A stretch of DNA of 63,298 bases, filler included, from Neolecta irregularis DAH-3 (lineage: Eukaryota): NCBI GenBank assembly GCA_001929475.1. It is 5 parts of 5 records of this genome, joined end to end, with 100 filler letters (N's around TTAATTAATTAA, not from the genome) between each part and the next. Parts side by side here need not be neighbours in the genome. Positions count along the whole stretch, not along the records: positions 1 to 21,504 come from LXFE01004026.1; positions 21,605 to 34,368 come from LXFE01004028.1; positions 34,469 to 39,588 come from LXFE01004029.1; positions 39,689 to 61,952 come from LXFE01000511.1; 1 more part is not named here. One strand, 5' to 3'. Position numbers and translations under genes: made by a program. Position 1 is the first letter of the stretch; every line of letters starts with the position of its first letter. Of this stretch, positions 1-63,298 are shown piece after piece. Below the pieces are notes generated by a model. It had not been told where the DNA came from, made no database searches, and was given only the letters and a program-made list of their open reading frames with translations.

Positions 1-3
1 TCA

Positions 4-142
4 CTGAATAAAAGAATGTAAAAATATAAGCTTCCAAACCTAGAACTTACCTAGCGACCTCCATCATTCTGAATAAAAGAATGTAAAAATATAAACCTCC
101 AAACCTCAGAACTTACCTAGCGACCTCCATCACTCTGAATAG
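4..142. repeat. ~66-bp direct tandem repeat (2 copies plus start of a third)
   Basis: CTGAATAAAAGAATGTAAAAATATAA...AGAACTTACCTAGCGACCTCCATCA occurs at 4 and 69; CTGAATA recurs at 135. Confidence 0.85.
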
Positions 143-738
143 AGGATATGGACAGGGATTTTAGAATAATTGTTTGGAATAGATATCTGACTAAGATTTG
201 AATGGGGTTTATTGAGTGCAATACCGGAAACAGCCTGACTATGCTGACAGAAGCTTCACGATACCAAAACCTAAACCTCTGAACATTGATTGGCGCAAAA
301 ATTCGAGTTTAGTGGTAACTCTTGTCGTACCAACTCACACATTATCACGAGATGTCCTTCCCCTGGATACTCTGCAATATTCACGCAGTTTAGCCAAAGG
401 CATCTACTACTATTGTTGCTCGTTTATTCTAAAAGGCCTTCAGTCCTCGCCTCAGTCAAATTCATCATACTGGAATCATCAAGTTATCCGAGTACAGAAC
501 CTGGTTCCGGGTTTTTCTACGATGGCTCTCGGTTTCCTACAGAGTATTTTCGATGTGCAGGAGTATGGGAGACGCCAGGAATCACTAGGCAGAAGCCGGG
601 GGCTGTGCATCGTTCTTTATTTATCACCTTGCCTTTGTTGGCGCAAGAGGATTTAGTGCCCCTGCGGGCGGATGTTTAGTGGACAGGTTCCCCTTTTCCG
701 ATAGAACAAGACAAGACGGCTACTCTACTCACAGAACT

Positions 739-1213
739 TATCGCGCAGAATCCGTCCCAAGGGTCAAAGTCAGGAAGAGGATGGATATCAAGTGATAGTT
801 GATTGTGGTGAAGGGGAGGGTGGTAGCGGATAGGGTTCTTTAGTTGTGCTTTTGATCTTTGGTATATTTTTGATATGATTGATTGATTTTTGTGAGAAAG
901 AGGGGCGGAGGACTAATCTATATACCTGCAGAACACAACATACTTCCTTCCACTACACGCTGTAGGTTAAAAAAGGGAAAGCTAAGCCCCGTTTACATAC
1001 GGTGACTCGTCAGCACGCCCCATACTCCCGGTACAAAGATACTCTAAGGAAGACAGAGGGCCGACGTCGGAAGCAGGACCGCGCCAAGCAGATAGGATAA
1101 GGAATCGCGAATGAGATAGGTGATAGCAAAATTCGTGGAGGAAGAGGGGAGGAGGGAGGTGTCCCGATATTGACGTTAAGCGTAAATTCTCAGTTTAGCA
1201 TTTCTTTACGACA
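739..1213 (-). mobile_element. Solo LTR, family A
   Basis: Reverse complement aligns end to end with 18464-18927 (shared blocks such as GAGTCACCGTATGTAAACGGGGCTTAGC and GACTTTGACCCTTGGGACGGATTCTGCGCGA). Starts TGTCGTAAAG, ends GCGATA (CA mutated to TA). Flanked by a 4-bp duplication AACT (735-738, 1214-1217). Confidence 0.85.
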
Positions 1214-1342
1214 AACTGCAATATCACATCGGAAGTGAAACATAAAAAATGACTTTTTATATTACTTTAGATAAACCGACAAGAAATTTCGGAAGCTTCT
1301 GGAGATGCTGCCATGGAATACTGCCAACGACGATTCACGCAA

Positions 1343-2307
1343 TCAGCCTCTCCAGTTACCGGGCGGCCCTAATTCAGCTCGCCCATCAGCATACCCATTG
1401 TTCGACTGTGCGTCGCTGACCGAATGGAACCCACCGACGCTGTCGTAACTGGCACCGCCAATGTAGGAACCGTCACCGGAGGCGGTTGCGACGACTCTCG
1501 AGCCGACCAGGTTACCATTCTCATCACTACCAGAAACACGGGTGTCGACCATTTCAGCCCCGGGGAGGACAGTGACGTGATTATCCCCGGTAGTAGCTGT
1601 AAGCCCGACGGCTTGACCCTCGCCATGCGAGTAGCCATTGTGAAGAGCTCCGATAGTGCCGTAGGACGCTTGCTTGCATTGCTGAGTACGAGAAATGCAG
1701 CCGCCAGAAGCCTCACACGGTCGCTGGCCGATCGGACACTGCTGCGACGGGCAATATCCCTGAGCGACGCAGCTGTTTGTGGACGCACACCATTGCTCAC
1801 CCCCCTGACAGCAGGCCTGTCCCAAAGGCTGACAGCTCCCGGTTGTCGGACACCATTGGCCACCACCCAAACACCGCTGCTGCGAGCAAGGCTGTGTACC
1901 AGGAATGCATCGGCCCGCACACCATTGCTCTTTAAACGAACACTGCGGCGGCGACGACGGGCAGGGCTGTCCAATGGGAGTACACGGACCGTTTGACGAA
2001 CATGATCTAAAACCAACCGAACAGCAAGCCTGTCCCGAAGAATGACAGCTATTGGTTGCCGGACACCATTGGCCAGCCGAACACTGCGACGGCGGGCAAA
2101 TCTGTCCCGGAAGATGACATCTTTCGGCTACCGGACACCAATTGGGGCATTGGTCTTTATTTGCTATCAGAAAACAGAAATCGAAAAGACCTACCAGGGA
2201 CCGGCGAGCCTATCAATCAGCAACGAAACAATGAAAGACAAACCAAAGATCTGCAGGAGCCCGACGGCAAAGAAGACGATACGACATAGCTTGTTGGAAT
2301 AAGCCAT
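1343..2307 (-). CDS. Secreted cysteine-rich repeat protein (unknown family)
   Basis: ATG at 2307 gives a signal-peptide-like start MAYSNKLCRIVFFAVGLLQIFG. After two short GT-AG introns the frame is open through repeated QWC-x4-5-C-x3-GQxC units into the 1343-1870 ORF, ending in a Gly/Ser/Asp-rich region. Confidence 0.75.
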
Positions 2308-2659
2308 TGTGCAAATTCGAGTAAAGCTGTTGCAGGTATAACTCCTGCCTTTCCACGACCTTGAACACCGGCTTTTATAATTTTCCAGTCAACAGCGTTC
2401 TCTCTCGGCATCGGGTTTTCTCGCTCCGAAACGATTTCAAACTGCCCATTTCGAGCACTGGCGCTTATTGATCAGCGTAAAGTAGAGGCCTGTTCATCGT
2501 GCTCGTAAATTCTTCGACCGCACTAGACAAAACCTTTCCCACTCTCCCGTGTCACATCATGTTCAATAAGTCCCGGATCACAAGGGTGCGCTTGCACCAA
2601 GCGTCGGGTGTAATGGACTCGGCCCAGATTGTGGTATATATAGTGTCCCCCATTGGTAA

Positions 2660-3410
2660 TACTACACTATCGACGCTTCACCATTTGAAACCCAACCTCT
2701 GATCATTGATCGGCGAATTGAGGCTCTGCCAGGACTTTTGTTTATATAACATTCTACTTGATAGAGTAATCATATCGATGCTTCAACCCATAAAAATTCA
2801 ACCCTTTTGATTAGCGAATAGAGGTTCGACCAGTATTTTTGTTTATATAATTATTCTACTTGATAGAGTAGTCATATCGACGCTTGTGTTAGGAAAATGA
2901 TATAGTAATCTTTTGGAAGATATTTTAAAGCTCTTGTGTGGCTTTTCCTTTAGTCAGAGTCTAGGTTTCTATAACCGACACGGCTATTTCGTAGACCTGT
3001 AGGTGCTTGCTTGTAGGACCGGTGAATAGAGCAATACTCATCCAGCGAAGGAATCTAACAATCGGTTTTTCTCATTTTTATTCAAGTCATCCAAGTCTGC
3101 AAAGCTCTACAACTGCAACCTGTGTGTTACACGCTTAAACACTTCAAAATTATACCCTTTATCATTCGTTGGCAGGAAATTTAGTCTTCTATGTGGCAAG
3201 GTTATAATATTGACGTGTGCTATATGAAAACTAAACCGTCTGATCATTGATTGGCGGAAAATTGATCCTAGTCCAAGCTTTTCGAATATTGAAACTCCCC
3301 TTGTGTAAGACTACAATATTGACGCTTCACACCCTCTATCATTGGTGACGGGAAATTTAGTCTTCTCCATAATAAGGCTATAATATTGACGTTTCGCTAT
3401 ATCGAAAACT
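2660..3410. repeat. Degenerate ~70-110-bp tandem array
   Basis: Recurring (A)TAT(C/T)GACGCTT...ATCATTG...GCGAA/GGAAATT units at about 2668, 2773, 2875, 3207, 3316 and 3384; units 1 and 2 share TTTTGTTTATATAA..TTCTACTTGATAGAGTA. Confidence 0.65.
2885..3131 (+). mobile_element. Solo LTR, family C, inserted into the tandem array
   Basis: TG...CA termini (TGTGTTAGG...GTGTTACA) with a 4-bp duplication CGCT (2881-2884, 3132-3135); homologous to 33998-34180. Confidence 0.75.
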
Positions 3411-4005
3411 TGTGCCAATCCTTTCAAAGTGCATTAACACCAAACACCTACTAGTCGGACCACACCAAAATCCATTAGAATTGCCTATCGCTTCCTCACC
3501 TTCCATCGAATTACTCAGCGTTTATCACTATCTGAAATTTATTCCTCTTCCGAAATCACCCTTTCTATCAGAAGTACCTACCATGGAAACCCCCTGTTCG
3601 CCTTCTTCAAAAATCCGCGTTCTCATCCAACATAGTTCCTGCTTACAGCAGTGCGACGTAAAGCCTAGCGGAACGCTAGATTGCACATGTACATCATGAT
3701 GAAACAAATACTCAAGTCTCCAACAACAAAACACATCAAGACAATTAAAAAGACGACTATAAACAGAATGACGTAGATATAAGTAACGATCATATAATGC
3801 AAAGGAAGAAAAAAAAAGAGAGAGAGCAAGTCGATCGAAAGGACCTCTGACGACAATAAGACGTCTAAAAGCACAAGAATGAAAAAAGAAGGAAAGTAAA
3901 CTCGAGACAAACGCCGCTTGGCCTAATCTAAACCATCAATCCAACCAATTAACCATACGATACCACCCAAACACGATTAAAAGAAATAAAAGCAATAAAA
4001 GAAGG

Positions 4006-6351
4006 TCAATATTTCCCTGGTGTGGGGTATCCCCTTGCATCTTGCATCGATGGATTACCAGGCGTCAATCCCCTACGCTTTCCATGGGGGTTTCTTAGCG
4101 GGACTTCAAAATCGGGGTTTCCCTGGAATAATACGTCATTGTGTTTAGAGGGTGGAGGGTCAGATAGAGGCTGCTGCTGCGGACCTGAAGGTTGCCATCT
4201 GGGATTCACGGGACGCTGTGAGACGCTAGTGAAATGCGAACTATTGCTCGCAGCACCTGGACTTTGTGGACCTGGATCAAGTTCACCAGGTGCAGTATCG
4301 AAGCGGGGGTCAACATCTTCATAGTAATTCGTTCTCGGCGAGTGGGTTTGTGACGTCGAGCTGCGTTTTGTAATTAGTGGGACAGGCAACGGAGGCGAAG
4401 TATTCCAGCTTTTTCGAAGGGGTGCATATTCCACCACGGGGTTGCCTGCGCCCGGATCAGGCGAGTAGATACTACTTGCCGACGCAATGCTTTTGGCGCT
4501 TGGAGAAGAATCAGAATCGGATTGTGGGATTGTTTGAGTGATTTGACCGGGATCAAAGAAAGCGGAATCAAGGGCTCTGGTGTTTGGAATTTCGTGCTCT
4601 GGTGGTGATTTGGTGGGTGAATTTGAAGTTTTGGCTGGTACTTGATAAGTTGTCTTTGCTCTTGTGTTTTCTTCAAAAGGTTGATCAGTCGGTAAGCTCT
4701 TGTTTCTTTGAGCCGGAGTCAAAGAGGTTGCTAAGGGATTTGAAAAGCTGTGGGTTAAACGCAAAGGAATTAATTCATTGTCGTTGGGCGGGTTTCTTGA
4801 TTGATCAAATGAACGGCGATGCTCGCCGAAGCGTGATGAGGATGAATTTGAGGTTTGTGTACGTAACGGTGGGCCATTCATCAGTCGAGGTCCTTGTGAT
4901 CCAGGTTGAAAGGAGGCCCCGGGCATATATCTGTGTCCATGAGGACCCGGGTCGGAATTCTCCCGGGCCCGTGCTTCGCTCATATATGGCGCACGAGGGA
5001 TATCTTCAGAGATGCGGCCTTTGTATGAGTCTAGATATGGAGGCTGGCGACCATCGGGATAAGGAACGCGAGGCAGATCTCCATGATGCCCCTCGACAAA
5101 AGGACCACGACGTCCATCATCAAAACGACCCTGATACCCGTCAGGAAACGAGCCCTGAGACACATCATTCATTCGTCCAGCTGGATGATTTTGACGGCGA
5201 TGTAGAGGCACATCATCCGGGTACCCTCTACTCATCGGCGGCGGTAATCCCGGTCCGGGTCTCGATGAGCCGTACTGATTTGGCGGATACTGGTTTTGGC
5301 CAAGGGTTTGAACTGGCCTTCGCTCTGGAGAAAATCTAGTACCGTGATTGGGCTGTCCGGAATACTGCAAATTTCTACCAGTTCCTGGTGCAAAAGGGTG
5401 ATAATTTTGAGGATACCCTACAATACCGTTTACATTCTCTCCAGGCGTTGAAATTTCTGATCTAGATTCGCCTCGTTTCAAGGGCACCCGATCCGGGGTA
5501 AGTGTACGCGAAGATGATTCTTTAGGATCGTCATTTACAGTAAATTCGGCGAATTTAGGAAGATCAGCAGATGGTCGCTTCCAAGAATTATTCATTCTAC
5601 TTTCATCCTGTAGATTCTGGTGTTTTGCATCGAAAAATGAAGGTCCTATCATTTGTTGATCTTCAGCCAACCGCTGACGGTTCTTTCTACGGCCAACTAA
5701 TTTTCTCGCAACGCATAAAGCGACTACAAGATAAAAAAAAGGGCCAAGGGAGACGTACTTGTAGCAGAGAGATTGAGAGCGGACGCGGCGATTGTGAGGA
5801 AACTACCGGTAGATGTATTTGGCATGAACGCAATAAGATCAACTAGAAACGTGACGAGCGATAGTATCGTTCCCAATACAGAGAACATTACTAGAGCAAG
5901 CATGAACCGCATCGAATGTGCAGGAGATCGAATGTGGGCGGATGCGGCAAGTATAAGAGTGAGCAGGACCCAGCCTGTAGAAACAAGGTGCAAGACGAGT
6001 AAATGTGTCAATACATTTCGAATTGATGCAGGTAGTGTAAATGACGGTTCAGCCGAGGACGGAAAAGCAGAATCTATGAAAAGAGTTAGTCTAGTGTATG
6101 AAACGAAACCCGATGAGCGGATAAAAAATAACCAGGATCTTGGTTCAAGGCATACCCATATCATACCCCAATCCAACTGGAGTACATGTATTTCCCGTAC
6201 AACTTCCAAATACGCCAAATTTAACATCTCCTACTGATCCCAGGGGAAAAGTACGAGTAATCGGGGGCGATAAACAACTCAACAAAAGCAGGACAAAAGC
6301 GCACAAAAGCAAGAATGCGCCCGGAGTAACCGCTCTCGGTCGAATAACCAT
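4006..6351 (-). CDS. SUR7/PalI (Rim9/Mac1-like) membrane protein with long disordered C-terminus
   Basis: N-terminal TM segment, then the FGVFGSC..C...GLGY motif typical of PalI/SUR7, three further TM segments (5724-6100) and a Pro/Ser-rich 554-aa terminal exon. Confidence 0.8.
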
Positions 6352-6744
6352 TTAAAGAAAAAAACCAAGCTCGCAGTACGTTTGGATAACCCTAGAAAAG
6401 AGGGCGCATGTGCACGGATGTAGGAAGCGGGGGTGGAGGTTTGAAGGTTACGTTGCGCGACAAACTGTCTTTGGACTTATCTTTTAACCGGCGGTAATTA
6501 AAGAAATGGCGCAATTAAAGATGACTAGTAATAGCCACTGATTTTTTATTATCTCAAGATTACCTTTCATTGAATAGAGTATAAATAATTCAACAATTTT
6601 GGACATGATAATTCAAAAGACAGACTCAAATAAAAAGTAGAATTTCCTTGGCGCTAAACAGTTTATATTCTTCAAGGAATACCCTGGTGTAAAATCACAT
6701 ACTAATAAACAGGATTAAAACGAAAAATGGCAGATTAAAATAGA

Positions 6745-7663
6745 TCAAGTTGTCTCGCGTCTATTTAGAAATTCGTCCATCCATCCATCGCCGCCATCGA
6801 AAATGCCTGTTTGGGAATATTCTGATTTTGTTAGTGGATTCCAGGGTTGATTATTGCTTGATTGGGATTGACACCCACTGTGTGAATCATGTTGTTCCTC
6901 TTGTTGATGTTGCTGCTCTGCTTGCTGGACATCCCCGTGTGCAATCTCTAACAATCGATAAAGACCAGCAACACACCTCCTCGCCTCCAGATTCGTCACG
7001 GAAACTTAACCTTTTCTACTTGAATTTTCAAGTAATCGTATTAATTACTGTATCCACAATCATTGCAAAGTGTAAAACGACCGAGGCAGTCATAAAATAA
7101 TACAACAATCTCAATAAATCCTATATCTAGTTAATGTTAGGGTAAATTATAACATACAGATTCGGAGAGAAATGGATTTGCGGGGACGACATCGAGCAAG
7201 GCGATTGTAGTCTGTAGAGAAGGCGCTTTTGATGCAGGGTGATTTTGAAGGATTTGCTATCCCACTTGGTACCAGTACCCTGCAGTTTGTTTGTTCAAAA
7301 CAAGGGAAAAGATATAGTCGATGGATGAAGATTCGCCATTGAGGGATAGTTTCAGGAGACTTGTTGGAGAAAGGGGTAGTTTGGATCTGGGTACTCAAGG
7401 GGAGGTGTGGAGAAAGACAAGATTTCCAGCTGAGCAAAGCTGCATCTACTATGGAGAAGGAGGAGTAATATGGCGAGACACCCAGTTGCATCAACACTTA
7501 AAATCCAGTGTCCACCTGCCTGCCTGGCGGGCCACCGGCGGGCGGGTGGGGCCTCTTCGGCAGGATTTTTATGCCTCCCGCCTTCACCAAGAGATCCAAC
7601 CACCCACCTGGAGAATGCGCTGGCAGGCTGTGAGTTGTACGGAAGTTTGGCTGTTTCCTTCAT
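6745..7663 (-). CDS. Hypothetical multi-exon protein
   Basis: The last exon (6745-6999) looks coding (Q-rich, ends DGWMDEFL..) and resembles fungal TF C-termini. Upstream exon structure is not resolved. Confidence 0.3.
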
Positions 7664-8129
7664 GTGATGCTTCTTCAAGGGTCCCCTTTTGACTTTCTTA
7701 TATTGAATTTGTTGGTATACCATTAGTTTTGCCTTTAAATTCCGATCCCGATAGTGTTTGTTTCGTTTGAATACGTTGGTTGGTTGTTCAAACTGTGAAT
7801 TGATTGCAATTTGCTCAAAGTTATACTCGCAAGATTTGTCACTTGTCACGTGACACATTGATCAGGATGATACGACATAAACTTTGCATGGGTAGCATAT
7901 TCCCACCAATGACTGAAATGGCCAGATAGAAATCATTTTATGTTAGCAAGTCTGATAGCAGTCTTGTCGTTCTGAATTTCGTACTCATGGTCCTTCGTGC
8001 CTCACTGCACCAGGCCGGAAATTATCTAGACTTGAGTCACATCGAAATACACAGTATTCGAGTACCGTATATAATATAAGATGATATCATGTATATATAC
8101 TATAATAGCATGTATGATATCATATGTCT

Positions 8130-9808
8130 TCAAAATAAAACATACCCCAAACAAAGAAACGAAGGTCCCGTAAACAAGCCAATCCTTGTAATCAACGCCA
8201 CCTAACACACTACTTACCAGAAGAAAATATTCCCCAAAGTCTTTCGATCACGAAATAACTTGGTTCGGGATAATCTCACAAGGGGAAGTTGGAACATCTA
8301 TCTCTATAAGCAAAACCACAATTGTTTTGGTACCTGCATCAACAACAAATAACAGCGGATTTTCTTGGTGATCACAGCCATCACAAATTCATGCACCCTT
8401 CTCGCATTAGTTATTTAATTTCAAGGACATACAATGCCGAAAGAAGAAACGTGCATAAAGTGGCATGTCTTTTCGATATTTTAAATGCCGAGATACTTGA
8501 ATGGTAAACATGTCGCAATAAAAATAAATGAACAGGTTTATTCCACTCGCGTGAAAATTGTTCCCAGTTCCATGAATTCCACCAAGCATCGTAAAACCCA
8601 CGATCCGCAAAACACGTGATTTCCGCAAAGACGTTGAGTATGCATTCGAAAACGAGGTAAAAGACTAGGAGGTAGAGAGTTGTCAGGGGGAAGATGATAT
8701 CTAGAGCGGACCAGGGAAGATCGTGTAGACGTTGTGTCCGTGTGGTTGTTTGCGGGGGAAGATGAGGTATGACGGAGTGTTCCGCTATCAAAACAATCAA
8801 CAGGAACACACCGACCGATGCAACGCTCTTTTCTAATAAGTACGACCACCGGATTCTAGATATTAGGAAAGAACCGATCAAATAATACTTTGCTGTCCGT
8901 GGATACGATAATTCGTAAATCAACGTCGGACAAAGCAAGTAATCCACAAAATTTCGTAACGTTAGATTATCCGGATAATGTTTTGTTCCACAAGGTGATT
9001 CAAGTTCGTTCATGTGTCCTTGTATTTCCAACCCCAGCTTCTCCTTTTCACTAGTCGATGTAGTTGAGCCAAGTCTCAATTCAAGTTCTTTCACAACCCG
9101 ATAACGTCGTGATAAATACCCGTTAAACGTAGCATACGAATATTGCTTCATAAGCATAACGAAGCTATTCTTTAGATTTATACGGCAGTAATATACCAGT
9201 GAAGTGTGATAAAAACTTTCTGAATCCAGGGCCATTGCCGATATTCACTCCACCAAACCGTAAAAGCTAATGATGAGATCTGCCATATCTAATATAAGCA
9301 TTTATTGAAGGTCAAATCAAAACCTACATGTCCAATTATCCATCCTGTATGATCCCAATCGATGGTACCAGCATACACCGCCCTCTGCAACACCAACGCA
9401 AAAACAGACGATATAACCATACATAGATCACTAATCCATAAAACAATCATATCCTTCATGAATAAATCAGACAACTTGTGCCCAAAGAATTCTCCGGATA
9501 CCCTAAAATTCCATGCGACTGTACGAATCATGTAAAATCCAAGACCAAGCCAAAAAAGTGTAAAAAATCCGTGAAAAGGAGAGTTGGTACTGGATGGATT
9601 CGAGCGGTCGAAAACACTGACCTGAGGATGAAACTCCAACTGGCAATCAACTTTGAATAATCAAACGGGTTGTAGAAAGACGTACTGTTTTAAATTCTGA
9701 GGTGAGTTTTCTTTTCTTTTGACGGGATGAAGATAAGCGGATTTCGAGGGTTGAATCTTGAGATTGAGTGAGAATTGCCGTCGCCGTTAATGTTTTTCCA
9801 AGAGCCAT
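8130..9808 (-). CDS. Sterol O-acyltransferase (MBOAT, ARE1/ARE2 family), paralog 1
   Basis: Motifs FHGFFTLFW, MKQYSY, YPDNLT..NFVDYLLCPTLIYELSYPRT, FADRGFYDAWWN, WNKPVHLFLLRHVY, MHEF and GNIFFW; several short introns. Confidence 0.92.
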
Positions 9809-10240
9809 TAGAGCTGACGTGGCTGTAGGTTGGGGTAGCTGGATGAGGGGATGTGATGATTTATAGGGATTCTTTTTGTGGGGATGACGTTACTTTTTTG
9901 TTTTCCGGAGACGGAAGCTCTTTGCGCCGAGACTCGCTATTTAAATAGTCTGAATGACCCCTGATACCTAGTGTTACTTGAAAGTTTAGCCAGAGGGTTA
10001 TTTATGCAATTGTGTTTCAAGACCGGTGGGTCCGTAGATAGATTTTCTGGATTTAAGAGTCTGAATTAGCATGTCGAATATATTATTATTTTTCTTCCTA
10101 GCATTAGGATGTGTGTTGTGCTTTATATCCGAAAAGCCCGACTGTGTTTGTAGGGACCCCAGGTTTTGCGGCGATAACCTTGCGATAGCGAAATATGTCA
10201 TTGACCTCATCGAGACAATTACCGCCACCTTTACTGACAA

Positions 10241-11961
10241 ATGTCGATTCACTCCTCCCAAGACTCTTCAGACTCAGAATATCACCCCGCGGCCCAGGAT
10301 CTCGATATAAACAATGACGACGAGGATGAAGACGGGTTTCTCGATGTGGAGGATATCATGGATCAAGGCTATGAAGTAGACGGATTCTCAACCGACGCTG
10401 AAACAGATATTATCCTTGATGTACTCTTCTTTAATATGCAAAATTTACGCAGTAGTATCGTCATGTACAACTGCATCCTCCGTACGTTGATCAATATAGA
10501 CTTTTCAGAGACGATTATCCCAATGGAATCCACCTTCCCCAAAATCTACAATCCAAGGAAAAATACTACAATCATCAGGTCACTTTGGAAACCCAAATTA
10601 TACCCGCAAAACACCTTTTACATTCCATCATCTCCTCCAGCGATCACTAACCCGACACCCGCAAGATCAAATTCGACGAGTAAGACAATAATCGCCGAGT
10701 GTCATGGCTGATGACCACTTTTTAGCGGTTTATTCCAGGGGATATATTAACGCCAGTGTCTAGATTACGATCGCGGATATACAGCGGCCAATTCTCCCAG
10801 GATGGAACGTTCTTTTTCAGCTGTGCGCAAGATTTCCGTGTGCGCTTATACGATACGACGGATGCATATGATTGGAAACAGTACAAGACGATACAGGTAT
10901 ATTCATCATGTTTTAATATCTGATTCAAGGGTGCATATGGATCATGGACGATCACGGATAGCGATCTTTCTCCGGACAACAAGTGGGTGATTTACTCTAC
11001 CATCGATCCAGTTGTATTTCTAGCTAGAACGGACCAAGAAGATGATGAATTGAAGGCACTGAGGATGGGAAGCGCATATTGTAGATGTGGGGTATCTTCT
11101 CCCACTCTCTATGATGTGAGGCTTATAATGTAGATTTGGAGTGTCCGGTGGTCTGCAGATGCAAAGGAAATCGTCGCGGGAGCGAGTGATTCTTCAATAT
11201 ATCGTATACCAAGTCTTTTTTCCCCTTACCAATTACCAGTTTACGATGTGGAACAGAATAGAGTCACGCTTCGATTGGGCGGGCACAAAGAAGATGTGAA
11301 CGCTGTGAGTTTTGGAGATCACTCTTCGAACATCTTGTTCTCCGGCTCCGACGACAGTTACATCAAAGTATGGGATAGGCGAAGTCTTCATGGCGGGAAA
11401 GAATCCGGAGTTTTAATCGGTCATACTGAAGGAATCACGTTTATCGAAGGAAAAGGAGATGGTCGATACCTCGTGAGTAATTCCAAAGATCAGAGTTGTA
11501 AACTTTGGGATATACGGTATGTCACGACGCATAAGTAGGCCTTTGACTCTAGGAAAATGTTAAACAAGGATACAGATTCACTTCCAGATTATTCGGTCGG
11601 AAACTTTGATTATAGGTACATGCCATATCCTGGCCCCCGCTGCGCTAGGCATCCACTCGATTGCAGCGTCAACACATACACCGGTCACAGCGTTTTAAAA
11701 ACACTGATTCGCTGCCATTTCAGTCCATGCGGCGGATTCCTATATAGTGGAAGCGAAGATGGAAACGGGTATATCTGGAACATTGACGGGAGTTTGAAGA
11801 AGCGAATTCCGTTTGGTGGAGACGGTTCGTGTTTGCGCGATGTCAGTTGGCATCCGTACGAGCCTATCATAGCGGGAAGTCTTTGGGTCGAAGACCAGGG
11901 GTTTCGTGGAGCCGAAGGTGGAATGGTCGTTAGAGCTCAATGGGGCCAGAACACAATATAG
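10241..11961 (+). CDS. WD40-repeat protein, DCAF11/WDR23/LEC14B family
   Basis: YSGQFSQDG, GHKEDVNAV, SGSDD..IKVWDRR, GHTEGITFI..KGDGRYLVSNSKDQ..KLWD, FDYRY..YP, GHSVLKTLIRCHFSP. Confidence 0.9.
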
Positions 11962-12630
11962 ATGTCTGAATGTATCGTTCCAGCTTCTTTATCGTCCTAG
12001 TAAACTAAGGAGATAGAATTGCTTCTGTGAAAGATCGTTAGCTTAGCACAAGCGTTCCAGGTTCGAAAGAAAAATAGATCGACATATCTAGATGATGCAA
12101 GGTATGGGAAAATTAGCTTGGGGAATAATTCAAGGCGTTAAATTTGGCTCGCTATTATTTTTGGAGAAACTAGTATCTAAACTATCGGGAAAGCAGTGAC
12201 TGGACTAAAAGAAAGAATGAGAAAGGGAATAATACAAGGAAACTAAATCGTATTTTCACTTGGGGAATAATACAGAGACATAATTAGACTATTCTTTTCT
12301 CTCTTATGGAATTGCTATGGAGAGTTCCATCCCATCACATTCCTAGTTTCAGAGTTATGATTAGGACACAGGTGTTGATTATATGTAAGAGATGAGGTAG
12401 TGAGGATGATTGGGAATATTAACAACGGCGACTGAAGACAGCCTGGGAAGATAGAGATAATCACGCAACCGGATTAGAGAGTTGTGACTTGTGGGGACAC
12501 AACTTTACCACCCATCGCAACTCGCAACCCCCACCGGCTTGCCACCGCCACCGCCCAATCATCGGAAGGAGCACAAAGAGNNNNNNNNNNTTGGGAAGAT
12601 AGAGATAATCACGCAACCGGATTAGAGAGA

Positions 12631-12935
12631 TGTGGGGACACAACTTTACCACCCGTCGCAACTCGCAACCCCCACCGGCTTGCCACCGCCACCGCCCAAT
12701 CATCGGAAGGAGCACAAAGAGCAGCTCATCCCAGTCGGGCCGGTCACAAGCATCGCCACCCTGCAAGGCAACAGAAAGGCGGGCAGGCAGATGACGGAAG
12801 CAGCACATGTGGCAAATCTGTACATAGGCTTTCACCTGATATTCAATAGACATAGTTCCTCTTACTCATAGTATCTATGTTGGCATATCCAACCAAAGTC
12901 CATATCAGCACCCAACCCCAGGTCGTGTGCTGACA
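12631..12935 (+). mobile_element. LTR, family B, followed by putative internal leader
   Basis: TGTGGGGACAC...GTGCTGACA, homologous to 47421-47753 and 21325-21490. The 3' flank CAAGCGAACCTCGG is identical to that of the 21490 copy. Confidence 0.8.
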
Positions 12936-13415
12936 CAAGCGAACCTCGGTACTCCGACCCGGTTACCATGTTAAATGCCCTAAAATTCTGAGCAACGAGC
13001 ACAACAATCCATACGAAGAACAGTAACGTCCTCACTCTATAATGGTGTCCTGTTTTAAAACAGGTTCATGGACCGAAATGATAGTGAGAAATTGCAGACG
13101 GCCCAGTACTGTTTTTTATTCATTGCTTAATTGAGCATATATGGATTCCTGTTCATAGAAATAGAAAACTATTATAGTATTTATCCTTCGGTTATGAAAA
13201 GCCATCTGGGATGCCGACAATTAATATTCCAAATTGAAGTTTTCGAACCTTGCATTAGTTCTTCCGATGCTTAAATACGGCTTCGCATATTACTCCGAAA
13301 AGACAGAATGATATGGCATTTTCATTGTGTATCGCCTACAATGTAGCTAAAAAAACTGAAATGAAACAAAGGGTCGCAATGATCTGTACACATCACAAAA
13401 TACTCATTCCTATCC

Positions 13416-14154
13416 ATGCCCTCCCGCCGCTCGAAGAAACGATCTCTAACATATGAGCCCCTATCTCTCACCTCGAAATCAACCAAGAAAATCATCTCAG
13501 AGTATCACAAATCGCTAAAAGAGACATTGGAGACTCCCAATCCTGAAACGCTCAAAATCTACCAGACAGCATCGCAACTCGGACAGTCCAAAACTCGCGG
13601 CGGAGATTCCTCAAAAATTCTCCTCAAGTGGATAGAATCTCGAGATTTGAAGATACTGGAAGTCGGGTCTTTGAGTACGACGAATGCGATTGCAAAATTA
13701 GGAACAGTAGAACGAATAGATTTAAATCCAACATCAAAAGAAATCAAAAAGCAGGATTTCATGCAACGACCAATAGACGGATTCGTAACCTTCTATTGAG
13801 GCGAGTTCTAATATCTAGAAATTCGATTTACTATCTCTTTCTCTTGTTTTAAATTTCTTACCAAGTGCTGTGGAACGTGGAGCAATGCTTCGCCAAACAA
13901 CGAATTTTCTGAGTACTAACGGCCTGCTTTTTCTTGTTCTTCCTTCTGCTTGTACTGGAAATTCGAGATATCTTGATCAAAAGCGGCTTGAAGATATCAT
14001 GAATATACTGGGATATGAAATTGTAGAATTCAAAATTGCGAAAAAGGTCGCTTATTGGTTATGGAAATTTTGTGGTAGAGTGAATGGAGCCACAGCAGAA
14101 AAGAAGATTGTTCGAGAAGGTGGTGCAAAGAATAATTTTTGCATTGTTTTGTGA
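13416..14154 (+). CDS. BMT2: 25S rRNA adenine-N1 methyltransferase Bmt2
   Basis: YQTASQLGQSKTRGGDSSKIL, LEVGSLS..N, RIDLN, QDFMQRP, LSLVLNF, RGAML, NSRY, NNFCIVL; one intron near 13785-13818. Confidence 0.88.
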
Positions 14155-14412
14155 GTTGAGATCAAAAGCCTGAGAGTTCTGTTGGACTCTATATTATTGG
14201 GTTGCGACCAACTTGGACTTGACCTATTCAAATGGTACCTTGTGTAATCATAAAATTTTTGACAATCCATAGGAACTATAAGAAGTCTGTAAAATACATA
14301 CACAAGATAATTAAAATGTATTCAGCCAACATGAAAAGCAAACATTAAGCAAGAGAGATAAATAACTAAACTGAAATTTCCACCTGTGGATAAAAACTCG
14401 ATAAGACAAACA

Positions 14413-16538
14413 TTAAGAAACAGCAGGGAGATCGGATCTAGTGCCAAGTTTGACGGTATTATCCGTGAAATCAAAGGAAGCATAAACATATCTCAAAAAT
14501 GCCTCTCCAAGAATCGCAAGACCTATGTTTCCATAACTTTGAACTGTTCCAATGCACATCACTTGTGTCGAATCGGCCCAATTGAAAAACAATCCTGATG
14601 CAGGTATTCCAAACCACTTTCCCCCTAGTTGAAAGTACAATTTCTTGGTGTTTTGACATGGATAGATCCATGTGCCCGAAGAAGAGGATCCACCAATCGC
14701 GGCATAAATTGCAGATACTTGAGAATCTGACAGGAGAATCAGAGTAGTTCCGGAATCTACGATGACTGATGATCCAGATACAGAGGTTCCCGTGGCTGAA
14801 TTGGATGTTGCAACTTTGATACCATCGAGAGTGACCTGCCAATATAGTTGTCTAGTAACAGGAACGGCAGTAAGAGATCCGGAAATAAATGAAGGGTTCA
14901 CTCCTCCGAGTGTCAAGGTTCCACCAGTTTGATACTGGCTTCCAGAAAACGAAGCACTGTCTATCGCCATTCCGACTATTGGTTGTGGAATTTGATTCTG
15001 AGAGTAAAGATTTTGAATGAACGGAGTGTGACCTAAGATTGTCAGTGTAAAACAACAACCCAATATACCAGAGGTGCCCAATGCTGGATAAGCCAGTCCA
15101 ATAATGCCGTCAGTGTAGCCTGCGGAAACCCAACTACTAGATACGCTTGTTGGTATGCCGATTGATTGGCCTGTTGCCGAAGCAGATCCAACATAAAGTG
15201 TATCAGATCCCCAATGTCCAGACGATGAAGATCCATCGCCGTAGGTGACCGAGAAAGAAGAAGTGGAAGACTTAAATGAGCCAGAGTTGTTTGTATTGAA
15301 TATATGATGGCCATTAACAGCGCAATTTGAGCATTGGTTAGTCATTGCCCAAGAATCAGTAGAACCGCTGTTCATATTAGCTTTTGCAATATAATATTAA
15401 CATACGTATCAAAGACCTGCATGGTTAGGGCTTTACTACTTCCCAATAATGCTTGAACAACCATAACGCTATTCCACAGATCATTTTGAACAGCAACATT
15501 GTCTGAATTGGATGCAGGTTGGGCCGAAGATGTGCTTGAAGATGAAGTGCTTCTGGGACTGGAAGAAGTTGTAGAAAGCTTGACACTTGAGTTTATAGAT
15601 GAAGGGATAGAAGTCGAAGAATGCAAAGAAGTCGTGCTAGGCGATATAATTTTGCTTGAGCTGCTAAGTCTAGATGTTCCCGTGGAGACTTTGGTACTCG
15701 AAATTGTCAATTTCGTTGAACCTGTTGCAGTCAGTACGGAATGGAAAGATGGCGAAATACCCACAGGAGTTACCATTGTGCTTGATTTTTTCGAGCTACT
15801 GAGAGTCGAGGTCGTACGAGCAATAGCTAAGGTGACTTTTGACGAAGTGACTGAGACAGCTTTTGATGAAATTTTTGCCAGAAGCGCATTGCACTGGACT
15901 GGAACTACGGGATTGTTGCCGGCACATATTCCCTGCAGCGAAAAACAAGTTGAGAATTCAAATGAGAGGCAAGTAAAAACCTCCGAGTCAGCTTTTGCAG
16001 CAGTCATACATTTTTGGAATGTTGACACGCAGGACGAGAATGCTGCTACGCAGGTTTGCTTGTTTGTGTATTGATACGAACAAAATGTCGGCAAAATAAA
16101 CGATGAAGCGTCAACAGCGGGGGTTGGTTGAGGGCCAGGCGAAGTTTGTCGTAATGGAGGGGGAAAGAAGACGCCAAGTATCGAGTTTACCAGTGCTTTT
16201 AGATTGACAAGATTGAATGAACCTGGTTGATCAAGTGAAGTTAGAACACCTGGGCCCCCGTCGATGGCACCGATGGCTTTCGAGGTATGTTTGACAACGG
16301 CAGCTGGATTACCGGATGTTTCACCAAGTGTTGTAGCCATGTGTTGCTGGCGATTGCGAGCATTTGTGAGGACCTCAGTGAAGTTGAGCTGATCAGTAAT
16401 GACTTTTTGAATCAGAGGGATGTGAACAACGTCCGGCCTAGAAAGGTTAGTTAAGAAGTCGATGATCACAAACTGTTGTGAATCTCCCAGTGCTATGCGG
16501 AATAGTGTAACGAGAAAAAGGACGGTATATCTATTCAT
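14413..16538 (-). CDS. Secreted pepsin-like aspartic protease (A1) with Cys-rich and Ser/Thr-rich N-terminal extension
   Basis: Signal peptide; first catalytic motif FDT|GS split by an intron; flap YGDGS; DGIIGL; second catalytic DSGTT; ILGEAFLR. Confidence 0.9.
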
Positions 16539-18199
16539 GACCAGTTTATTCTTATAGGAAACTAAATGCGAACAAGGGCCGTATTTAAGTCCTTCAGAAC
16601 GCCACGCCGGTGGGCTTTCGATGGAACCGAGAATTTTTTAGGCTTGAAATTTGCAACATGGGTCTGGATTGTAAGAAAATCTCCCCGGATGCGATAGTGT
16701 GGTGGCGTGCGGATCATCCGCCATGTCAAACTTGGAAATATTTATCCGGAAAGGTAATCCGAAATGCCGAATCTTCCGGTTTGCATTCTTAAAACGCCAT
16801 TAACCCGCATTAGGACATTGTCGAGGGCAATTCTCAACATGCTAATCCTGCCCCATGGTCAGACAGCACCGGCACCTCCTATCGCAAGCGACCATGCCGC
16901 CCATAACGGCTCAGACTCAGTGGCGTCGACACCGACCAAAGCAGCCTGACTGCGGCAAGCAGTACCACCGAGCCAAATCAGGACCGTCACAAGCTTTGCC
17001 ACCCGAGACATGGGTGGAGAGGCAAACAGAGATGAGGAACCGCAAGTGCCAATTCTTTTATAAGTAGGGCCTGGCTTGATTAGTGAGCCAGGCCAAACTA
17101 GAGCAAGAATATAGTTACCGTTATTCCCTGAATCGCGATCGTATATTTCCAGCAAAGCCTCCTGAGCGGCAGGTCCGGACACAACGCTCACATCAAGGTT
17201 CTGACGAAGACGAGTTTACAGTAGCTGTGAGTCCTTTTTAGACATCTGTTGTCTCCATATTAATCGTCGATGTGAGTTGGGCAAGACAAAAAGATAATAG
17301 GGGGCGATTATTTGTTAGCCTGATTATACCAGTCCGCGCGGTTGGAGAGGGTTTAACTAGAAAAAGTTCTCCGAAAGATGGGTCTGCAAATCTGTGTTTA
17401 ACCAAAGCCCGACCCATGGACTTTTCTGAGGGTCAGTCCTGGCCCATGGACTGGCCGAGATGGGCCTGACAATTGGTCCAGTTTAATCTAGTAGTATATT
17501 TATGGGTGGTGGGTTGGTAGAATTTTTAAGTTGGGTAGACATCTGTAACCTTTTTTTTCACTTGAAAAAGCCTATACACTTTATCCCTCTGTTCCTTTTA
17601 TCCAACCCGCCTGTAAGCTATGCGCTTAGAAGTACAAGAAGACCAAGTGATACAACTAGCCTAAGTATACGTACTTCTTACAAAGGGACATACCTAGCCT
17701 AAGTATATGTACTTGGCTTGGAATATCTAACTTGTGCCTTTATATACTTCCCGTCAAGCCACCTTGCCGTATTGTTAAGATATACCCAAAAGGTTAGGGT
17801 TAGCGGCTCGTTTTTACCCGGCCGCCGGAGGGTCTCCGACGGCTACGGGCGGGCGGGTGGACACACTGGGTATGCGGCAAGAGGTGACTAAGTGACACAA
17901 GTTCCAGCACCACCAAGGATGTTGAGAGACCTCCTTACCCGCCGACCAGCTATACCGGTGGCGGCTAGGCCAACATGCCGGACACAAGCAGTGGAAGCCC
18001 ATAGTAATTATGCATAGTTACCCCTGCTCGAGCATCAATACCTGATCAGTTTGTGGTACAAATATTATACAAGTGGTTCTTTTTACGATGGAGGGTCTTT
18101 TAGGAGTCTCTTTTTGTTTTACGTTCCTTGGTCTTTGTCTAGTCATTCCAAGAGGTGACGTGCCTATAATCAGTAATGTAGCTGCCCATTTGCAGGACG

Positions 18200-18400
18200 G
18201 TGGATAGTGCTCTATCCATCGAAGCAAATAATAAAAGAATCGATCCGGTTTATGCCAGAAACCTCTAGACTCCACAACCACAACTTGCGTGCAACAAGTT
18301 ACAACCCAAGTCTAGGCAGTGAAACCAACCAAACTATCATCGCTCACAACAGTTTCTACTCAGTGTACGACACGCGGATAACTATAAGTTGGCCAACCTT
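18200..18400 (+). pseudogene. Possible degenerate LTR-retrotransposon integrase remnant
   Basis: TSYNPSLGSETNQT...QFL loosely resembles the integrase motif S.YHPQTDGQ.ER.NQT.EQFL and lies beside a solo LTR. Weak. Confidence 0.25.
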
Positions 18401-18463
18401 GTAATAACGGGAGGCTAGAGTTTCATCTATTACCTGTATATATTAGCTACTCTCTAAGTGACT

Positions 18464-18927
18464 TGTCATAAAGAAATGCTAAACTGAGGATTTTCGCCTA
18501 ATACAACACTATCGGGACTCCTCGTTCAAGCTCCCTCCCACCCTCACCCTCCCCGATTTTTATAATCACCAATCTCACTTACAATTCACTATTCTATCTA
18601 TTTTGGCACGGTTCTGCTTCCAACGCCGGTTCTCTGTCTTCTCGAGAGTGTAGTGGGAGTATGAGGCGTGCTGATGAGTCACCGTATGTAAACGGGGCTT
18701 AGCTTAGCTTTTCCTTCTTTACCTACAGCGTGTACTGGAAGGAAGTATGTTGTGTTCTGCAAGTAGGTAGTATAGTCCCCCTCTTTCTTGATAACACAAT
18801 ACCAAAGATCAAAAAGAACAACCTTAAGAAGCCTACCTGCTACTATCCACCCATTTAACAACAATCAACACTCACTCTATTCCCATCCTTTCTCGACTTT
18901 GACCCTTGGGACGGATTCTGCGCGACA
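18464..18927 (+). mobile_element. Solo LTR, family A
   Basis: TGTCAT...GCGACA termini with a 4-bp duplication GACT (18460-18463, 18928-18931); homologous to 739-1213. Confidence 0.88.
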
Positions 18928-19717
18928 GACTCTTCATGATATCCGCAGAAATTTTAATCTAAGTTTGGCCTAGGACTTAGGCTGTTCAAGCTGCCGAACT
19001 ATCAGGCAACTTTGTGTCGAATGAAAGACCGTTGATCCTGCTAGGTCCTTTCAAGTATTTACCCTAGTATGCTCACTACGTCACTTACTATGTCACAACT
19101 GCGCAGGGTAGGGAGGAGGACAGAAGGGCATTAAGTGACGAGGATAGTAAGAAGGATAACGTCACAGATAAGTATATCTTTCGTTCTTTTGTAGTGCCTA
19201 TATTCATCTTGTTATTTGCGTTGAACATAACTTGGTTCAGTCTTGTGTCCTAATACTAGTGTCTTGCGCTATCAATACGCTCCTATTCTATTATACAGGC
19301 TTATTGATATCATGAGTTTACAGCGCTGTTGTAAGTTATTGAATGGAAGTAGAAATAAAGGGCAGAATATTTTGTCTTACAAGGCATTGCTTTGAGATTT
19401 GGCCTGTCAAATGATTAGGATTAATGGAATGCACAATAAAATTGACTTATCGCAGAGTGTTTTCGACTGTTTGAACTGGTGATCTAGTTCGTGAAAATAT
19501 TGCGGAATCACCTCGAATTTGATTAGACACTGAAGTTTTCTTTGGCTCGAGAAGGGGTGTTTTTATTCAATTAGTGTAATGTATCCTGGATTTATTCCCA
19601 ACACTAATATGATCACCTGCCTGATAATTGATTTTGAAACATAGAGTTCTATAAAACAGATAAAATGGGACCCTTTCGCCTATTTGCTCTTTCAAACTGC
19701 TATTCTTGTCATTAAAA

Positions 19718-21102
19718 ATGCTCGAAAATCATATTCCAATTCAGCAAAATGCACATTGGTCATCTTGACTCGTTACTAATTCGTAGGCATGGGTTGCTAC
19801 TGAACCTGGACATGTAGAGCTCCACAGAATTGATGTCCCTGTACCCAAATCAAATGAAGTTCTTATCAAACTCGAATACACCGGAGTATGTCATTCTGGT
19901 ATGTGCGTTTCTTTCCCTTACTATTTATCCTTGAAGATGTGCATCTCATTGGATCTCACTGGCCACTTGAAACGACATTTCCTACAGTCTGCGGCCACGA
20001 AGGTATTTAGACATTTCGATAGTATTTGAAATGGCTAGGTGCAGGAGTTGTCGCTGTTATTGGAAATGGTGTTACACATCTCAAGATTGGCGATAGAGTT
20101 GGCATAAAGTGGCTCAATTCGTATTATGTTCTTTTTTGAATGTCTCTAATCTATCTTCAGTGCATGTGGAAGGTGTGAATACTGTCTTCAAACCTATGAA
20201 GGGCAATGTCCAGATGCAAAATTCACGGGATTTTCTCTTAATGGAACATTCCAGGAATATGCAATCGGGAATGTGAGGTTTATGTGCCTCCATGAACATT
20301 GACAGTTAGGCCGAATATGTTGCTCAAATTCCTGAAAATGTGCCATTAGCCGCTGCGTAAGGTAGCACTCTTTTTCCTTATCCTGACTGAAAGGACCGCA
20401 GTACTCTGTGCTGGTGTCACGGTTTACAAAGGAATTAAAGAAGCCAACCCTGGTGCAGGTACAACCCCATCAATTGCCTTTATTCAACATAAAAGGTCAA
20501 TGGATTGCGATATTAGGTGCTGCCGGGGGTCTCGGTCATCTTGCTATTCAATATGCCAAGGCATGCGGTCTTCAAGTTCTTGCAATTGATACTGGAGAGA
20601 GCGCAGATAAAGTATATGGTCTTTGCAACTACTATGTTTATTTCTAGCTTTGCATAAACCTTGGGGCAGATCAATTTATCAATTATAAAACATCAATTGA
20701 TGTTGCAGTTGATGTCAAAGGAATCACAAAAGGCGGTGCTCATATAGTACTTGTTGTTGCATCTGGAAACGCATATACACAAGCAATTTCTTTTCTCCGA
20801 CCTAAAGGAGTTCTCATTGCTCTTGGACTGGCCCCAAATACCATAATCGAGAGTGATTTGTTTTGGCATGTTCTGAATGGTTACACTATCAAAGGGTGAG
20901 CCGAAACATGAAATCTTTAGGCTGATATTATAGCTCTTTAACGGGCAACAGGAAAGACACCGACGAAGCTCTTGCTTTTGTTGCTCGTGGGATTGTTAAA
21001 GTTTCTTATAACATTCTTCCGTTTTCATCGCTTCCTAAAGTCCTTGATGATCTCAAACAGTCAAAAGTTGTTGGTCGTGTTGTATTGGATATTTCCAAGT
21101 AA
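19718..21102 (+). CDS. Zinc-dependent alcohol dehydrogenase (ADH1-like MDR family)
   Basis: [21 protein letters not shown]-x2-C-x2-C-x7-C structural Zn site, [32 protein letters not shown]; about nine short introns, so the ORF track largely misses it. Confidence 0.92.
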
Positions 21103-21208
21103 GCGTTGAAAAGATAGTGATACTGAATATCGCTTAATGTAACTAGCTGTTCCTGTAGTGAATCAAGAGACTAGGTGCAATTTAAGTCCCTTTTTACTGA
21201 GTCTTCCA

Positions 21209-21314
21209 CAGACTTGCTAACAAGCAAGTAAGTCCAAGTCTGGACTTCGGACTTGCTTGCTTGCATATTTCAGGCCTTTGGACTTGCTTGCTTGGACTTG
21301 CTTGCTATTTTACT
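21209..21314. mobile_element. Possible DNA-transposon/MITE end with subterminal repeats
   Basis: Repeated GGACTTGCTTGC motifs in direct and inverted (GCAAGTAAGTCC) orientation next to a gap. Confidence 0.4.
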
Positions 21315-21324
21315 NNNNNNNNNN

Positions 21325-21504
21325 TAGCAGCACATGTGGCAAATCTGTACATAAGTAGTGCCCAGCCAGACGAGCTGGCTAGGCTTTCACCTGATATTCA
21401 ATAGACATAGTTACTCTTACTCATAGTATCTATGTTGACATATCCAACCAAAGTCCATATCAGCACCCAACCCCAGGTCGTGTGCTGACACAAGCGAACC
21501 TCGG
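21325..21504 (+). mobile_element. Partial LTR, family B, plus start of internal leader
   Basis: Matches the 3' half of 12631-12935, ends GTGCTGACA at 21490, followed by CAAGCGAACCTCGG. Confidence 0.8.
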
Positions 21505-21604
21505 NNNNNNNNNNNNNNNNNNNNNNNNNNNNNNNNNNNNNNNNNNNNTTAATTAATTAANNNNNNNNNNNNNNNNNNNNNNNNNNNNNNNNNNNNNNNN
21601 NNNN
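21505..21604. other. Artificial contig spacer (N-TTAATTAATTAA-N); also at 34369-34468, 39589-39688, 61953-62052
   Basis: Identical 100-bp spacer carrying stop codons in all frames. Confidence 0.97.
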
Positions 21605-22890
21605 GAAGACATGATGGTAAGATAGATCTTTCTGCGAAGTTCGACAATATTGGTGTTAGTTTGATCTATAATCTCCATTTTTTTAGTTTCTTCAGTGACT
21701 TCGTCTTCTCCGTCACTGCTGTCTTCCTCGGATCCAGATTCTTCGCTTCCCTCGCCAAGTATCTCTGCTCGAATTTGCTCATATCGCTCTTCATTCTTTT
21801 CCCATTCCTCATCAAATTTGAACACGCCGAGACCTTCCTGGACATCAAGGGTATCGTCCAGACTGATCATGTGCGTAATCTGATCCTCTTCTGCAACTAA
21901 ATCCAACTCCGAAGGAATCGCCAAGTTATCTTTATATTTATCTTTCCGAACTTGAAACAAAACTTCGATCATGTATTGAACTCGTTTATCGATCATTCCT
22001 TCATGTAAAATTGCTCTGAATCGTTCGAATACGCCATTGTTGGCCTTTGGCGATACCTCACTGAGAAACTGCCCGACTTCACGGGTAAATCCTACTGCGA
22101 CTTCAACAGAGTCATCTGAGGGGCGTTCAAGAAGGAGGGAAAGAAGTTGAAGGGCTACGATTTCGTGGGCTACGAGATGATTTACCAAATGAGCAATAAA
22201 CATTGTACTGGACAGACAAACAGCCTAGATATTAACGAGTCATCCAAGAAACTACAAGTACCTTGTCATTTCGACGAAAAGCTTTTCGAAATTGGACGAT
22301 TAGACGAGTGAGAAGGAGTTCTCCTACTTGTGGGAGTTTTGTGTTTATAATTGCAGTCATTGCGGCATAGATAGATGTAAATGGTGTTGAAGCGGCCTGG
22401 GCTTTCATAATACTACGGCAATATAATCCTCGTCCTCGTACCAAATTTTCGGTGAATATTTCGGGTATGATAAGTTTCAAATTCGAGATATTGACCTGGC
22501 TGTTAGCCTGGAATGACAAGGAATGATGCCTTGTTGATCAGACCATTGATACTTTTCTTCAACGCTTCCCAATACATTCGCTGATACTCTTTGGTATTCT
22601 TATCTGTAAACTGGGCCTGCAGTGCTCGTAGCTTTGCGGGCGGAACATATGTGCCTCCAGCCCTTGTATTCAGCAGCCTGGCTTATTAGTCGTGTGCAGA
22701 CAAGACGTGGATGCTTTTCAAACTCTGCTTTCAGATCAAACGGCGGCTTCTCTGCTGGCTGGTGTTCGTCTGCACGGTCGAACCGCCGCTTGGATGCTGT
22801 AGGCGGCGACGGGCTCTTTGAAGGAGAACGCTTGCGCGGAAATGGCAGACCGTCGCGCCGCTGGATGGTGCTGTGAACAACCGCCTGCAT
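21605..22890 (-). CDS. CWC22: Pre-mRNA splicing factor Cwc22 (3' truncated by contig end)
   Basis: [97 protein letters not shown]. Confidence 0.95.
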
Positions 22891-23626
22891 GGGATGGAAG
22901 CGCAGAAAGGGTTGGTCTCCTTGGTGTTGTTGCGATAACACTCACCACCAAAAAACAAATCCTGGCTACTATCGATATTGCACTGAAACATCGACTCCTA
23001 GATCTGGATTCCCGGCTCCGCGAGTCCGAGAGATCCCGCGAATGGTGGAAGCGGCGGGTGCAGACTCTCGACCAGCGCTGCCGCACACAGGACGCCGAGA
23101 TCCGCAGGCTGAAGGAACGCTTGTTCAGGTATGAGATCGTGCAGGAAAATAGCAGTTGAATAGAAGCGTTGAAGCGAAAACAACTATTCTGCTTGCTGCG
23201 CAACGGGACTTGATGGCGCGCAATTGCACTTTGGAAACAAGCATCCTTGATCATTCAACAGTTCATTCCCAGCCCGCAATCACCTCGCCGGCCTCACAGT
23301 CTCCGCCAAAGAAACGGCCAAAGATACAGCCTTCTCCTCCACGGAAACGCCATCGCAAAACACAAACGGTAGCATGCGAGACCACTGCTGCACTCAGTGC
23401 CCTCATCACCACCTTGTGGAATATCGAATTGATCCACCCCGACATTCATCTGAGAAGATTGCTGCTTGCTACCGGTGATGTAACTATACCACCTAATCCA
23501 TATGTTTCAAAAGAACAAAGGAAAGAACTACTAGTCAAGAAGGTCGAGGAACAAATTGAGAATGTACGATATCTAAGAATGCAAAACGAATTTTTGGGTG
23601 AGTTGGTTGGATCAAGAGAGGATTGA
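22842..23626 (+). CDS. Hypothetical coiled-coil protein (start uncertain)
   Basis: Heptad-like ORF 22818-23128 joined by a GTATGA...TAG intron to the 23156-23626 ORF, which has an NLS-like PPKKRPK. Confidence 0.5.
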
Positions 23627-24885
23627 CCTGTGATTGGCTCCTTCTTGGCGTTTGTGGGGAATATAGATAGGTTTGCACCTTCCGTTGCTTCCAATATCTT
23701 ACGGCCAGGATTAACTTAATTGTACAGCTTCACTTTTGATTTTACTCTCATCACCCTCAAGTATTCCTCAACCCCCGAAATCAGCTCTCAAATCACCGGG
23801 CCTTGAATTTTGGTCAGATCTACAGTGTCCCAATGCCAGTCTACCGCCGTGTTCCTTACCTGTTATGACAAGCCTATATGCTGATAAGCACTCTATGTTG
23901 TGCCCAATACCAACAAGCCCCTAGCATTGACTACTCTTCCTGAGCTTGTTGGCGTGTACTGGGATTGAATTCTTCCCCAAACATTACAACATCGGGGGCT
24001 AGCCTACCAGAACCATATATATATGGGCCCCTCCCTATCTTGAATATTCGAAATTGCGGTAGTCGAATCCAGGTAAATCAATATCACTGTTTGCTTTCAA
24101 TTTAAATTCGTCGTGAAATTCAAATCGCGAAGTGTCCGTTGCAGTCTACACAGGTCACTTTTGCCAATATCCCGTGAATAGTAATTATTGGTCCAGGATG
24201 TGGCGAATCTACATATTGCGTAACCTTTTACATTAGTTGTGTAATCAGAACAATGTACGTGGTCTGATAAATAACCTTCTGTGCGTAAACGATTGAGAAT
24301 CACATGGCTTTTATTTGGTTTTGCGTCCATTATCGGAGGGAATCCGACGAACTCATGCTTGAATTCATAGATACGCTTCTTGCCCAATATCTTATATGAT
24401 GTGATTCAAATTCGTGGTAATAGATAGGCCGATAATCTTTCCTTCAACACCACGATAGTCTGTTAATTTTAAATTCAGTTGATGTGCTGGATTTCACTAC
24501 GTATTCCAGAGTCTGTGGAGACTCCTGCTCTGGTTAAACATGGGGCCTGTACTCAAGAATGAATTTAGTGAGCTCTTGTATTGCGCAAGGGAGAGATGAT
24601 AATACTTCCAGGAAGAATCTCCAGTATTGGCTTGAAACACCAGGTTCCCAAAAATTCATGCGAATAGGAAGCTTGTTTCTGATGGAATGGACGTTACTCA
24701 TAGCGTGGATGAATGATTTTATTTGTCAATATTCTCACAGGTCGGGTTTCTTATCAGAAAATATGACGTCAATTACAATCAATAGTCGTATACAACAATA
24801 CAGTAACAGCCATGGCAAGCTTAGGCAAGTAATTTCTAATACTATTCCAACAGGAGCAACCAAAATTACTGAACATGGATTAAGT

Positions 24886-25440
24886 TCAGCCCATCTCTGA
24901 AGCAGATGTCGTAGTGACACATACTTCATCAACAGGACTTTCTCGAGCAAAGCCCTGAGTTTCATTTTGGCTTTGAGTGTTTTGATGACCACGAGCATTT
25001 TGCTCCACTTGACAATCTTCATTGACCACTGGATTAGGTTGAGCTTTCTTTTCCATGAAAGCGTGATCGTATGCACACTCAGGGTCGTGTTGACGACGTA
25101 GATTGTGAGGAGCTCGATGAATTCGAGTATGTCTTGTATAGTACGACCAAAGGAACGAAACTAAAACTGAGAAGAATGAGCTTATAATCCACTATAGGTG
25201 AACGGTACGTCCAAGGACAATAGCTCCAGCAAGAGATCCGAATACGATTCCCACCATGTCCCCTTGACGCAATCTTTGTGATTCGTGGCGGAGCAATTGC
25301 TCAAAGCATTCAGTATTATTCCAGCCCTGTTGATCACAGCTAGAGGTCAGATATACGAGCAGGTGGTTAAAGTGCAAGTCTTGTTGGTAAGAAGTCAAGT
25401 GTATAGTTCCATAATTATCAGAAGTAACGTTAGTAGTCAT
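24886..25440 (-). CDS. Small single-pass membrane protein (hypothetical)
   Basis: GIVFGSLAGAIVLG|LLVSFLW forms a TM segment across a GT-AG intron, followed by an open hydrophilic tail to TGA. Confidence 0.55.
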
Positions 25441-25714
25441 AATGAGAAGGAAACAATGGAACTGACAATCTGATTATTGTAACTATGAGAAGAAGCTATA
25501 GAAGAAGTGGTTGGTTGAAGAGGAAGAATCTCAAGACAGACTGGTTACTTGTACTCCACAATCACATGCCACGATACAGGCAATTCTCAAATACTAATCC
25601 TAACATTGATTCCGCAACAATGTGTAGATATGCCAACTCGCAAGCTAACCACCCCTCAATTTGGCAATACAACAAGTGACCATAAACTAACAGCCATTGA
25701 TTTTCACCTAGCTC

Positions 25715-25884
25715 AGCCCATACAATTAAATGGCAACCCCGATTTTACAGAACATCATGTTCCAAAAAACCTAGAGAACTTCACTTAAAAAACAAAGAGG
25801 CCTTAGGCTGTTCAAAAGGGCTTGTAGTCTCCGATTCTATGTTGTAATGACACATCTTTGTTTCCAGATCATGGAAGACTAGAC
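25715..25884 (+). repeat. ~175-bp dispersed repeat, second copy at 34192-34368
   Basis: Near-identical AGCCCATACAATTAAATGGCAACCCCGATTTTACAGAAC...GATCATGGAAGACTAGAC. Confidence 0.85.
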
Positions 25885-26526
25885 ATGTTCTCAAAATAGC
25901 ATCAGTTTTAGCTTTGAACAAAATCAACATTTTTAGTTATACTAGACACTATATGTTAACAATGTCCATTTTGGATTTCTAGCATATCAGTTCTGGTAGA
26001 GAGATATTAAATCCAATGAAGCTGTTAGAAAGGGACCGATTACAGCTGGAGCATTGTGGTAAAAGTGCTCTAGAAGACAGGGTTCTAACTGATCTCGCCA
26101 CGCAGTGGCATCCTTATTGATTATCTGCAAGCTTTTGCAGTTTTCGACATTGGCCTTGATATTCCTTACTCTTTGTTGTAAACGTCCTAGAACGTGGCCT
26201 CCACTTCTTATCGTATGAGTATATCTTTTTTATGTGTTTATTCGAACAGTTGTAACCTAAAGAGTTCGATACTTTTGACCTTTGCTAAGTTACAGATAAC
26301 ATAACGAAAATTTTGAAATTTCATTCTGTATAACCAGTTCTATGAATGAACACACGAAAGAACATTAGGAAGAAAGTGTATGTACATTATCAACAGGACG
26401 AACTGGAAGCGATTTTTCAATAATATTTGGTATTGAATGGATGTTTGGAGTTGCAACTTGCATCATCTAATGTTTATAAATTTAATTGCAGTATATCGCA
26501 GAGATCATTGTGAATATGCATATGTA

Positions 26527-27411
26527 CTAGAGTTTGAACTCTTTCTTGGGAAAAACGGTCAACTTGCTGGCTTCGTCATCTACAAACCAAGTAACACGGT
26601 CTCCTCCCATTTGGTTTACGAGAGACGCTGGCAAACCTTCATCTGGCGTTTCTAGCACTTTGACGAGTATATCTTGTTTTGACTAGATAATAAGAGGTCA
26701 TGCCCATAAGAGTCCCGTACCTGACCGGCTGCAACAAAAGCAATATTGTGAGCATGCGTTACGACCGTAAGAGTGAGTGTAATCCTTCGTGGAGGTGGCT
26801 TTGGTGAGTCTTCAATTGGTGAAACCCAAGCGATATTCTCTCTTAGCAGTTCATGATTAGGAAAAAGTGAACAAGTATGTCCATCAGGCCCCACTCCAAG
26901 AAGCATACAGTCAAATGCAGGGATCTTAACTGTCTCCTTTGCGGCAAAAACACGAACAAGATCTTTTTCGTAGACGTCGGCGAGTTCCTGGGTGTCATTC
27001 AAAAAGTTCTGATCGATGGCAAAAATTTGATCTCTTGGGATGGGGACTTTTGAGAACAAGGCGTCTTCTGCAAGCCTGTAATTACTGTCATGGTCATTCA
27101 AAGGAACAGCTCTTTCATCGGCGAAGAAGACGAACCTGGTGTATTAGCGTCAACCATATTTCAACAACAGAGGATGGATGGGCAAGAGTTGGTTGTGATT
27201 GCCTCAAAAGACAATTTACGCACCATTTATCCCATTCGATAGATTCATCTTCTACAATACCCTGAGCAAGTTGGCTTGGCAGACTTCCGCCGCTGAGAGC
27301 AATTGTGAATCTTCCACGAGCCTTGATGCTTTCACGGCTTGCTCTTTTGACATACTTTCCGAGAGCTGAGCAGAGAACATCTTTTTGTTTGAATGAATAT
27401 AAAGTCGGCAT
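26527..27411 (-). CDS. 6-phosphogluconolactonase (SOL family)
   Basis: FTIALSGGSLP, FADERAVP...DSNY, LLGVGPDGHTCSLFP, DSPKPPPRRITLT, VTWFVD. Confidence 0.93.
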
Positions 27412-27527
27412 TTGTGGCTTAGTAAGTTTGCGAAATATTACAGCTATAAACCGGTTGACTCGGCCTGTGACACAGCCCCTCCGGTGAGCACGTGCCATTC
27501 GACCGTCAAGTTATCCTTTTCTCCTGA

Positions 27528-28273
27528 ATGCTCAAACTGAGCCCGAAACGTCTGCCATTTTATAAGATACAGGAGCATACAAAACCAGTCCTAGAGTTAT
27601 ATAAGGCACTTTTGAGACACGCGAATCACATACCGATCGGCGGTTTGCATGCGAAAATAAAAAGCAAATTCCGCAGATACAAAGGAATTACAAGCCCCGC
27701 CAAGACTAGGGAGCTCCTCAAAGCAACATATGAAGTACATCTTGTAGAAAATATCACGTTGATGGCAAGGCAGAAGATACTTTACGACATGCCGCTCTCG
27801 GAAGCCTCACTTCATTAGCGAAAGTTCGTGAGAAGTATACGAAAACGAGAAGCCATGCTTTGACTTCTCCAGAAAAACTTCCCTCTCCAAAATGCTTTAC
27901 CTCTCCTCAGCCCACAATATTAAAAAAAGTCTCAGAATACAAAAATCGACCTTCAAAGAAGTTACGAATCAGTTATACTACCCTCGATGATCCTTTTGTT
28001 CGAGTGCCTCGGCAATCTGAAAAGATATCAATGATTTTAAATGCCCGAGCTGAAAAGAACGTTAAGAGAAACAATATTCGGGACAGGTTGGAGGAATTAA
28101 TACGAGACGGACAAATGGAAGATAGAATATCGAAACAGCTGGGTCAACCAGGTGGATGGTCAGTGGAAGCTTCACAACAGCTCACAGCCTTACATTCTCG
28201 CTTTAAACAGGAGAAAAAGAACAGACTTGAACGGGAGAAAAGATACAGAGCTAAATGGAACATTGACTCATGA
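27528..28273 (+). CDS. LYR-motif (Complex1_LYR-like) mitochondrial protein
   Basis: LYKALLRHA...IKSKFRRYK near the N-terminus; one intron at about 27735-27769. Confidence 0.65.
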
Positions 28274-28417
28274 TGAGGAATATTTCTCCAAATTGAATAA
28301 TGTTTGGGAACATTATCAGCCATGCAATCAATGAATACAAATAATATATAGCCTGTTTGAACCCACGACAATGTACACTTAGATAACGATCCAAAATACT
28401 TTTGGCTTTGGCGTATG

Positions 28418-30342
28418 TCAGGAAGGTTTCTTCAGTAAATTCCAATTGATAGACTCAAACCCTCCGTAAGCATCCAACGCATTTGTAATCTCCCTTGATA
28501 CTTCTCGCAGTGTTTGGATCTGTTCGATAGTTTCAAAGGCCGCAGAGGCCTGTGGTGTGTTCAAGAATTCCGGACATCCGCGCAATGCAGTCAATGAATC
28601 ACTCACCATCTGCCATGCTTGCGGGTTCCTGGAGGCATCAGTTGCTAGCTTAACGGCAAGGTAAAGTGTTCCGATTAGAGGCGTTGTGAAAATCCACATT
28701 TGACCAAACCAGCGAAATAGCCCGAGCTCATCTCGGCGCCGATAGAAAGCAAGGAAGGTCCTCACACTTCGACGAGACGCTTCGAGGGCGCGACGTTTTG
28801 ATAAATGGGTTGATGTCGATGACGTGTATGGTAAGTGTAGCGACAACAGAGCCCGATTCCAAGCCATCTCTATGGTAATCTGTTGCCACAAAATCAAGGG
28901 ATCGCTGATAAGGAGATCCTGATCGGAGGTTATATGTAGCCACGGTGAAGCCATTTCATATGCTTTGTTTGCATCTTCATCAAGTTTTTTAATGATGGTA
29001 TACGAAGGGGGTATCAATGCAAATAAATTTTGATGTGTACGACCCCACATAAGGAATATAGTGTTGAAAGCTTCCATCCACTGGAATCGTCGGACATTAC
29101 TCTCACCTTCACCATCAAACAAAGGATCATAGGTTGGAAAACGGGTATCAGTATCGAATTCGTTAATATGAGTTGGAAGGCCTTCATGCCAAGCATTTGT
29201 GATATCCCATAGGCGGACTTGCATCCAAAGTCGACGTCTCCACTCTGCTTCAATTTGAGATACAGGAAACATAGATGGATCTCTATGGAGACTATGCCAT
29301 TAGCGAGGATTAAGGCATAGCAAAAACCCTAGAGTTTGAGACATGCTTACAATGCATCCATTGCTGAACCATAATTGTGCTGTAATCTTTAGTACAAAGA
29401 GAGAAACAAGATATACAGGATGATATAATGTCGCTGTTCAATTGATATAGGAGAAGTGCCAGTACAGCATCCAAGTCATAATTGTCCAAACCCCCTCCCA
29501 GAAACAAGCAGTAGCGTATAGCATCCTGTAGCCTTCGCCGTAAATTTACTCGAGATGAGCCGAGCGAAGTTATTATGGACACCAATTCCGGAATGTCATC
29601 ATTAGGGTATGACCGAAGCGAAACACATATTATCCCAAAAAGCGAAGCGATCCAGTGCGAGGATGCTCTACGGGTAGCCCAATATGTCTCATACTCTTGC
29701 TGGAATTGAGGCCGTATCAGTTGTGTAATAAGCGGGTTTATAATAAAATAGCGTGCAAAAAGAAGATCCACGGCTCCTCTGACTGGAAGTATCGAGTCCA
29801 CAAATTCATTTAGTCTTTCCAAAGTAATCCCAAACCATTGGTCTTCATTGCCAGTTCTTGAAACAGGAGCCGATAGGATCTGCAGTTCTGGTCTGATCTG
29901 CGTATATCAGCCAAGTCGTTTATCAATGCAGGCCCACATGTTTTGCTACTGCACTTTTGTTTCCATGGTATTTGCACTGGCCATTTAAGAATGTAAGATC
30001 GCCTAGTGATCGTATGGCATCATTTGCCAATTCTTGTGCATCATTAGGACAAAACTCTGCTTGTTCTACTGTTCCGGATTTCCGTGGAGAAGAGGATAAA
30101 GATCGAATCTTAGTCGTCTTGCTTGATTGAGTTGTTAGGCCATTCTGAATATCTAAGGCTTCAAAAGAAATCCTATTCGACATCAGCAAAACTCCACCAC
30201 ATGCTTACCCTTCTTCGTAAATGCATGCATTACCTCTCATACGACAATTAGAACATGGAATACCTCTGTCGCATTTCGATTTTCGAAGGCGGCAGCTCTT
30301 GCAACTCAAGATTGGGCGTCGTTTATTATTTTGAGAAGTCAT
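28418..30342 (-). CDS. Zn(II)2Cys6 transcription factor with fungal-specific TF domain
   Basis: Exon 1 MTSQNNKRRPILSCKSCRLRKSKCDRGIPCSNCRMRGNACIYEE; later LHRDPS and EAEWRRRLW motifs. Confidence 0.92.
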
Positions 30343-31414
30343 AAAAGGCAGAAGCTTCGGCTTTGTGGAGTCCACGGTTAAATAGCTAAATAGACTGGAA
30401 GGTCTAAATTAGCGCTGCAATTTATTTGATGCTAGTGCAATGCCATCTTTTGTAGAGAAAAGAAGTCTTGCATAATTTTAGTACGAGATAAGGTTCTGAT
30501 AAACGACCTCGAAAGAGCATTAAGTAGTAATCTTCAATTTATCATTTATGGTATAATGGGATATCCGTTACTCTAGATGTAACAGCATCGAGTATGAGAA
30601 CCTTGCGTAAATACATGAAAATCGGTAAAGATATCACTCGAGATGATTTTGTTGTATTCGTGACTCTTTTTATCCGATGATAAGGGTTGATTAGCTCACG
30701 GACATCCGCTCTATCTAGAGAAAGTCATTGGGTCGTCTCCCGATTGATTTAAATACCCAGACTTTCACGTATACAATCTGTGCAGAATGATACATGAAAG
30801 ATCCATGTCATAGAACGAGCTAGTTGCTCATATATCCGTCCTCATAAGAACCAATCCGGTGTTTCGTCTTTAGTGCGCGTCAATCTGGATTCTATTTCGA
30901 ATTCGGTGTTTGACAAAGCATGATGCTCTTGCCATAGAGTCGACATGGAGCCATGGCCCACAACCGGTGTTGACATTTACTACCTCAATGCTCGGGTTTA
31001 TGTTGCAGTTCGAAGTATTGATAATTCTGAATGAATGAATATCATTGCCGTAGAGAACTTTCTATTGTTTTCTTGCGCCCTTTGATCGGCCCTTTAGGTT
31101 TGCAATATCCAAGTTTTTCTAGAGAAAAGTGGGATTATCGGCCTAGAATGAATGCAAGCATTAAAGGCAGGCTCAAATGCATTCAATGTTTAGCGGTGGA
31201 GTCGGTAAATTTAGTGTGGCAATTTTTCCTGTGTTGTGCAACCATGAACAGCTTGGGAAACAGCTATGTGAAGTTTGATCAAGCAAGACGGAAAAAGCGA
31301 CTTCAGTCGTTGGTGTGCCGTAAGCTGAGACTATGAAACGGAAAGGACTAAGGCTGAACCACCAACGTAAGTGAACCGACCCCCATCCCCAAACAGTTTC
31401 TACATTCAAGCATT

Positions 31415-31875
31415 ATGAATCCAAACGAACAGCTTGACGATGTTCCTCCTCGAAACTCTCTTCAAGATGCCGTTATGAATGATCCGGAAAATTTACACAA
31501 TATACCTTCAATCCCAGATCCTCAGGGAAATTGTAATATTCCGCCACCTCCTCTAAAATCGACATCCAAACCTGATGTACAGGACGTCAAGATGGAATGT
31601 GTATGCATTTGCACTCCTGCTTGTACTTAAACCCAGACTGCTTCTACACACCAAGTTGGGCCTTCTAAAATCACGCCTAATCAGGTTTTGGAAGCCGCTC
31701 CGGTAAGAAGCTACTTGAATCAAAAGGTCACACCTGTGCTTCTGGATGGGATGAGAATCCTTGCAAAAGAACAGTATGCTATATAGGCAAGGATATATTG
31801 ATCAATAGACCACCGAACCCATTAGAGCGACTGGGACAATACTTGATTGAACGAGGAAGAAATCAGGATTCATGA
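31415..31875 (+). CDS. COMPASS subunit Sdc1/Dpy-30
   Basis: APVRSYLNQKVTPVLLDGMRILAKEQ|PPNPLERLGQYL (Dpy-30 motif); two introns. Confidence 0.85.
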
Positions 31876-31962
31876 AAATAGCGCTCAAACAAGAGGGCGT
31901 TATGTACAATATTGTTAGACGTGAACGAAATGTATTTGTTGGATATACACAGAATACATAAT

Positions 31963-32627
31963 CTAGGCGATTTGAGCAGCAGCAGTAGCCGCTTCACTGA
32001 CACAAATTAGCAAAAGATCAACAGCTCACAACATACTATTTGAAAGTTGGAGCAATGGCGCCAGTGGTTTTGTAGTATCGGGCCAATCTGTGAATTCGAG
32101 ATTCAATGAGAATCAATCTGAATTTTGCGTCCTTGTCTTTGCGGTTTCGTTCAAGATGGCCTCGGACAGCAAGGGCCTATGATACATCAATATATGAGAA
32201 GAATATTTACTACCTTTTTCATAAGATTGTAAAGATCCTCTGGGAGCTTTGAAACAATTCCTAATCACTTTGTCAGTCTTTTGAACCGAACAAAGGCTTA
32301 GTCGATGAACGTACCGTTCATTTTCAGGAGACGGACAATCTTGTTGCCTTGAAATTAGATTTGTCAAGTGTTTAATTGGGTATACCAGTGACATTTTTCA
32401 CTTGAGCGATCCCGTGCGAATCCCGAAGGACTACGCCAATTTGCGAAGGAGCAAGACCCTTCTTCGAATATTTGATAATTTGCTCGACCACTTCATCAGG
32501 AGAGGTCTTGAGCCAAGACGGAGGCTTTCGAGAGTAAGGCAAGGCCGAAGCGGCCATGCCTTTACCTTTGCTGTGCATTCGACTAGAAACATTGGAAATG
32601 AACATCAAAAATATAGAGATACCCCAT
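31963..32627 (-). CDS. RPS13: 40S ribosomal protein S13 (uS15)
   Basis: [27 protein letters not shown]...[17 protein letters not shown]...[22 protein letters not shown]. Confidence 0.97.
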
Positions 32628-33021
32628 AGCTGTATATGTTTGGTGAGTAACGAAACGTTTTTGGCGTGGTGGTGAGCGTTGGAGATAGGACCGTCAATCA
32701 AATTTGTGACCTTTGAAAACCTAATTAGGGGACATTGGATGCAACCTCGGCATCATTTGGCATTCCTACGTCAGATCATATATGTCATAAAATCAGGAAT
32801 TCAAGTTCGTAATGCAGGCAAACCTCCAAATACTTATCATTAGCCATCGCAGGATCTTGAGGGACCATACATTCCAATATGTCGTCCCTCATTGCTTCCC
32901 ATTCTTAATTCGATGACAGCCACAATTGTTCACATATCGTGAATACCAATGACTGCTGCAAACGAATTTTAAAAGCGTGAGAATCCTCCTCTTTCGCACC
33001 ATTCTTCATCACATTTTCACA

Positions 33022-33589
33022 ATGTCAACTCTTTTAGAACAAATCACTGCTAGTACTCCTGTGTAATACTTACATCTTGCAAGCCAATGCTTAAATCTAG
33101 TTCTAAATGGGTTGAGTTTACTGCATTGACTGAAGCGCCTGTAAATGGGACTAATTCAATCGACATTACTCGCACTTTTGCATTTATCTTTTGCGTCATA
33201 GCTATAAGCATTGGCGTGGGTGAGACCTTTTTCTACCTTGCGCTTAACTGACTGATCAAGTGATGAGTATTGCCATGACCGTTCTCCGTGCCTCTCCACG
33301 GCAATCCTTTTATAAAACATCCCCAGAGGGACCTTTCGACCTCGAAGAAAATTCATGGTATTTAGAACAGCAGTATCGCTCCGACCCGGTTCGAATTTCT
33401 TTACCTCAACCACCATGTTCTATTTATTTGAATCATGAGAAACTTCCGCGTGATGGACCTATAGGTTTAACATTGACGTCTGTTATTTTCGCACCTCCAG
33501 CGTACACTCTGAACGATTCTGAATTGCCAGGCTACCCTTTGGCGAGGCCTTTAGAAGAGCTGGTGGATGACTCAGAGGAAGATTTATAA
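33022..33589 (+). CDS. Hypothetical small protein, possibly membrane-anchored
   Basis: ATG at 33022, intron-like segments, a hydrophobic stretch and a last exon with PPAY and an acidic end. Confidence 0.4.
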
Positions 33590-33997
33590 AGGATGGCATT
33601 CATGTAGATTATACATTTGGTTAGAACGCTGGACATCAGATTTATTAAGGAATCATTGATGAATCTGCAACGTACGATTCTAAGTAAGGCCGAAATCAAG
33701 CATATTTTGCGACTGTGAAAAGTACTGCGAGATTTCATTAATGCCTTTTATAAGTGCATCGGATTGATCATCTGTGCAGTGAAATTCGTCTATAAATCAA
33801 AGCGAATTCAATATCTTTGACAAAACATCTCATACTAGCTAGCTAAGACTACTCCCGTCATTGCTATTTCCGTCGTTTATATCGAGACTAGGTTATGCCA
33901 CGTTGATATAATCGACATGCTCTATAGAATATATGAAGCCAAGCCACTATTCCTGATCGTGGTTCCCAGGTGTGATATTTAAAAATACCGTTAAGCA

Positions 33998-34180
33998 TGT
34001 GGAACGAAAATGATATTGCAATTTTTTGCCATGTCTCTGGTTTGGCTTTTCCTTTGGTCAAAGTCTAGATTTCTATAACCGACGAGGCTATTTCTATTTC
34101 CTATAAGTAGACCTGTAGCTGCTTGCTTGCTACAATTGCAGCCTGGTTCGAATAAGACCAGGTTTATTATACTAGCCTGA
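33998..34180 (+). mobile_element. Partial LTR, family C
   Basis: Shares GAAAATGATAT, TGGCTTTTCCTTT.GTCA.AGTCTAG.TTTCTATAACCGAC and GTAGACCTGTAG.TGCTTGCTTG with 2885-3131; cut by a gap. Confidence 0.7.
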
Positions 34181-34468
34181 NNNNNNNNNNTAGCCCATAC
34201 AATTAAATGGCAACCCCGATTTTACAGAACGCTATTGATCATGTTCCAAAAAACCGAGAGAACTTCACTTAAAAAACAAAGAGGCCTTAGGCTGTTCAAA
34301 ATGGCTTGTAGTCTCCGATTCTATGTTGTAATGACACATCTTTGTTTCCAGATCATGGAAGACTAGACNNNNNNNNNNNNNNNNNNNNNNNNNNNNNNNN
34401 NNNNNNNNNNNNTTAATTAATTAANNNNNNNNNNNNNNNNNNNNNNNNNNNNNNNNNNNNNNNNNNNN

Positions 34469-34718
34469 GGCGGCCCTCCATCTCGCGGTACGTCAGGAAG
34501 CTGCCGCTGACCCTGCTCGCGCTCCAGCTCTTGCCGTCCGTCCACCGCCGCATGCCCGCCTCGCGCTCGTCCCACACAAACACGCTGCCCGCCCGGATCG
34601 CGCTGCGCTCCTTCTCGCTCAGCCGCCGCTGCACCCGCCCCAGCACCCGCGCCCGGCAGGCCTCAAACACCACCAGCGCGTCCTGCGGCGTGCGGATGTG
34701 TCCGTAGTACGTCTCCAT
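34469..34718 (-). CDS. Gti1/Pac2 (WOPR) family regulator, Pac2-like (3' truncated)
   Basis: METYYGHIRTPQDALVVFEAC...RRLSEKERSAIRAGSVFVWDEREAGMRRWTDGKSWSASRVSGSFLTYREME. Confidence 0.93.
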
Positions 34719-35559
34719 GGCGGCGGTGGGGCGAGCCACGCGCGGCTTCTTATATCGCTATCCGCCCTGTCTCAGCCCGCGATCAGCCTCTAGAGTATCC
34801 ACTGCCTGCGCCCGAGCCTCCGCCTGCTCCCAAGCCTCTGCCTGCTCCCGAGTCGATGCCCTGGTGCCCTGCCTGATGCCCGCTCCCGAGTCTGTCCCTC
34901 CCCTCCCTCCTGCCTCCCTCCTGCCTCCCTCCTGCCTCCCTCCTGCTCCACTCCTGTCTCACCCAGAGACATCCATTTAAGCCGCCCGTTGCTGCATTCA
35001 ACACCCTTTGTGTCCAATTTAGCTAGCGTGGGATCCGTCGATCCCCATCCATGCCATCCTCAATCTTAATCCGCAGTCCTATCACCCATGCCGGCCTCCC
35101 CAAATAGATAGTTTGCCGCATTCTAATTATTAATCAGAATCTCGTGCCTTCCACGCCTCCTGATCCCTGCAAATATAAGCTTGCTTGCACCAAATGATGT
35201 CACCTCTGTCCTGGCACTATAATCTGAGACCAATCGACACGGCCTATCAAGACTAATCAGCCACTGAGACTATGACATGGCCTATCGTACAATCATCGAT
35301 GGCCTATCAGCGACTGAGACTATAATCATCGACTGGCAATAATCATCGACTGAGACTTTATCATCAACTTTTATTAATCTCGTCTGAGACTATAATTATC
35401 GACCTATAGTCAAGTCCTGAGACTAGGCATCGACAGCAAGCGCCACTGGATCCACCTGAAACATCAATATTAAATTTAAACAATGAGATAGAAATTAGCG
35501 TGTTCAAATCAAATGTCGGCTTGCATTACTTATCTTTATTATTCTCGTTCATCATTTGA

Positions 35560-35990
35560 TTGATATTGATATGATATTGATATTGATATTATTGATAGCA
35601 TTGACATAAATATTGATTCATTGACTTACATGATTGATTGACTGACTGATTGACTGATTACTGATTGACTGACTGATGATTGACTGATTGATGATTGATG
35701 ATTGATAGATTACTGACTGACTGATGATTGACTGACTGATGACTGACTGATTACTGACTGACTGATGACTGACTGACTGATGATTGACTGACTGATGATA
35801 TCACTCCATTGGCATACTCAATTTCAATATCNNNNNNNNNNCTGATTGACTGACTGATTGACTGATTACTGATTGACTGATTGACTGACTGACTGATGAT
35901 TGACTGACTGATTGACTGACTGACTGACTGATGATTGACTGATTACTGATTGATGACTGACTGACTGACTGATGATTGACTGACTGATGA
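35560..35990. repeat. Compound (GACT)n/(GAT)n/(GATT)n microsatellite
   Basis: Directly visible; interrupted by a 10-N gap. Confidence 0.95.
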
Positions 35991-38478
35991 TATCACTCCA
36001 TTGGCATACTCAATTTCAATATCCCCCAGATCCCTTATATCTTCCAATATCGAATCCACAAGATCTGACGTCACTTTAACCCAACAAACCACATACCTTT
36101 AACACAACTTCCTTTCTTCCCCTTGCATAACCCCATAAATTCCTTCTTGAGAACCCCTGCCCGCCTAAAATCGTGAAAATCTAAATCTTGACCAAATTTA
36201 CCATAAATCAAGCTTGTTACATTTAGCAAGTGTTTCCCAAGGAACATCAGACAGCGTCGTCGCGCCACAATTAGCGACACTAGCTCGTCTAGCTACACAT
36301 TACAAAAACGTGGACTTGCATGTTTAGCAGGTTAATTTTATCACCCAATAACATCGCGGTATTCGGATTCTTTGTCTCGGCCCGCAAAAGAGGCTTTCCG
36401 CTGACAAGGGATTGCTAAATACCATTGGCTCAGAAACGTCGATCAGCATACCAGTATTCTAGACCGCTGATGGTGGGTCCGGCCTTCCATGTTCTTCCAC
36501 TTGAATGCACATTGCAACTTGCTCCGCTTCCCGCCCATCCGCTCACTCACAACGTTCCACGGTATGTCAAGAACACTGTACGTTTGAAGCAAGTCCGCCA
36601 CAATCCCAGACAGTTGTTGCAACTCCCCGCCAGTCCATGCACCCATCTTTTGAGTACCGCGGTGCTTGACATAGTTTCGGTACCGGTCTCTGACATCTTC
36701 AGACCGTCGATCAATCTCAACTCCAATAAGCCGCCACCTTCTTCCGTGCTCCATAACAAGCCTAGACACATCACGACAATATACTAATCCCTTACTGCTC
36801 AAGCTGATCATCTTCCTCACGAGTCCACACAGCAGTCTTTCGATGCGGATGGTAATTGCGTCGTATAAACGCCCTCAACCGCGGTTTCGCTCTCAGAGGC
36901 AGCCGCTCCGCTAAAATCAACCACATACACCCCCAGACATACACAATTCGCCCAGAAATGCTCGACAAAGTCGACGATTCATGCCATACATCATCTCCAC
37001 AAATTGGTCCCGGTTCATTCCATGTTGCTGCCATTAAAAACGCAAGTAACCACATATACCAGCTCCCAGTCTTGAATACACCGCTCAACTATCGCCCGCT
37101 CTTCTTTGTTATACTGGCCTTCATAGTACCCGCCCACCTTCACTCTCCCATCATTACCCGCTTCCCCGGAAAAAAGCGAATACGCACGTAACCGGACTCC
37201 ATTCGCAGGTCGATTCAATCGAGTTCCTTCGCATTAGTCTCAAATCGCACCATAGAAACCTATAGATCGAAGCAGGTCCAGTGTATCCCCCGTAACCAGA
37301 AATTTTAAAAGGTCTTCTCCACAGTCGTGCTGTTTCATGTATTTTTTAAACGAGGATACGATTTCGTCGTCTTCCTTTTCAAGGTACCGCCTATTCAACG
37401 TTTTCGTAGGATTGAAAGAGGTGCCAACTCGATTATCCGGAATTTCAGTAGTTTCGTCAAGTTTAGCCTTTTTTCGAGGTCGTTGGTCTTGTTTATCGCG
37501 AGATTCAGAATCGGATATACTACCGCTTTTATCCGATGTATCAATGTAGAGATCGGTTTTGTCAGATGTAATATCGAGATCGGTTTTGTCAGATGTAATG
37601 TCGAGATCGGTTTTGTCAGATGTATCAAGACCTTGTAATGGTGACGATTGCTGTAATGTAAGTTGAGGTCTCAGCTTTTGTCTAGAGATTGAATTTTGCC
37701 CTATTGGATTGGCTTGTCCGGAATTGGCTTGTATTGGAGTATTGGCAGATGAATCGATTTGATCAATCTCTTCTTGATTAAAATGTTGACCCGGTGTGAC
37801 AGCCCATGGCGTCTTGGTTAGCGAATGCTTCTGGGTTCCCAGAGGTATAACCGGCGACGTAGAAGATTCGATCTCAGGATATTCCTCGATAACCAACTTT
37901 GATAAAACTTTATCTGGCGTCTTATATTTCACAGTCTTCATCCGTGCCGAATTCTTAGGACCGATGACCCCTGTCTTTCTGATCCTTTGATCGTTCGGAT
38001 GTGCTATCCTCGTAGGTGTGGGAAAAACATCCTGGTCAGACATGCCATTGTCCCGTTCTCCGTGTTGTTCCAGCTTGTCCTCCCGTTCTCTGTATTGTTT
38101 NNNNNNNNNNTCTGTCTTTCTGATCCTTTGATCGTTCGGATGTGCTATCCTCGTAGGTGTAGGAAAAACATCCTCGTCAGACATGCCATTGTCCCGTTCT
38201 CCGTGTTGTTCCAGCTTGTCCTCCCGTTCTCTGTATTGTTTTGGTTGTACTTGTTCAACTTCCAGTACCTGGGAATCCGGTATAACCTCTTTTTGTCCCC
38301 TGTCCCTCTTTTTACGTCTCTTCTTCAATTTACGATCGGCCAGCCCATCTTCCTCTCGTTTACGGGGCTTGCTGTTTGATAAATCTTTCTCCATACCCGC
38401 CTTTTTTTTGGACGATTTTTTATGGTTGTGCTTCTTCTTACGAGAAGAGCTGAATTCTTTTGATATCACTCCATTCAT
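35943..38478 (-). CDS. Myb/SANT DNA-binding protein, Reb1/Nsi1/TTF1-like
   Basis: Basic low-complexity N-terminal exon, then Myb repeats WTREEDDQL..GRRWRLIG..DRRSEDVRDRYRNY..GAWTGGE..IPWNVVSERMGGKRSKLQCAFKW. The 3' end is inferred from manual splicing. Confidence 0.8.
37549..37625 (-). repeat. 27-bp coding tandem repeat (TSDKTDLDI x3)
   Basis: GAGATCGGTTTTGTCAGATGTA occurs three times. Confidence 0.9.
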
Positions 38479-39039
38479 TTGAAGTTTAGGGTTAGAGAGT
38501 GAGGTTGATTTCGCACCTTAAATATTTCTAAAGGTGCGTTCGCCAGCCACTATTTTGACCAAAATATAACGTTGACGTAATTTTCCATATTCCATAATAA
38601 CGTTGCGTTCAGCAACATAACTATTCCAACTTCAGATATACGGCTTAGAAACGCGAGAAAAAATACAGATCTGGCAAGTGTGCGTCTGCAGTCACTATTT
38701 TCATCTAAATATAACTGCATCGTGGAAGTTTGGCCAATATGAATATCTCGTTGTGTTAGATGAGTCCGCAAATCCCGATATTTTTATGGAAATTTGTCAG
38801 CATATTGGACAATAAAAACACTCTTCAACCAAAACAACCATTTTATTTCAATTACACCTATAAATGAATATAGCACTACTTCAATAAGCAAATCTATCAC
38901 TACTGCCAAACATCATGCCACTGCTGTGCACCGTTGTACACCGGGTGATCATATACCCCAAATTATATAACATTGACAAAACAATGACCTCAGCCCCATT
39001 TATAGTGTGGGCTCCATTGAGACTTTGTGGAGATTGGAG

Positions 39040-39370
39040 GGGCAGGGAGGTAATGGGCGAGGAGGGCGGGGCGATAACGGCCAAGGAGGGTGGAGCAGTA
39101 ACGGGCAAGGAGGACGAGGCAGGATGAAGAGGGTGAGCGGTAATTGGTGAGGCGGGCAGGCGGTAGGAGGGCGGGGCGATAACGGCCAAGGACGGTAGAG
39201 CAATAACGGGCGAGGAGGGCGGGGCGATAACGGCCAAGGAGGGCAGAGTGATAACGGGAGAGGAGGGTGGGTCGGGATGAGGAGGGCGGGCGATAACGGG
39301 CGAGGAGGACGAGTGATAACGGGCGAGTGATAACGGGCGAGGAGGGCGGGTCGTGATGAGGAGGGCGAGC
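39040..39370. repeat. Degenerate G-rich ~21/42-bp minisatellite
   Basis: Units such as GAGGAGGGCGGGGCGATAACGGCCAAGGA; nine TAACGG cores. Confidence 0.85.
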
Positions 39371-39688
39371 GGTAGTTTGCATTTAGCCCTGAATGTTTCA
39401 AGACCTTGACGAACCATGGACTCAAGCTCAGCAATTTTGTAAACTCAATAAAAACGAGACATGCAGTAGATTCTTTCAGTTTTTCAATGAATTGTATTGG
39501 GGAGTTAGATTGTTGTTGACTCCACCCAACTTTTTATTGATTTTTAGAAGATTACAAGCAAATTGCGGGGAAGCCTATCAGATCAGCCNNNNNNNNNNNN
39601 NNNNNNNNNNNNNNNNNNNNNNNNNNNNNNNNTTAATTAATTAANNNNNNNNNNNNNNNNNNNNNNNNNNNNNNNNNNNNNNNNNNNN

Positions 39689-40714
39689 TCCGATCTAGGG
39701 GGCGGGAGGGCGGCAGGGGGGGCCGCACCTATGAGGCGGCGGATGCCGGGGGAGTAGGCGGGCAGGGCGGGGAAGGCGTAGGCGGCGTTGAGGACGGCGA
39801 GGGGGCCGTGGGCCTCGAAGGGGGTTGTGTAGTAGCACAGCTTGTAGAGCAGGACGCCGAGGGCCCAGATGTCTTTGGGGGGTCAGCGGGGGCCGCGGGC
39901 GGGGAGGGCGGCGGCACCGGACTTTTCGCCGATGGGCAGGCGGCGGTAGACGTCTGTCATTTCGGGGGAGCGGTACTGCAGCGTGGTGTGCTGCTGGATG
40001 TCGCGCTCGAGGGCGGCGCAGGCGGCGCGCGAGGCGGGCGCGGGCGTGGGCGGCGCGCAGGAGCCAAAGTCGCACAGCTTGTAGCAGGCGGGCGGCTGGA
40101 GCAGCACGTTCTCGATCTGCGGCGGGTGAGCGCGCGCGGCAGATCGGAGGCGCAACCTTGAGATCGCGGTGCACGAGCGGCGGCGCCAGGTAGTGCATGC
40201 AGGCGACGGCGCGCACGACGTCGCTGAAGATGGCGAGGATCTCGCGCTCCGAGAGCCGCGCGTGCAGGCGCGCGTTCATCAGGTCGATCAGCGCGCCGCC
40301 GACGCAGTGCTCCATCAGCACAAACACCTCGTAGCCGCCGCCCCGGAGGTGCGCCGCGTGCGAGTCGATGTACGCGACGACGTGGCGGTGGCCGCGCAGC
40401 AGTTTCCGCGCCCGTCAGCACCCGCCGCCCAGCCCCGGGTCAGGTACCATGGTCTGCACCTCGGTGCGCACCGTCGCCAGCGCCTGCTTGTCCGGCGCCG
40501 CGACCCGCTTCAGCACCGCCGCCCCGCCGCCGCCGTCCAGCGACACGAGGTAGACGTGCGACGACCCGCCTGCCCGTCAGCCGCCGCCGCCCGGCCAGCA
40601 CTCACCCTCAGACAGGAACTGGTCGATGCACACGCGGTGCGAGCCGACCGTGATCAGCGTGCCTGGCGGGAACGTGCCCGGCGGAGCAGGCGGGCGGGCG
40701 GCAGCGACATCCAT
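39689..40714 (-). CDS. Ark1/Prk1 (NAK) family Ser/Thr kinase (3' truncated)
   Basis: [75 protein letters not shown]. Confidence 0.93.
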
Positions 40715-40728
40715 GGAGGTTGCTGGTG

Positions 40729-40808
40729 TAGACTCAGACTCAGACCAGACTCAGACCAGACTCAGACCAGACTCAGACCAGACTCCACACCAGACTCCAC
40801 ACCAGACG
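40729..40808. repeat. (CCAGACTCAGA)n short tandem repeat
   Basis: Directly visible between the kinase start and the LMBR1-like stop. Confidence 0.9.
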
Positions 40809-40825
40809 ACTATTAATAATAATCT

Positions 40826-42791
40826 CTATGCCCCTGTTGCCCACCCTGCGTCGTCGCTCGCTGTCCGCCGCCGCACCCGGAAAAACTCCAGCCCGCTCTC
40901 CACAGAATTCCAGAGCCGCTCCGCAGACTCAGACAGCCGCTGGCCCACAGTCGCGTCCCCCGCCCCCGCGCTGCTCTCCTCCACTTCTTCCCGCGCCAAA
41001 CACCGCCCTGCGAGCATCCCGCTCTCGTCCCACCCCCCTGTCAGTGCTGCCGCGTTACTCATCGTCGCCCAGCCACATACCGCGCTCTATCAACGCCCTC
41101 CCCTCAAAAGCCCCCTCCGCCGCATCCTCCTCGTCAACCCACTGGCTCAACCCAAACATCGTTTTCGCTCGGTCATAAAGATTCAACAACGTCGCTAGCA
41201 CGGGAACCAATATCGCAAGCGGGAACCAGCTATTCAACCCAGCCCCCAGAGCCGTCAGGTTGACGCTAGATCCAAAAAACTTCTCAAACACACTGCTAGA
41301 CCCCGGCGCAAGAAGCGTGTTGTAATTATAGCTTAGAGGGAACCTGCCCCATCAGCCCCATCCACAAACAAGTCTTCACGTCAACCGGCACAGGTACGAT
41401 GCAAAGAAAATCAGTGATGGGGGGTCCGTGTGGTGATTCGGAACTAGTGCAAACAGGTTGAACACTTGCAGCCTGAGCAGTGTCGTATAAGTGCACACGG
41501 CCATATACGTCAGGATTGCAACCGAGATCAGCTATTTTGTTCAGCAGAGGATCTCGACAAAAGTACCTCCACAAGCGCCCATTTTGGGCCCGCCCCACGA
41601 ACAACGATCCCCACAATGCTGATCAAAGGGTGCTTGGCATTGATAAAGATTTCAGAAAAGACAATAATGGCAGATAACATCCCTAGAAGCACTGCGGTGA
41701 CGCGTTTGGCTAAAGGAACCACATTAACGTAAAAGTGATATGCAGCACGAGGCGAAAATAGCCCACTTCTCGCAGTGTTAAATCGTATCACCAATTCGCC
41801 CTTGGATGATGTTCCCGCGTCCATCACATCCTGAATAAATGTAGCTACACGGATCAACGACCCCCATTCACTGCCCGTCAAATTCATTTCCATATAAAAT
41901 ACATACCTAGTGTACCGTTCCTTCTTCCGAGCAGCAGACCTGACCCTCCTTGTTAAACTCGCAAGATATTCATCATCCACTCGGTCGAGCGGTATCGGGC
42001 TTCGATTGGACCCCCGATGCTCTTGTGCCGATGGACACATTGCAATCAATTCCTTCACCCAGGCTTTGTGTTCACCAAACACTTTATGTTCCAAAGCAGA
42101 AACCTCTGCCCCGACTTCAGCTAGTGTCTCTGAGGCTTCTTCCTTGGCATCCCAGACTATAACAGCACGACGTTCTAGGTCCCGTAACTGATACTGCCGC
42201 GAAGCGGAATACCACAGCCTTCGTGGGATATTGACGAGACCGTGGCCCATCAGCATGATTACAATGACCAGACCCCATGAATTGGCTAGTGCAATGATCG
42301 TTGATTTGATTGCAGCTCTACCACTTTAAAATAGATCGAGCAACAGCATACGCCGATGAAACCTTGGTAGATGCCAGTATGTAGACAAGAACCGAACTCG
42401 AAATCACAAGGCCAATGATCTGGTTACGAAGATTGGTGAGGAGCGCGCTCTTGAGACGTTTCCAGGGAGCCCGATGACCACTGTCGACATAATTCTGCAT
42501 GTTTGGAAACACAAACCAAGTGAAAACAGCACAAGTCCACCAGGTCGTTCGCCAAACGACGACAAGCACATTCTCGGGAATGAAAAAAAGGGGCCGTTGG
42601 TTCTTGGTGCTAGAAGTTGATGCGAGATCGAATGGAAAAAGTAACACCACGGAGAACGGAATAAACCATCCTATAAACACAGCTGCAGGGACATACGCCG
42701 GTAAACTGCGCGGCCGAGAGTAGAATGAAAGCAGACCTGCCACAAGACAGCCCACCAATGCAAAGGCAAATACAGTCGGCAGCCAGACCAT
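40826..42791 (-). CDS. LMBR1-like multi-pass membrane protein (LMBRD2-like)
   Basis: VFIGWFIPFSVVLLFPFDLAS, TWFVFP.MQNYVDSG, ALANSWGL..MLMGHGLVNIPRRLW, FNSWFP-like C-terminal motif and TLLNLYDR. Confidence 0.88.
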
Positions 42792-43008
42792 CGAGTTGCG
42801 GGGATCAACTTGCCGGTGTCGTAATCTCCGATAAGCCCCAGAACATGATTCATCATACCATAAAATAATACATAGAATGTGACTACTTTGATAGTATAAA
42901 AGCTTTCAAGCACTTGTGCTTCATAAAAATGTGACGGTGGATGTGGGATTGGTCTCACTTGTTCTCGGATTGACATCAAACTCTTTCATAAACATCAAAT
43001 ATACACTT

Positions 43009-43456
43009 ATGGGCGGTGCCGAAGTACCTTCATGGAGTATGTTCTTCTCTCTTGCACAAGTCATCTAACCAACAGTGGTCTTGTAATCTTCCTTGTCTGT
43101 TCTAATTCGTCCAGGGCTGGTGGGGCAGTTTTAAAGGCCGTAAACAGAGTTTGTACTAGTTTCACTGCCCTCACTGACTGCTTCAGGGGGAATTACTACC
43201 TACACTTTGTCTCCCTTTGCTGCTCGTCCGTTTGCAGGAGCTCTTCACGCCGCCATTTTCAATACCGCCCGGCGAACCAGAGGACAGCTCTTCTACGTTG
43301 CACCGCCATTTATCGCAGGCTATTTTGTCTGGGACTGGGCCAAGAAAAGGTTGAATTTAATTAATCCCTCGGATTCTCATCTTTAGAAATGCGTACTTGA
43401 ATTCCAAAGCTGGACATCAAGAGGCACAAGCACAAGAAGAAGCTTTACGAGGTTAG
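43009..43456 (+). CDS. QCR8: Cytochrome bc1 complex subunit 8
   Basis: Spliced product MGG...MGWWGSFKGRKQRGITTYTLSPFAARPFAGALHAAIFNTARRTRGQLFYVAPPF...NAYLNSKAG. Not in the ORF track. Confidence 0.9.
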
Positions 43457-43657
43457 AATATATGCACATCTTCTTTTTGCCTGTGCGTCTTGCAATGCGA
43501 GCCCGAGTCGAGTATCTATGCTATTCTATACCTAAAAGTAGGCACAATTGTATCTAGTAAGCTTTTAACGCATCCATATGCTCTTTCATGTATCCCACTT
43601 TGTTTTCGTCCATGGCTTATATCGGCGTGACCAATCTCCGCCGTAGCAAGGTTATCA

Positions 43658-45644
43658 ATGAACATCGACATTCGAGCAGCCCAAGCGGATGTCCTTCCAA
43701 ACCCTACTCGTTTACCAAGAGTAGATATGAAATCTGATCCTTTGTCAGAGCGCAGCTGTGACTATGTTTCTGCGAAACCATTAAAGGTAAAATTACTGAT
43801 TCGCGGATTAACAACTCCGAGATCCAGCCTGTGCAGATACATACACATGGCCAATCATTTTTGGGAAGTCTGAAAATGACTCCAAATCATCTCATATTTC
43901 AATCGACTGCACGCGATCTGTGGTATCCATATCCGATCGTGAATACTGTGGAAAGGCGGATACCGTCGGCAGATGGCTCTCAGAGTGCTCTCAGATTTCG
44001 GAATAGAGATTTTAGCTCTATAACGCTTTTCTTTTCGTCAAGGTCCGATTGTGATTATGTATTTGAGCATATCATGGGTCACACTTGTATCAGTATGTTC
44101 CTGAAGATTATAGGTTAATATCAAGCATCCGTTCTCTGTTTATATGCATTTTCTTACAAGCCTGGCCTCTTGGAGTCCTCGCTTAATTCGTGGTCCCTGT
44201 ATGACCCTCGGAAAGAGTTTATACGTCTCGGTGTGAATACGAGAACAAAAGAATGGAGATTTACAAATGTGAATATGAATTTCGAGGTATCCCCAGATCA
44301 TATCAACGGCCTCACGCCTAGAGATGCCCAACCTATCCAGAGCTACTTGTTGTTCCTTCCAAGATCAGTGACAATACTCTGAATTATGGTTACAAATATC
44401 GATCAAAGGGTCGAATTCCTGCACTGACATATATACACACATTGAACAATGTATCAAATCTTCTAGTCGTCAGATTACTGAATCACAGTGTACAATAACT
44501 CGATCGTCTCAACCCTTGGTGGGGATAAAGCAGAACAGATCAATTCAAGACGAGAAGCTGCTGGAAGCTATCTTTGCTACAACACATCCAGATGGCGTAT
44601 ATGGTTCGCAAGCTAACAACCTCATTATCGATGCTAGGCCAACCAAGAATGCCTTCGCCAATGTAGCTATCGGAGCCGGCACAGAGGATATGAATAATTA
44701 CAAGAACGCACATAAAGCATACCTTGGCATTGACAATATTCATGTTATGAGAGATTCACTCGCAAAAGTTGTCGAAGGTTCAACCAATATCTTGTCATAT
44801 ATGCTAATTTAATAGCCATCAAGGATTCTGATCTCGTTCCCCTCCCTCCAAACCGTGAATTGCTAGCCAAATCTGGTTGGTTGAAGCATATTTCAGCAAT
44901 CATTGATGGCTCTCTTCTTATCACCAGGACGATTCACATCCAACATTCTTCAGTCCTAGTACATTGTTCTGATGGTTGGTCCGTCTTCTGTACCGATGAT
45001 ATGCAAGCTGACATGCTAGGGATCGTACTAGTCAGTTATCGGCTATTTCACAACTATGTCTCGATCCGTATTATCGGACCGTGGAAGGATTTATGATCCT
45101 CGTGGAAAAGGATTGGATGTCTTTTGGTCATCGATTTGCAGATAGATGTGATCATCTTACATCAGAAAAGGCCTTCTACACTACCGATGGTGGAAATTCA
45201 ACTCTTGCCTCGATGATAATCAAACCGTTTTTTGGGACCAAAGAAAGCTCACCCGTGTTTCACCAATTCCTAGATTGTACCGAGCAAATTCGCCAACAGT
45301 TTCCAAATCGATTCGAATTCAATGGGCGGTTTCTGAAGCGTATTTTATATCACTTGTATTCTTGCCAATACGGCAATTTTATATCAAACAGCGAGAAACA
45401 GCGATGCGAACATCGCGTTAGAGAAAACACAAGGTCTTTGTGGGATTATTTCCTGACTAGAAGATCTGATTTTGTTAACGAGTGTTATAATCCTGCTTTA
45501 GATCTTCCCGGGGATACAGTTCTTTTGCCTGACCCAAAACATGTGCAGTGGTGGTCAGATGTATTCGGAAGAACAGACGAAGAAATGAATTCTGGCCTTT
45601 CAAAAGGTGAAATCCTAGGGGTCGGTGTTGACTTTATTAAATAG
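43658..45644 (+). CDS. Myotubularin phosphoinositide 3-phosphatase (Ymr1-like)
   Basis: CPTYP, RSKGRIPAL, RSSQP.VG, IIDARP, GIDNIHVMRDSL, catalytic VHCSDGW|DRT, EKDW.SFGHRF, SPVFHQFLDC. Confidence 0.93.
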
Positions 45645-46291
45645 CAATTATGAAAACCGGTATATCTACTGATTGGTGCGTTCTCCTAGAATCCTTTAAA
45701 ACTCCTTCATAATTAACCAAAACATATTTATGATCGGATATTCTATATGAAATTGTCAAAGGGCCCTGGCGGCTCATCCGAGTTGCCGTGATTCACGATT
45801 TTGATGGATACTGGGATAGGGATGAAAACAAGCCACATTATCTGTAAGATATATCATCAAATATGGTGTAAGGTTTGATTCGTATCAATCTACAAGGTTT
45901 TGGGTACCGAGGATATTGACCTGAACCGCATCTATCCCATTTGTACCAGGTCCTCATCACACATATTATATATCTGACTCGTGGGGCAGCTCAGTCGTTG
46001 ACTAGAACGAAGAGGGCATGGTAGAGCCATACTTGTTGTTCGTTAGACCATGGGTTCTAATGTTATCAAATATTTTCTCGGTTTCGACGGGAAATTTCCA
46101 AAGTCTCGGGACAAGCTTCTGCCAGAGTAAATGTGGTTAATAATTATGCAACCTATGAAAATGTCTTGCGACGAGAGTATGCTACATCATGTATGGCATA
46201 CCCTATGAAACCTTCTTGAACCTTCAAGAAACCAAAAGAATAAACTTCACACCTGACTGCCTTGAAGAAGAACGAATGTTCATCTCCACAG

Positions 46292-47044
46292 TTAAAAACA
46301 TACACACGTTCTGTTTCGCTTTCCAACAGGATCCACATAGCCCTCTCCAATCAAAACCCAAAGCCCAAGAATGAGAACGGTACGGACAAATTTTGTCTTT
46401 GTGATTTCTGCATCCTGTGAAGAAATACTTGCTAGGACATCTTGAAAGTCGGAGGAAAAGATAATAGCATTCTTTGTAATGCGAGCAAGGGGTTTGGCCT
46501 CAAGACTGAACGGTACCGGGGTTGAGAGCATGACAAATCTCCATTCAAAGCTCCCAGCTTCATCTGAAGATTTTCTGCGCTTGTATCTGGTCCAGCGACA
46601 AATGAACTGGAAATGATTTCGTACGGATGTGAATTCATAGTTCTTCCTGTTCTTGTCGCTGAGATTCGAGATAACAGAGAACATCATATCTTCTACCGAA
46701 ATATGCTCCTTTCCATTCTTCACTCTGAACGCTGCGAGCTTCTGCTCACTGTTCGAATCTACAACCAAGGCGATAGTTTTCCGATGACGACATGCAAAGT
46801 GACTAGGTAGTTCTAGGTTTAATGCAGGGGATGCGTGGTTCGGTGTTGGTGAACTGAGGAGTTGGAGTTGCAATAGCAATAAGGGTGACTTTCCGTAGAA
46901 CAAAAACGTTCGAGTAGGAGGATAAGCGATAAGATACGTCATTCGCTTCCGCGAAATCGACGTTGAGCCCACCAACGGAGAGGGAGATATCGAGTTACGA
47001 TCAGGAGAAGCCGATGACTCTGGATTTGAACCACCCTCAGACAT
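46292..47044 (-). CDS. Hypothetical protein
   Basis: 250-aa ORF with natural composition; family not recognised; the 3' end may splice further. Confidence 0.55.
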   Translation of the reverse strand: MSEGGSNPESSASPDRNSISPSPLVGSTSISRKRMTYLIAYPPTRTFLFYGKSPLLLLQLQLLSSPTPNHASPALNLELPSHFACRHRKTIALVVDSNSEQKLAAFRVKNGKEHISVEDMMFSVISNLSDKNRKNYEFTSVRNHFQFICRWTRYKRRKSSDEAGSFEWRFVMLSTPVPFSLEAKPLARITKNAIIFSSDFQDVLASISSQDAEITKTKFVRTVLILGLWVLIGEGYVDPVGKRNRTCVCF

Positions 47045-47420
47045 TTTGACCAGGGAGACGCTGTGAGATGTGTCTTAGCTGATGATGACGATTGCGTGTG
47101 AAAACCAGTCCAAGGCTATGGCACAGCAGAATTGTATTTTTAGTAGGGCAGGGGGATGGAGGCCAATGATATATGCGCGACAGACGGTTGACCGGAACAA
47201 GGTCCGGTTGTGATTGGCTAGTGGTGTGGGGAAGGTAGCGGCTATACCTAATCACCGAGTTATCTCCACGGTGCCGGGTAAATACTTTGCGCGACGCAAG
47301 GTGTTGTCGGACGATACGGAATTAAAAACCAGAGATTCCACCCCTTCAGCGGCATATGGAAAACGTCATATGAAGGTAGGTTTTCGAGTCGATGTCGATA
47401 CTATCTAGATCGGCGATAGC

Positions 47421-47753
47421 TGTGGGCACACACCGTTACCCCACCATCGCAACTCCCACCAGCTTGCCACCGCCACCGCCTAATCATCGGACGGAGCAGA
47501 GAGCAGCAAGGGCCGCAGCTCATCCCAGTCGGGCCAGTCACAAGCATCGCCACCCAGCAAAGCAGTAGAAAAGGCCGGCAGGCAGATGACGGCAGCAGCC
47601 CGTGTGGCGAATCTGTATATAAGTAGCTCCTAGCCGGACTAGCTGGTCGCTAGGCTTTCATCTGATATTCAATTTACTCTTACTCATAGTATCTACGTCG
47701 GCATATCCAATCCAAGTCCACATCGGCACCCAACCCCAGGTCGTGTGCTGACA
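47421..47753 (+). mobile_element. Solo LTR, family B
   Basis: TGTGGGCACA...GTGCTGACA; flanks ATAGC/ATTGC form a 5-bp duplication with one mismatch; internal TATATAA. Confidence 0.88.
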
Positions 47754-47943
47754 ATTGCTCGTTTCTTCGGTGATTAGACCGTCATGTAGAAGAAGCTATC
47801 CATCTTCCTATTGTCAAATAAACCACTATACAAGAGCTTTAATACTTTCAAGTATGTTTTCATGAGTCGATGAGAAAGGGTGATGTTTGGGGTGTCGGTT
47901 CGTACGCCGCCGAGCTTAATCCTGCTTTACTCCTGATCTCACC

Positions 47944-48517
47944 ATGTCCGACGGTAGCTTCCGTAAAATTGATATTGATGCTTTTGGTGACGACCATGTA
48001 ACCGAGGAAGAATTATATCCGCCAGATCTACCCTCATCAGATGATGTTTACGCGGATGTACAAGGCAGGACCGAACAGGTTCGAAGCCTATTGAGAAGGT
48101 CTGCACTCGCAATCTCTCATGGCTAACTCAAAGGGGCGATGTTCATTCTGCTCTCCCTTTGGTTCTCGCAAACCCTCCTTATGGTGTTAGAAATGAGAGC
48201 GCCAAGGTCTTTTAAGTGACTTCTTCTTTTGCTGATGTCAGTAGGAGATTCATTCCCATACGGTTATGGAGGTTCTAAGTTCAATCAAAGCATCAGAGAT
48301 CACTATCTTGCTGAAACAACTTTCACCAGATGACAATGACGTTCTTATGAAGTATTTATACAAGGGGATGGCCAGTCCGGAGACATACAACATGGCTGTT
48401 TTGTTGAATTGGCATGAAAAGGTACAATTTACTCTTAGCATGCATAACTAATGAAAGCTCGTTGAAGTAGCAGGTAATGGTGCAATTGTCCGCGCGATTA
48501 GTGGATATACAGTTTAA
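47944..48517 (+). CDS. ARC15: Arp2/3 complex subunit ARPC5/Arc15
   Basis: FRKIDIDAF, PPYG, VMEVLSSIKASEI, DVLMKYLYKGM, AVLLNWHEK|LVEVAG.GAIVRA. Confidence 0.92.
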
Positions 48518-48543
48518 CTCGTGCTATGCATGAATGACATATT

Positions 48544-49227
48544 TTATTCCTCGGCGCTGCATGTCGTCCTGAACTGTTCATCTACTTTATCTAAAAGACT
48601 TTGCGTCCACTTGACTGCATTTCTCCGCTTCTGACGTGCTTCGGATGCATCCTCCAGGTCCTGCGGTATATCTATAGCATCTAGGTCGAGCAGTCTTTGT
48701 AAGAGTAACTCTCCTAGACGGGCATGAATTTCCTTGTTCTTAACGGGATCTCTTGTTCAACACCAAGAAAAAGAAACTAGAGGTACCGGTAGGGGTGGAT
48801 TTAAGGTAGCCGTCAACTTGCGGGCATAGTTCAATATTTGTGCGATCTATTGATGCTTGGATGATATCAAGGAATGACTTTTTCAAGTACTGAGGAGGCT
48901 GAGCCTGGTATTATCAGCTATGAATGTCTGGGGGTGTGTCCTTGCATTATCTCGAAAGTCCTCCATAACTAGAACTTGAGCCCCGCTTCTGATGCCATAC
49001 TCTGCAAGGGGTTTGTCGTCGTTTGCTAATTCGACACCGGCAAAGTAGTACCGCAGTTTCGGTGTTCCTATGCGACGAGAACAGTGCGACTTGAGTTCCT
49101 CCAAAGTCGCGCGTTTGGCTGAGATGGCATTTTTTTCAAAGGTTACAGGGAACTTTTCCGTTCCGTACCAGATAGTCAAGGAGTCGGTCGACGTCTTGGA
49201 CGACACGACAGAGCGAAACCAGTCCAT
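48544..49227 (-). CDS. BAG-family co-chaperone (ubiquitin-like plus BAG domain)
   Basis: UBL region (FAGVELANDDKPLAEYGIRSGAQVLVM), then BAG helix LGELLLQRLLDLDAID...ARQKRRNAVKWTQSLLDKVD. Confidence 0.8.
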
Positions 49228-49431
49228 TGCTGGCTGACACGAGCGTGTAGGGAGAGGTTCGACTATGAATAGACTGCGGGTTGAGCGCTCTGGGGATAAA
49301 TACATGGTTTAGTGCGCGCGTATCCTGTATGCATTATGTATGCGTTGTATATGCGTTTTGCAGTTGCTCGCACCGGCCGGTCTGCATTCAGGCTGGGCCT
49401 ATGCGACTCGCCTCGTCCAGCAGCCGCAGTC

Positions 49432-50831
49432 ATGGCCACCGCGTCTCGCCGATTACACCACGCTGACTCGGCCCTCTTCCGCCAATTCCCAGACGGCTTC
49501 GAAATCATACTGGGCCGCAATGTATGTCTGCCTCTAGCTCCTGCCCATTGATTTACCCAGGGCCACGATGCTGTCTACGGCCTTACTCCCGGAATTCCTC
49601 CCGCCTTCCGCAAACGCGATCTCATCCCCCAAACCCCTGCCAAAGCCGCATTTCCCAACAACATCAACAGCAGCAGCAGCAACATTGATATCAAAAATAG
49701 CAACATCGACATCATCAGCAACAACAGCAACATTGATAGTGATATAAACGGTATCCAGGTCCCCGACTATCCTCTTGCAACTCCTTCCATCATCCTTCCA
49801 CAGATAGCGGGCTTCTCACCCAGCCTAGTCTATGGACACTCCCCTTCTCCAGCTGGCACTGGTCTCGACTCCGCAATTGACAGTCCCAACTCTTCACTTC
49901 CTGAGCAATCCTATTCTTATACGTCAATTGCCTCCAACTACAGCCTCCAGGCTGCTTCCAATGGCTCACCCCAAAAAATCCGAAGTGTATCCTCCAGCTC
50001 TCGCATACCTGTCTCTCGAGCATCCCCCATTCCCATTCCCGTAAAAATGCTGAACCGAACAATACCCTTGCATTTGACAGAGAAAGATAGCGTTGTCAAT
50101 GACATGCAACCGACCACAAGTCATGACAGACAATCGTCTACTAGCAGGCGACGGTCAGAGCCCGATCTGCATGTACAAGAGACCATTCCGATGATGAGAA
50201 CAGTTGTCAGTCAAAGTCAGACCCGAGGTCGCCCGCGGCCACCGTCACCATCCACAGCCTGTAAGCTATCTCGTCGCATATCAAAGTCTATACCTTCGTT
50301 TTCACCTCGCAGGCCAAAAACTCCCACCGGCCCTCCACCTTGGCTTATTCCACAGCACTCACCACAATCACACCTCCCTCCCAACCAGCAGATTGTACCT
50401 ACCGTTGCCCGCAGGCTCGAGGCGACGCGGATTGCTCAAATGTCGGAGGATGATCCAACCTTGGTACGGATCTGGGATCGATGCATGAATCCTATGGTTG
50501 TGCAGCACTGTATTCCTCAACCGCAGTCAAAGCCTTCCACTCGGCCTCTGTCGAAAGAGACACAAAATCAAATCCTCGAAAAGCTGGTCTCTAGAGAACA
50601 AGTCTCTGCAACATCTATTGCTGTGCATATTCTCTAATCCCTACAGTGCTGATGTTACAGAATGAATTTCTTCCAACCTTTTCTGGATCAGCGTCTGCGA
50701 TGCCACCACAAAACACCATTGATGAAACAGGAACAGTCATGTTGAATCATAAGAGAAAGACGTTTATCAGTCCCACAGATGATATGGGAGTCAGAGGAAC
50801 GCCGAGCCCTTGCTGTTGTGTGATCTCATAG
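49432..50831 (+). CDS. Hypothetical low-complexity protein ending in a CaaX-like motif
   Basis: Chain of Pro/Ser-rich ORFs linked by short introns; the last exon ends PCCCVIS-stop. Confidence 0.5.
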
Positions 50832-51002
50832 GTCAATGGAAGGTGTTTCTCACAAAATATAACGCGGGGGCGACGCTGGACATATGGTTTGCACCGAACT
50901 GCATTCATACATGTGCTGTAGGACTATCTTGATTTGTTCACATGGAATATCTACATTTGCTTCATTGACTTTCTTCAAGGCGTTGAGGGCACTGGTTTTA
51001 TG

Positions 51003-51952
51003 TTAGGCATGTTGGTTTTCGTCTAATTCTTCTACCTTTCGTTTGCTAGTATACTGTAAGGAAGGTTTTTCTAGCATACTTACCTTTGGTTTTTAATCAA
51101 TCCACGGATAGTGAGATCATATACTACTAGAGCTTCTCAGGGCGATAGCTCTAGGGCACATACCTTCTTCAACCTTCTTTACATCATATTTAATTGAATC
51201 AAACCGCCGACGAAGCGAATCATTCTTCAAGTTGAGTAAGGAGAACGCAGAATGCAGTTCTTTTACAAAGGTACTGATTTTGAGGGGCTTTTTGAAATCT
51301 TGCATGGTCACCGAGTTAACTGCGAGGCGGGACTGACTGTCAGCAGTGGACGAGACGAGGCGATGCCAATTCGTTGATCAGTGAAATGATAGCGTGAAGA
51401 TAATCCTCGACGCTTAAATGAAATTTGTCATCCTCGACGACGTCTGAAGGGACTAACTTGGAAAGGATCAAGGGATAGACATGGAGCGGCATACCTCCGA
51501 GTTCGCGACTCACTTGGTCCAAAGTTGCCAGTGCTTCATTCTCAAGATAAAACATCAGGATGACTGCGAAGGAAGCCTGTTGAATAGCGCGATTCCATGT
51601 GTCATAGTATCGATAATAAGGATAGCTTGCGGCAATATTTTCAAGTTCTTTAATCCTAGATTTCTGCTCGCAGAAAAGAGGATGGCTAAGGACACTCAAT
51701 TCGGGAACTGAGATCAGCGGCTTCATTTATAATTTCGTGCAGTTAGGTGTGGAGTGAGCCTGTGCCAGAACTGAAAGGATAGAACGAGTGTCGCGATCCA
51801 GAGCCGTAACAGCCTTACGAAGATCCTAATAAAAGTGAGCTGCTTAACCCCTATAGGCTTACCTCACGGGCTTGCAAATCCAAGTCGATATCCTGCTGGA
51901 CCTTTTGAAAGATCTGGGGGTCGATGATAGGAGCAGAAGATATACTGGTCAT
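51003..51952 (-). CDS. TSN: Translin
   Basis: YYRYYDTW, FHLSVEDYL.AIISLINEL|SRLAVNSVT..D, LNLKNDSLRRRFDSIKYDVKKVEE..YDLTIRGL. The exact 3' end is uncertain. Confidence 0.92.
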
Positions 51953-52545
51953 GTCTGTAAAAGAAAATGGTAACGGGACTAGCACAAACCATCAAATTCA
52001 CCCTCCCAAGCTAGAAAAATACACCCAGAAATACCCGCCTAGCTTTAATTCTAATGCACAATGATACCTCCAACAAGAAGGCAGTTTCAACCCTCATGTA
52101 AAATATCTATCATGATGAATGTATTTGCCGAGATTTTTGTCCATTGCATCGATCCCCTCTTTCCACAACCTCAAGGGCCAGGCTTAACTCACACTTGAAT
52201 GGAAGAACAAAGGAATTGCGTGCACCGGGCTGTCAACGTTCCGATAATAATAAAGGAAAAAAATTCATTTCATAATTCTAAAATCGACTTGTTGACAGCC
52301 GATTTCCCAAGAATTTTGGGATCTTTCAATTCTCCTCAAAGTACAATATCGAAAGAGGTATATGTCACAATCGCAGTCGTTTGCTTGAGAGGAATTGCCC
52401 ATAAGGACATGGTTATCGCAATGTAAATATCATTCAACTAGTATGTACCTTGCACAGGAGATGTCACCAAAGAGTACGATCGTTCGTTTACATGAAAGAG
52501 AAGCTGAACGAACACTGACGAAAATATGTAGACTAAAGAAAAGTG

Positions 52546-54159
52546 TTACTTTTTGCCTGATGCTTTTTGAGCAGATTTGGTAACCTTCCCAGCAACTTTA
52601 TCTGCTTTGACAACCGACTTGACGACACCGACAGCAACAGTCTGTGTGGGTTAACGAGCGGCAAACATGCAAGGATATATACTTGTCTCATATCCCGGAC
52701 AGCAAATCGACCAAGAGGAGGATAGTCCGTGAACGCTTCACAACACATCGGCTTGGAGGGAACAAGCTTGGCAATGCATGCCTCTGTAGTCTTGACAGAC
52801 AGAGGCTTTATTTCGAGTATTTTTCCACTTCGTCGATCGATCTTCTCAATGAGCTCGGCGAATTTGCAAGCAATGTGGCAGGTATGGCAGTCGAGAACTG
52901 GCGCATACCCGACACTAATTTGACCTGGGTGATTGAGAATAATGACTTGGGCATTGAAAGATTCAACTGACTTGGGTGGATCGATCTTGGCCTCTCCGCA
53001 AACATATCCACGTCGAAGATCCTGTACTGCAACGTTCTTAATGTTAAATCCAACGTTGTCGCCTGGTACGGCTTTAGCAAGTTGCTCATGGTGCATTTCT
53101 ACTGATTTGACTTCAGTGGTGATGCCAGATGGTGCAAAAGTGACAATCATACCGGCGCTGATACAACCACTTAAAAAATCAATCAAGTCTGACAGAGAAA
53201 AGTTACGATTCGACTCTGCCGACGGGAACAGTTCCAATACCACCAATCTTGTACACGTCTTGAAGAGGCAATCGAAGAGGTTTTTCGACAGCTCGAATGG
53301 GTACTTCAAAAGCATCGATGGCATCGATAAGAGTCATGCCGGTGATTGTATTACCACTCGAGGTTTCCTTTTTCCAGCCAGTGTACCAAGGCATGTTTTT
53401 TGAAGGCTGTACCATGTTGTCACCCTGCCATCCCGAAATAGGGACAAAACAGACTTTTTTAATTGGATATCCGACTGACTGGATCAGTGACAAGAAAAGA
53501 TAATTGTTGTACCCTTCTTGACGAAGTGGCCGGTTTCTTTCACGATTTCTTCGAAACGAGCTTCAGAATAATTGACACTATCCATCTTGTTGACAGCAAC
53601 AATGAGTTGTTTAACCCCAAGAGTGTAAGCAAGAAGAATATGCTCTTTGGTTTGTCCATTTTCAGCAAGACCGGCTTCGAAGCCGCCAACAGATGCATCA
53701 ACTATGAGGATAGCCGCATCGGCTTGCGATGTTCCTGTGGTATGTCAGACAGAAGGACTTATTTCCTGATACCAGTAATCATGTTCTTGATGAAATCTCG
53801 ATGACCTGGAGCATCGATGACAGTTACAACGCACTTTGGGGTTTCGAATTTCCACAGAGCAATATCGATAGTGATACCACGTTCTCGTTCCGCCTTGAGT
53901 TTGTCAAGAACCCAGGCATACCTGGTTGGTAAGAACACTTGATATAAGGCAAAATATACTTGAAAGAACCCTTTCCAAGATCATTAGCTTCCTTCTCAAA
54001 TTTCTCAATGACTCGCTTGTCGACACCACCACATTGCTGTCTTTTAGAGTACCGAAAACTGTGGGGACACACATAGATTAAATTCCCAGTTGATGTCGAT
54101 TTCCCTGAATCGACATGACCGATTACTACAATGTTGATGTGAATTTTTTCTTTACCCAT
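52546..54159 (-). CDS. Divergent elongation factor 1-alpha paralog (intact)
   Basis: Full spliced ORF with [63 protein letters not shown]; same six coding-intron positions as the 59995 gene. Confidence 0.92.
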
Positions 54160-54397
54160 GGCAGAAAGTCGATATCTAGGACAGTATAAGCAAGAGCGGA
54201 ACGCTATGTTTTGCGGTGTTGCAGACAAGAGAAAAGAATGAGCAGTCACAAGAGGATTTATAGTGCATTGCCATAGCCGGACACGACAAAACAGGGACGT
54301 ACTAGCACTAGACTCAACAGAAACAGGTTCCAGGGTGCTCTGCCCTTTCAAACAGTGCCTATCAACTCCTTGCAGCACCAGAAGCCCATCACATACA

Positions 54398-57278
54398 TCA
54401 ACCCAGTAGAGTCTTTGGAAATCCGGCAAAATCAATCTGTTCACTGACATCACCAATGGCATCTTTAAAGTACGTGATTTTCAGGCGTAACCGTATGTTT
54501 GCCTGCTATATCAGCTAAAAGTCGACAATCGGAATCGGTTACCCCCAGACCAGCCGTAATTCGCATCACTTGATTGGCCTCCTCTCCCCCTTTTAAAGTC
54601 GGAGCTGATATAGGTTGTAATTGAAGTTTTTGAGTTTTCGGAACCGCGGCTTGGAGACTGATCTTATCGATCGACGCAATGGGATCCTCATTCCGAAACC
54701 GAGCAGTGATGTCGACCACTCCGGGTGAATAAGAGTCACCTCGAACCGGTTGCAGGGTAATCTTGAACCCATTCTTGTGATACACAGTAAATTCCTCTAC
54801 CCAATTAAATTCATTCCGAGACTGATATTACGGTAATTTGAACTGGAAGGGATTGCCCGTGATTGATCGGGTGAAAATGAAGCTCTAGGTGATCCATTAC
54901 CATTACCGAAGAGCGCCATGATATCACCACTCTTGCTAGACTTTGAAGCATTATGTTGTCCAGAGTCTCCGAAAATATCGGACAGTAAATCCGCATTCGC
55001 ATGGCTATCGGCCGGTTTCGAATATGTAACATCGTTTATACCCATAAGATCAAGCAAAAGCTATCGAAATTAGACAATCAAGGAGGGGGATGTGCATACA
55101 TCTTGACCGGCATTACTTTTTCTCAATTGTCCTCTAGTTTTCTTCGCCTGTGTACGGATTGCCGGACCAAGGACGCGACTGTCTTCATGGATTTCCGGAG
55201 GAGGCATGCGCTCTAAAACACCGGTCCGTATACTATCGTGATCGAAAAGTTTACCGTATTCGACAGATCTTTGTTGGATTTCTATGTCAATACTGGTAGC
55301 GTAACGAGAAACGATTTCCCTAATTCGATTGATCAAAGACTTAGTGGTTATACGAGCAGTGAATTTCATCAAAGCTGTAATTGCGTACTCCGAAACCGCC
55401 TGCGTTGCATAGTTTCCTGAAAGTATGGTCTCGAGGAGATCCACGACCTCGGATGGCTGCACCTCCGAGTTCAGCCGCAGTAGAAAATGATTAGTTGAAC
55501 ATACTTGATTAGCAGGCTCTCCTTCGTCAAATTGTCCTTCCTGTAACAAGAAATCCCCAAATTCGCCGATGATCCAAGTTGCCGCAAGTGTTAGCCCTTC
55601 CTGAGTAACATCCTCTTTAACAGCAGAGAAAAGCTTGTGAACAGCATAACTTTGGAGTTCTGGAGCAGTTCCAATAAGTCGCAGAAAGCTTGACAAAATC
55701 TGTTCTTTGACATAATTACCGGCCTGGCAGATCAAGTCACTATGAACCTGAGGGGATTACCAATTTGAGAACCCGCAGTACAGTATCCACGTGCCACCGT
55801 TTGTTCGGTGCAAATCGGTCAGCAGCAATGCAAATTTGTGTTGTCATAGTAGGTTTGAACTCATTGTTGGCAACTTCAAGGAAAGCTAGCAACTCTCGTA
55901 TTAAAACCCGAACATTACTCTCGTTGATCAGAGCGAAAGATAAATCCAAAGCCCTTCGACGAATTGAGATATCGGGATCACGTAAACATTCCAAAATTGT
56001 GTTCCGATGACGTTGGACGGCCGTTGGTTCAATTGTTATTACTTTGCTGAGAGTGTTGAGCGCAACATATCTAATGATAAGAGTAAATTTGACAGTTGAG
56101 GATATGCCTAATATTGTTGTCACGATTGGCGAGGAATTTTCCTAGAATATTCACACCAAGAACGCGCAGACCGCTATCTGCTTCAATATCCAGTATTGTT
56201 AAAACAGTCTCATATAGAATAGAATTTCCAACATTTTTAGAAGCGTCAGTATTAGAAGCGACCTGAAGTAAGAGGTCAGTTCGTGAATTGATGCACCTGA
56301 GCCAATATGTCATTCATTTGCTCACTGACATCGGGATCTCCAGCACCCAGTACTCGTAGAAATCCCAAAATTTTCACTTGTAGGAATGGGTCTGAAATGC
56401 CTGTAACATCGTGCTCGGGTGAATAACCAGAGCTCGAGAGCTGCTTTAGCAGTTTGACTAGAGTCATTGTTTGCTACAACATCAGAGAGAAGTATATCAT
56501 CAATGTAAAACACACATCCTTGTACTGATCAATGACTTCAGAGTCGTTCAAACATATGTCAGTCGCTAGTGTGATTCCACAAGCCAAAACCCCATGATCC
56601 CGATCTGATAAGAGCTGCTTCGACTTTACAAGGAAGATGTCTTGCAAATCGGGCACTTTCCGTATGATCCGCATTGCACATAAAGCCGCCTTTACATATC
56701 AATATCCTTAAGCCAGAAGATTCGTTGGCTCTACCTTCCTGCGAATGTACGCGCTTGAGGACAACAGCCGAACTACTTCCTGACATAAATCACGAGCCAT
56801 TTCAGCAGACGAAATATTCGCCAAAGTGCATAATGCCAGTCCTACTACGTACATGTTCGCATGATTGAGATCGCTAGTGGTTGAGCACGATTACGAGAAC
56901 AAAGACCCAGTTACTTCTTTAAAGAATTGGTGACTAGAGTGAGAACTTCCTGGTTTTCATCGAGAAGCAACATAGTTCCGAGATAACCCAATCGTTTATC
57001 CGCGAATCTGGGACTAGCGAGTAGCTTGAGACATTCTATCTGGCCAAAGTGCGTACGCTCTCCTAGGGTAAAGAGATATAATAGTTTGGCGACGTTGTTG
57101 CGACGGTAGCTGGAATCGGACGACTCCTCGCGCAGTGATGCGCGAATTGCAGCAGACTCCTTTTGGACGACAGCACGTTCATCGGCAGCAGTCTACGCCG
57201 CAATCAGCGCTTTTGGTGGGGCAGAAGCAGCACCTTCGCAGCACGGACTTGTTTAATAAAAGCCTTGAGCGAACTCAT
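54398..57278 (-). CDS. APL4: AP-1 adaptor complex gamma subunit
   Basis: [77 protein letters not shown]-terminal ear domain LQAAVPK. Confidence 0.96.
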
Positions 57279-57779
57279 GAGATAGATGCTGTCTCTGGGA
57301 AATTGTGGAGGTTTGGGAAAGTCCCGTGCAAAACCCGGTATCCTGCCATCTCTGCCTCCCGCAGAGCAATTGATTCATCAATTGATCTGTGGATTTCAGT
57401 AGGCAACGGGTTCTCATCCGTTCCATAACCCTCTTCAACGCCTCTCCCTTGATATCATCCTTGTTCATCTTCCTATCGTTCCAATTTGTAAAATTTAACG
57501 TGCCTTTCTATTTATTATTGTTGGTTAAATCTACTTGCAATAAACAAAGTCAATTGAATATCCATATCCAATCTGCGGTTGACAAAGTTATTGAGGTTAC
57601 AAATCGAGTCCCTTGTATGAAACCCTGCGTCACAAGTATATGTTCTCCATACAATTCATTAACTTAATCAAGCCATGATCGCTAATATTTGTTTCATCCA
57701 GATTTCGCGTCATTTCACCATTTAAGGGTTGAGGTTACCCTCTCTGTCAGCTGATAAATCCGAGGTATCGCCGCCCCGC

Positions 57780-59496
57780 ATGGCTACCCAACACAAACCC
57801 AAAGTTCTTGCCAGTACAAGCAGAACGTCTAGCAATGATCGCCTATTCAAGGGCATAGATTTTGAGGCTCGGGACTCGCACTTTGACCGATGGCACAGCT
57901 CTACGAGGAATATACAGACTTACGAGGGGTTTTTTGTGCTGTTCTGGGTCGGTCTGACCATCATGATGTGTGTAACACTCAATGGGTCCCTCCTAATCTA
58001 TCAGAATGACCACCGCAATGCACAACCTCAAAGAAACTGGCAAAATCTTTGGCGGATCCCTTTTCAGTCTCCTCTCGGATAAGCTTCTCGAGCTCGCGGT
58101 AGGCGACGGCATCATGGTCATCAGCGCTGGTTTCGTTGTTCTGGTGCAAAACATTGTCCAGAAGGGTTACATCTCATGGGACAAAACGGGTTACATACTA
58201 CAACACTTTCTCCAACTTGTTTGGTTAGGGTGGTGGCTGTCATGGATATTCATGCACTCATGGGGGTGGACTCACAATGTAACATTCGTGCTTCATACGA
58301 TTGTTCTTCTCATGAAGCTTCATTCCTACTCTTTGTATTTTCTTCAACTTTTGCAGAGCTAATAATTTAGCTACAATGGCCACTTATCGGCCGCAGAGTC
58401 GAGACTGAGGATGCTGTATGCGAAAGTCTCTGATGCCAAGGATGCTTCTAAGGAGGACCTTGAAGAAATTGAGATTTTGGATAGAGAGTTATCGTCACCG
58501 ATTGGTGAACTCAGATATCCTGAAAATTTATCGATTGCTCGCTGGATAGATTATCTCATAGTGCCTTCCCTCGTTTATGCTCTCGATTGGCCTCGCACGG
58601 AACGGATACGTTGGTTCTATGTACTCGAAAAATCACTTGCAACGCTGGGCAGCATCTTTCTATTGTATATCGTTGCCGAACACTATATGGTCCCTGTAAT
58701 GCACACCGCCGCTCAAAGTCTCGTCCGTCAGGAGAACATTAGTGGCATCCTGATGACTGTTGCCGAAGGTATCACCTGGTTATTGTTTCCGTTTACTCTA
58801 GCAATATTATTGGTAAGTCTCGGTATTTCTAGTTTTTGGGCTAACATTGCAGGTCTTTTATATAGTATTCGAGGTGATGATTATATCACGCGTATGCTTA
58901 TCCTATAGTCAATATTGAACGTCTTTGCTGAAATCTCGAGGTTTGCTGATCGCCGTTTTTATGATGGTTCGCGTATTTTTAGTCTATCTTGCTAATTTGT
59001 AGATTGGTGGAATTCCCACACATGTAGTGCTTTCCTAGAATAGGAAACCTGACCAAATAGGGGCTGCTTTTGCTGTCAAGTGGAATAGGCCAGTACATTC
59101 GTTCTTACGGGTTCATGTGTACAATGCCTGTCAGCCGAAATTTTCACAATCGACAGCGACCTTTCTGACCTTTCTCATATCGTCAATTTTTCACGAGCTT
59201 GTACTGGGTAGTTGTTCCCCTGAATATTTCTAAGACATAGTTGTTATTTTCAGGAAGCTGAGATTTTACGGTTTCATCGCCCAGATGTTTCAGATACCAT
59301 TAATACAGTTACAGCGCATCAAGTTGCTGCGTGATCATAAAGTATCCATCCCAGCTTTAGTATGTTCTAACTCTGAGACTACCGGGAATGCAGTCTTCTG
59401 GATCGGTCTGATACTTGGATTGTCATCGGTATGACAGATATGCATTTATTCTCCAGCTAACAGTTTGAGATTTGTTCATTATATGTGCTTTTCTGA
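57780..59496 (+). CDS. Sterol O-acyltransferase (MBOAT, ARE family), paralog 2
   Basis: YEGFFVLFW, LLMKLHSY, YPENLS, FADRRFYD|DWWN, WNRPVH.FL..HVY, FHEL, GNAVFW. Confidence 0.92.
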
Positions 59497-59985
59497 CGGT
59501 GAAATAAAACATGAATGAACCATCTCGGTTTTTTTGGTTAGATTATAGTGGATACAGTTCTTTCTCGTGATAGGTCCTCCCTTTAGTTTCTGGGTGTTGA
59601 GGCAAATATGGCTAGTATATCATTTGGCGTTTGCCCTAACAACGGGACTAGCTATGCTAGTCGCGATCCGCGTGATCTCCGCGGGAACGGACTACGGCGT
59701 TTGCAATCATTTGCCTCGTCAAAGACTCTTTGGCACGCGTGGCAAAGGCAAGAAGCGATTTGTTGTTACTCATAGATGTGGTGGCTTGGTGAGATAATTA
59801 ATAATATAGGAGATTTACGGCATTTGAAAAGGAGTCACGTATAAAAGGGTGTCTTAGCAGCCTCATTTTCTGCCTTGTCTTGCAACACCGTGAAACGAAA
59901 GCTTTCCATTCTTGCACTAAACATACTACATCCATAAAGTAAGTTTCCTTTCCATTTATATGTGCTTATGTTTCTCAGCTCTTAA

Positions 59986-61604
<1,619 letters not shown>

Positions 61605-61694
61605 AGAATTTTGTGTATTGACCTGTCTATTGATCGATCTCTTGTTGTGAGTAGAGTGCGAACGTAGGATACCGACGTAGGAGACCGACACACT

Positions 61695-61952
61695 CTACAG
61701 AATCCAGCTGGTGCCGCCCTGCATCTCGCGCTCCTCGCGCTCCCACTGCTCAGCCCGGATCAGCTGGGCCGCCGTGGCCCGGTCGTGTTGTTCGTCGTCC
61801 TCCGGCGCGGTGTCGTGGCCGATCTCGGCTGCGAGACTGGACCGGCGCCGGTGCCGCGCGCTCTTCGTGTCCCGCGTCGCCCACGCGTCGCCGCCTGCAA
61901 ATATCGCCTCGACGACCTCGGCGGGCTCGAGCTCGCCGGCGGGCAGGTCCGA
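61695..61952 (-). CDS. C-terminal fragment of a GC-rich unknown gene
   Basis: Open frame from the contig edge to TAG (...RHRRRSSLAAE...EREEREMQGGTSWIL) with strong GC3 bias. Confidence 0.6.
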   Translation of the reverse strand, partial: SDLPAGELEPAEVVEAIFAGGDAWATRDTKSARHRRRSSLAAEIGHDTAPEDDEQHDRATAAQLIRAEQWEREEREMQGGTSWIL

Positions 61953-62052
61953 NNNNNNNNNNNNNNNNNNNNNNNNNNNNNNNNNNNNNNNNNNNNTTAA
62001 TTAATTAANNNNNNNNNNNNNNNNNNNNNNNNNNNNNNNNNNNNNNNNNNNN

Positions 62053-63298
62053 GGGTGATCAATACTGTAATACTGAAAGGCTTGCAATCCCTCTCGAAAT
62101 AATTCTGAAAAGATATTAATTTCTTCCGCTGCTAGACCTCTGGCGAAATCATTCCATTGTTGAGGGGTTATCGTGAGATTCGTAGGAGGAGCAGGATTGC
62201 AACTTTTGAGACCAAATAAAACCGTTTTAAAGCCCAGCATGAGATTTTTGAATAGAAAACGGCCGTCTTTATATTAATACAGACATGTTTTGAGTGCTAC
62301 CTTTAAGTGCATCGGTTTCGTGCTCAGACACATCAAGTAAAAGGCGGATAGGTTTGGAAGGTATTTCCGACAAAATGCAAGAGTTGCTCGAATAAGGATT
62401 CATATCCGCTGCATCTTCTTTTCGCTTGGTGTCTTTACGCAGTGAAGAAATCTTGAGGAATTCTCTATTTAGAGCGACAAACCGTTTGGTAAAAGTTTGC
62501 AGGATCATGACTAGTAATTCGCGGCCTCTTGTTAGAAGTAGTTGTATATTTCATACCCTGGGACGCTTCGAGCTTCATGATGCGATCGATGAGATTCAGT
62601 AAAAGTTTAGCGCACATCGTTTGGATTCCAGGAGCCAAGGTTGAGTCGTGCAGGTTGCACGAGTAAACCTGAATTGTTTTGCGCAGCTGAGAAAAGTCCA
62701 ATTTCTCGCGAATATGGTGTAAAAGATCGGCAAGCATGCTGTATGCAAGAGGCCTTGTTGTTAAAACGGGGAAACGATGAGCATACCTCAGGGTTTCATG
62801 TGCTGTAACGCCGCATCCAATGAGGACCTTTTCGGAAAGCAGCACGTCGATATGCTCCACAAAGGCGGCGCGATACTCTGTGGAGAGGATATGCCTTGTT
62901 GCAACCAATAGTTCCTAAAGATTCAGGCTAGTCAAGGGTGGAGAGACCTTTCTTGTAGGCGACATATCAATGGGACAATCTTTTAGCAAGCGCACGACGA
63001 AGCCGGGGATCAGGTCCTGGTGCTCTCGCAGCGAAAGACTTCTGATGATGTAGGCGAGGAAAGACATTGTCTGGGTGTCAAGAAGGCAAAGAGCTGGATT
63101 ACCTTTACTTGCACGACGATAAACTCCCCAAAGAGCTGCTTGTTTCTGATGGAAGGAGCGACGCCGATGTGGATGTCTCCGATAGCTTCAGCAGCGGTGT
63201 GAGCGTCAGCCTGGGGGGATGGTTGCAGCTTTAGCATCTATGTCGTGAGTATGTAGACGAACGGGGACAACCTCGATGATGAGAAGGGTGAAGGCCAG
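62053..63298 (-). CDS. TRA1: Tra1/TRRAP PIKK pseudokinase (internal fragment)
   Basis: QVK|TMSFLAY, RLLKDCP..RK|ELLVATRHIL, HETLR|PLAYSMLADLLHH, IQTMCAKLLLNL, RFLFKNLMLGFKT. Confidence 0.95.

Follow-up and report, generated by a model that had tools for sequence, protein, structure and literature searches.

Predicted GC-AG introns in conserved genes of Neolecta irregularis share the low-information donor of the species' GT-AG introns

GC-AG introns make up about 1% of introns generally, with a fungal mean of 1.009% (Frey & Pucker 2020, PMC7072748), and typically carry a compensating AG/GCAAGT context (PMC3167603). A 63,298-nucleotide stretch of DNA from Neolecta irregularis DAH-3, consisting of five parts of five records joined by filler and called here the window, raises the question of whether conserved genes are interrupted by GC-start introns that lack this context and, if so, whether such introns form a peculiar class or are the normal introns of the species with another base at +2. 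The following genes and introns are concerned.

21605..22941, minus strand: CWC22 gene, cut by a contig end, delimited by alignment with 5 full-length homologues
22678..22714, minus strand: CWC22 GC-AG intron 1, 37 nt, exon end aaa, then GCATCC...GACTAATAAGCCAG, with an ACTAAT box 8 nt from the AG
22496..22529, minus strand: CWC22 GC-AG intron 2, 34 nt, exon end aag, then GCATCA...GCTAACAGCCAG, with a GCTAAC branch box
51333..51366, minus strand: translin GC-AG intron, 34 nt, exon end ttg, then GCATCG...CTGACAGTCAG, with a CTGAC branch box
54398..57278, minus strand: AP-1 gamma gene, delimited by mapping of the public protein P0121 and junction-by-junction homologue alignment
56071..56107, minus strand: AP-1 gamma GC-AG intron, 37 nt, exon end tag, then GCATAT...TTTACTCTTATCATTAG
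19751..19786, plus strand: GC-AG first intron of a zinc alcohol dehydrogenase (ADH) gene, 36 nt, exon end aat, then GCACAT...TTACTAATTCGTAG, with a TACTAAT branch box

GC...AG stretches of 34-37 nt are present at all five positions (two in CWC22, one each in translin, AP-1 gamma and ADH), and thus the GC-start introns that a preliminary description of this DNA had placed in conserved genes all read as it described. Its second claim, that removal of these introns restores conserved protein sequence, also holds for all five when the exons are tested separately, at the level of the profile or the residue. The Pfam or PDB coordinates of the individual exons run on contiguously across four of the five introns, and the spliced products align with homologues gap-free across every one.

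The part of CWC22 that is present has three introns, two GC-AG and one GT-AG (22225-22261). At intron 1, the downstream exon's reading frame cannot be extended past a TAA TAA that lies four codons upstream, and the spliced product is gap-free across the junction against 40 of 40 full-length homologues; a PDB search with exon A gave no match. The exons flanking intron 2 correspond to residues 85-133 and 134-216 of S. pombe cwf22 (9esh_c), contiguous to the residue. Similarly, the upstream exon of translin stops at position 137 of the Pfam Translin profile and the downstream exon begins at 138. In AP-1 gamma, the Pfam Adaptin_N profile runs from position 281 through a split codon to 283, and the GC-spliced protein is gap-free against 7 of 7 fungal homologues. 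The second exon of ADH lacks an ATG, and the TAG of the acceptor blocks its reading frame. The PDB offsets require 11 upstream residues, exon 1 supplies 11, and the two exons together align without a gap over 43 columns, junction included, with the representative P0294. An alternative 'CA' donor at 19745 does not agree with how the conserved N-terminal motif is spaced and is ruled out; in none of 6 homologues does it outscore the GC model, which scores strictly higher in three of them. Taken at the level of sequence and homology, these data confirm the five stretches as real GC-AG introns.

The preliminary description had allowed that sequencing reads might show GT at these sites. In an independent DNA re-assembly (run X1), both sites covered carry the same bases as the window: the translin intron in record 5 at a depth of 494 and the AP-1 gamma intron in record 7 at a depth of 446, each with 0 other letters. 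No transcript-derived protein identical to the window was found for CWC22 by protein search (best match 81% identical) or for translin in a search for a longer matching protein, and the sole near-identical AP-1 gamma protein found is the public genomic model (N. irregularis DAH-3, 99% identity).

The preliminary description had further claimed that the AG/GCAAGT compensation is missing and that these donors are specially weak. The first of these claims is borne out: none of the five GC introns has G at +5, and they match the flanking consensus at 3-5 of 7 positions. The second fails on comparison with 43 supported GT-AG introns of the window, a reference set of uneven firmness, which are equally degenerate. 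Their donors hold about 2.0 bits outside GT, with A at +3 in 31, Y at +4 in 33 and G at +5 in only 18 of the 43, and the mean match is 4.4 of 7. The probability of finding no +5 G in five introns by chance is 0.07, and a sample of five cannot show whether GC introns differ from the GT introns. In all signals except +1/+2, the GC introns lie at the 76th-100th percentile of the GT introns. Because the GT donors also hold only about 2 bits outside GT, GCAY is the species' normal GTAY donor with C at +2 and not a specially weak class.

The same applies to the rest of the intron. CTRAY-type boxes (ACTAAT, GCTAAC, CTGAC, TACTAAT), assigned as U2-type by motif alone, lie 7-8 nt from the AG; in the AP-1 gamma intron the box is a weaker TTTAC. 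Branch scores of the GC introns range from the 34th to the 95th percentile of GT introns. From the GC donors to the branch A the distance is 26-29 nt, which falls within the 25-33 nt seen in 40 of the 43 GT introns. Nearby GTs at the five sites would make introns of 19-29 or 46-64 nt, and no decoy GT yielding a 30-45 nt intron is present at any of them. Contigs of run X2, which carries the label 'DNA?', are spliced at 12 short GT-AG introns (34-45 nt) within the 20 kb that include the translin and AP-1 gamma sites, so both this size class and its degenerate donors (GTACTT, GTATTA, GTCTTT) are seen in RNA; no joint at 51333-51366 or 56071-56107 is among the 15 of 55 X2 joints listed.

How frequent are GC donors? 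They account for 5-7 of about 106-135 introns in the window (3.7-6.6%), a denominator taken from a noisy home-made gene finder that retrieved 41 of the 48 supported introns and also made false in-frame calls (55886-55918, 56142-56171, 51174-51204 and 56519-56557, false by Pfam). Were the true share the fungal 1%, the probability of 5 GC introns among 106-135 predicted ones would be 0.004-0.012, and that of 5-7 would be 0.0001-0.012. The ratio 5/48 is a biased figure, the GC introns having been verified by choice. The first gene finders were discarded for over- or under-prediction, with 3 of 12 RNA junctions recovered. A count of ORF-bridging candidates by donor dinucleotide was uninformative, with no enrichment even for GT. 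With a signal threshold of 4.5 added, GT stands out at 38, and GC (9) is not separable from other non-GT dinucleotides (1-10); therefore it is homology and not signal statistics that carries the case. About 95% of the introns in the window still start with GT. With this rough denominator, GC donors in the window occur at several times the usual fungal share, approximately 4-7% versus 1%.

It is probable that the five are genuine U2-type (major-spliceosome) GC-AG introns with exactly these borders, which belong to the dominant class of the species and would call for no change in U1 or U6. In this explanation, GC and GT introns share a single class of 34-45 nt, in which a yTrAy box precedes a 3' YAG by 7-9 nt and the donor conserves little more than G, T or C, A and Y in succession. 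At positions +4 to +6 and at the end of the exon, the introns here are nearly devoid of information. A change from T to C at +2 would consequently be cheap and require no compensating consensus, and GC donors may have accumulated to several times the fungal share because this change costs little in low-information donors. The 5' site may be picked by its G-Y-A-Y fit within a narrow zone about 25-33 nt ahead of the branch point, through recognition of the whole intron, and an altered U1 or U6 would be unnecessary. Choice of the donor by distance from the branch point, as the preliminary description had supposed, is consistent with the data.

Ordinary U2-type GC-AG introns resemble those of Neolecta in having GC at +1/+2, a 3' AG, a U2-type branch box and the size class of the host's GT-AG introns. 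The Neolecta introns differ from them in their share (about 4-7% in the window) and in the AG/GCAAGT context, which is found in 0 of 5. Three of the donors read GCATC and recall the minor-intron start /RTATCC (consensus as quoted in PMC3033335), but the branch boxes read CTAAC, CTAAT or CTGAC and sit 7-8 nt before the 3' end, and length and other signals are those of the main class. A U12-type reading was rejected: the donors GCATCC, GCATCA, GCATCG, GCATAT and GCACAT do not fit /RTATCCTT, an ATATCC in the AP-1 gamma intron sits 2 nt out of register, and no TCCTTAAC branch box occurs near any 3' end, where it would be expected at 10-15 nt.

A more far-reaching reading is possible, although we regard it as doubtful. 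The 5' splice site might be read as little more than G-Y-A-Y by a molecular ruler set about 25-33 nt upstream of the branch point, with T and C at +2 nearly interchangeable, as a result of a lineage-wide loosening through a change in the U1 snRNP, U6 or Prp8 or through recognition of the tiny intron as a whole.

That the Neolecta spliceosome is altered outright (U1 5' end, U6 ACAGAGA box, U1C, Luc7 or Prp8), such that +2 is no longer read as U, is unlikely. The unusually information-poor donor (2.0 bits outside GT) and the several-fold excess of GC over the fungal mean would agree with it, but with about 95% of introns starting with GT, +2 is evidently still read. Comparison with other lineages is also instructive here. 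GC-AG introns are reported to reach 39.6% in Aureococcus anophagefferens, 22.2% in Micromonas pusilla and 7.7% in Chlorella sp. (Iwata & Gotoh 2011, PMC3033335), and the U1 5' end showed no visible change in Aureococcus and M. pusilla, the two that were examined in that study, which argues against the need for a U1 or U6 change. The window itself gave 0 Rfam matches and has no tRNA. Neolecta resembles these algae in its raised GC-donor share, which is lineage-wide in the algae and window-level here. However, the GC-AG-rich algal genomes have 66-70% G+C, to which the authors link the rise (PMC3033335), whereas the pieces of the Neolecta window have 41-47% G+C and its introns are far shorter; thus base composition does not explain the GC-AG rise in Neolecta. 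In Eurytemora affinis and Oikopleura dioica, relaxed +2 donors (GA, GG) have been described (PMC5714493; PMC7072748). As in Neolecta, +2 is not strictly T and gene models fail for that reason. In these animals, however, the GA or GG sits between a conserved AG and a conserved A, whereas the Neolecta donors are GC in a weak context.

Less probable still is that the GC introns are poorly spliced on purpose, with weak sites limiting expression or allowing regulation, for example self-regulation of CWC22. It is true that this splicing factor has two GC-AG introns among its three in the window and that GC donors have been tied to regulated splicing in animals (PMC2490688). However, the other three GC introns lie in unrelated housekeeping genes, and the signals of the GC introns other than +2 exceed the GT median.

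The remaining alternative can be examined most closely in AP-1 gamma, which has 11 introns of 34-45 nt, 10 GT-AG and one GC-AG, and whose public model contains the following feature.

56108..56156, minus strand: false GT-AG intron of the public AP-1 gamma model; splicing there reproduces the public protein P0121 exactly

Against the 7 homologues, P0121 shows mismatches and a 4-residue gap: 15 conserved residues are deleted and the GC intron is translated as coding sequence, which adds unrelated residues. With its GT-AG substitute, the public model fits more poorly than the GC-spliced protein against all 7 homologues. It is mis-drawn, dodging the GC intron by way of a false GT-AG intron. That the true introns are nearby GT-AG ones, as in this model, or that C at +2 arose from faulty sequencing or assembly is therefore very improbable and already contradicted by homology, given that the other GT options break the frame or remove or add residues inside conserved blocks, that the independent re-assembly agrees at 2 of 2 sites (depth 446-494), and that five like errors at exactly +2 are not credible.

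A full-text literature search found no published report of GC-AG introns in Neolecta, and among papers on Neolecta splice sites none was on topic as judged by title. The terms intron, splice, RNA-seq and transcriptom do not occur in the main text of the Neolecta genome paper (PMC5309816). The above observations have some practical consequences. Gene finders restricted to GT-AG would mis-draw Neolecta genes, and comparative studies built on such models would inherit the errors, as with AP-1 gamma minus its 15 residues plus a translated intron. Neolecta, with its moderate G+C, introns of about 37 nt and donors of about 2 bits, may also serve as a natural case for how 5' ends are found with little U1/U6 pairing, and as one in which the G+C explanation given for the GC-AG-rich algae fails.

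Finally, two further stretches in the window are candidate GC-AG introns.

36280..36319, minus strand: candidate GC-AG intron in a Reb1-like Myb gene, 40 nt, with a GCAAGT donor
48905..48945, minus strand: additional candidate GC-AG intron in a gene with ubiquitin-like and BAG domains, 41 nt, with a GCAAGG donor and a GCTGAT branch box

The Myb gene matches S. pombe Reb1 (5eyb_A), and a PDB search with the two short Reb1-like exons flanking 36280-36319 gave no match. This candidate was chosen by the gene finder, under a flat penalty on non-GT donors, with a poor score of -3.7, and its branch box ranks at the 9th percentile by score. The second candidate has a signal score of 5.8, and the gene finder preferred an 'AC' start 6 nt downstream in this region. 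The flanking ORFs contain Pfam ubiquitin and BAG domains. Beyond the ubiquitin-like domain there is no in-phase GT, the sole in-phase upstream GT would cut into that domain, and, short of a GA, GC is the only donor starting with G.

The five GC-AG stretches listed in the preliminary description of this DNA all read as described there, and its claim that their removal restores conserved protein holds for each of them, either by Pfam or PDB exon coordinates or by gap-free alignment to homologues. For these junction tests, the exons were searched separately (Pfam, PDB) and the spliced products were aligned to homologues by script. The five introns and two candidates are as follows:

19751-19786 (+), GC-AG intron, zinc ADH gene
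22678-22714 (-), GC-AG intron, CWC22 gene (first)
22496-22529 (-), GC-AG intron, CWC22 gene (second)
51333-51366 (-), GC-AG intron, translin gene
56071-56107 (-), GC-AG intron, AP-1 gamma gene
36280-36319 (-), candidate GC-AG intron, donor GCAAGT, Reb1-like Myb gene
48905-48945 (-), candidate GC-AG intron, donor GCAAGG at 48945, good GCTGAT branch box, ubiquitin-like + BAG gene; absent from the preliminary description

In translin, the Pfam match of the upstream exon runs up to profile position 137 and that of the downstream exon starts at 138. In AP-1 gamma, the Adaptin_N match stops at position 281 in the upstream exon and resumes at 283 in the downstream one, with a split codon in between. 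The part of CWC22 within the window (21605-22941, -) contains three introns, its first three, and two of them are GC-AG. The exons flanking the second GC-AG intron match residues 85-133 and 134-216 of S. pombe cwf22 in the PDB search, which returned no match for the exon upstream of the first. The product spliced at that first intron is nevertheless gap-free over the junction in 40 of 40 full-length CWC22 proteins (best identity 81% among the returned proteins of 154-2000 residues). Moreover, an acceptor is required here, because two stop codons close the frame of the downstream exon four codons ahead of its first residue. Exon 2 of ADH lacks a start codon, and the stop that closes its frame is the TAG of the acceptor itself. 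The first residue of this exon corresponds to position 12 of yeast-type ADH in PDB alignments, and exon 1 supplies 11 codons. The spliced N-terminus aligns with P0294, a representative ADH homologue, without gaps over 43 columns, and the conserved I-P-x-x-Q-x-A-W spacing spans the junction. The one rival model, in which the intron begins at a 'CA' 6 nt further upstream, was rejected: the GC model scores at least as high in all six homologues and strictly higher in three. Two other introns of the window are in frame and free of stops, 51453-51494 (-, 42 nt) in translin and 15033-15068 (-, 36 nt) in the aspartic protease gene; read-through is possible in both, yet the Pfam exon coordinates are contiguous solely after removal.

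Assembled contigs of two sequencing runs, X1 and X2, were mapped to 39689-59688, which contains the translin and AP-1 gamma sites. X1 is possibly the run from which the assembly was made. Contigs assembled independently from it (depth 446-494) cover both sites with no differing letter, so the C at +2 is present in the DNA reads at the two sites checked. The X2 contigs, labelled 'DNA?', leave out 12 short segments, each 34-45 nt long and GT..AG on the coding strand. The X1 contigs never skip them, and we therefore infer that X2 is transcript-derived. Of the 55 joints in this stretch, 15 were considered, and none of these falls at either GC intron. The ten RNA-confirmed donors in the part of normal composition are GTATGT, GTGAAG, GTACTT, GTATGT, GTATGC, GTTTGT, GTATTA, GTCTGC, GTCTTT and GTATAT.

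These ten X2 joints, together with 33 introns supported by exon-wise Pfam coordinates, homologue alignments or positions common to both EF-1 alpha paralogues, form our reference set of 43 GT-AG introns. The set is of uneven firmness: for a few introns the support is mainly frame logic, and Pfam gives no separate hit for some EF-1 alpha exons. All but one are 34-45 nt long (the remaining one is 88 nt), and the distance from the branch A to the 3' end is 5-15 nt (7-10 nt in 37 introns). Their donors are degenerate, with A at -2 in 27, G at -1 in 23, A at +3 in 31, T at +4 in 24 (T or C in 33), G at +5 in 18 and T at +6 in 24. Outside +1/+2 the donor holds about 2.0 bits in total, of which +5 contributes 0.09. 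Against (C/A)AG|GT(A/G)(A/T)GT, the GT introns match a mean of 4.4 of the seven flanking positions and the GC introns match 4, 5, 3, 5 and 4. The preliminary description was correct that the five lack the compensating AG|GCAAGT context, G at +5 being found in none. Its view of these donors as specially weak does not stand, since the GT donors are equally degenerate, and the GC donors are not a distinct class. GCAY is the normal GTAY donor of this species carrying C at +2. When scored for length, donor context, branch box and acceptor, with the first dinucleotide excluded, the five fall at the 76th-100th percentile of the GT leave-one-out scores. Their other signals are thus, if anything, above average, a tendency that five introns cannot prove.

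The share of GC-AG introns was estimated with our own dynamic-programming gene finder, which joins codon log-odds to an intron model built from the 43 GT introns; each of the 15 non-GT donors incurs the same flat penalty. This program recovers 41 of 48 supported introns and, unprompted, picks GC at both CWC22 sites as well as in AP-1 gamma and for the Myb candidate. It predicts 33 genes with 135 introns, 108 of them without possible read-through, of which 106 score at least -5. With these window counts as denominators, the five verified introns amount to 3.7-4.7%, or 5.2-6.6% with the two candidates. Under the fungal mean of 1.009% (PMC7072748, Table 1), the probability of at least five is 0.004-0.012. 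Among supported introns alone the fraction is 5 of 48, which is biased, the GC introns having been verified by choice. Candidate counts per dinucleotide based on signals only do not separate GC from background in the window.

The distance from the GC donor to the predicted branch A is 26-29 nt, against 25-33 nt in 40 of the 43 GT introns. At none of the five sites does a GT give an intron of 30-45 nt with the same acceptor; nearby GTs give introns of 19-29 or 46-64 nt, most of which break the frame. These spacing data are consistent with relaxed, spacing-dependent donor choice, as the preliminary description had proposed, and they amount to a fit, not a demonstration. The best G-Y-A-Y might be chosen within a short interval that the branch point and the 3' end define, and recognition would possibly span the whole tiny intron at once. 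The other proposal, an altered U1 or U6, does not appear to be required for GC introns. The original observation is confirmed, and its interpretation has partial support: the part that fits the data is relaxed, spacing-dependent choice.

GC-AG shares of 39.6% (Aureococcus), 22.2% (Micromonas pusilla) and 7.7% (Chlorella) are reported in PMC3033335. The authors tie this abundance to very high G+C, and in the two species whose U1 5' end they inspected, Aureococcus and Micromonas pusilla, they found it unchanged. In contrast to these algae, the Neolecta parts of the window have only 41-47% G+C, so the G+C explanation does not transfer. A second parallel is provided by Eurytemora and Oikopleura, genomes with relaxed +2 where the variants are GA or GG (PMC7072748, PMC5714493). 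A U12-type reading of the five introns was rejected on their donors and branch boxes. In every tested feature they are ordinary U2-type GC-AG introns, apart from their lack of compensation and their elevated share, and we regard the finding as a variant regime within a known intron class. We found no report of GC-AG introns or splice sites in Neolecta (full text for GC-AG, titles for 'splice site'), and the main text of the genome paper, supplements aside, contains none of the terms intron, splice, RNA-seq and transcriptom.

The finding has a practical consequence for gene models. The NCBI AP-1 gamma protein is reproduced exactly when the GC intron gives way to a GT-AG intron, 56108-56156, with its AG directly before the GC donor. 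This model was rejected: it drops 15 residues conserved in seven of seven fungal homologues and translates the GC intron, producing mismatches and a four-residue gap. The GC-AG model has no gaps and is near-identical to fungal homologues at the junction. It gives 11 introns of 34-45 nt, ten GT-AG and one GC-AG. The last intron of this gene, 54503-54542 (-), offers two acceptors separated by 3 nt (TATAG|CAG|), the first used in the public model and the second favoured by our gene finder.

Of the two candidates, the Myb intron lies in a Reb1 homologue (5eyb_A, E = 1.6e-12). It leaves the frame open with plausible repeat-like sequence, has a poor branch box (9th percentile), and its short flanking exons found no match in PDB. 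Apart from a GA, the GCAAGG at 48945 is the only in-phase donor starting with G just past the ubiquitin-like domain.

The window consists of five draft contigs, not one molecule, with linkers N44-TTAATTAATTAA-N44 at 21505-21604, 34369-34468, 39589-39688 and 61953-62052, and contains additional 10-N gaps. Pfam searches of its open frames give an ordinary fungal gene set: SUR7, MBOAT, a WD40 protein, Bmt2, an aspartic protease, zinc ADH, CWC22, 6-phosphogluconolactonase, a LYR protein, a Zn2Cys6 factor, RPS13, the Reb1-like Myb protein, LMBR1, QCR8, myotubularin, ARPC5, the ubiquitin-like + BAG protein, translin, two EF-1 alpha paralogues, AP-1 gamma and Tra1. The EF-1 alpha paralogues, 52549-54339 (-) and 59995-61604 (+), are inverted relative to each other and separated by about 5.7 kb. 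They share the same intron positions, at least one intron pair is still similar in sequence (53922-53959 and 60195-60233), and X1 contigs cross-map between both copies. Some contig ends are strongly G+C-rich relative to the remainder of the window (39689-40764, 34469-35831 and 61650-61952). The first of these is a protein-kinase fragment. Its X1 contig reaches a depth of 110 and shares just 9 nt with the following contig, of depth 467; given both, the fragment may be a mis-join or sample DNA from a different organism. It is covered by X2 transcripts, in which two introns (45 and 40 nt) are spliced out. The region 47490-47760, with summed X1 contig depth up to about 5800, numerous variant letters, loose ends and a skip of 105-113 nt in X1 and X2 alike, is probably a dispersed repeat. 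Finally, at 35780-35900, tandem CTGATTGA/CTGACTGA-like simple repeats lie on both sides of the 10-N gap 35832-35841.

Follow-up and report, generated by a model that had tools for sequence, protein, structure and literature searches.

A strongly divergent, lineage-specific second eEF1A isoform in Neolecta irregularis

In this work we describe a new, lineage-specific and divergent isoform of the elongation factor eEF1A in Neolecta irregularis, encoded 5.8 kb from the canonical gene of the same genome. eEF1A ranks among the most conserved proteins of eukaryotes, and in fungi its copies are normally almost identical; divergent paralogs are known in other eukaryotes. Because the second Neolecta gene is intact, transcribed and spliced, has a conserved counterpart in a second taxon and evolves under purifying selection, the evidence supports a strongly diverged working copy rather than an incipient pseudogene, and we regard it as highly probable that the gene is functional and maintained by selection.

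Gene structure, locus and transcription

The window, i.e. the whole stretch of 63,298 nucleotides that was analysed, consists of several contigs joined by N-linkers, and both eEF1A genes lie on a single piece of it, in divergent orientation and with two other genes between them (Table 1). The database entries of the two proteins give a contig of the same length as this piece, 22,264 bp. An earlier note on this DNA had described an intact paralog on the opposite strand of the same contig, about 6 kb from the canonical gene and sharing its six intron positions, and the gene models bear out each of these points. Translation of the hand model gives a frame with zero internal stops and zero frameshifts that begins with MGKEK, as in the canonical copy, and carries no N-terminal extension. 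Exon lengths of 87, 77, 149, 222, 268, 487 and 96 nt in the paralog match those of 87, 77, 149, 222, 265, 487 and 93 nt in the canonical gene, and the six intron positions are therefore identical; the sole differences in length are one extra paralog codon in each of exons 5 and 7. The introns measure 36, 38, 38, 38, 37 and 41 nt in the paralog, all GT..AG with 12/12 splice dinucleotides intact, and 36, 39, 37, 43, 37 and 38 nt in the canonical gene.

Table 1. Coordinates of the two eEF1A genes and associated features, counted along the window
Feature	Position	Strand	Remarks
Contig carrying both eEF1A genes	39689..61952		22,264 bp
Divergent eEF1A paralog gene	52546..54159	-	7 exons; 461 codons and a stop; model built by hand, checked on its translation
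Paralog exons	54159-54073, 54036-53960, 53921-53773, 53734-53513, 53474-53207, 53169-52683, 52641-52546	-	
Paralog 5' leader	54160..54240	-	resembles leader read through in the P0026 record
Paralog exon 4	53513..53734	-	densest paralog-specific block, yeast positions 116-137; E122G, D130N, R134K and A137I among the changes
Paralog exon 6, domains II-III	52683..53169	-	K316Q, N322Y, A364C and remodelled strand K390L-F391S-S394T-G395T-D396E
Tract of raised nucleotide identity between copies	53765..54033	-	60-nt windows 83-93%; other coding windows 0.48-0.88, mostly 0.6-0.8
Canonical eEF1A gene	59995..61604	+	459 codons plus stop; translation identical to P0029
Canonical exons	59995-60081, 60118-60194, 60234-60382, 60420-60641, 60685-60949, 60987-61473, 61512-61604	+	

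The paralog is represented in the database by protein P0023 (473 aa), which equals our model plus 12 residues encoded by intron 1; the public model misreads this in-frame, stop-free 36-nt intron as coding. Deliberate retention of intron 1 was considered and dropped, because chance alone would leave a frame of 12 codons free of stops in about half of cases (our own arithmetic) and because P0026, an environmental relative of the paralog, has the exon 1-2 junction in spliced form. The frame upstream of the paralog ATG agrees with the first 26 residues of P0026 at 14/22 aligned codon positions (our own count). Domain matches precomputed on P0023 (PF00009, PF03144, PF03143 and PF22594) place a GTP_EFTU G domain and domains II and III in the protein, and the paralog matches the yeast eEF1A chains 5o8w_A and 1f60_A over their full length (E about 3e-229). 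From these features the paralog can be assigned to the eEF1A family, and its place in the tree (see below) and the lack of an N-terminal extension set it within eEF1A as opposed to Hbs1, eRF3, Ski7 or EFL.

The open frames scanned on the 22-kb contig gave, by Pfam, kinase, LMBR1, myotubularin, ubiquitin-like, translin and adaptin domains, and the one scanned frame on the neighbouring piece of the window gave Tra1. The end of the 22-kb contig is unusually GC-rich. An assembly artefact, a contaminant or a divergent allele of the canonical gene might be suspected from this oddity of composition and from the joined make-up of the window; however, the two genes occupy one contig with other genes between them and run in divergent orientation, their intron positions coincide, phylogeny places the paralog with Neolecta, and the independent Logan contigs obtained for run X1 extend over the locus without a differing letter, leaving the likelihood of such an artefact negligible.

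The paralog is spliced and transcribed, and the earlier note's proviso that a lack of expression would count against it does not apply. Contigs of run X2, labelled 'DNA?', are spliced, and the run is therefore cDNA in effect. One of them (record 6, 699 nt) aligns exactly to paralog exon 6 and extends beyond the aligned segment by 87 and 125 letters on its two sides. In the canonical gene, introns 3-6 are missing from a cDNA contig at the modelled borders. Among the 15 of 28 splice joints listed for X2, none belongs to the paralog. Word depth in these contigs is 34.1 for the paralog vs 1041.3 for the canonical gene, depth in contigs being a poor measure of level, and the evidence for expression is that the paralog is present in a single cDNA-like data set, which belongs to the study that produced the genome.

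Divergence, selection and ancestry

The two Neolecta proteins are 78.2% identical. Compared with 28 other fungal eEF1As, the canonical copy shows 85-89% identity, the paralog 74-76.5%. Pairwise dN between the copies is 0.146 and dS 0.93-0.98, giving a dN/dS of about 0.15, far from the value near 1 that the earlier note had associated with an incipient pseudogene. Using six outgroup cDNAs, dN since the duplication was estimated at 0.113-0.119 on the paralog branch vs 0.023-0.030 on the canonical branch, so that the paralog protein has changed 4-5 times faster. With half of the pairwise dS assigned to it (our own arithmetic), the paralog branch has a mean dN/dS of roughly 0.2-0.3, well above that of the canonical branch. 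The paralog has a slightly weaker codon bias than the canonical gene (ENC 47.7 vs 43.9).

Divergence is uneven along the genes. A homogenised-looking tract of about 270 nt takes in intron 2, where 32 positions match between introns of 38 and 39 nt, and dS between the copies is 0.48 in codons 30-105 vs 1.12 in codons 106-459. Outside the tract dS is about 1.1 and dN about 0.17. The tract is possibly an old patch of gene conversion.

The environmental sequence P0026 is 89.4% identical to the paralog and has 57 derived states in common with it; 20 of the shared replacements affect columns that do not vary among 30 canonical eEF1As of fungi. In a tree of 32 eEF1A rows, which excludes Hbs1, eRF3 and EFL, the paralog and P0026 form a clade with support of 100/100 on a long stem (0.5-0.69), and within fungal eEF1A this pair groups with the two canonical rows of Neolecta type (support 96/89). 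Tip lengths are 0.11 and 0.085 for the paralogs vs 0.025 and 0.057 for the canonical rows. The changes that separate the two paralogs from each other avoid invariant columns: 9/49 lie in columns invariant across 28 other fungi, where 31.7 would be expected (P = 4e-11). These results support a burst of change at positions that are normally invariant, followed by purifying selection on the paralog.

Further members of the clade were sought in two protein searches. A full-length search of 5.8 billion protein clusters placed P0023 and P0026 alone in the clade among the 120 matches listed of 8000 scored, and a fragment search with residues 133-216 scored 390 candidates, the best at 71%, and yielded no further clade member. 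In the search for DNA encoding the P0026 ortholog, a back-translated 14-residue paralog motif gave 0 matches in metagenome_contigs. Among 80 loci kept from 588 relatives in a search with P0026 none was of the paralog type, the best reaching 78% identity; by tblastn against these 80 loci P0026 reached at most 78% and P0032, taken by assumption to come from the same organism, at most 88%.

These results bear on whether the paralog is a relaxed duplicate heading for loss. Its raised rate of protein change, its weaker codon bias and the finding of two clade members among the matches listed are what such a duplicate might display. This reading is nevertheless contradicted by the intact frame and splice sites, by transcription and splicing, by the pairwise dN/dS, by an ortholog that keeps the 57 derived states, and by later changes that avoid invariant columns; furthermore, 0/20,000 neutral simulations at equal divergence remained stop-free. 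We consider incipient loss very improbable. The duplication of the canonical gene most likely took place in the Neolecta lineage and preceded the divergence of N. irregularis and the taxon represented by P0026. The new copy then fixed about 57 replacements, among them the 20 at positions invariant in the 30 canonical sequences, and subsequently settled under purifying selection.

Residues kept and replaced, and their possible functional implications

Residues are numbered here as in yeast eEF1A, by alignment to chains 5o8w_A and 1f60_A. As the earlier note had stated, the GTPase motifs are retained: G1 (14-22), switch I (67-74), G3 (91-98, including H95) and G4 (153-156) are canonical in both the window copy and P0026, and G5 reads SGW in the former and SGF in the latter. 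Both also keep the predicted tRNA-contact residues K62, R69, K100, N101, E291, R320, H347, K406 and R425 and the actin residues N305, F308, N309 and S405, the two lists being taken from PMC4482628. The same source gives K30, K79, K316 and K390 as the methylated lysines of yeast eEF1A. In place of K30, K316 and K390 the paralog and P0026 alike have Q, Q and L, so that the reported loss of three methyl-lysine sites holds in the alignment to the yeast chains. With invariant columns changed and one of the four methyl-lysines left (K79), the paralog departs from a canonical housekeeping orthologue.

All substitutions quoted in the earlier note are present, i.e. GHLIYK to GNLIYQ, PKFVKSGDA to PLSVKTTEA, the block at 116-137, a changed SVKEIRRGN and a string that now reads HTCHI. 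Two of the highlighted changes proved less special than they had appeared, since among 121 other full-length eEF1A-type sequences Q30 occurs in 12/121 and N130 in 7/121. Others are without parallel in this set: H26, E122, I127, R134, N182 and K390 are unchanged wherever present, with E122, I127 and R134 invariant in 120/120, 121/121 and 121/121 sequences having a residue there. At further sites known from yeast suppressors, E40, T142, N153, D156, E286, E291 and E295 are unchanged in the paralog and position 317 is D, a common variant. An AlphaFold2 model of the paralog, built from a 30-row alignment, has a mean pLDDT of 52.4 and a pTM of 0.43 and is too poor for mapping these sites.

Given that G1-G4, His95, switch I/II, the nine predicted tRNA-contact residues and the four actin residues are unchanged, an elongation role is the function most likely kept, and on balance we favour the interpretation that the paralog would still be an elongation factor. 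On this interpretation it would bind GTP and aminoacyl-tRNA and act on the ribosome as a minor isoform, and the changed sites may alter its regulation or decoding kinetics without abolishing function. The 20 replacements at invariant sites include E122, where E122K is pathogenic in human EEF1A2, and loss of normal elongation activity is therefore possible.

Such a loss is assumed by the alternative that the paralog is a subfunctionalised moonlighting copy, which would take no part in bulk elongation and be kept for tasks such as actin bundling or the handling of tRNA or protein. The retained actin residues, the changes at canonical-invariant sites, the missing methylation sites and a cDNA contig word depth below that of the canonical gene (a weak measure) are consistent with this alternative, as is the like pattern described by Kamikawa et al. 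(2013; PMC3699394), in which the main factor is abundant and is accompanied by a divergent copy. However, all GTPase motifs and the listed predicted tRNA contacts could be dispensed with by a copy that no longer serves translation, and their retention in both orthologs counts against it, as does the avoidance, in changes after the split of the two, of columns invariant in canonical eEF1A. We therefore treat moonlighting as a credible but unlikely alternative to a retained elongation role. [quoted passage not shown]

The earlier note had proposed a neofunctionalised factor, stage-specific, moonlighting or toxin-resistant. That the paralog is functional and diverged agrees with our results, and it is the toxin-resistant option that fares poorly. 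As a reserve factor insensitive to inhibitors of the didemnin, ternatin or nannocystin type, the paralog would provide self-protection or defence against competitors. The remodelling of the strand before the conserved alanine lends this some appeal, in that 5/7 residues there differ from the canonical sequence (K390L, F391S, S394T/N, G395T and D396E), and 120-121 of the 121 other sequences have the canonical residue at K390, G395 and D396. The alanine itself, equivalent to human A399, is unchanged, however, so that the known resistance position is not altered. Pfam scans covered 20 open frames, of which the 22-kb contig contributed 19, and showed no NRPS, PKS or other biosynthetic domain, and among the matches listed from the literature on self-resistance paralogs in biosynthetic clusters none mentions eEF1A. 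In addition, Carelli et al. (2015; PMC4786417) report that sensitive cells made to express resistant eEF1A did not become resistant, ternatin sensitivity being dominant; no protection would therefore be expected from a resistant copy that is minor while the sensitive one is abundant. The dominance of sensitivity and the lack of biosynthetic genes among the open frames scanned on the 22-kb contig together disfavour toxin resistance, which we judge to be improbable.

Significance and comparison with known systems

By itself the finding opens no long-standing question. Because 20 invariant residues were changed in a copy that was then conserved, the paralog amounts to a natural experiment on positions that are otherwise fixed, including three methyl-lysines, the human disease and yeast fidelity site E122, and the strand of the didemnin/ternatin/nannocystin pocket. 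It also calls for caution in tef1 phylogenetics and barcoding in the Neolecta lineage, and the public protein P0023 carries a retained intron. The literature found to name Neolecta together with elongation factor 1-alpha is taxonomic by title; the main text of the Neolecta genome paper (PMC5309816) mentions neither elongation factor, paralog nor transcriptome, and its supplements may list the two genes. The sole mention of duplication in that paper concerns transcription factors.

Compared with canonical fungal eEF1A (yeast TEF1/TEF2; PDB 1f60, 5o8w), the paralog has the same three-domain architecture and length and is identical at G1-G4, His95 and the predicted tRNA-contact and actin-contact residues; it differs in its reduced overall identity, in its invariant-site replacements and in lacking K30, K316 and K390. 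Animals also have tissue- or stage-specific isoforms, such as eEF1A2 and the Xenopus oocyte protein 42Sp50, which come from a second eEF1A gene and differ in expression pattern and properties. Animal eEF1A1 and eEF1A2 are >90% identical, whereas the Neolecta pair stands at 78% and differs at sites fixed across fungi. Near-identical pairs kept alike by gene conversion offer a further comparison, the Neolecta copies being likewise linked and having one homogenised-looking tract; outside that tract, however, they have diverged, the opposite of concerted evolution. The three fission-yeast eEF1A copies, an example of near-identical genes, have branch lengths of 0.006 or less in the 32-row tree.

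A likeness is also found in species that possess both EF-1alpha and EFL, where a strongly diverged eEF1A likewise occurs beside a dominant factor. Kamikawa et al. (2013) describe a divergent, weakly transcribed EF-1alpha beside EFL and propose that it is kept for part of its original functions (PMC3699394). The Neolecta system differs in that the partner is an ordinary eEF1A rather than EFL and in that the divergence stems from a recent lineage-specific duplication. At the level of single residues, the paralog is changed at E122 and D130, sites of yeast TEF2 suppressors and, in the case of E122, of a human disease allele. In yeast, E122K and E122Q double near-cognate misreading and D130N (TEF2-13) was obtained as a suppressor of a +1 insertion, according to PMC1885216; human EEF1A2 E122K is pathogenic, with protein synthesis down and tRNA binding up (PMC10515156). 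The yeast and human E122 mutants carry K or Q, whereas the paralog carries G, and its N130 is a natural variant in other eEF1A-type sequences.

Gene models and transcripts of the eEF1A locus

Gene models bear out the earlier note's description of two eEF1A genes on the same contig, on opposite strands about 6 kb apart, with six shared intron positions and a stop-free frame in the diverged copy. Both lie within a single 22,264-bp piece (39689-61952), divergently oriented with start codons 5.8 kb apart, and are separated by an adaptin gene and another spliced gene. Exons 5 and 7 each differ in length by a single codon and the other exons not at all, so all six intron positions coincide between the copies. 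Introns of the two intervening genes are tiny throughout (34-45 nt in cDNA contigs); one of them, at 56070-56108, reads CT..GC on the plus strand, being a GC..AG intron in the adaptin gene of the minus strand.

Genes at the eEF1A locus
Feature	Position	Strand	Structure or basis
Divergent eEF1A paralog	52546-54159	-	7 exons, 461 codons + stop, six introns of 36-41 nt, all GT..AG
Adaptin gene	54263-57234	-	cDNA contigs
Spliced gene between eEF1A copies	57500-59862	+	cDNA contigs
Canonical eEF1A	59995-61604	+	459 codons, introns 36-43 nt

The window consists of separate contigs rather than one chromosome stretch, joined by linkers (21505-21604, 34369-34468, 39589-39688 and 61953-62052) in which 44 N stand on each side of a 12-letter spacer with stops in all frames; genes flanking a linker are therefore not neighbours, as with the Tra1 fragment (62465-62914) that follows canonical eEF1A past a linker. 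Runs of 10 N stand at 12581, 21315, 34181, 35832 and 38101. Directly past the canonical 3' end, the final ~260 bases of the 22-kb contig (61690-61952) reach 73.5% G+C, versus 44.6% window-wide, which suggests either a chimeric end of the contig or foreign DNA.

Searching with exon 6 brought up P0023 ('Elongation factor 1-alpha [Neolecta irregularis DAH-3]') as a 100% match, along with the canonical protein P0029 from the same contig; the length on record for the contig of the two proteins equals that of the 22,264-bp piece. The canonical gene model equals P0029 exactly, and P0023 (473 aa) is 12 residues longer than the paralog model but otherwise equal to it, the 36-nt intron 1 (54037-54072), in frame and stop-free, having been left in as coding. 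The public paralog protein model probably carries these 12 spurious residues, the spliced form being that of an environmental ortholog, P0026.

One of two sequencing runs holding the locus, X2, is recorded as 'DNA?', yet its contigs are spliced; it shares a study with the probable source run. Joints with GT..AG or CT..AC ends comprise 15 listed and 13 further unlisted ones, the former including canonical introns 3-6 exactly at the modelled borders. Positions 88-574 of X2 record 6 (699 nt) align to 52683-53169, precisely paralog exon 6, and the leftover 87 and 125 letters must consequently belong to adjoining exons. This record has a word depth of 34.1 and the canonical contig one of 1041.3, values that are no measure of expression. 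That the paralog is an artefact has a negligible probability.

P0026 (487 residues, encoded by a 1709-nt environmental contig) shares 89.4% identity with the paralog and 78.7-78.9% with the canonical proteins. It is continuous over all six intron positions, with a spliced exon 1-2 junction, the simplest reading being that its source is a transcript. A read-through leader makes up the first 26 residues of P0026 and is similar to the window frame upstream of the paralog ATG; read in the CDS frame, the paralog 5' leader (54160-54240) agrees with it at 14 of 22 positions by manual count. Judged against the 5-10% protein divergence of the eEF1A genes, this match would exceed free-drift expectation, and the leader appears conserved. 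The canonical-type environmental partner, P0032, matches P0029 at 94.6% identity, and no further paralog-type sequence was found among the full-length proteins, short fragments or metagenome DNA searched.

Divergence, selection and origin of the paralog

The two Neolecta proteins are 78.2% identical; compared with 28 other fungal eEF1As, the canonical copy shows 84.7-89.3% identity and the paralog 73.9-76.5%. Coding sequences share 77.3% of nucleotides (58.6% at third positions), and homology stops at the CDS borders, beyond which identity falls to 0.28-0.45. From the end of exon 2 through intron 2 to exon 3 (53765-54033), nucleotide identity rises to 83-93% and dS is 0.48, versus 1.12 elsewhere; in intron 2 (38 and 39 nt long) 32 positions match, versus 20-26 in other introns. 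Gene conversion long ago between the inverted copies, some 6 kb from each other, probably left this patch.

Between the copies, dN of 0.146 and dS of 0.93-0.98 give a pairwise dN/dS of 0.15-0.16 by four methods. Nonsynonymous change since duplication was estimated against six outgroups, all environmental fungal cDNAs, to which synonymous distances are saturated and unusable; the paralog branch shows 0.113-0.119 and the canonical branch 0.023-0.030. When the canonical CDS was randomly substituted to the same divergence, none of 20,000 simulated sequences stayed stop-free. With an open frame, a spliced transcript contig and this dN/dS, the paralog is intact and no incipient pseudogene, as the earlier note had held, and decay is highly improbable.

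In a maximum-likelihood tree of 32 rows, all kept (4 Neolecta-type, 23 named fungi, 5 environmental), the paralog and P0026 group together at 100/100, with a stem of 0.5-0.69 changes per site, and their clade joins the two canonical rows of Neolecta type at 96/89. A phylogeny was among the checks proposed by the earlier note; this one, of eEF1A rows, identifies a lineage-specific duplicate: the duplication is Neolecta-specific and predates the split of the two taxa. The shared intron positions agree with this placement, long-branch attraction being possible in principle.

The bulk of paralog change sits on the stem; the paralog tips measure 0.11 and 0.085, the canonical ones 0.025 and 0.057. 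Both paralogs share 57 states unlike both canonical Neolecta-type rows, 20 of them in columns invariant across all 30 canonical rows (yeast numbering): H26N, I34V, I116V, G119S, E122G, I127L, S128A, R134K, A137I, N182P, L227I, P239A, K271S, S314A, K316Q, N322Y, K390L, G395T, D396E and I436V. Among 121 other full-length sequences, H26, E122, I127, R134, N182 and K390 show no variation where the residue is present, and K316, G395 and D396 one variant each. Q30 and N130, two of the substitutions stressed earlier, are less unusual, occurring in 12 and 7 of the 121. Since the taxa split, the paralog pair has accumulated 49 differences and the canonical pair 25; only 9 of the 49 fall in invariant columns (297 of 459, across 28 other fungi), versus 31.7 expected (P = 4e-11). 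On the stem 20 of 56 changes do so (stem versus tips, Fisher P = 0.053). The picture from these alignments is of a burst of change at normally fixed sites, after which constraint resumed.

Retained and lost residues and their functional implications

Alignment to yeast numbering confirmed the loss of three of the four methyl-lysines described by Jakobsson et al. (PMC4482628), K30, K316 and K390, with K79 kept, alongside retained GTPase motifs: G1, switch I, G3 with His95 and G4 match the canonical copy in both paralogs. Nine predicted tRNA-contact residues and four actin residues named in the same source are also unchanged in both. An AlphaFold2 model was poor (pLDDT 52.4).

The paralog also carries E122G and D130N. 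E122 lies near the nucleotide pocket (PMC1885216, PMC10515156). In yeast, near-cognate misreading rises 2.2-fold with E122K and 2.05-fold with E122Q (PMC1885216), and in human EEF1A2, E122K reduces protein synthesis and raises tRNA binding with the same intrinsic GTPase activity (PMC10515156); unlike these K or Q mutants, the paralog has G. D130N is the TEF2-13 allele, a +1 insertion suppressor that lacks a clear missense effect (PMC1885216).

The paralog is very probably a lineage-specific eEF1A isoform that is functional and under selection. Since both orthologs keep the complete catalytic and tRNA-binding apparatus, we lean towards a minor elongation factor that may have altered regulation or decoding properties; retention solely for non-translational roles is rather unlikely.

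The earlier proposal of a neofunctionalised eEF1A stands as regards a functional, selected and strongly diverged gene, but its toxin-resistant option is disfavoured. Five of seven positions are replaced in the domain III strand preceding the alanine equivalent to human A399, the didemnin/ternatin site, which borders the cleft where ternatin-4 sits according to Juette et al. (PMC9584604). The alanine itself, however, is kept, and ternatin sensitivity is dominant, resistant eEF1A giving sensitive cells no protection (Carelli et al., PMC4786417), which argues against the usefulness of a minor resistant copy. Nor was there any sign of a biosynthetic cluster among 20 domain-scanned open frames (19 on the 22-kb contig, one on the next joined piece), which held kinase, LMBR1-like, myotubularin, ubiquitin-like, translin, adaptin or Tra1 domains, or none. 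A toxin-insensitive reserve is thus improbable.

Comparison with known second eEF1A genes

No prior description of the Neolecta paralog was found in the literature searched, which included the genome paper's main text. Second, divergent eEF1A genes are already known in other organisms, Xenopus 42Sp50 being one example. Animal eEF1A2 is a further second eEF1A gene (PMC10515156), and EFL-bearing species possess a divergent, weakly transcribed EF-1alpha, as reported by Kamikawa et al. (PMC3699394); like the latter, the Neolecta paralog is a divergent eEF1A.
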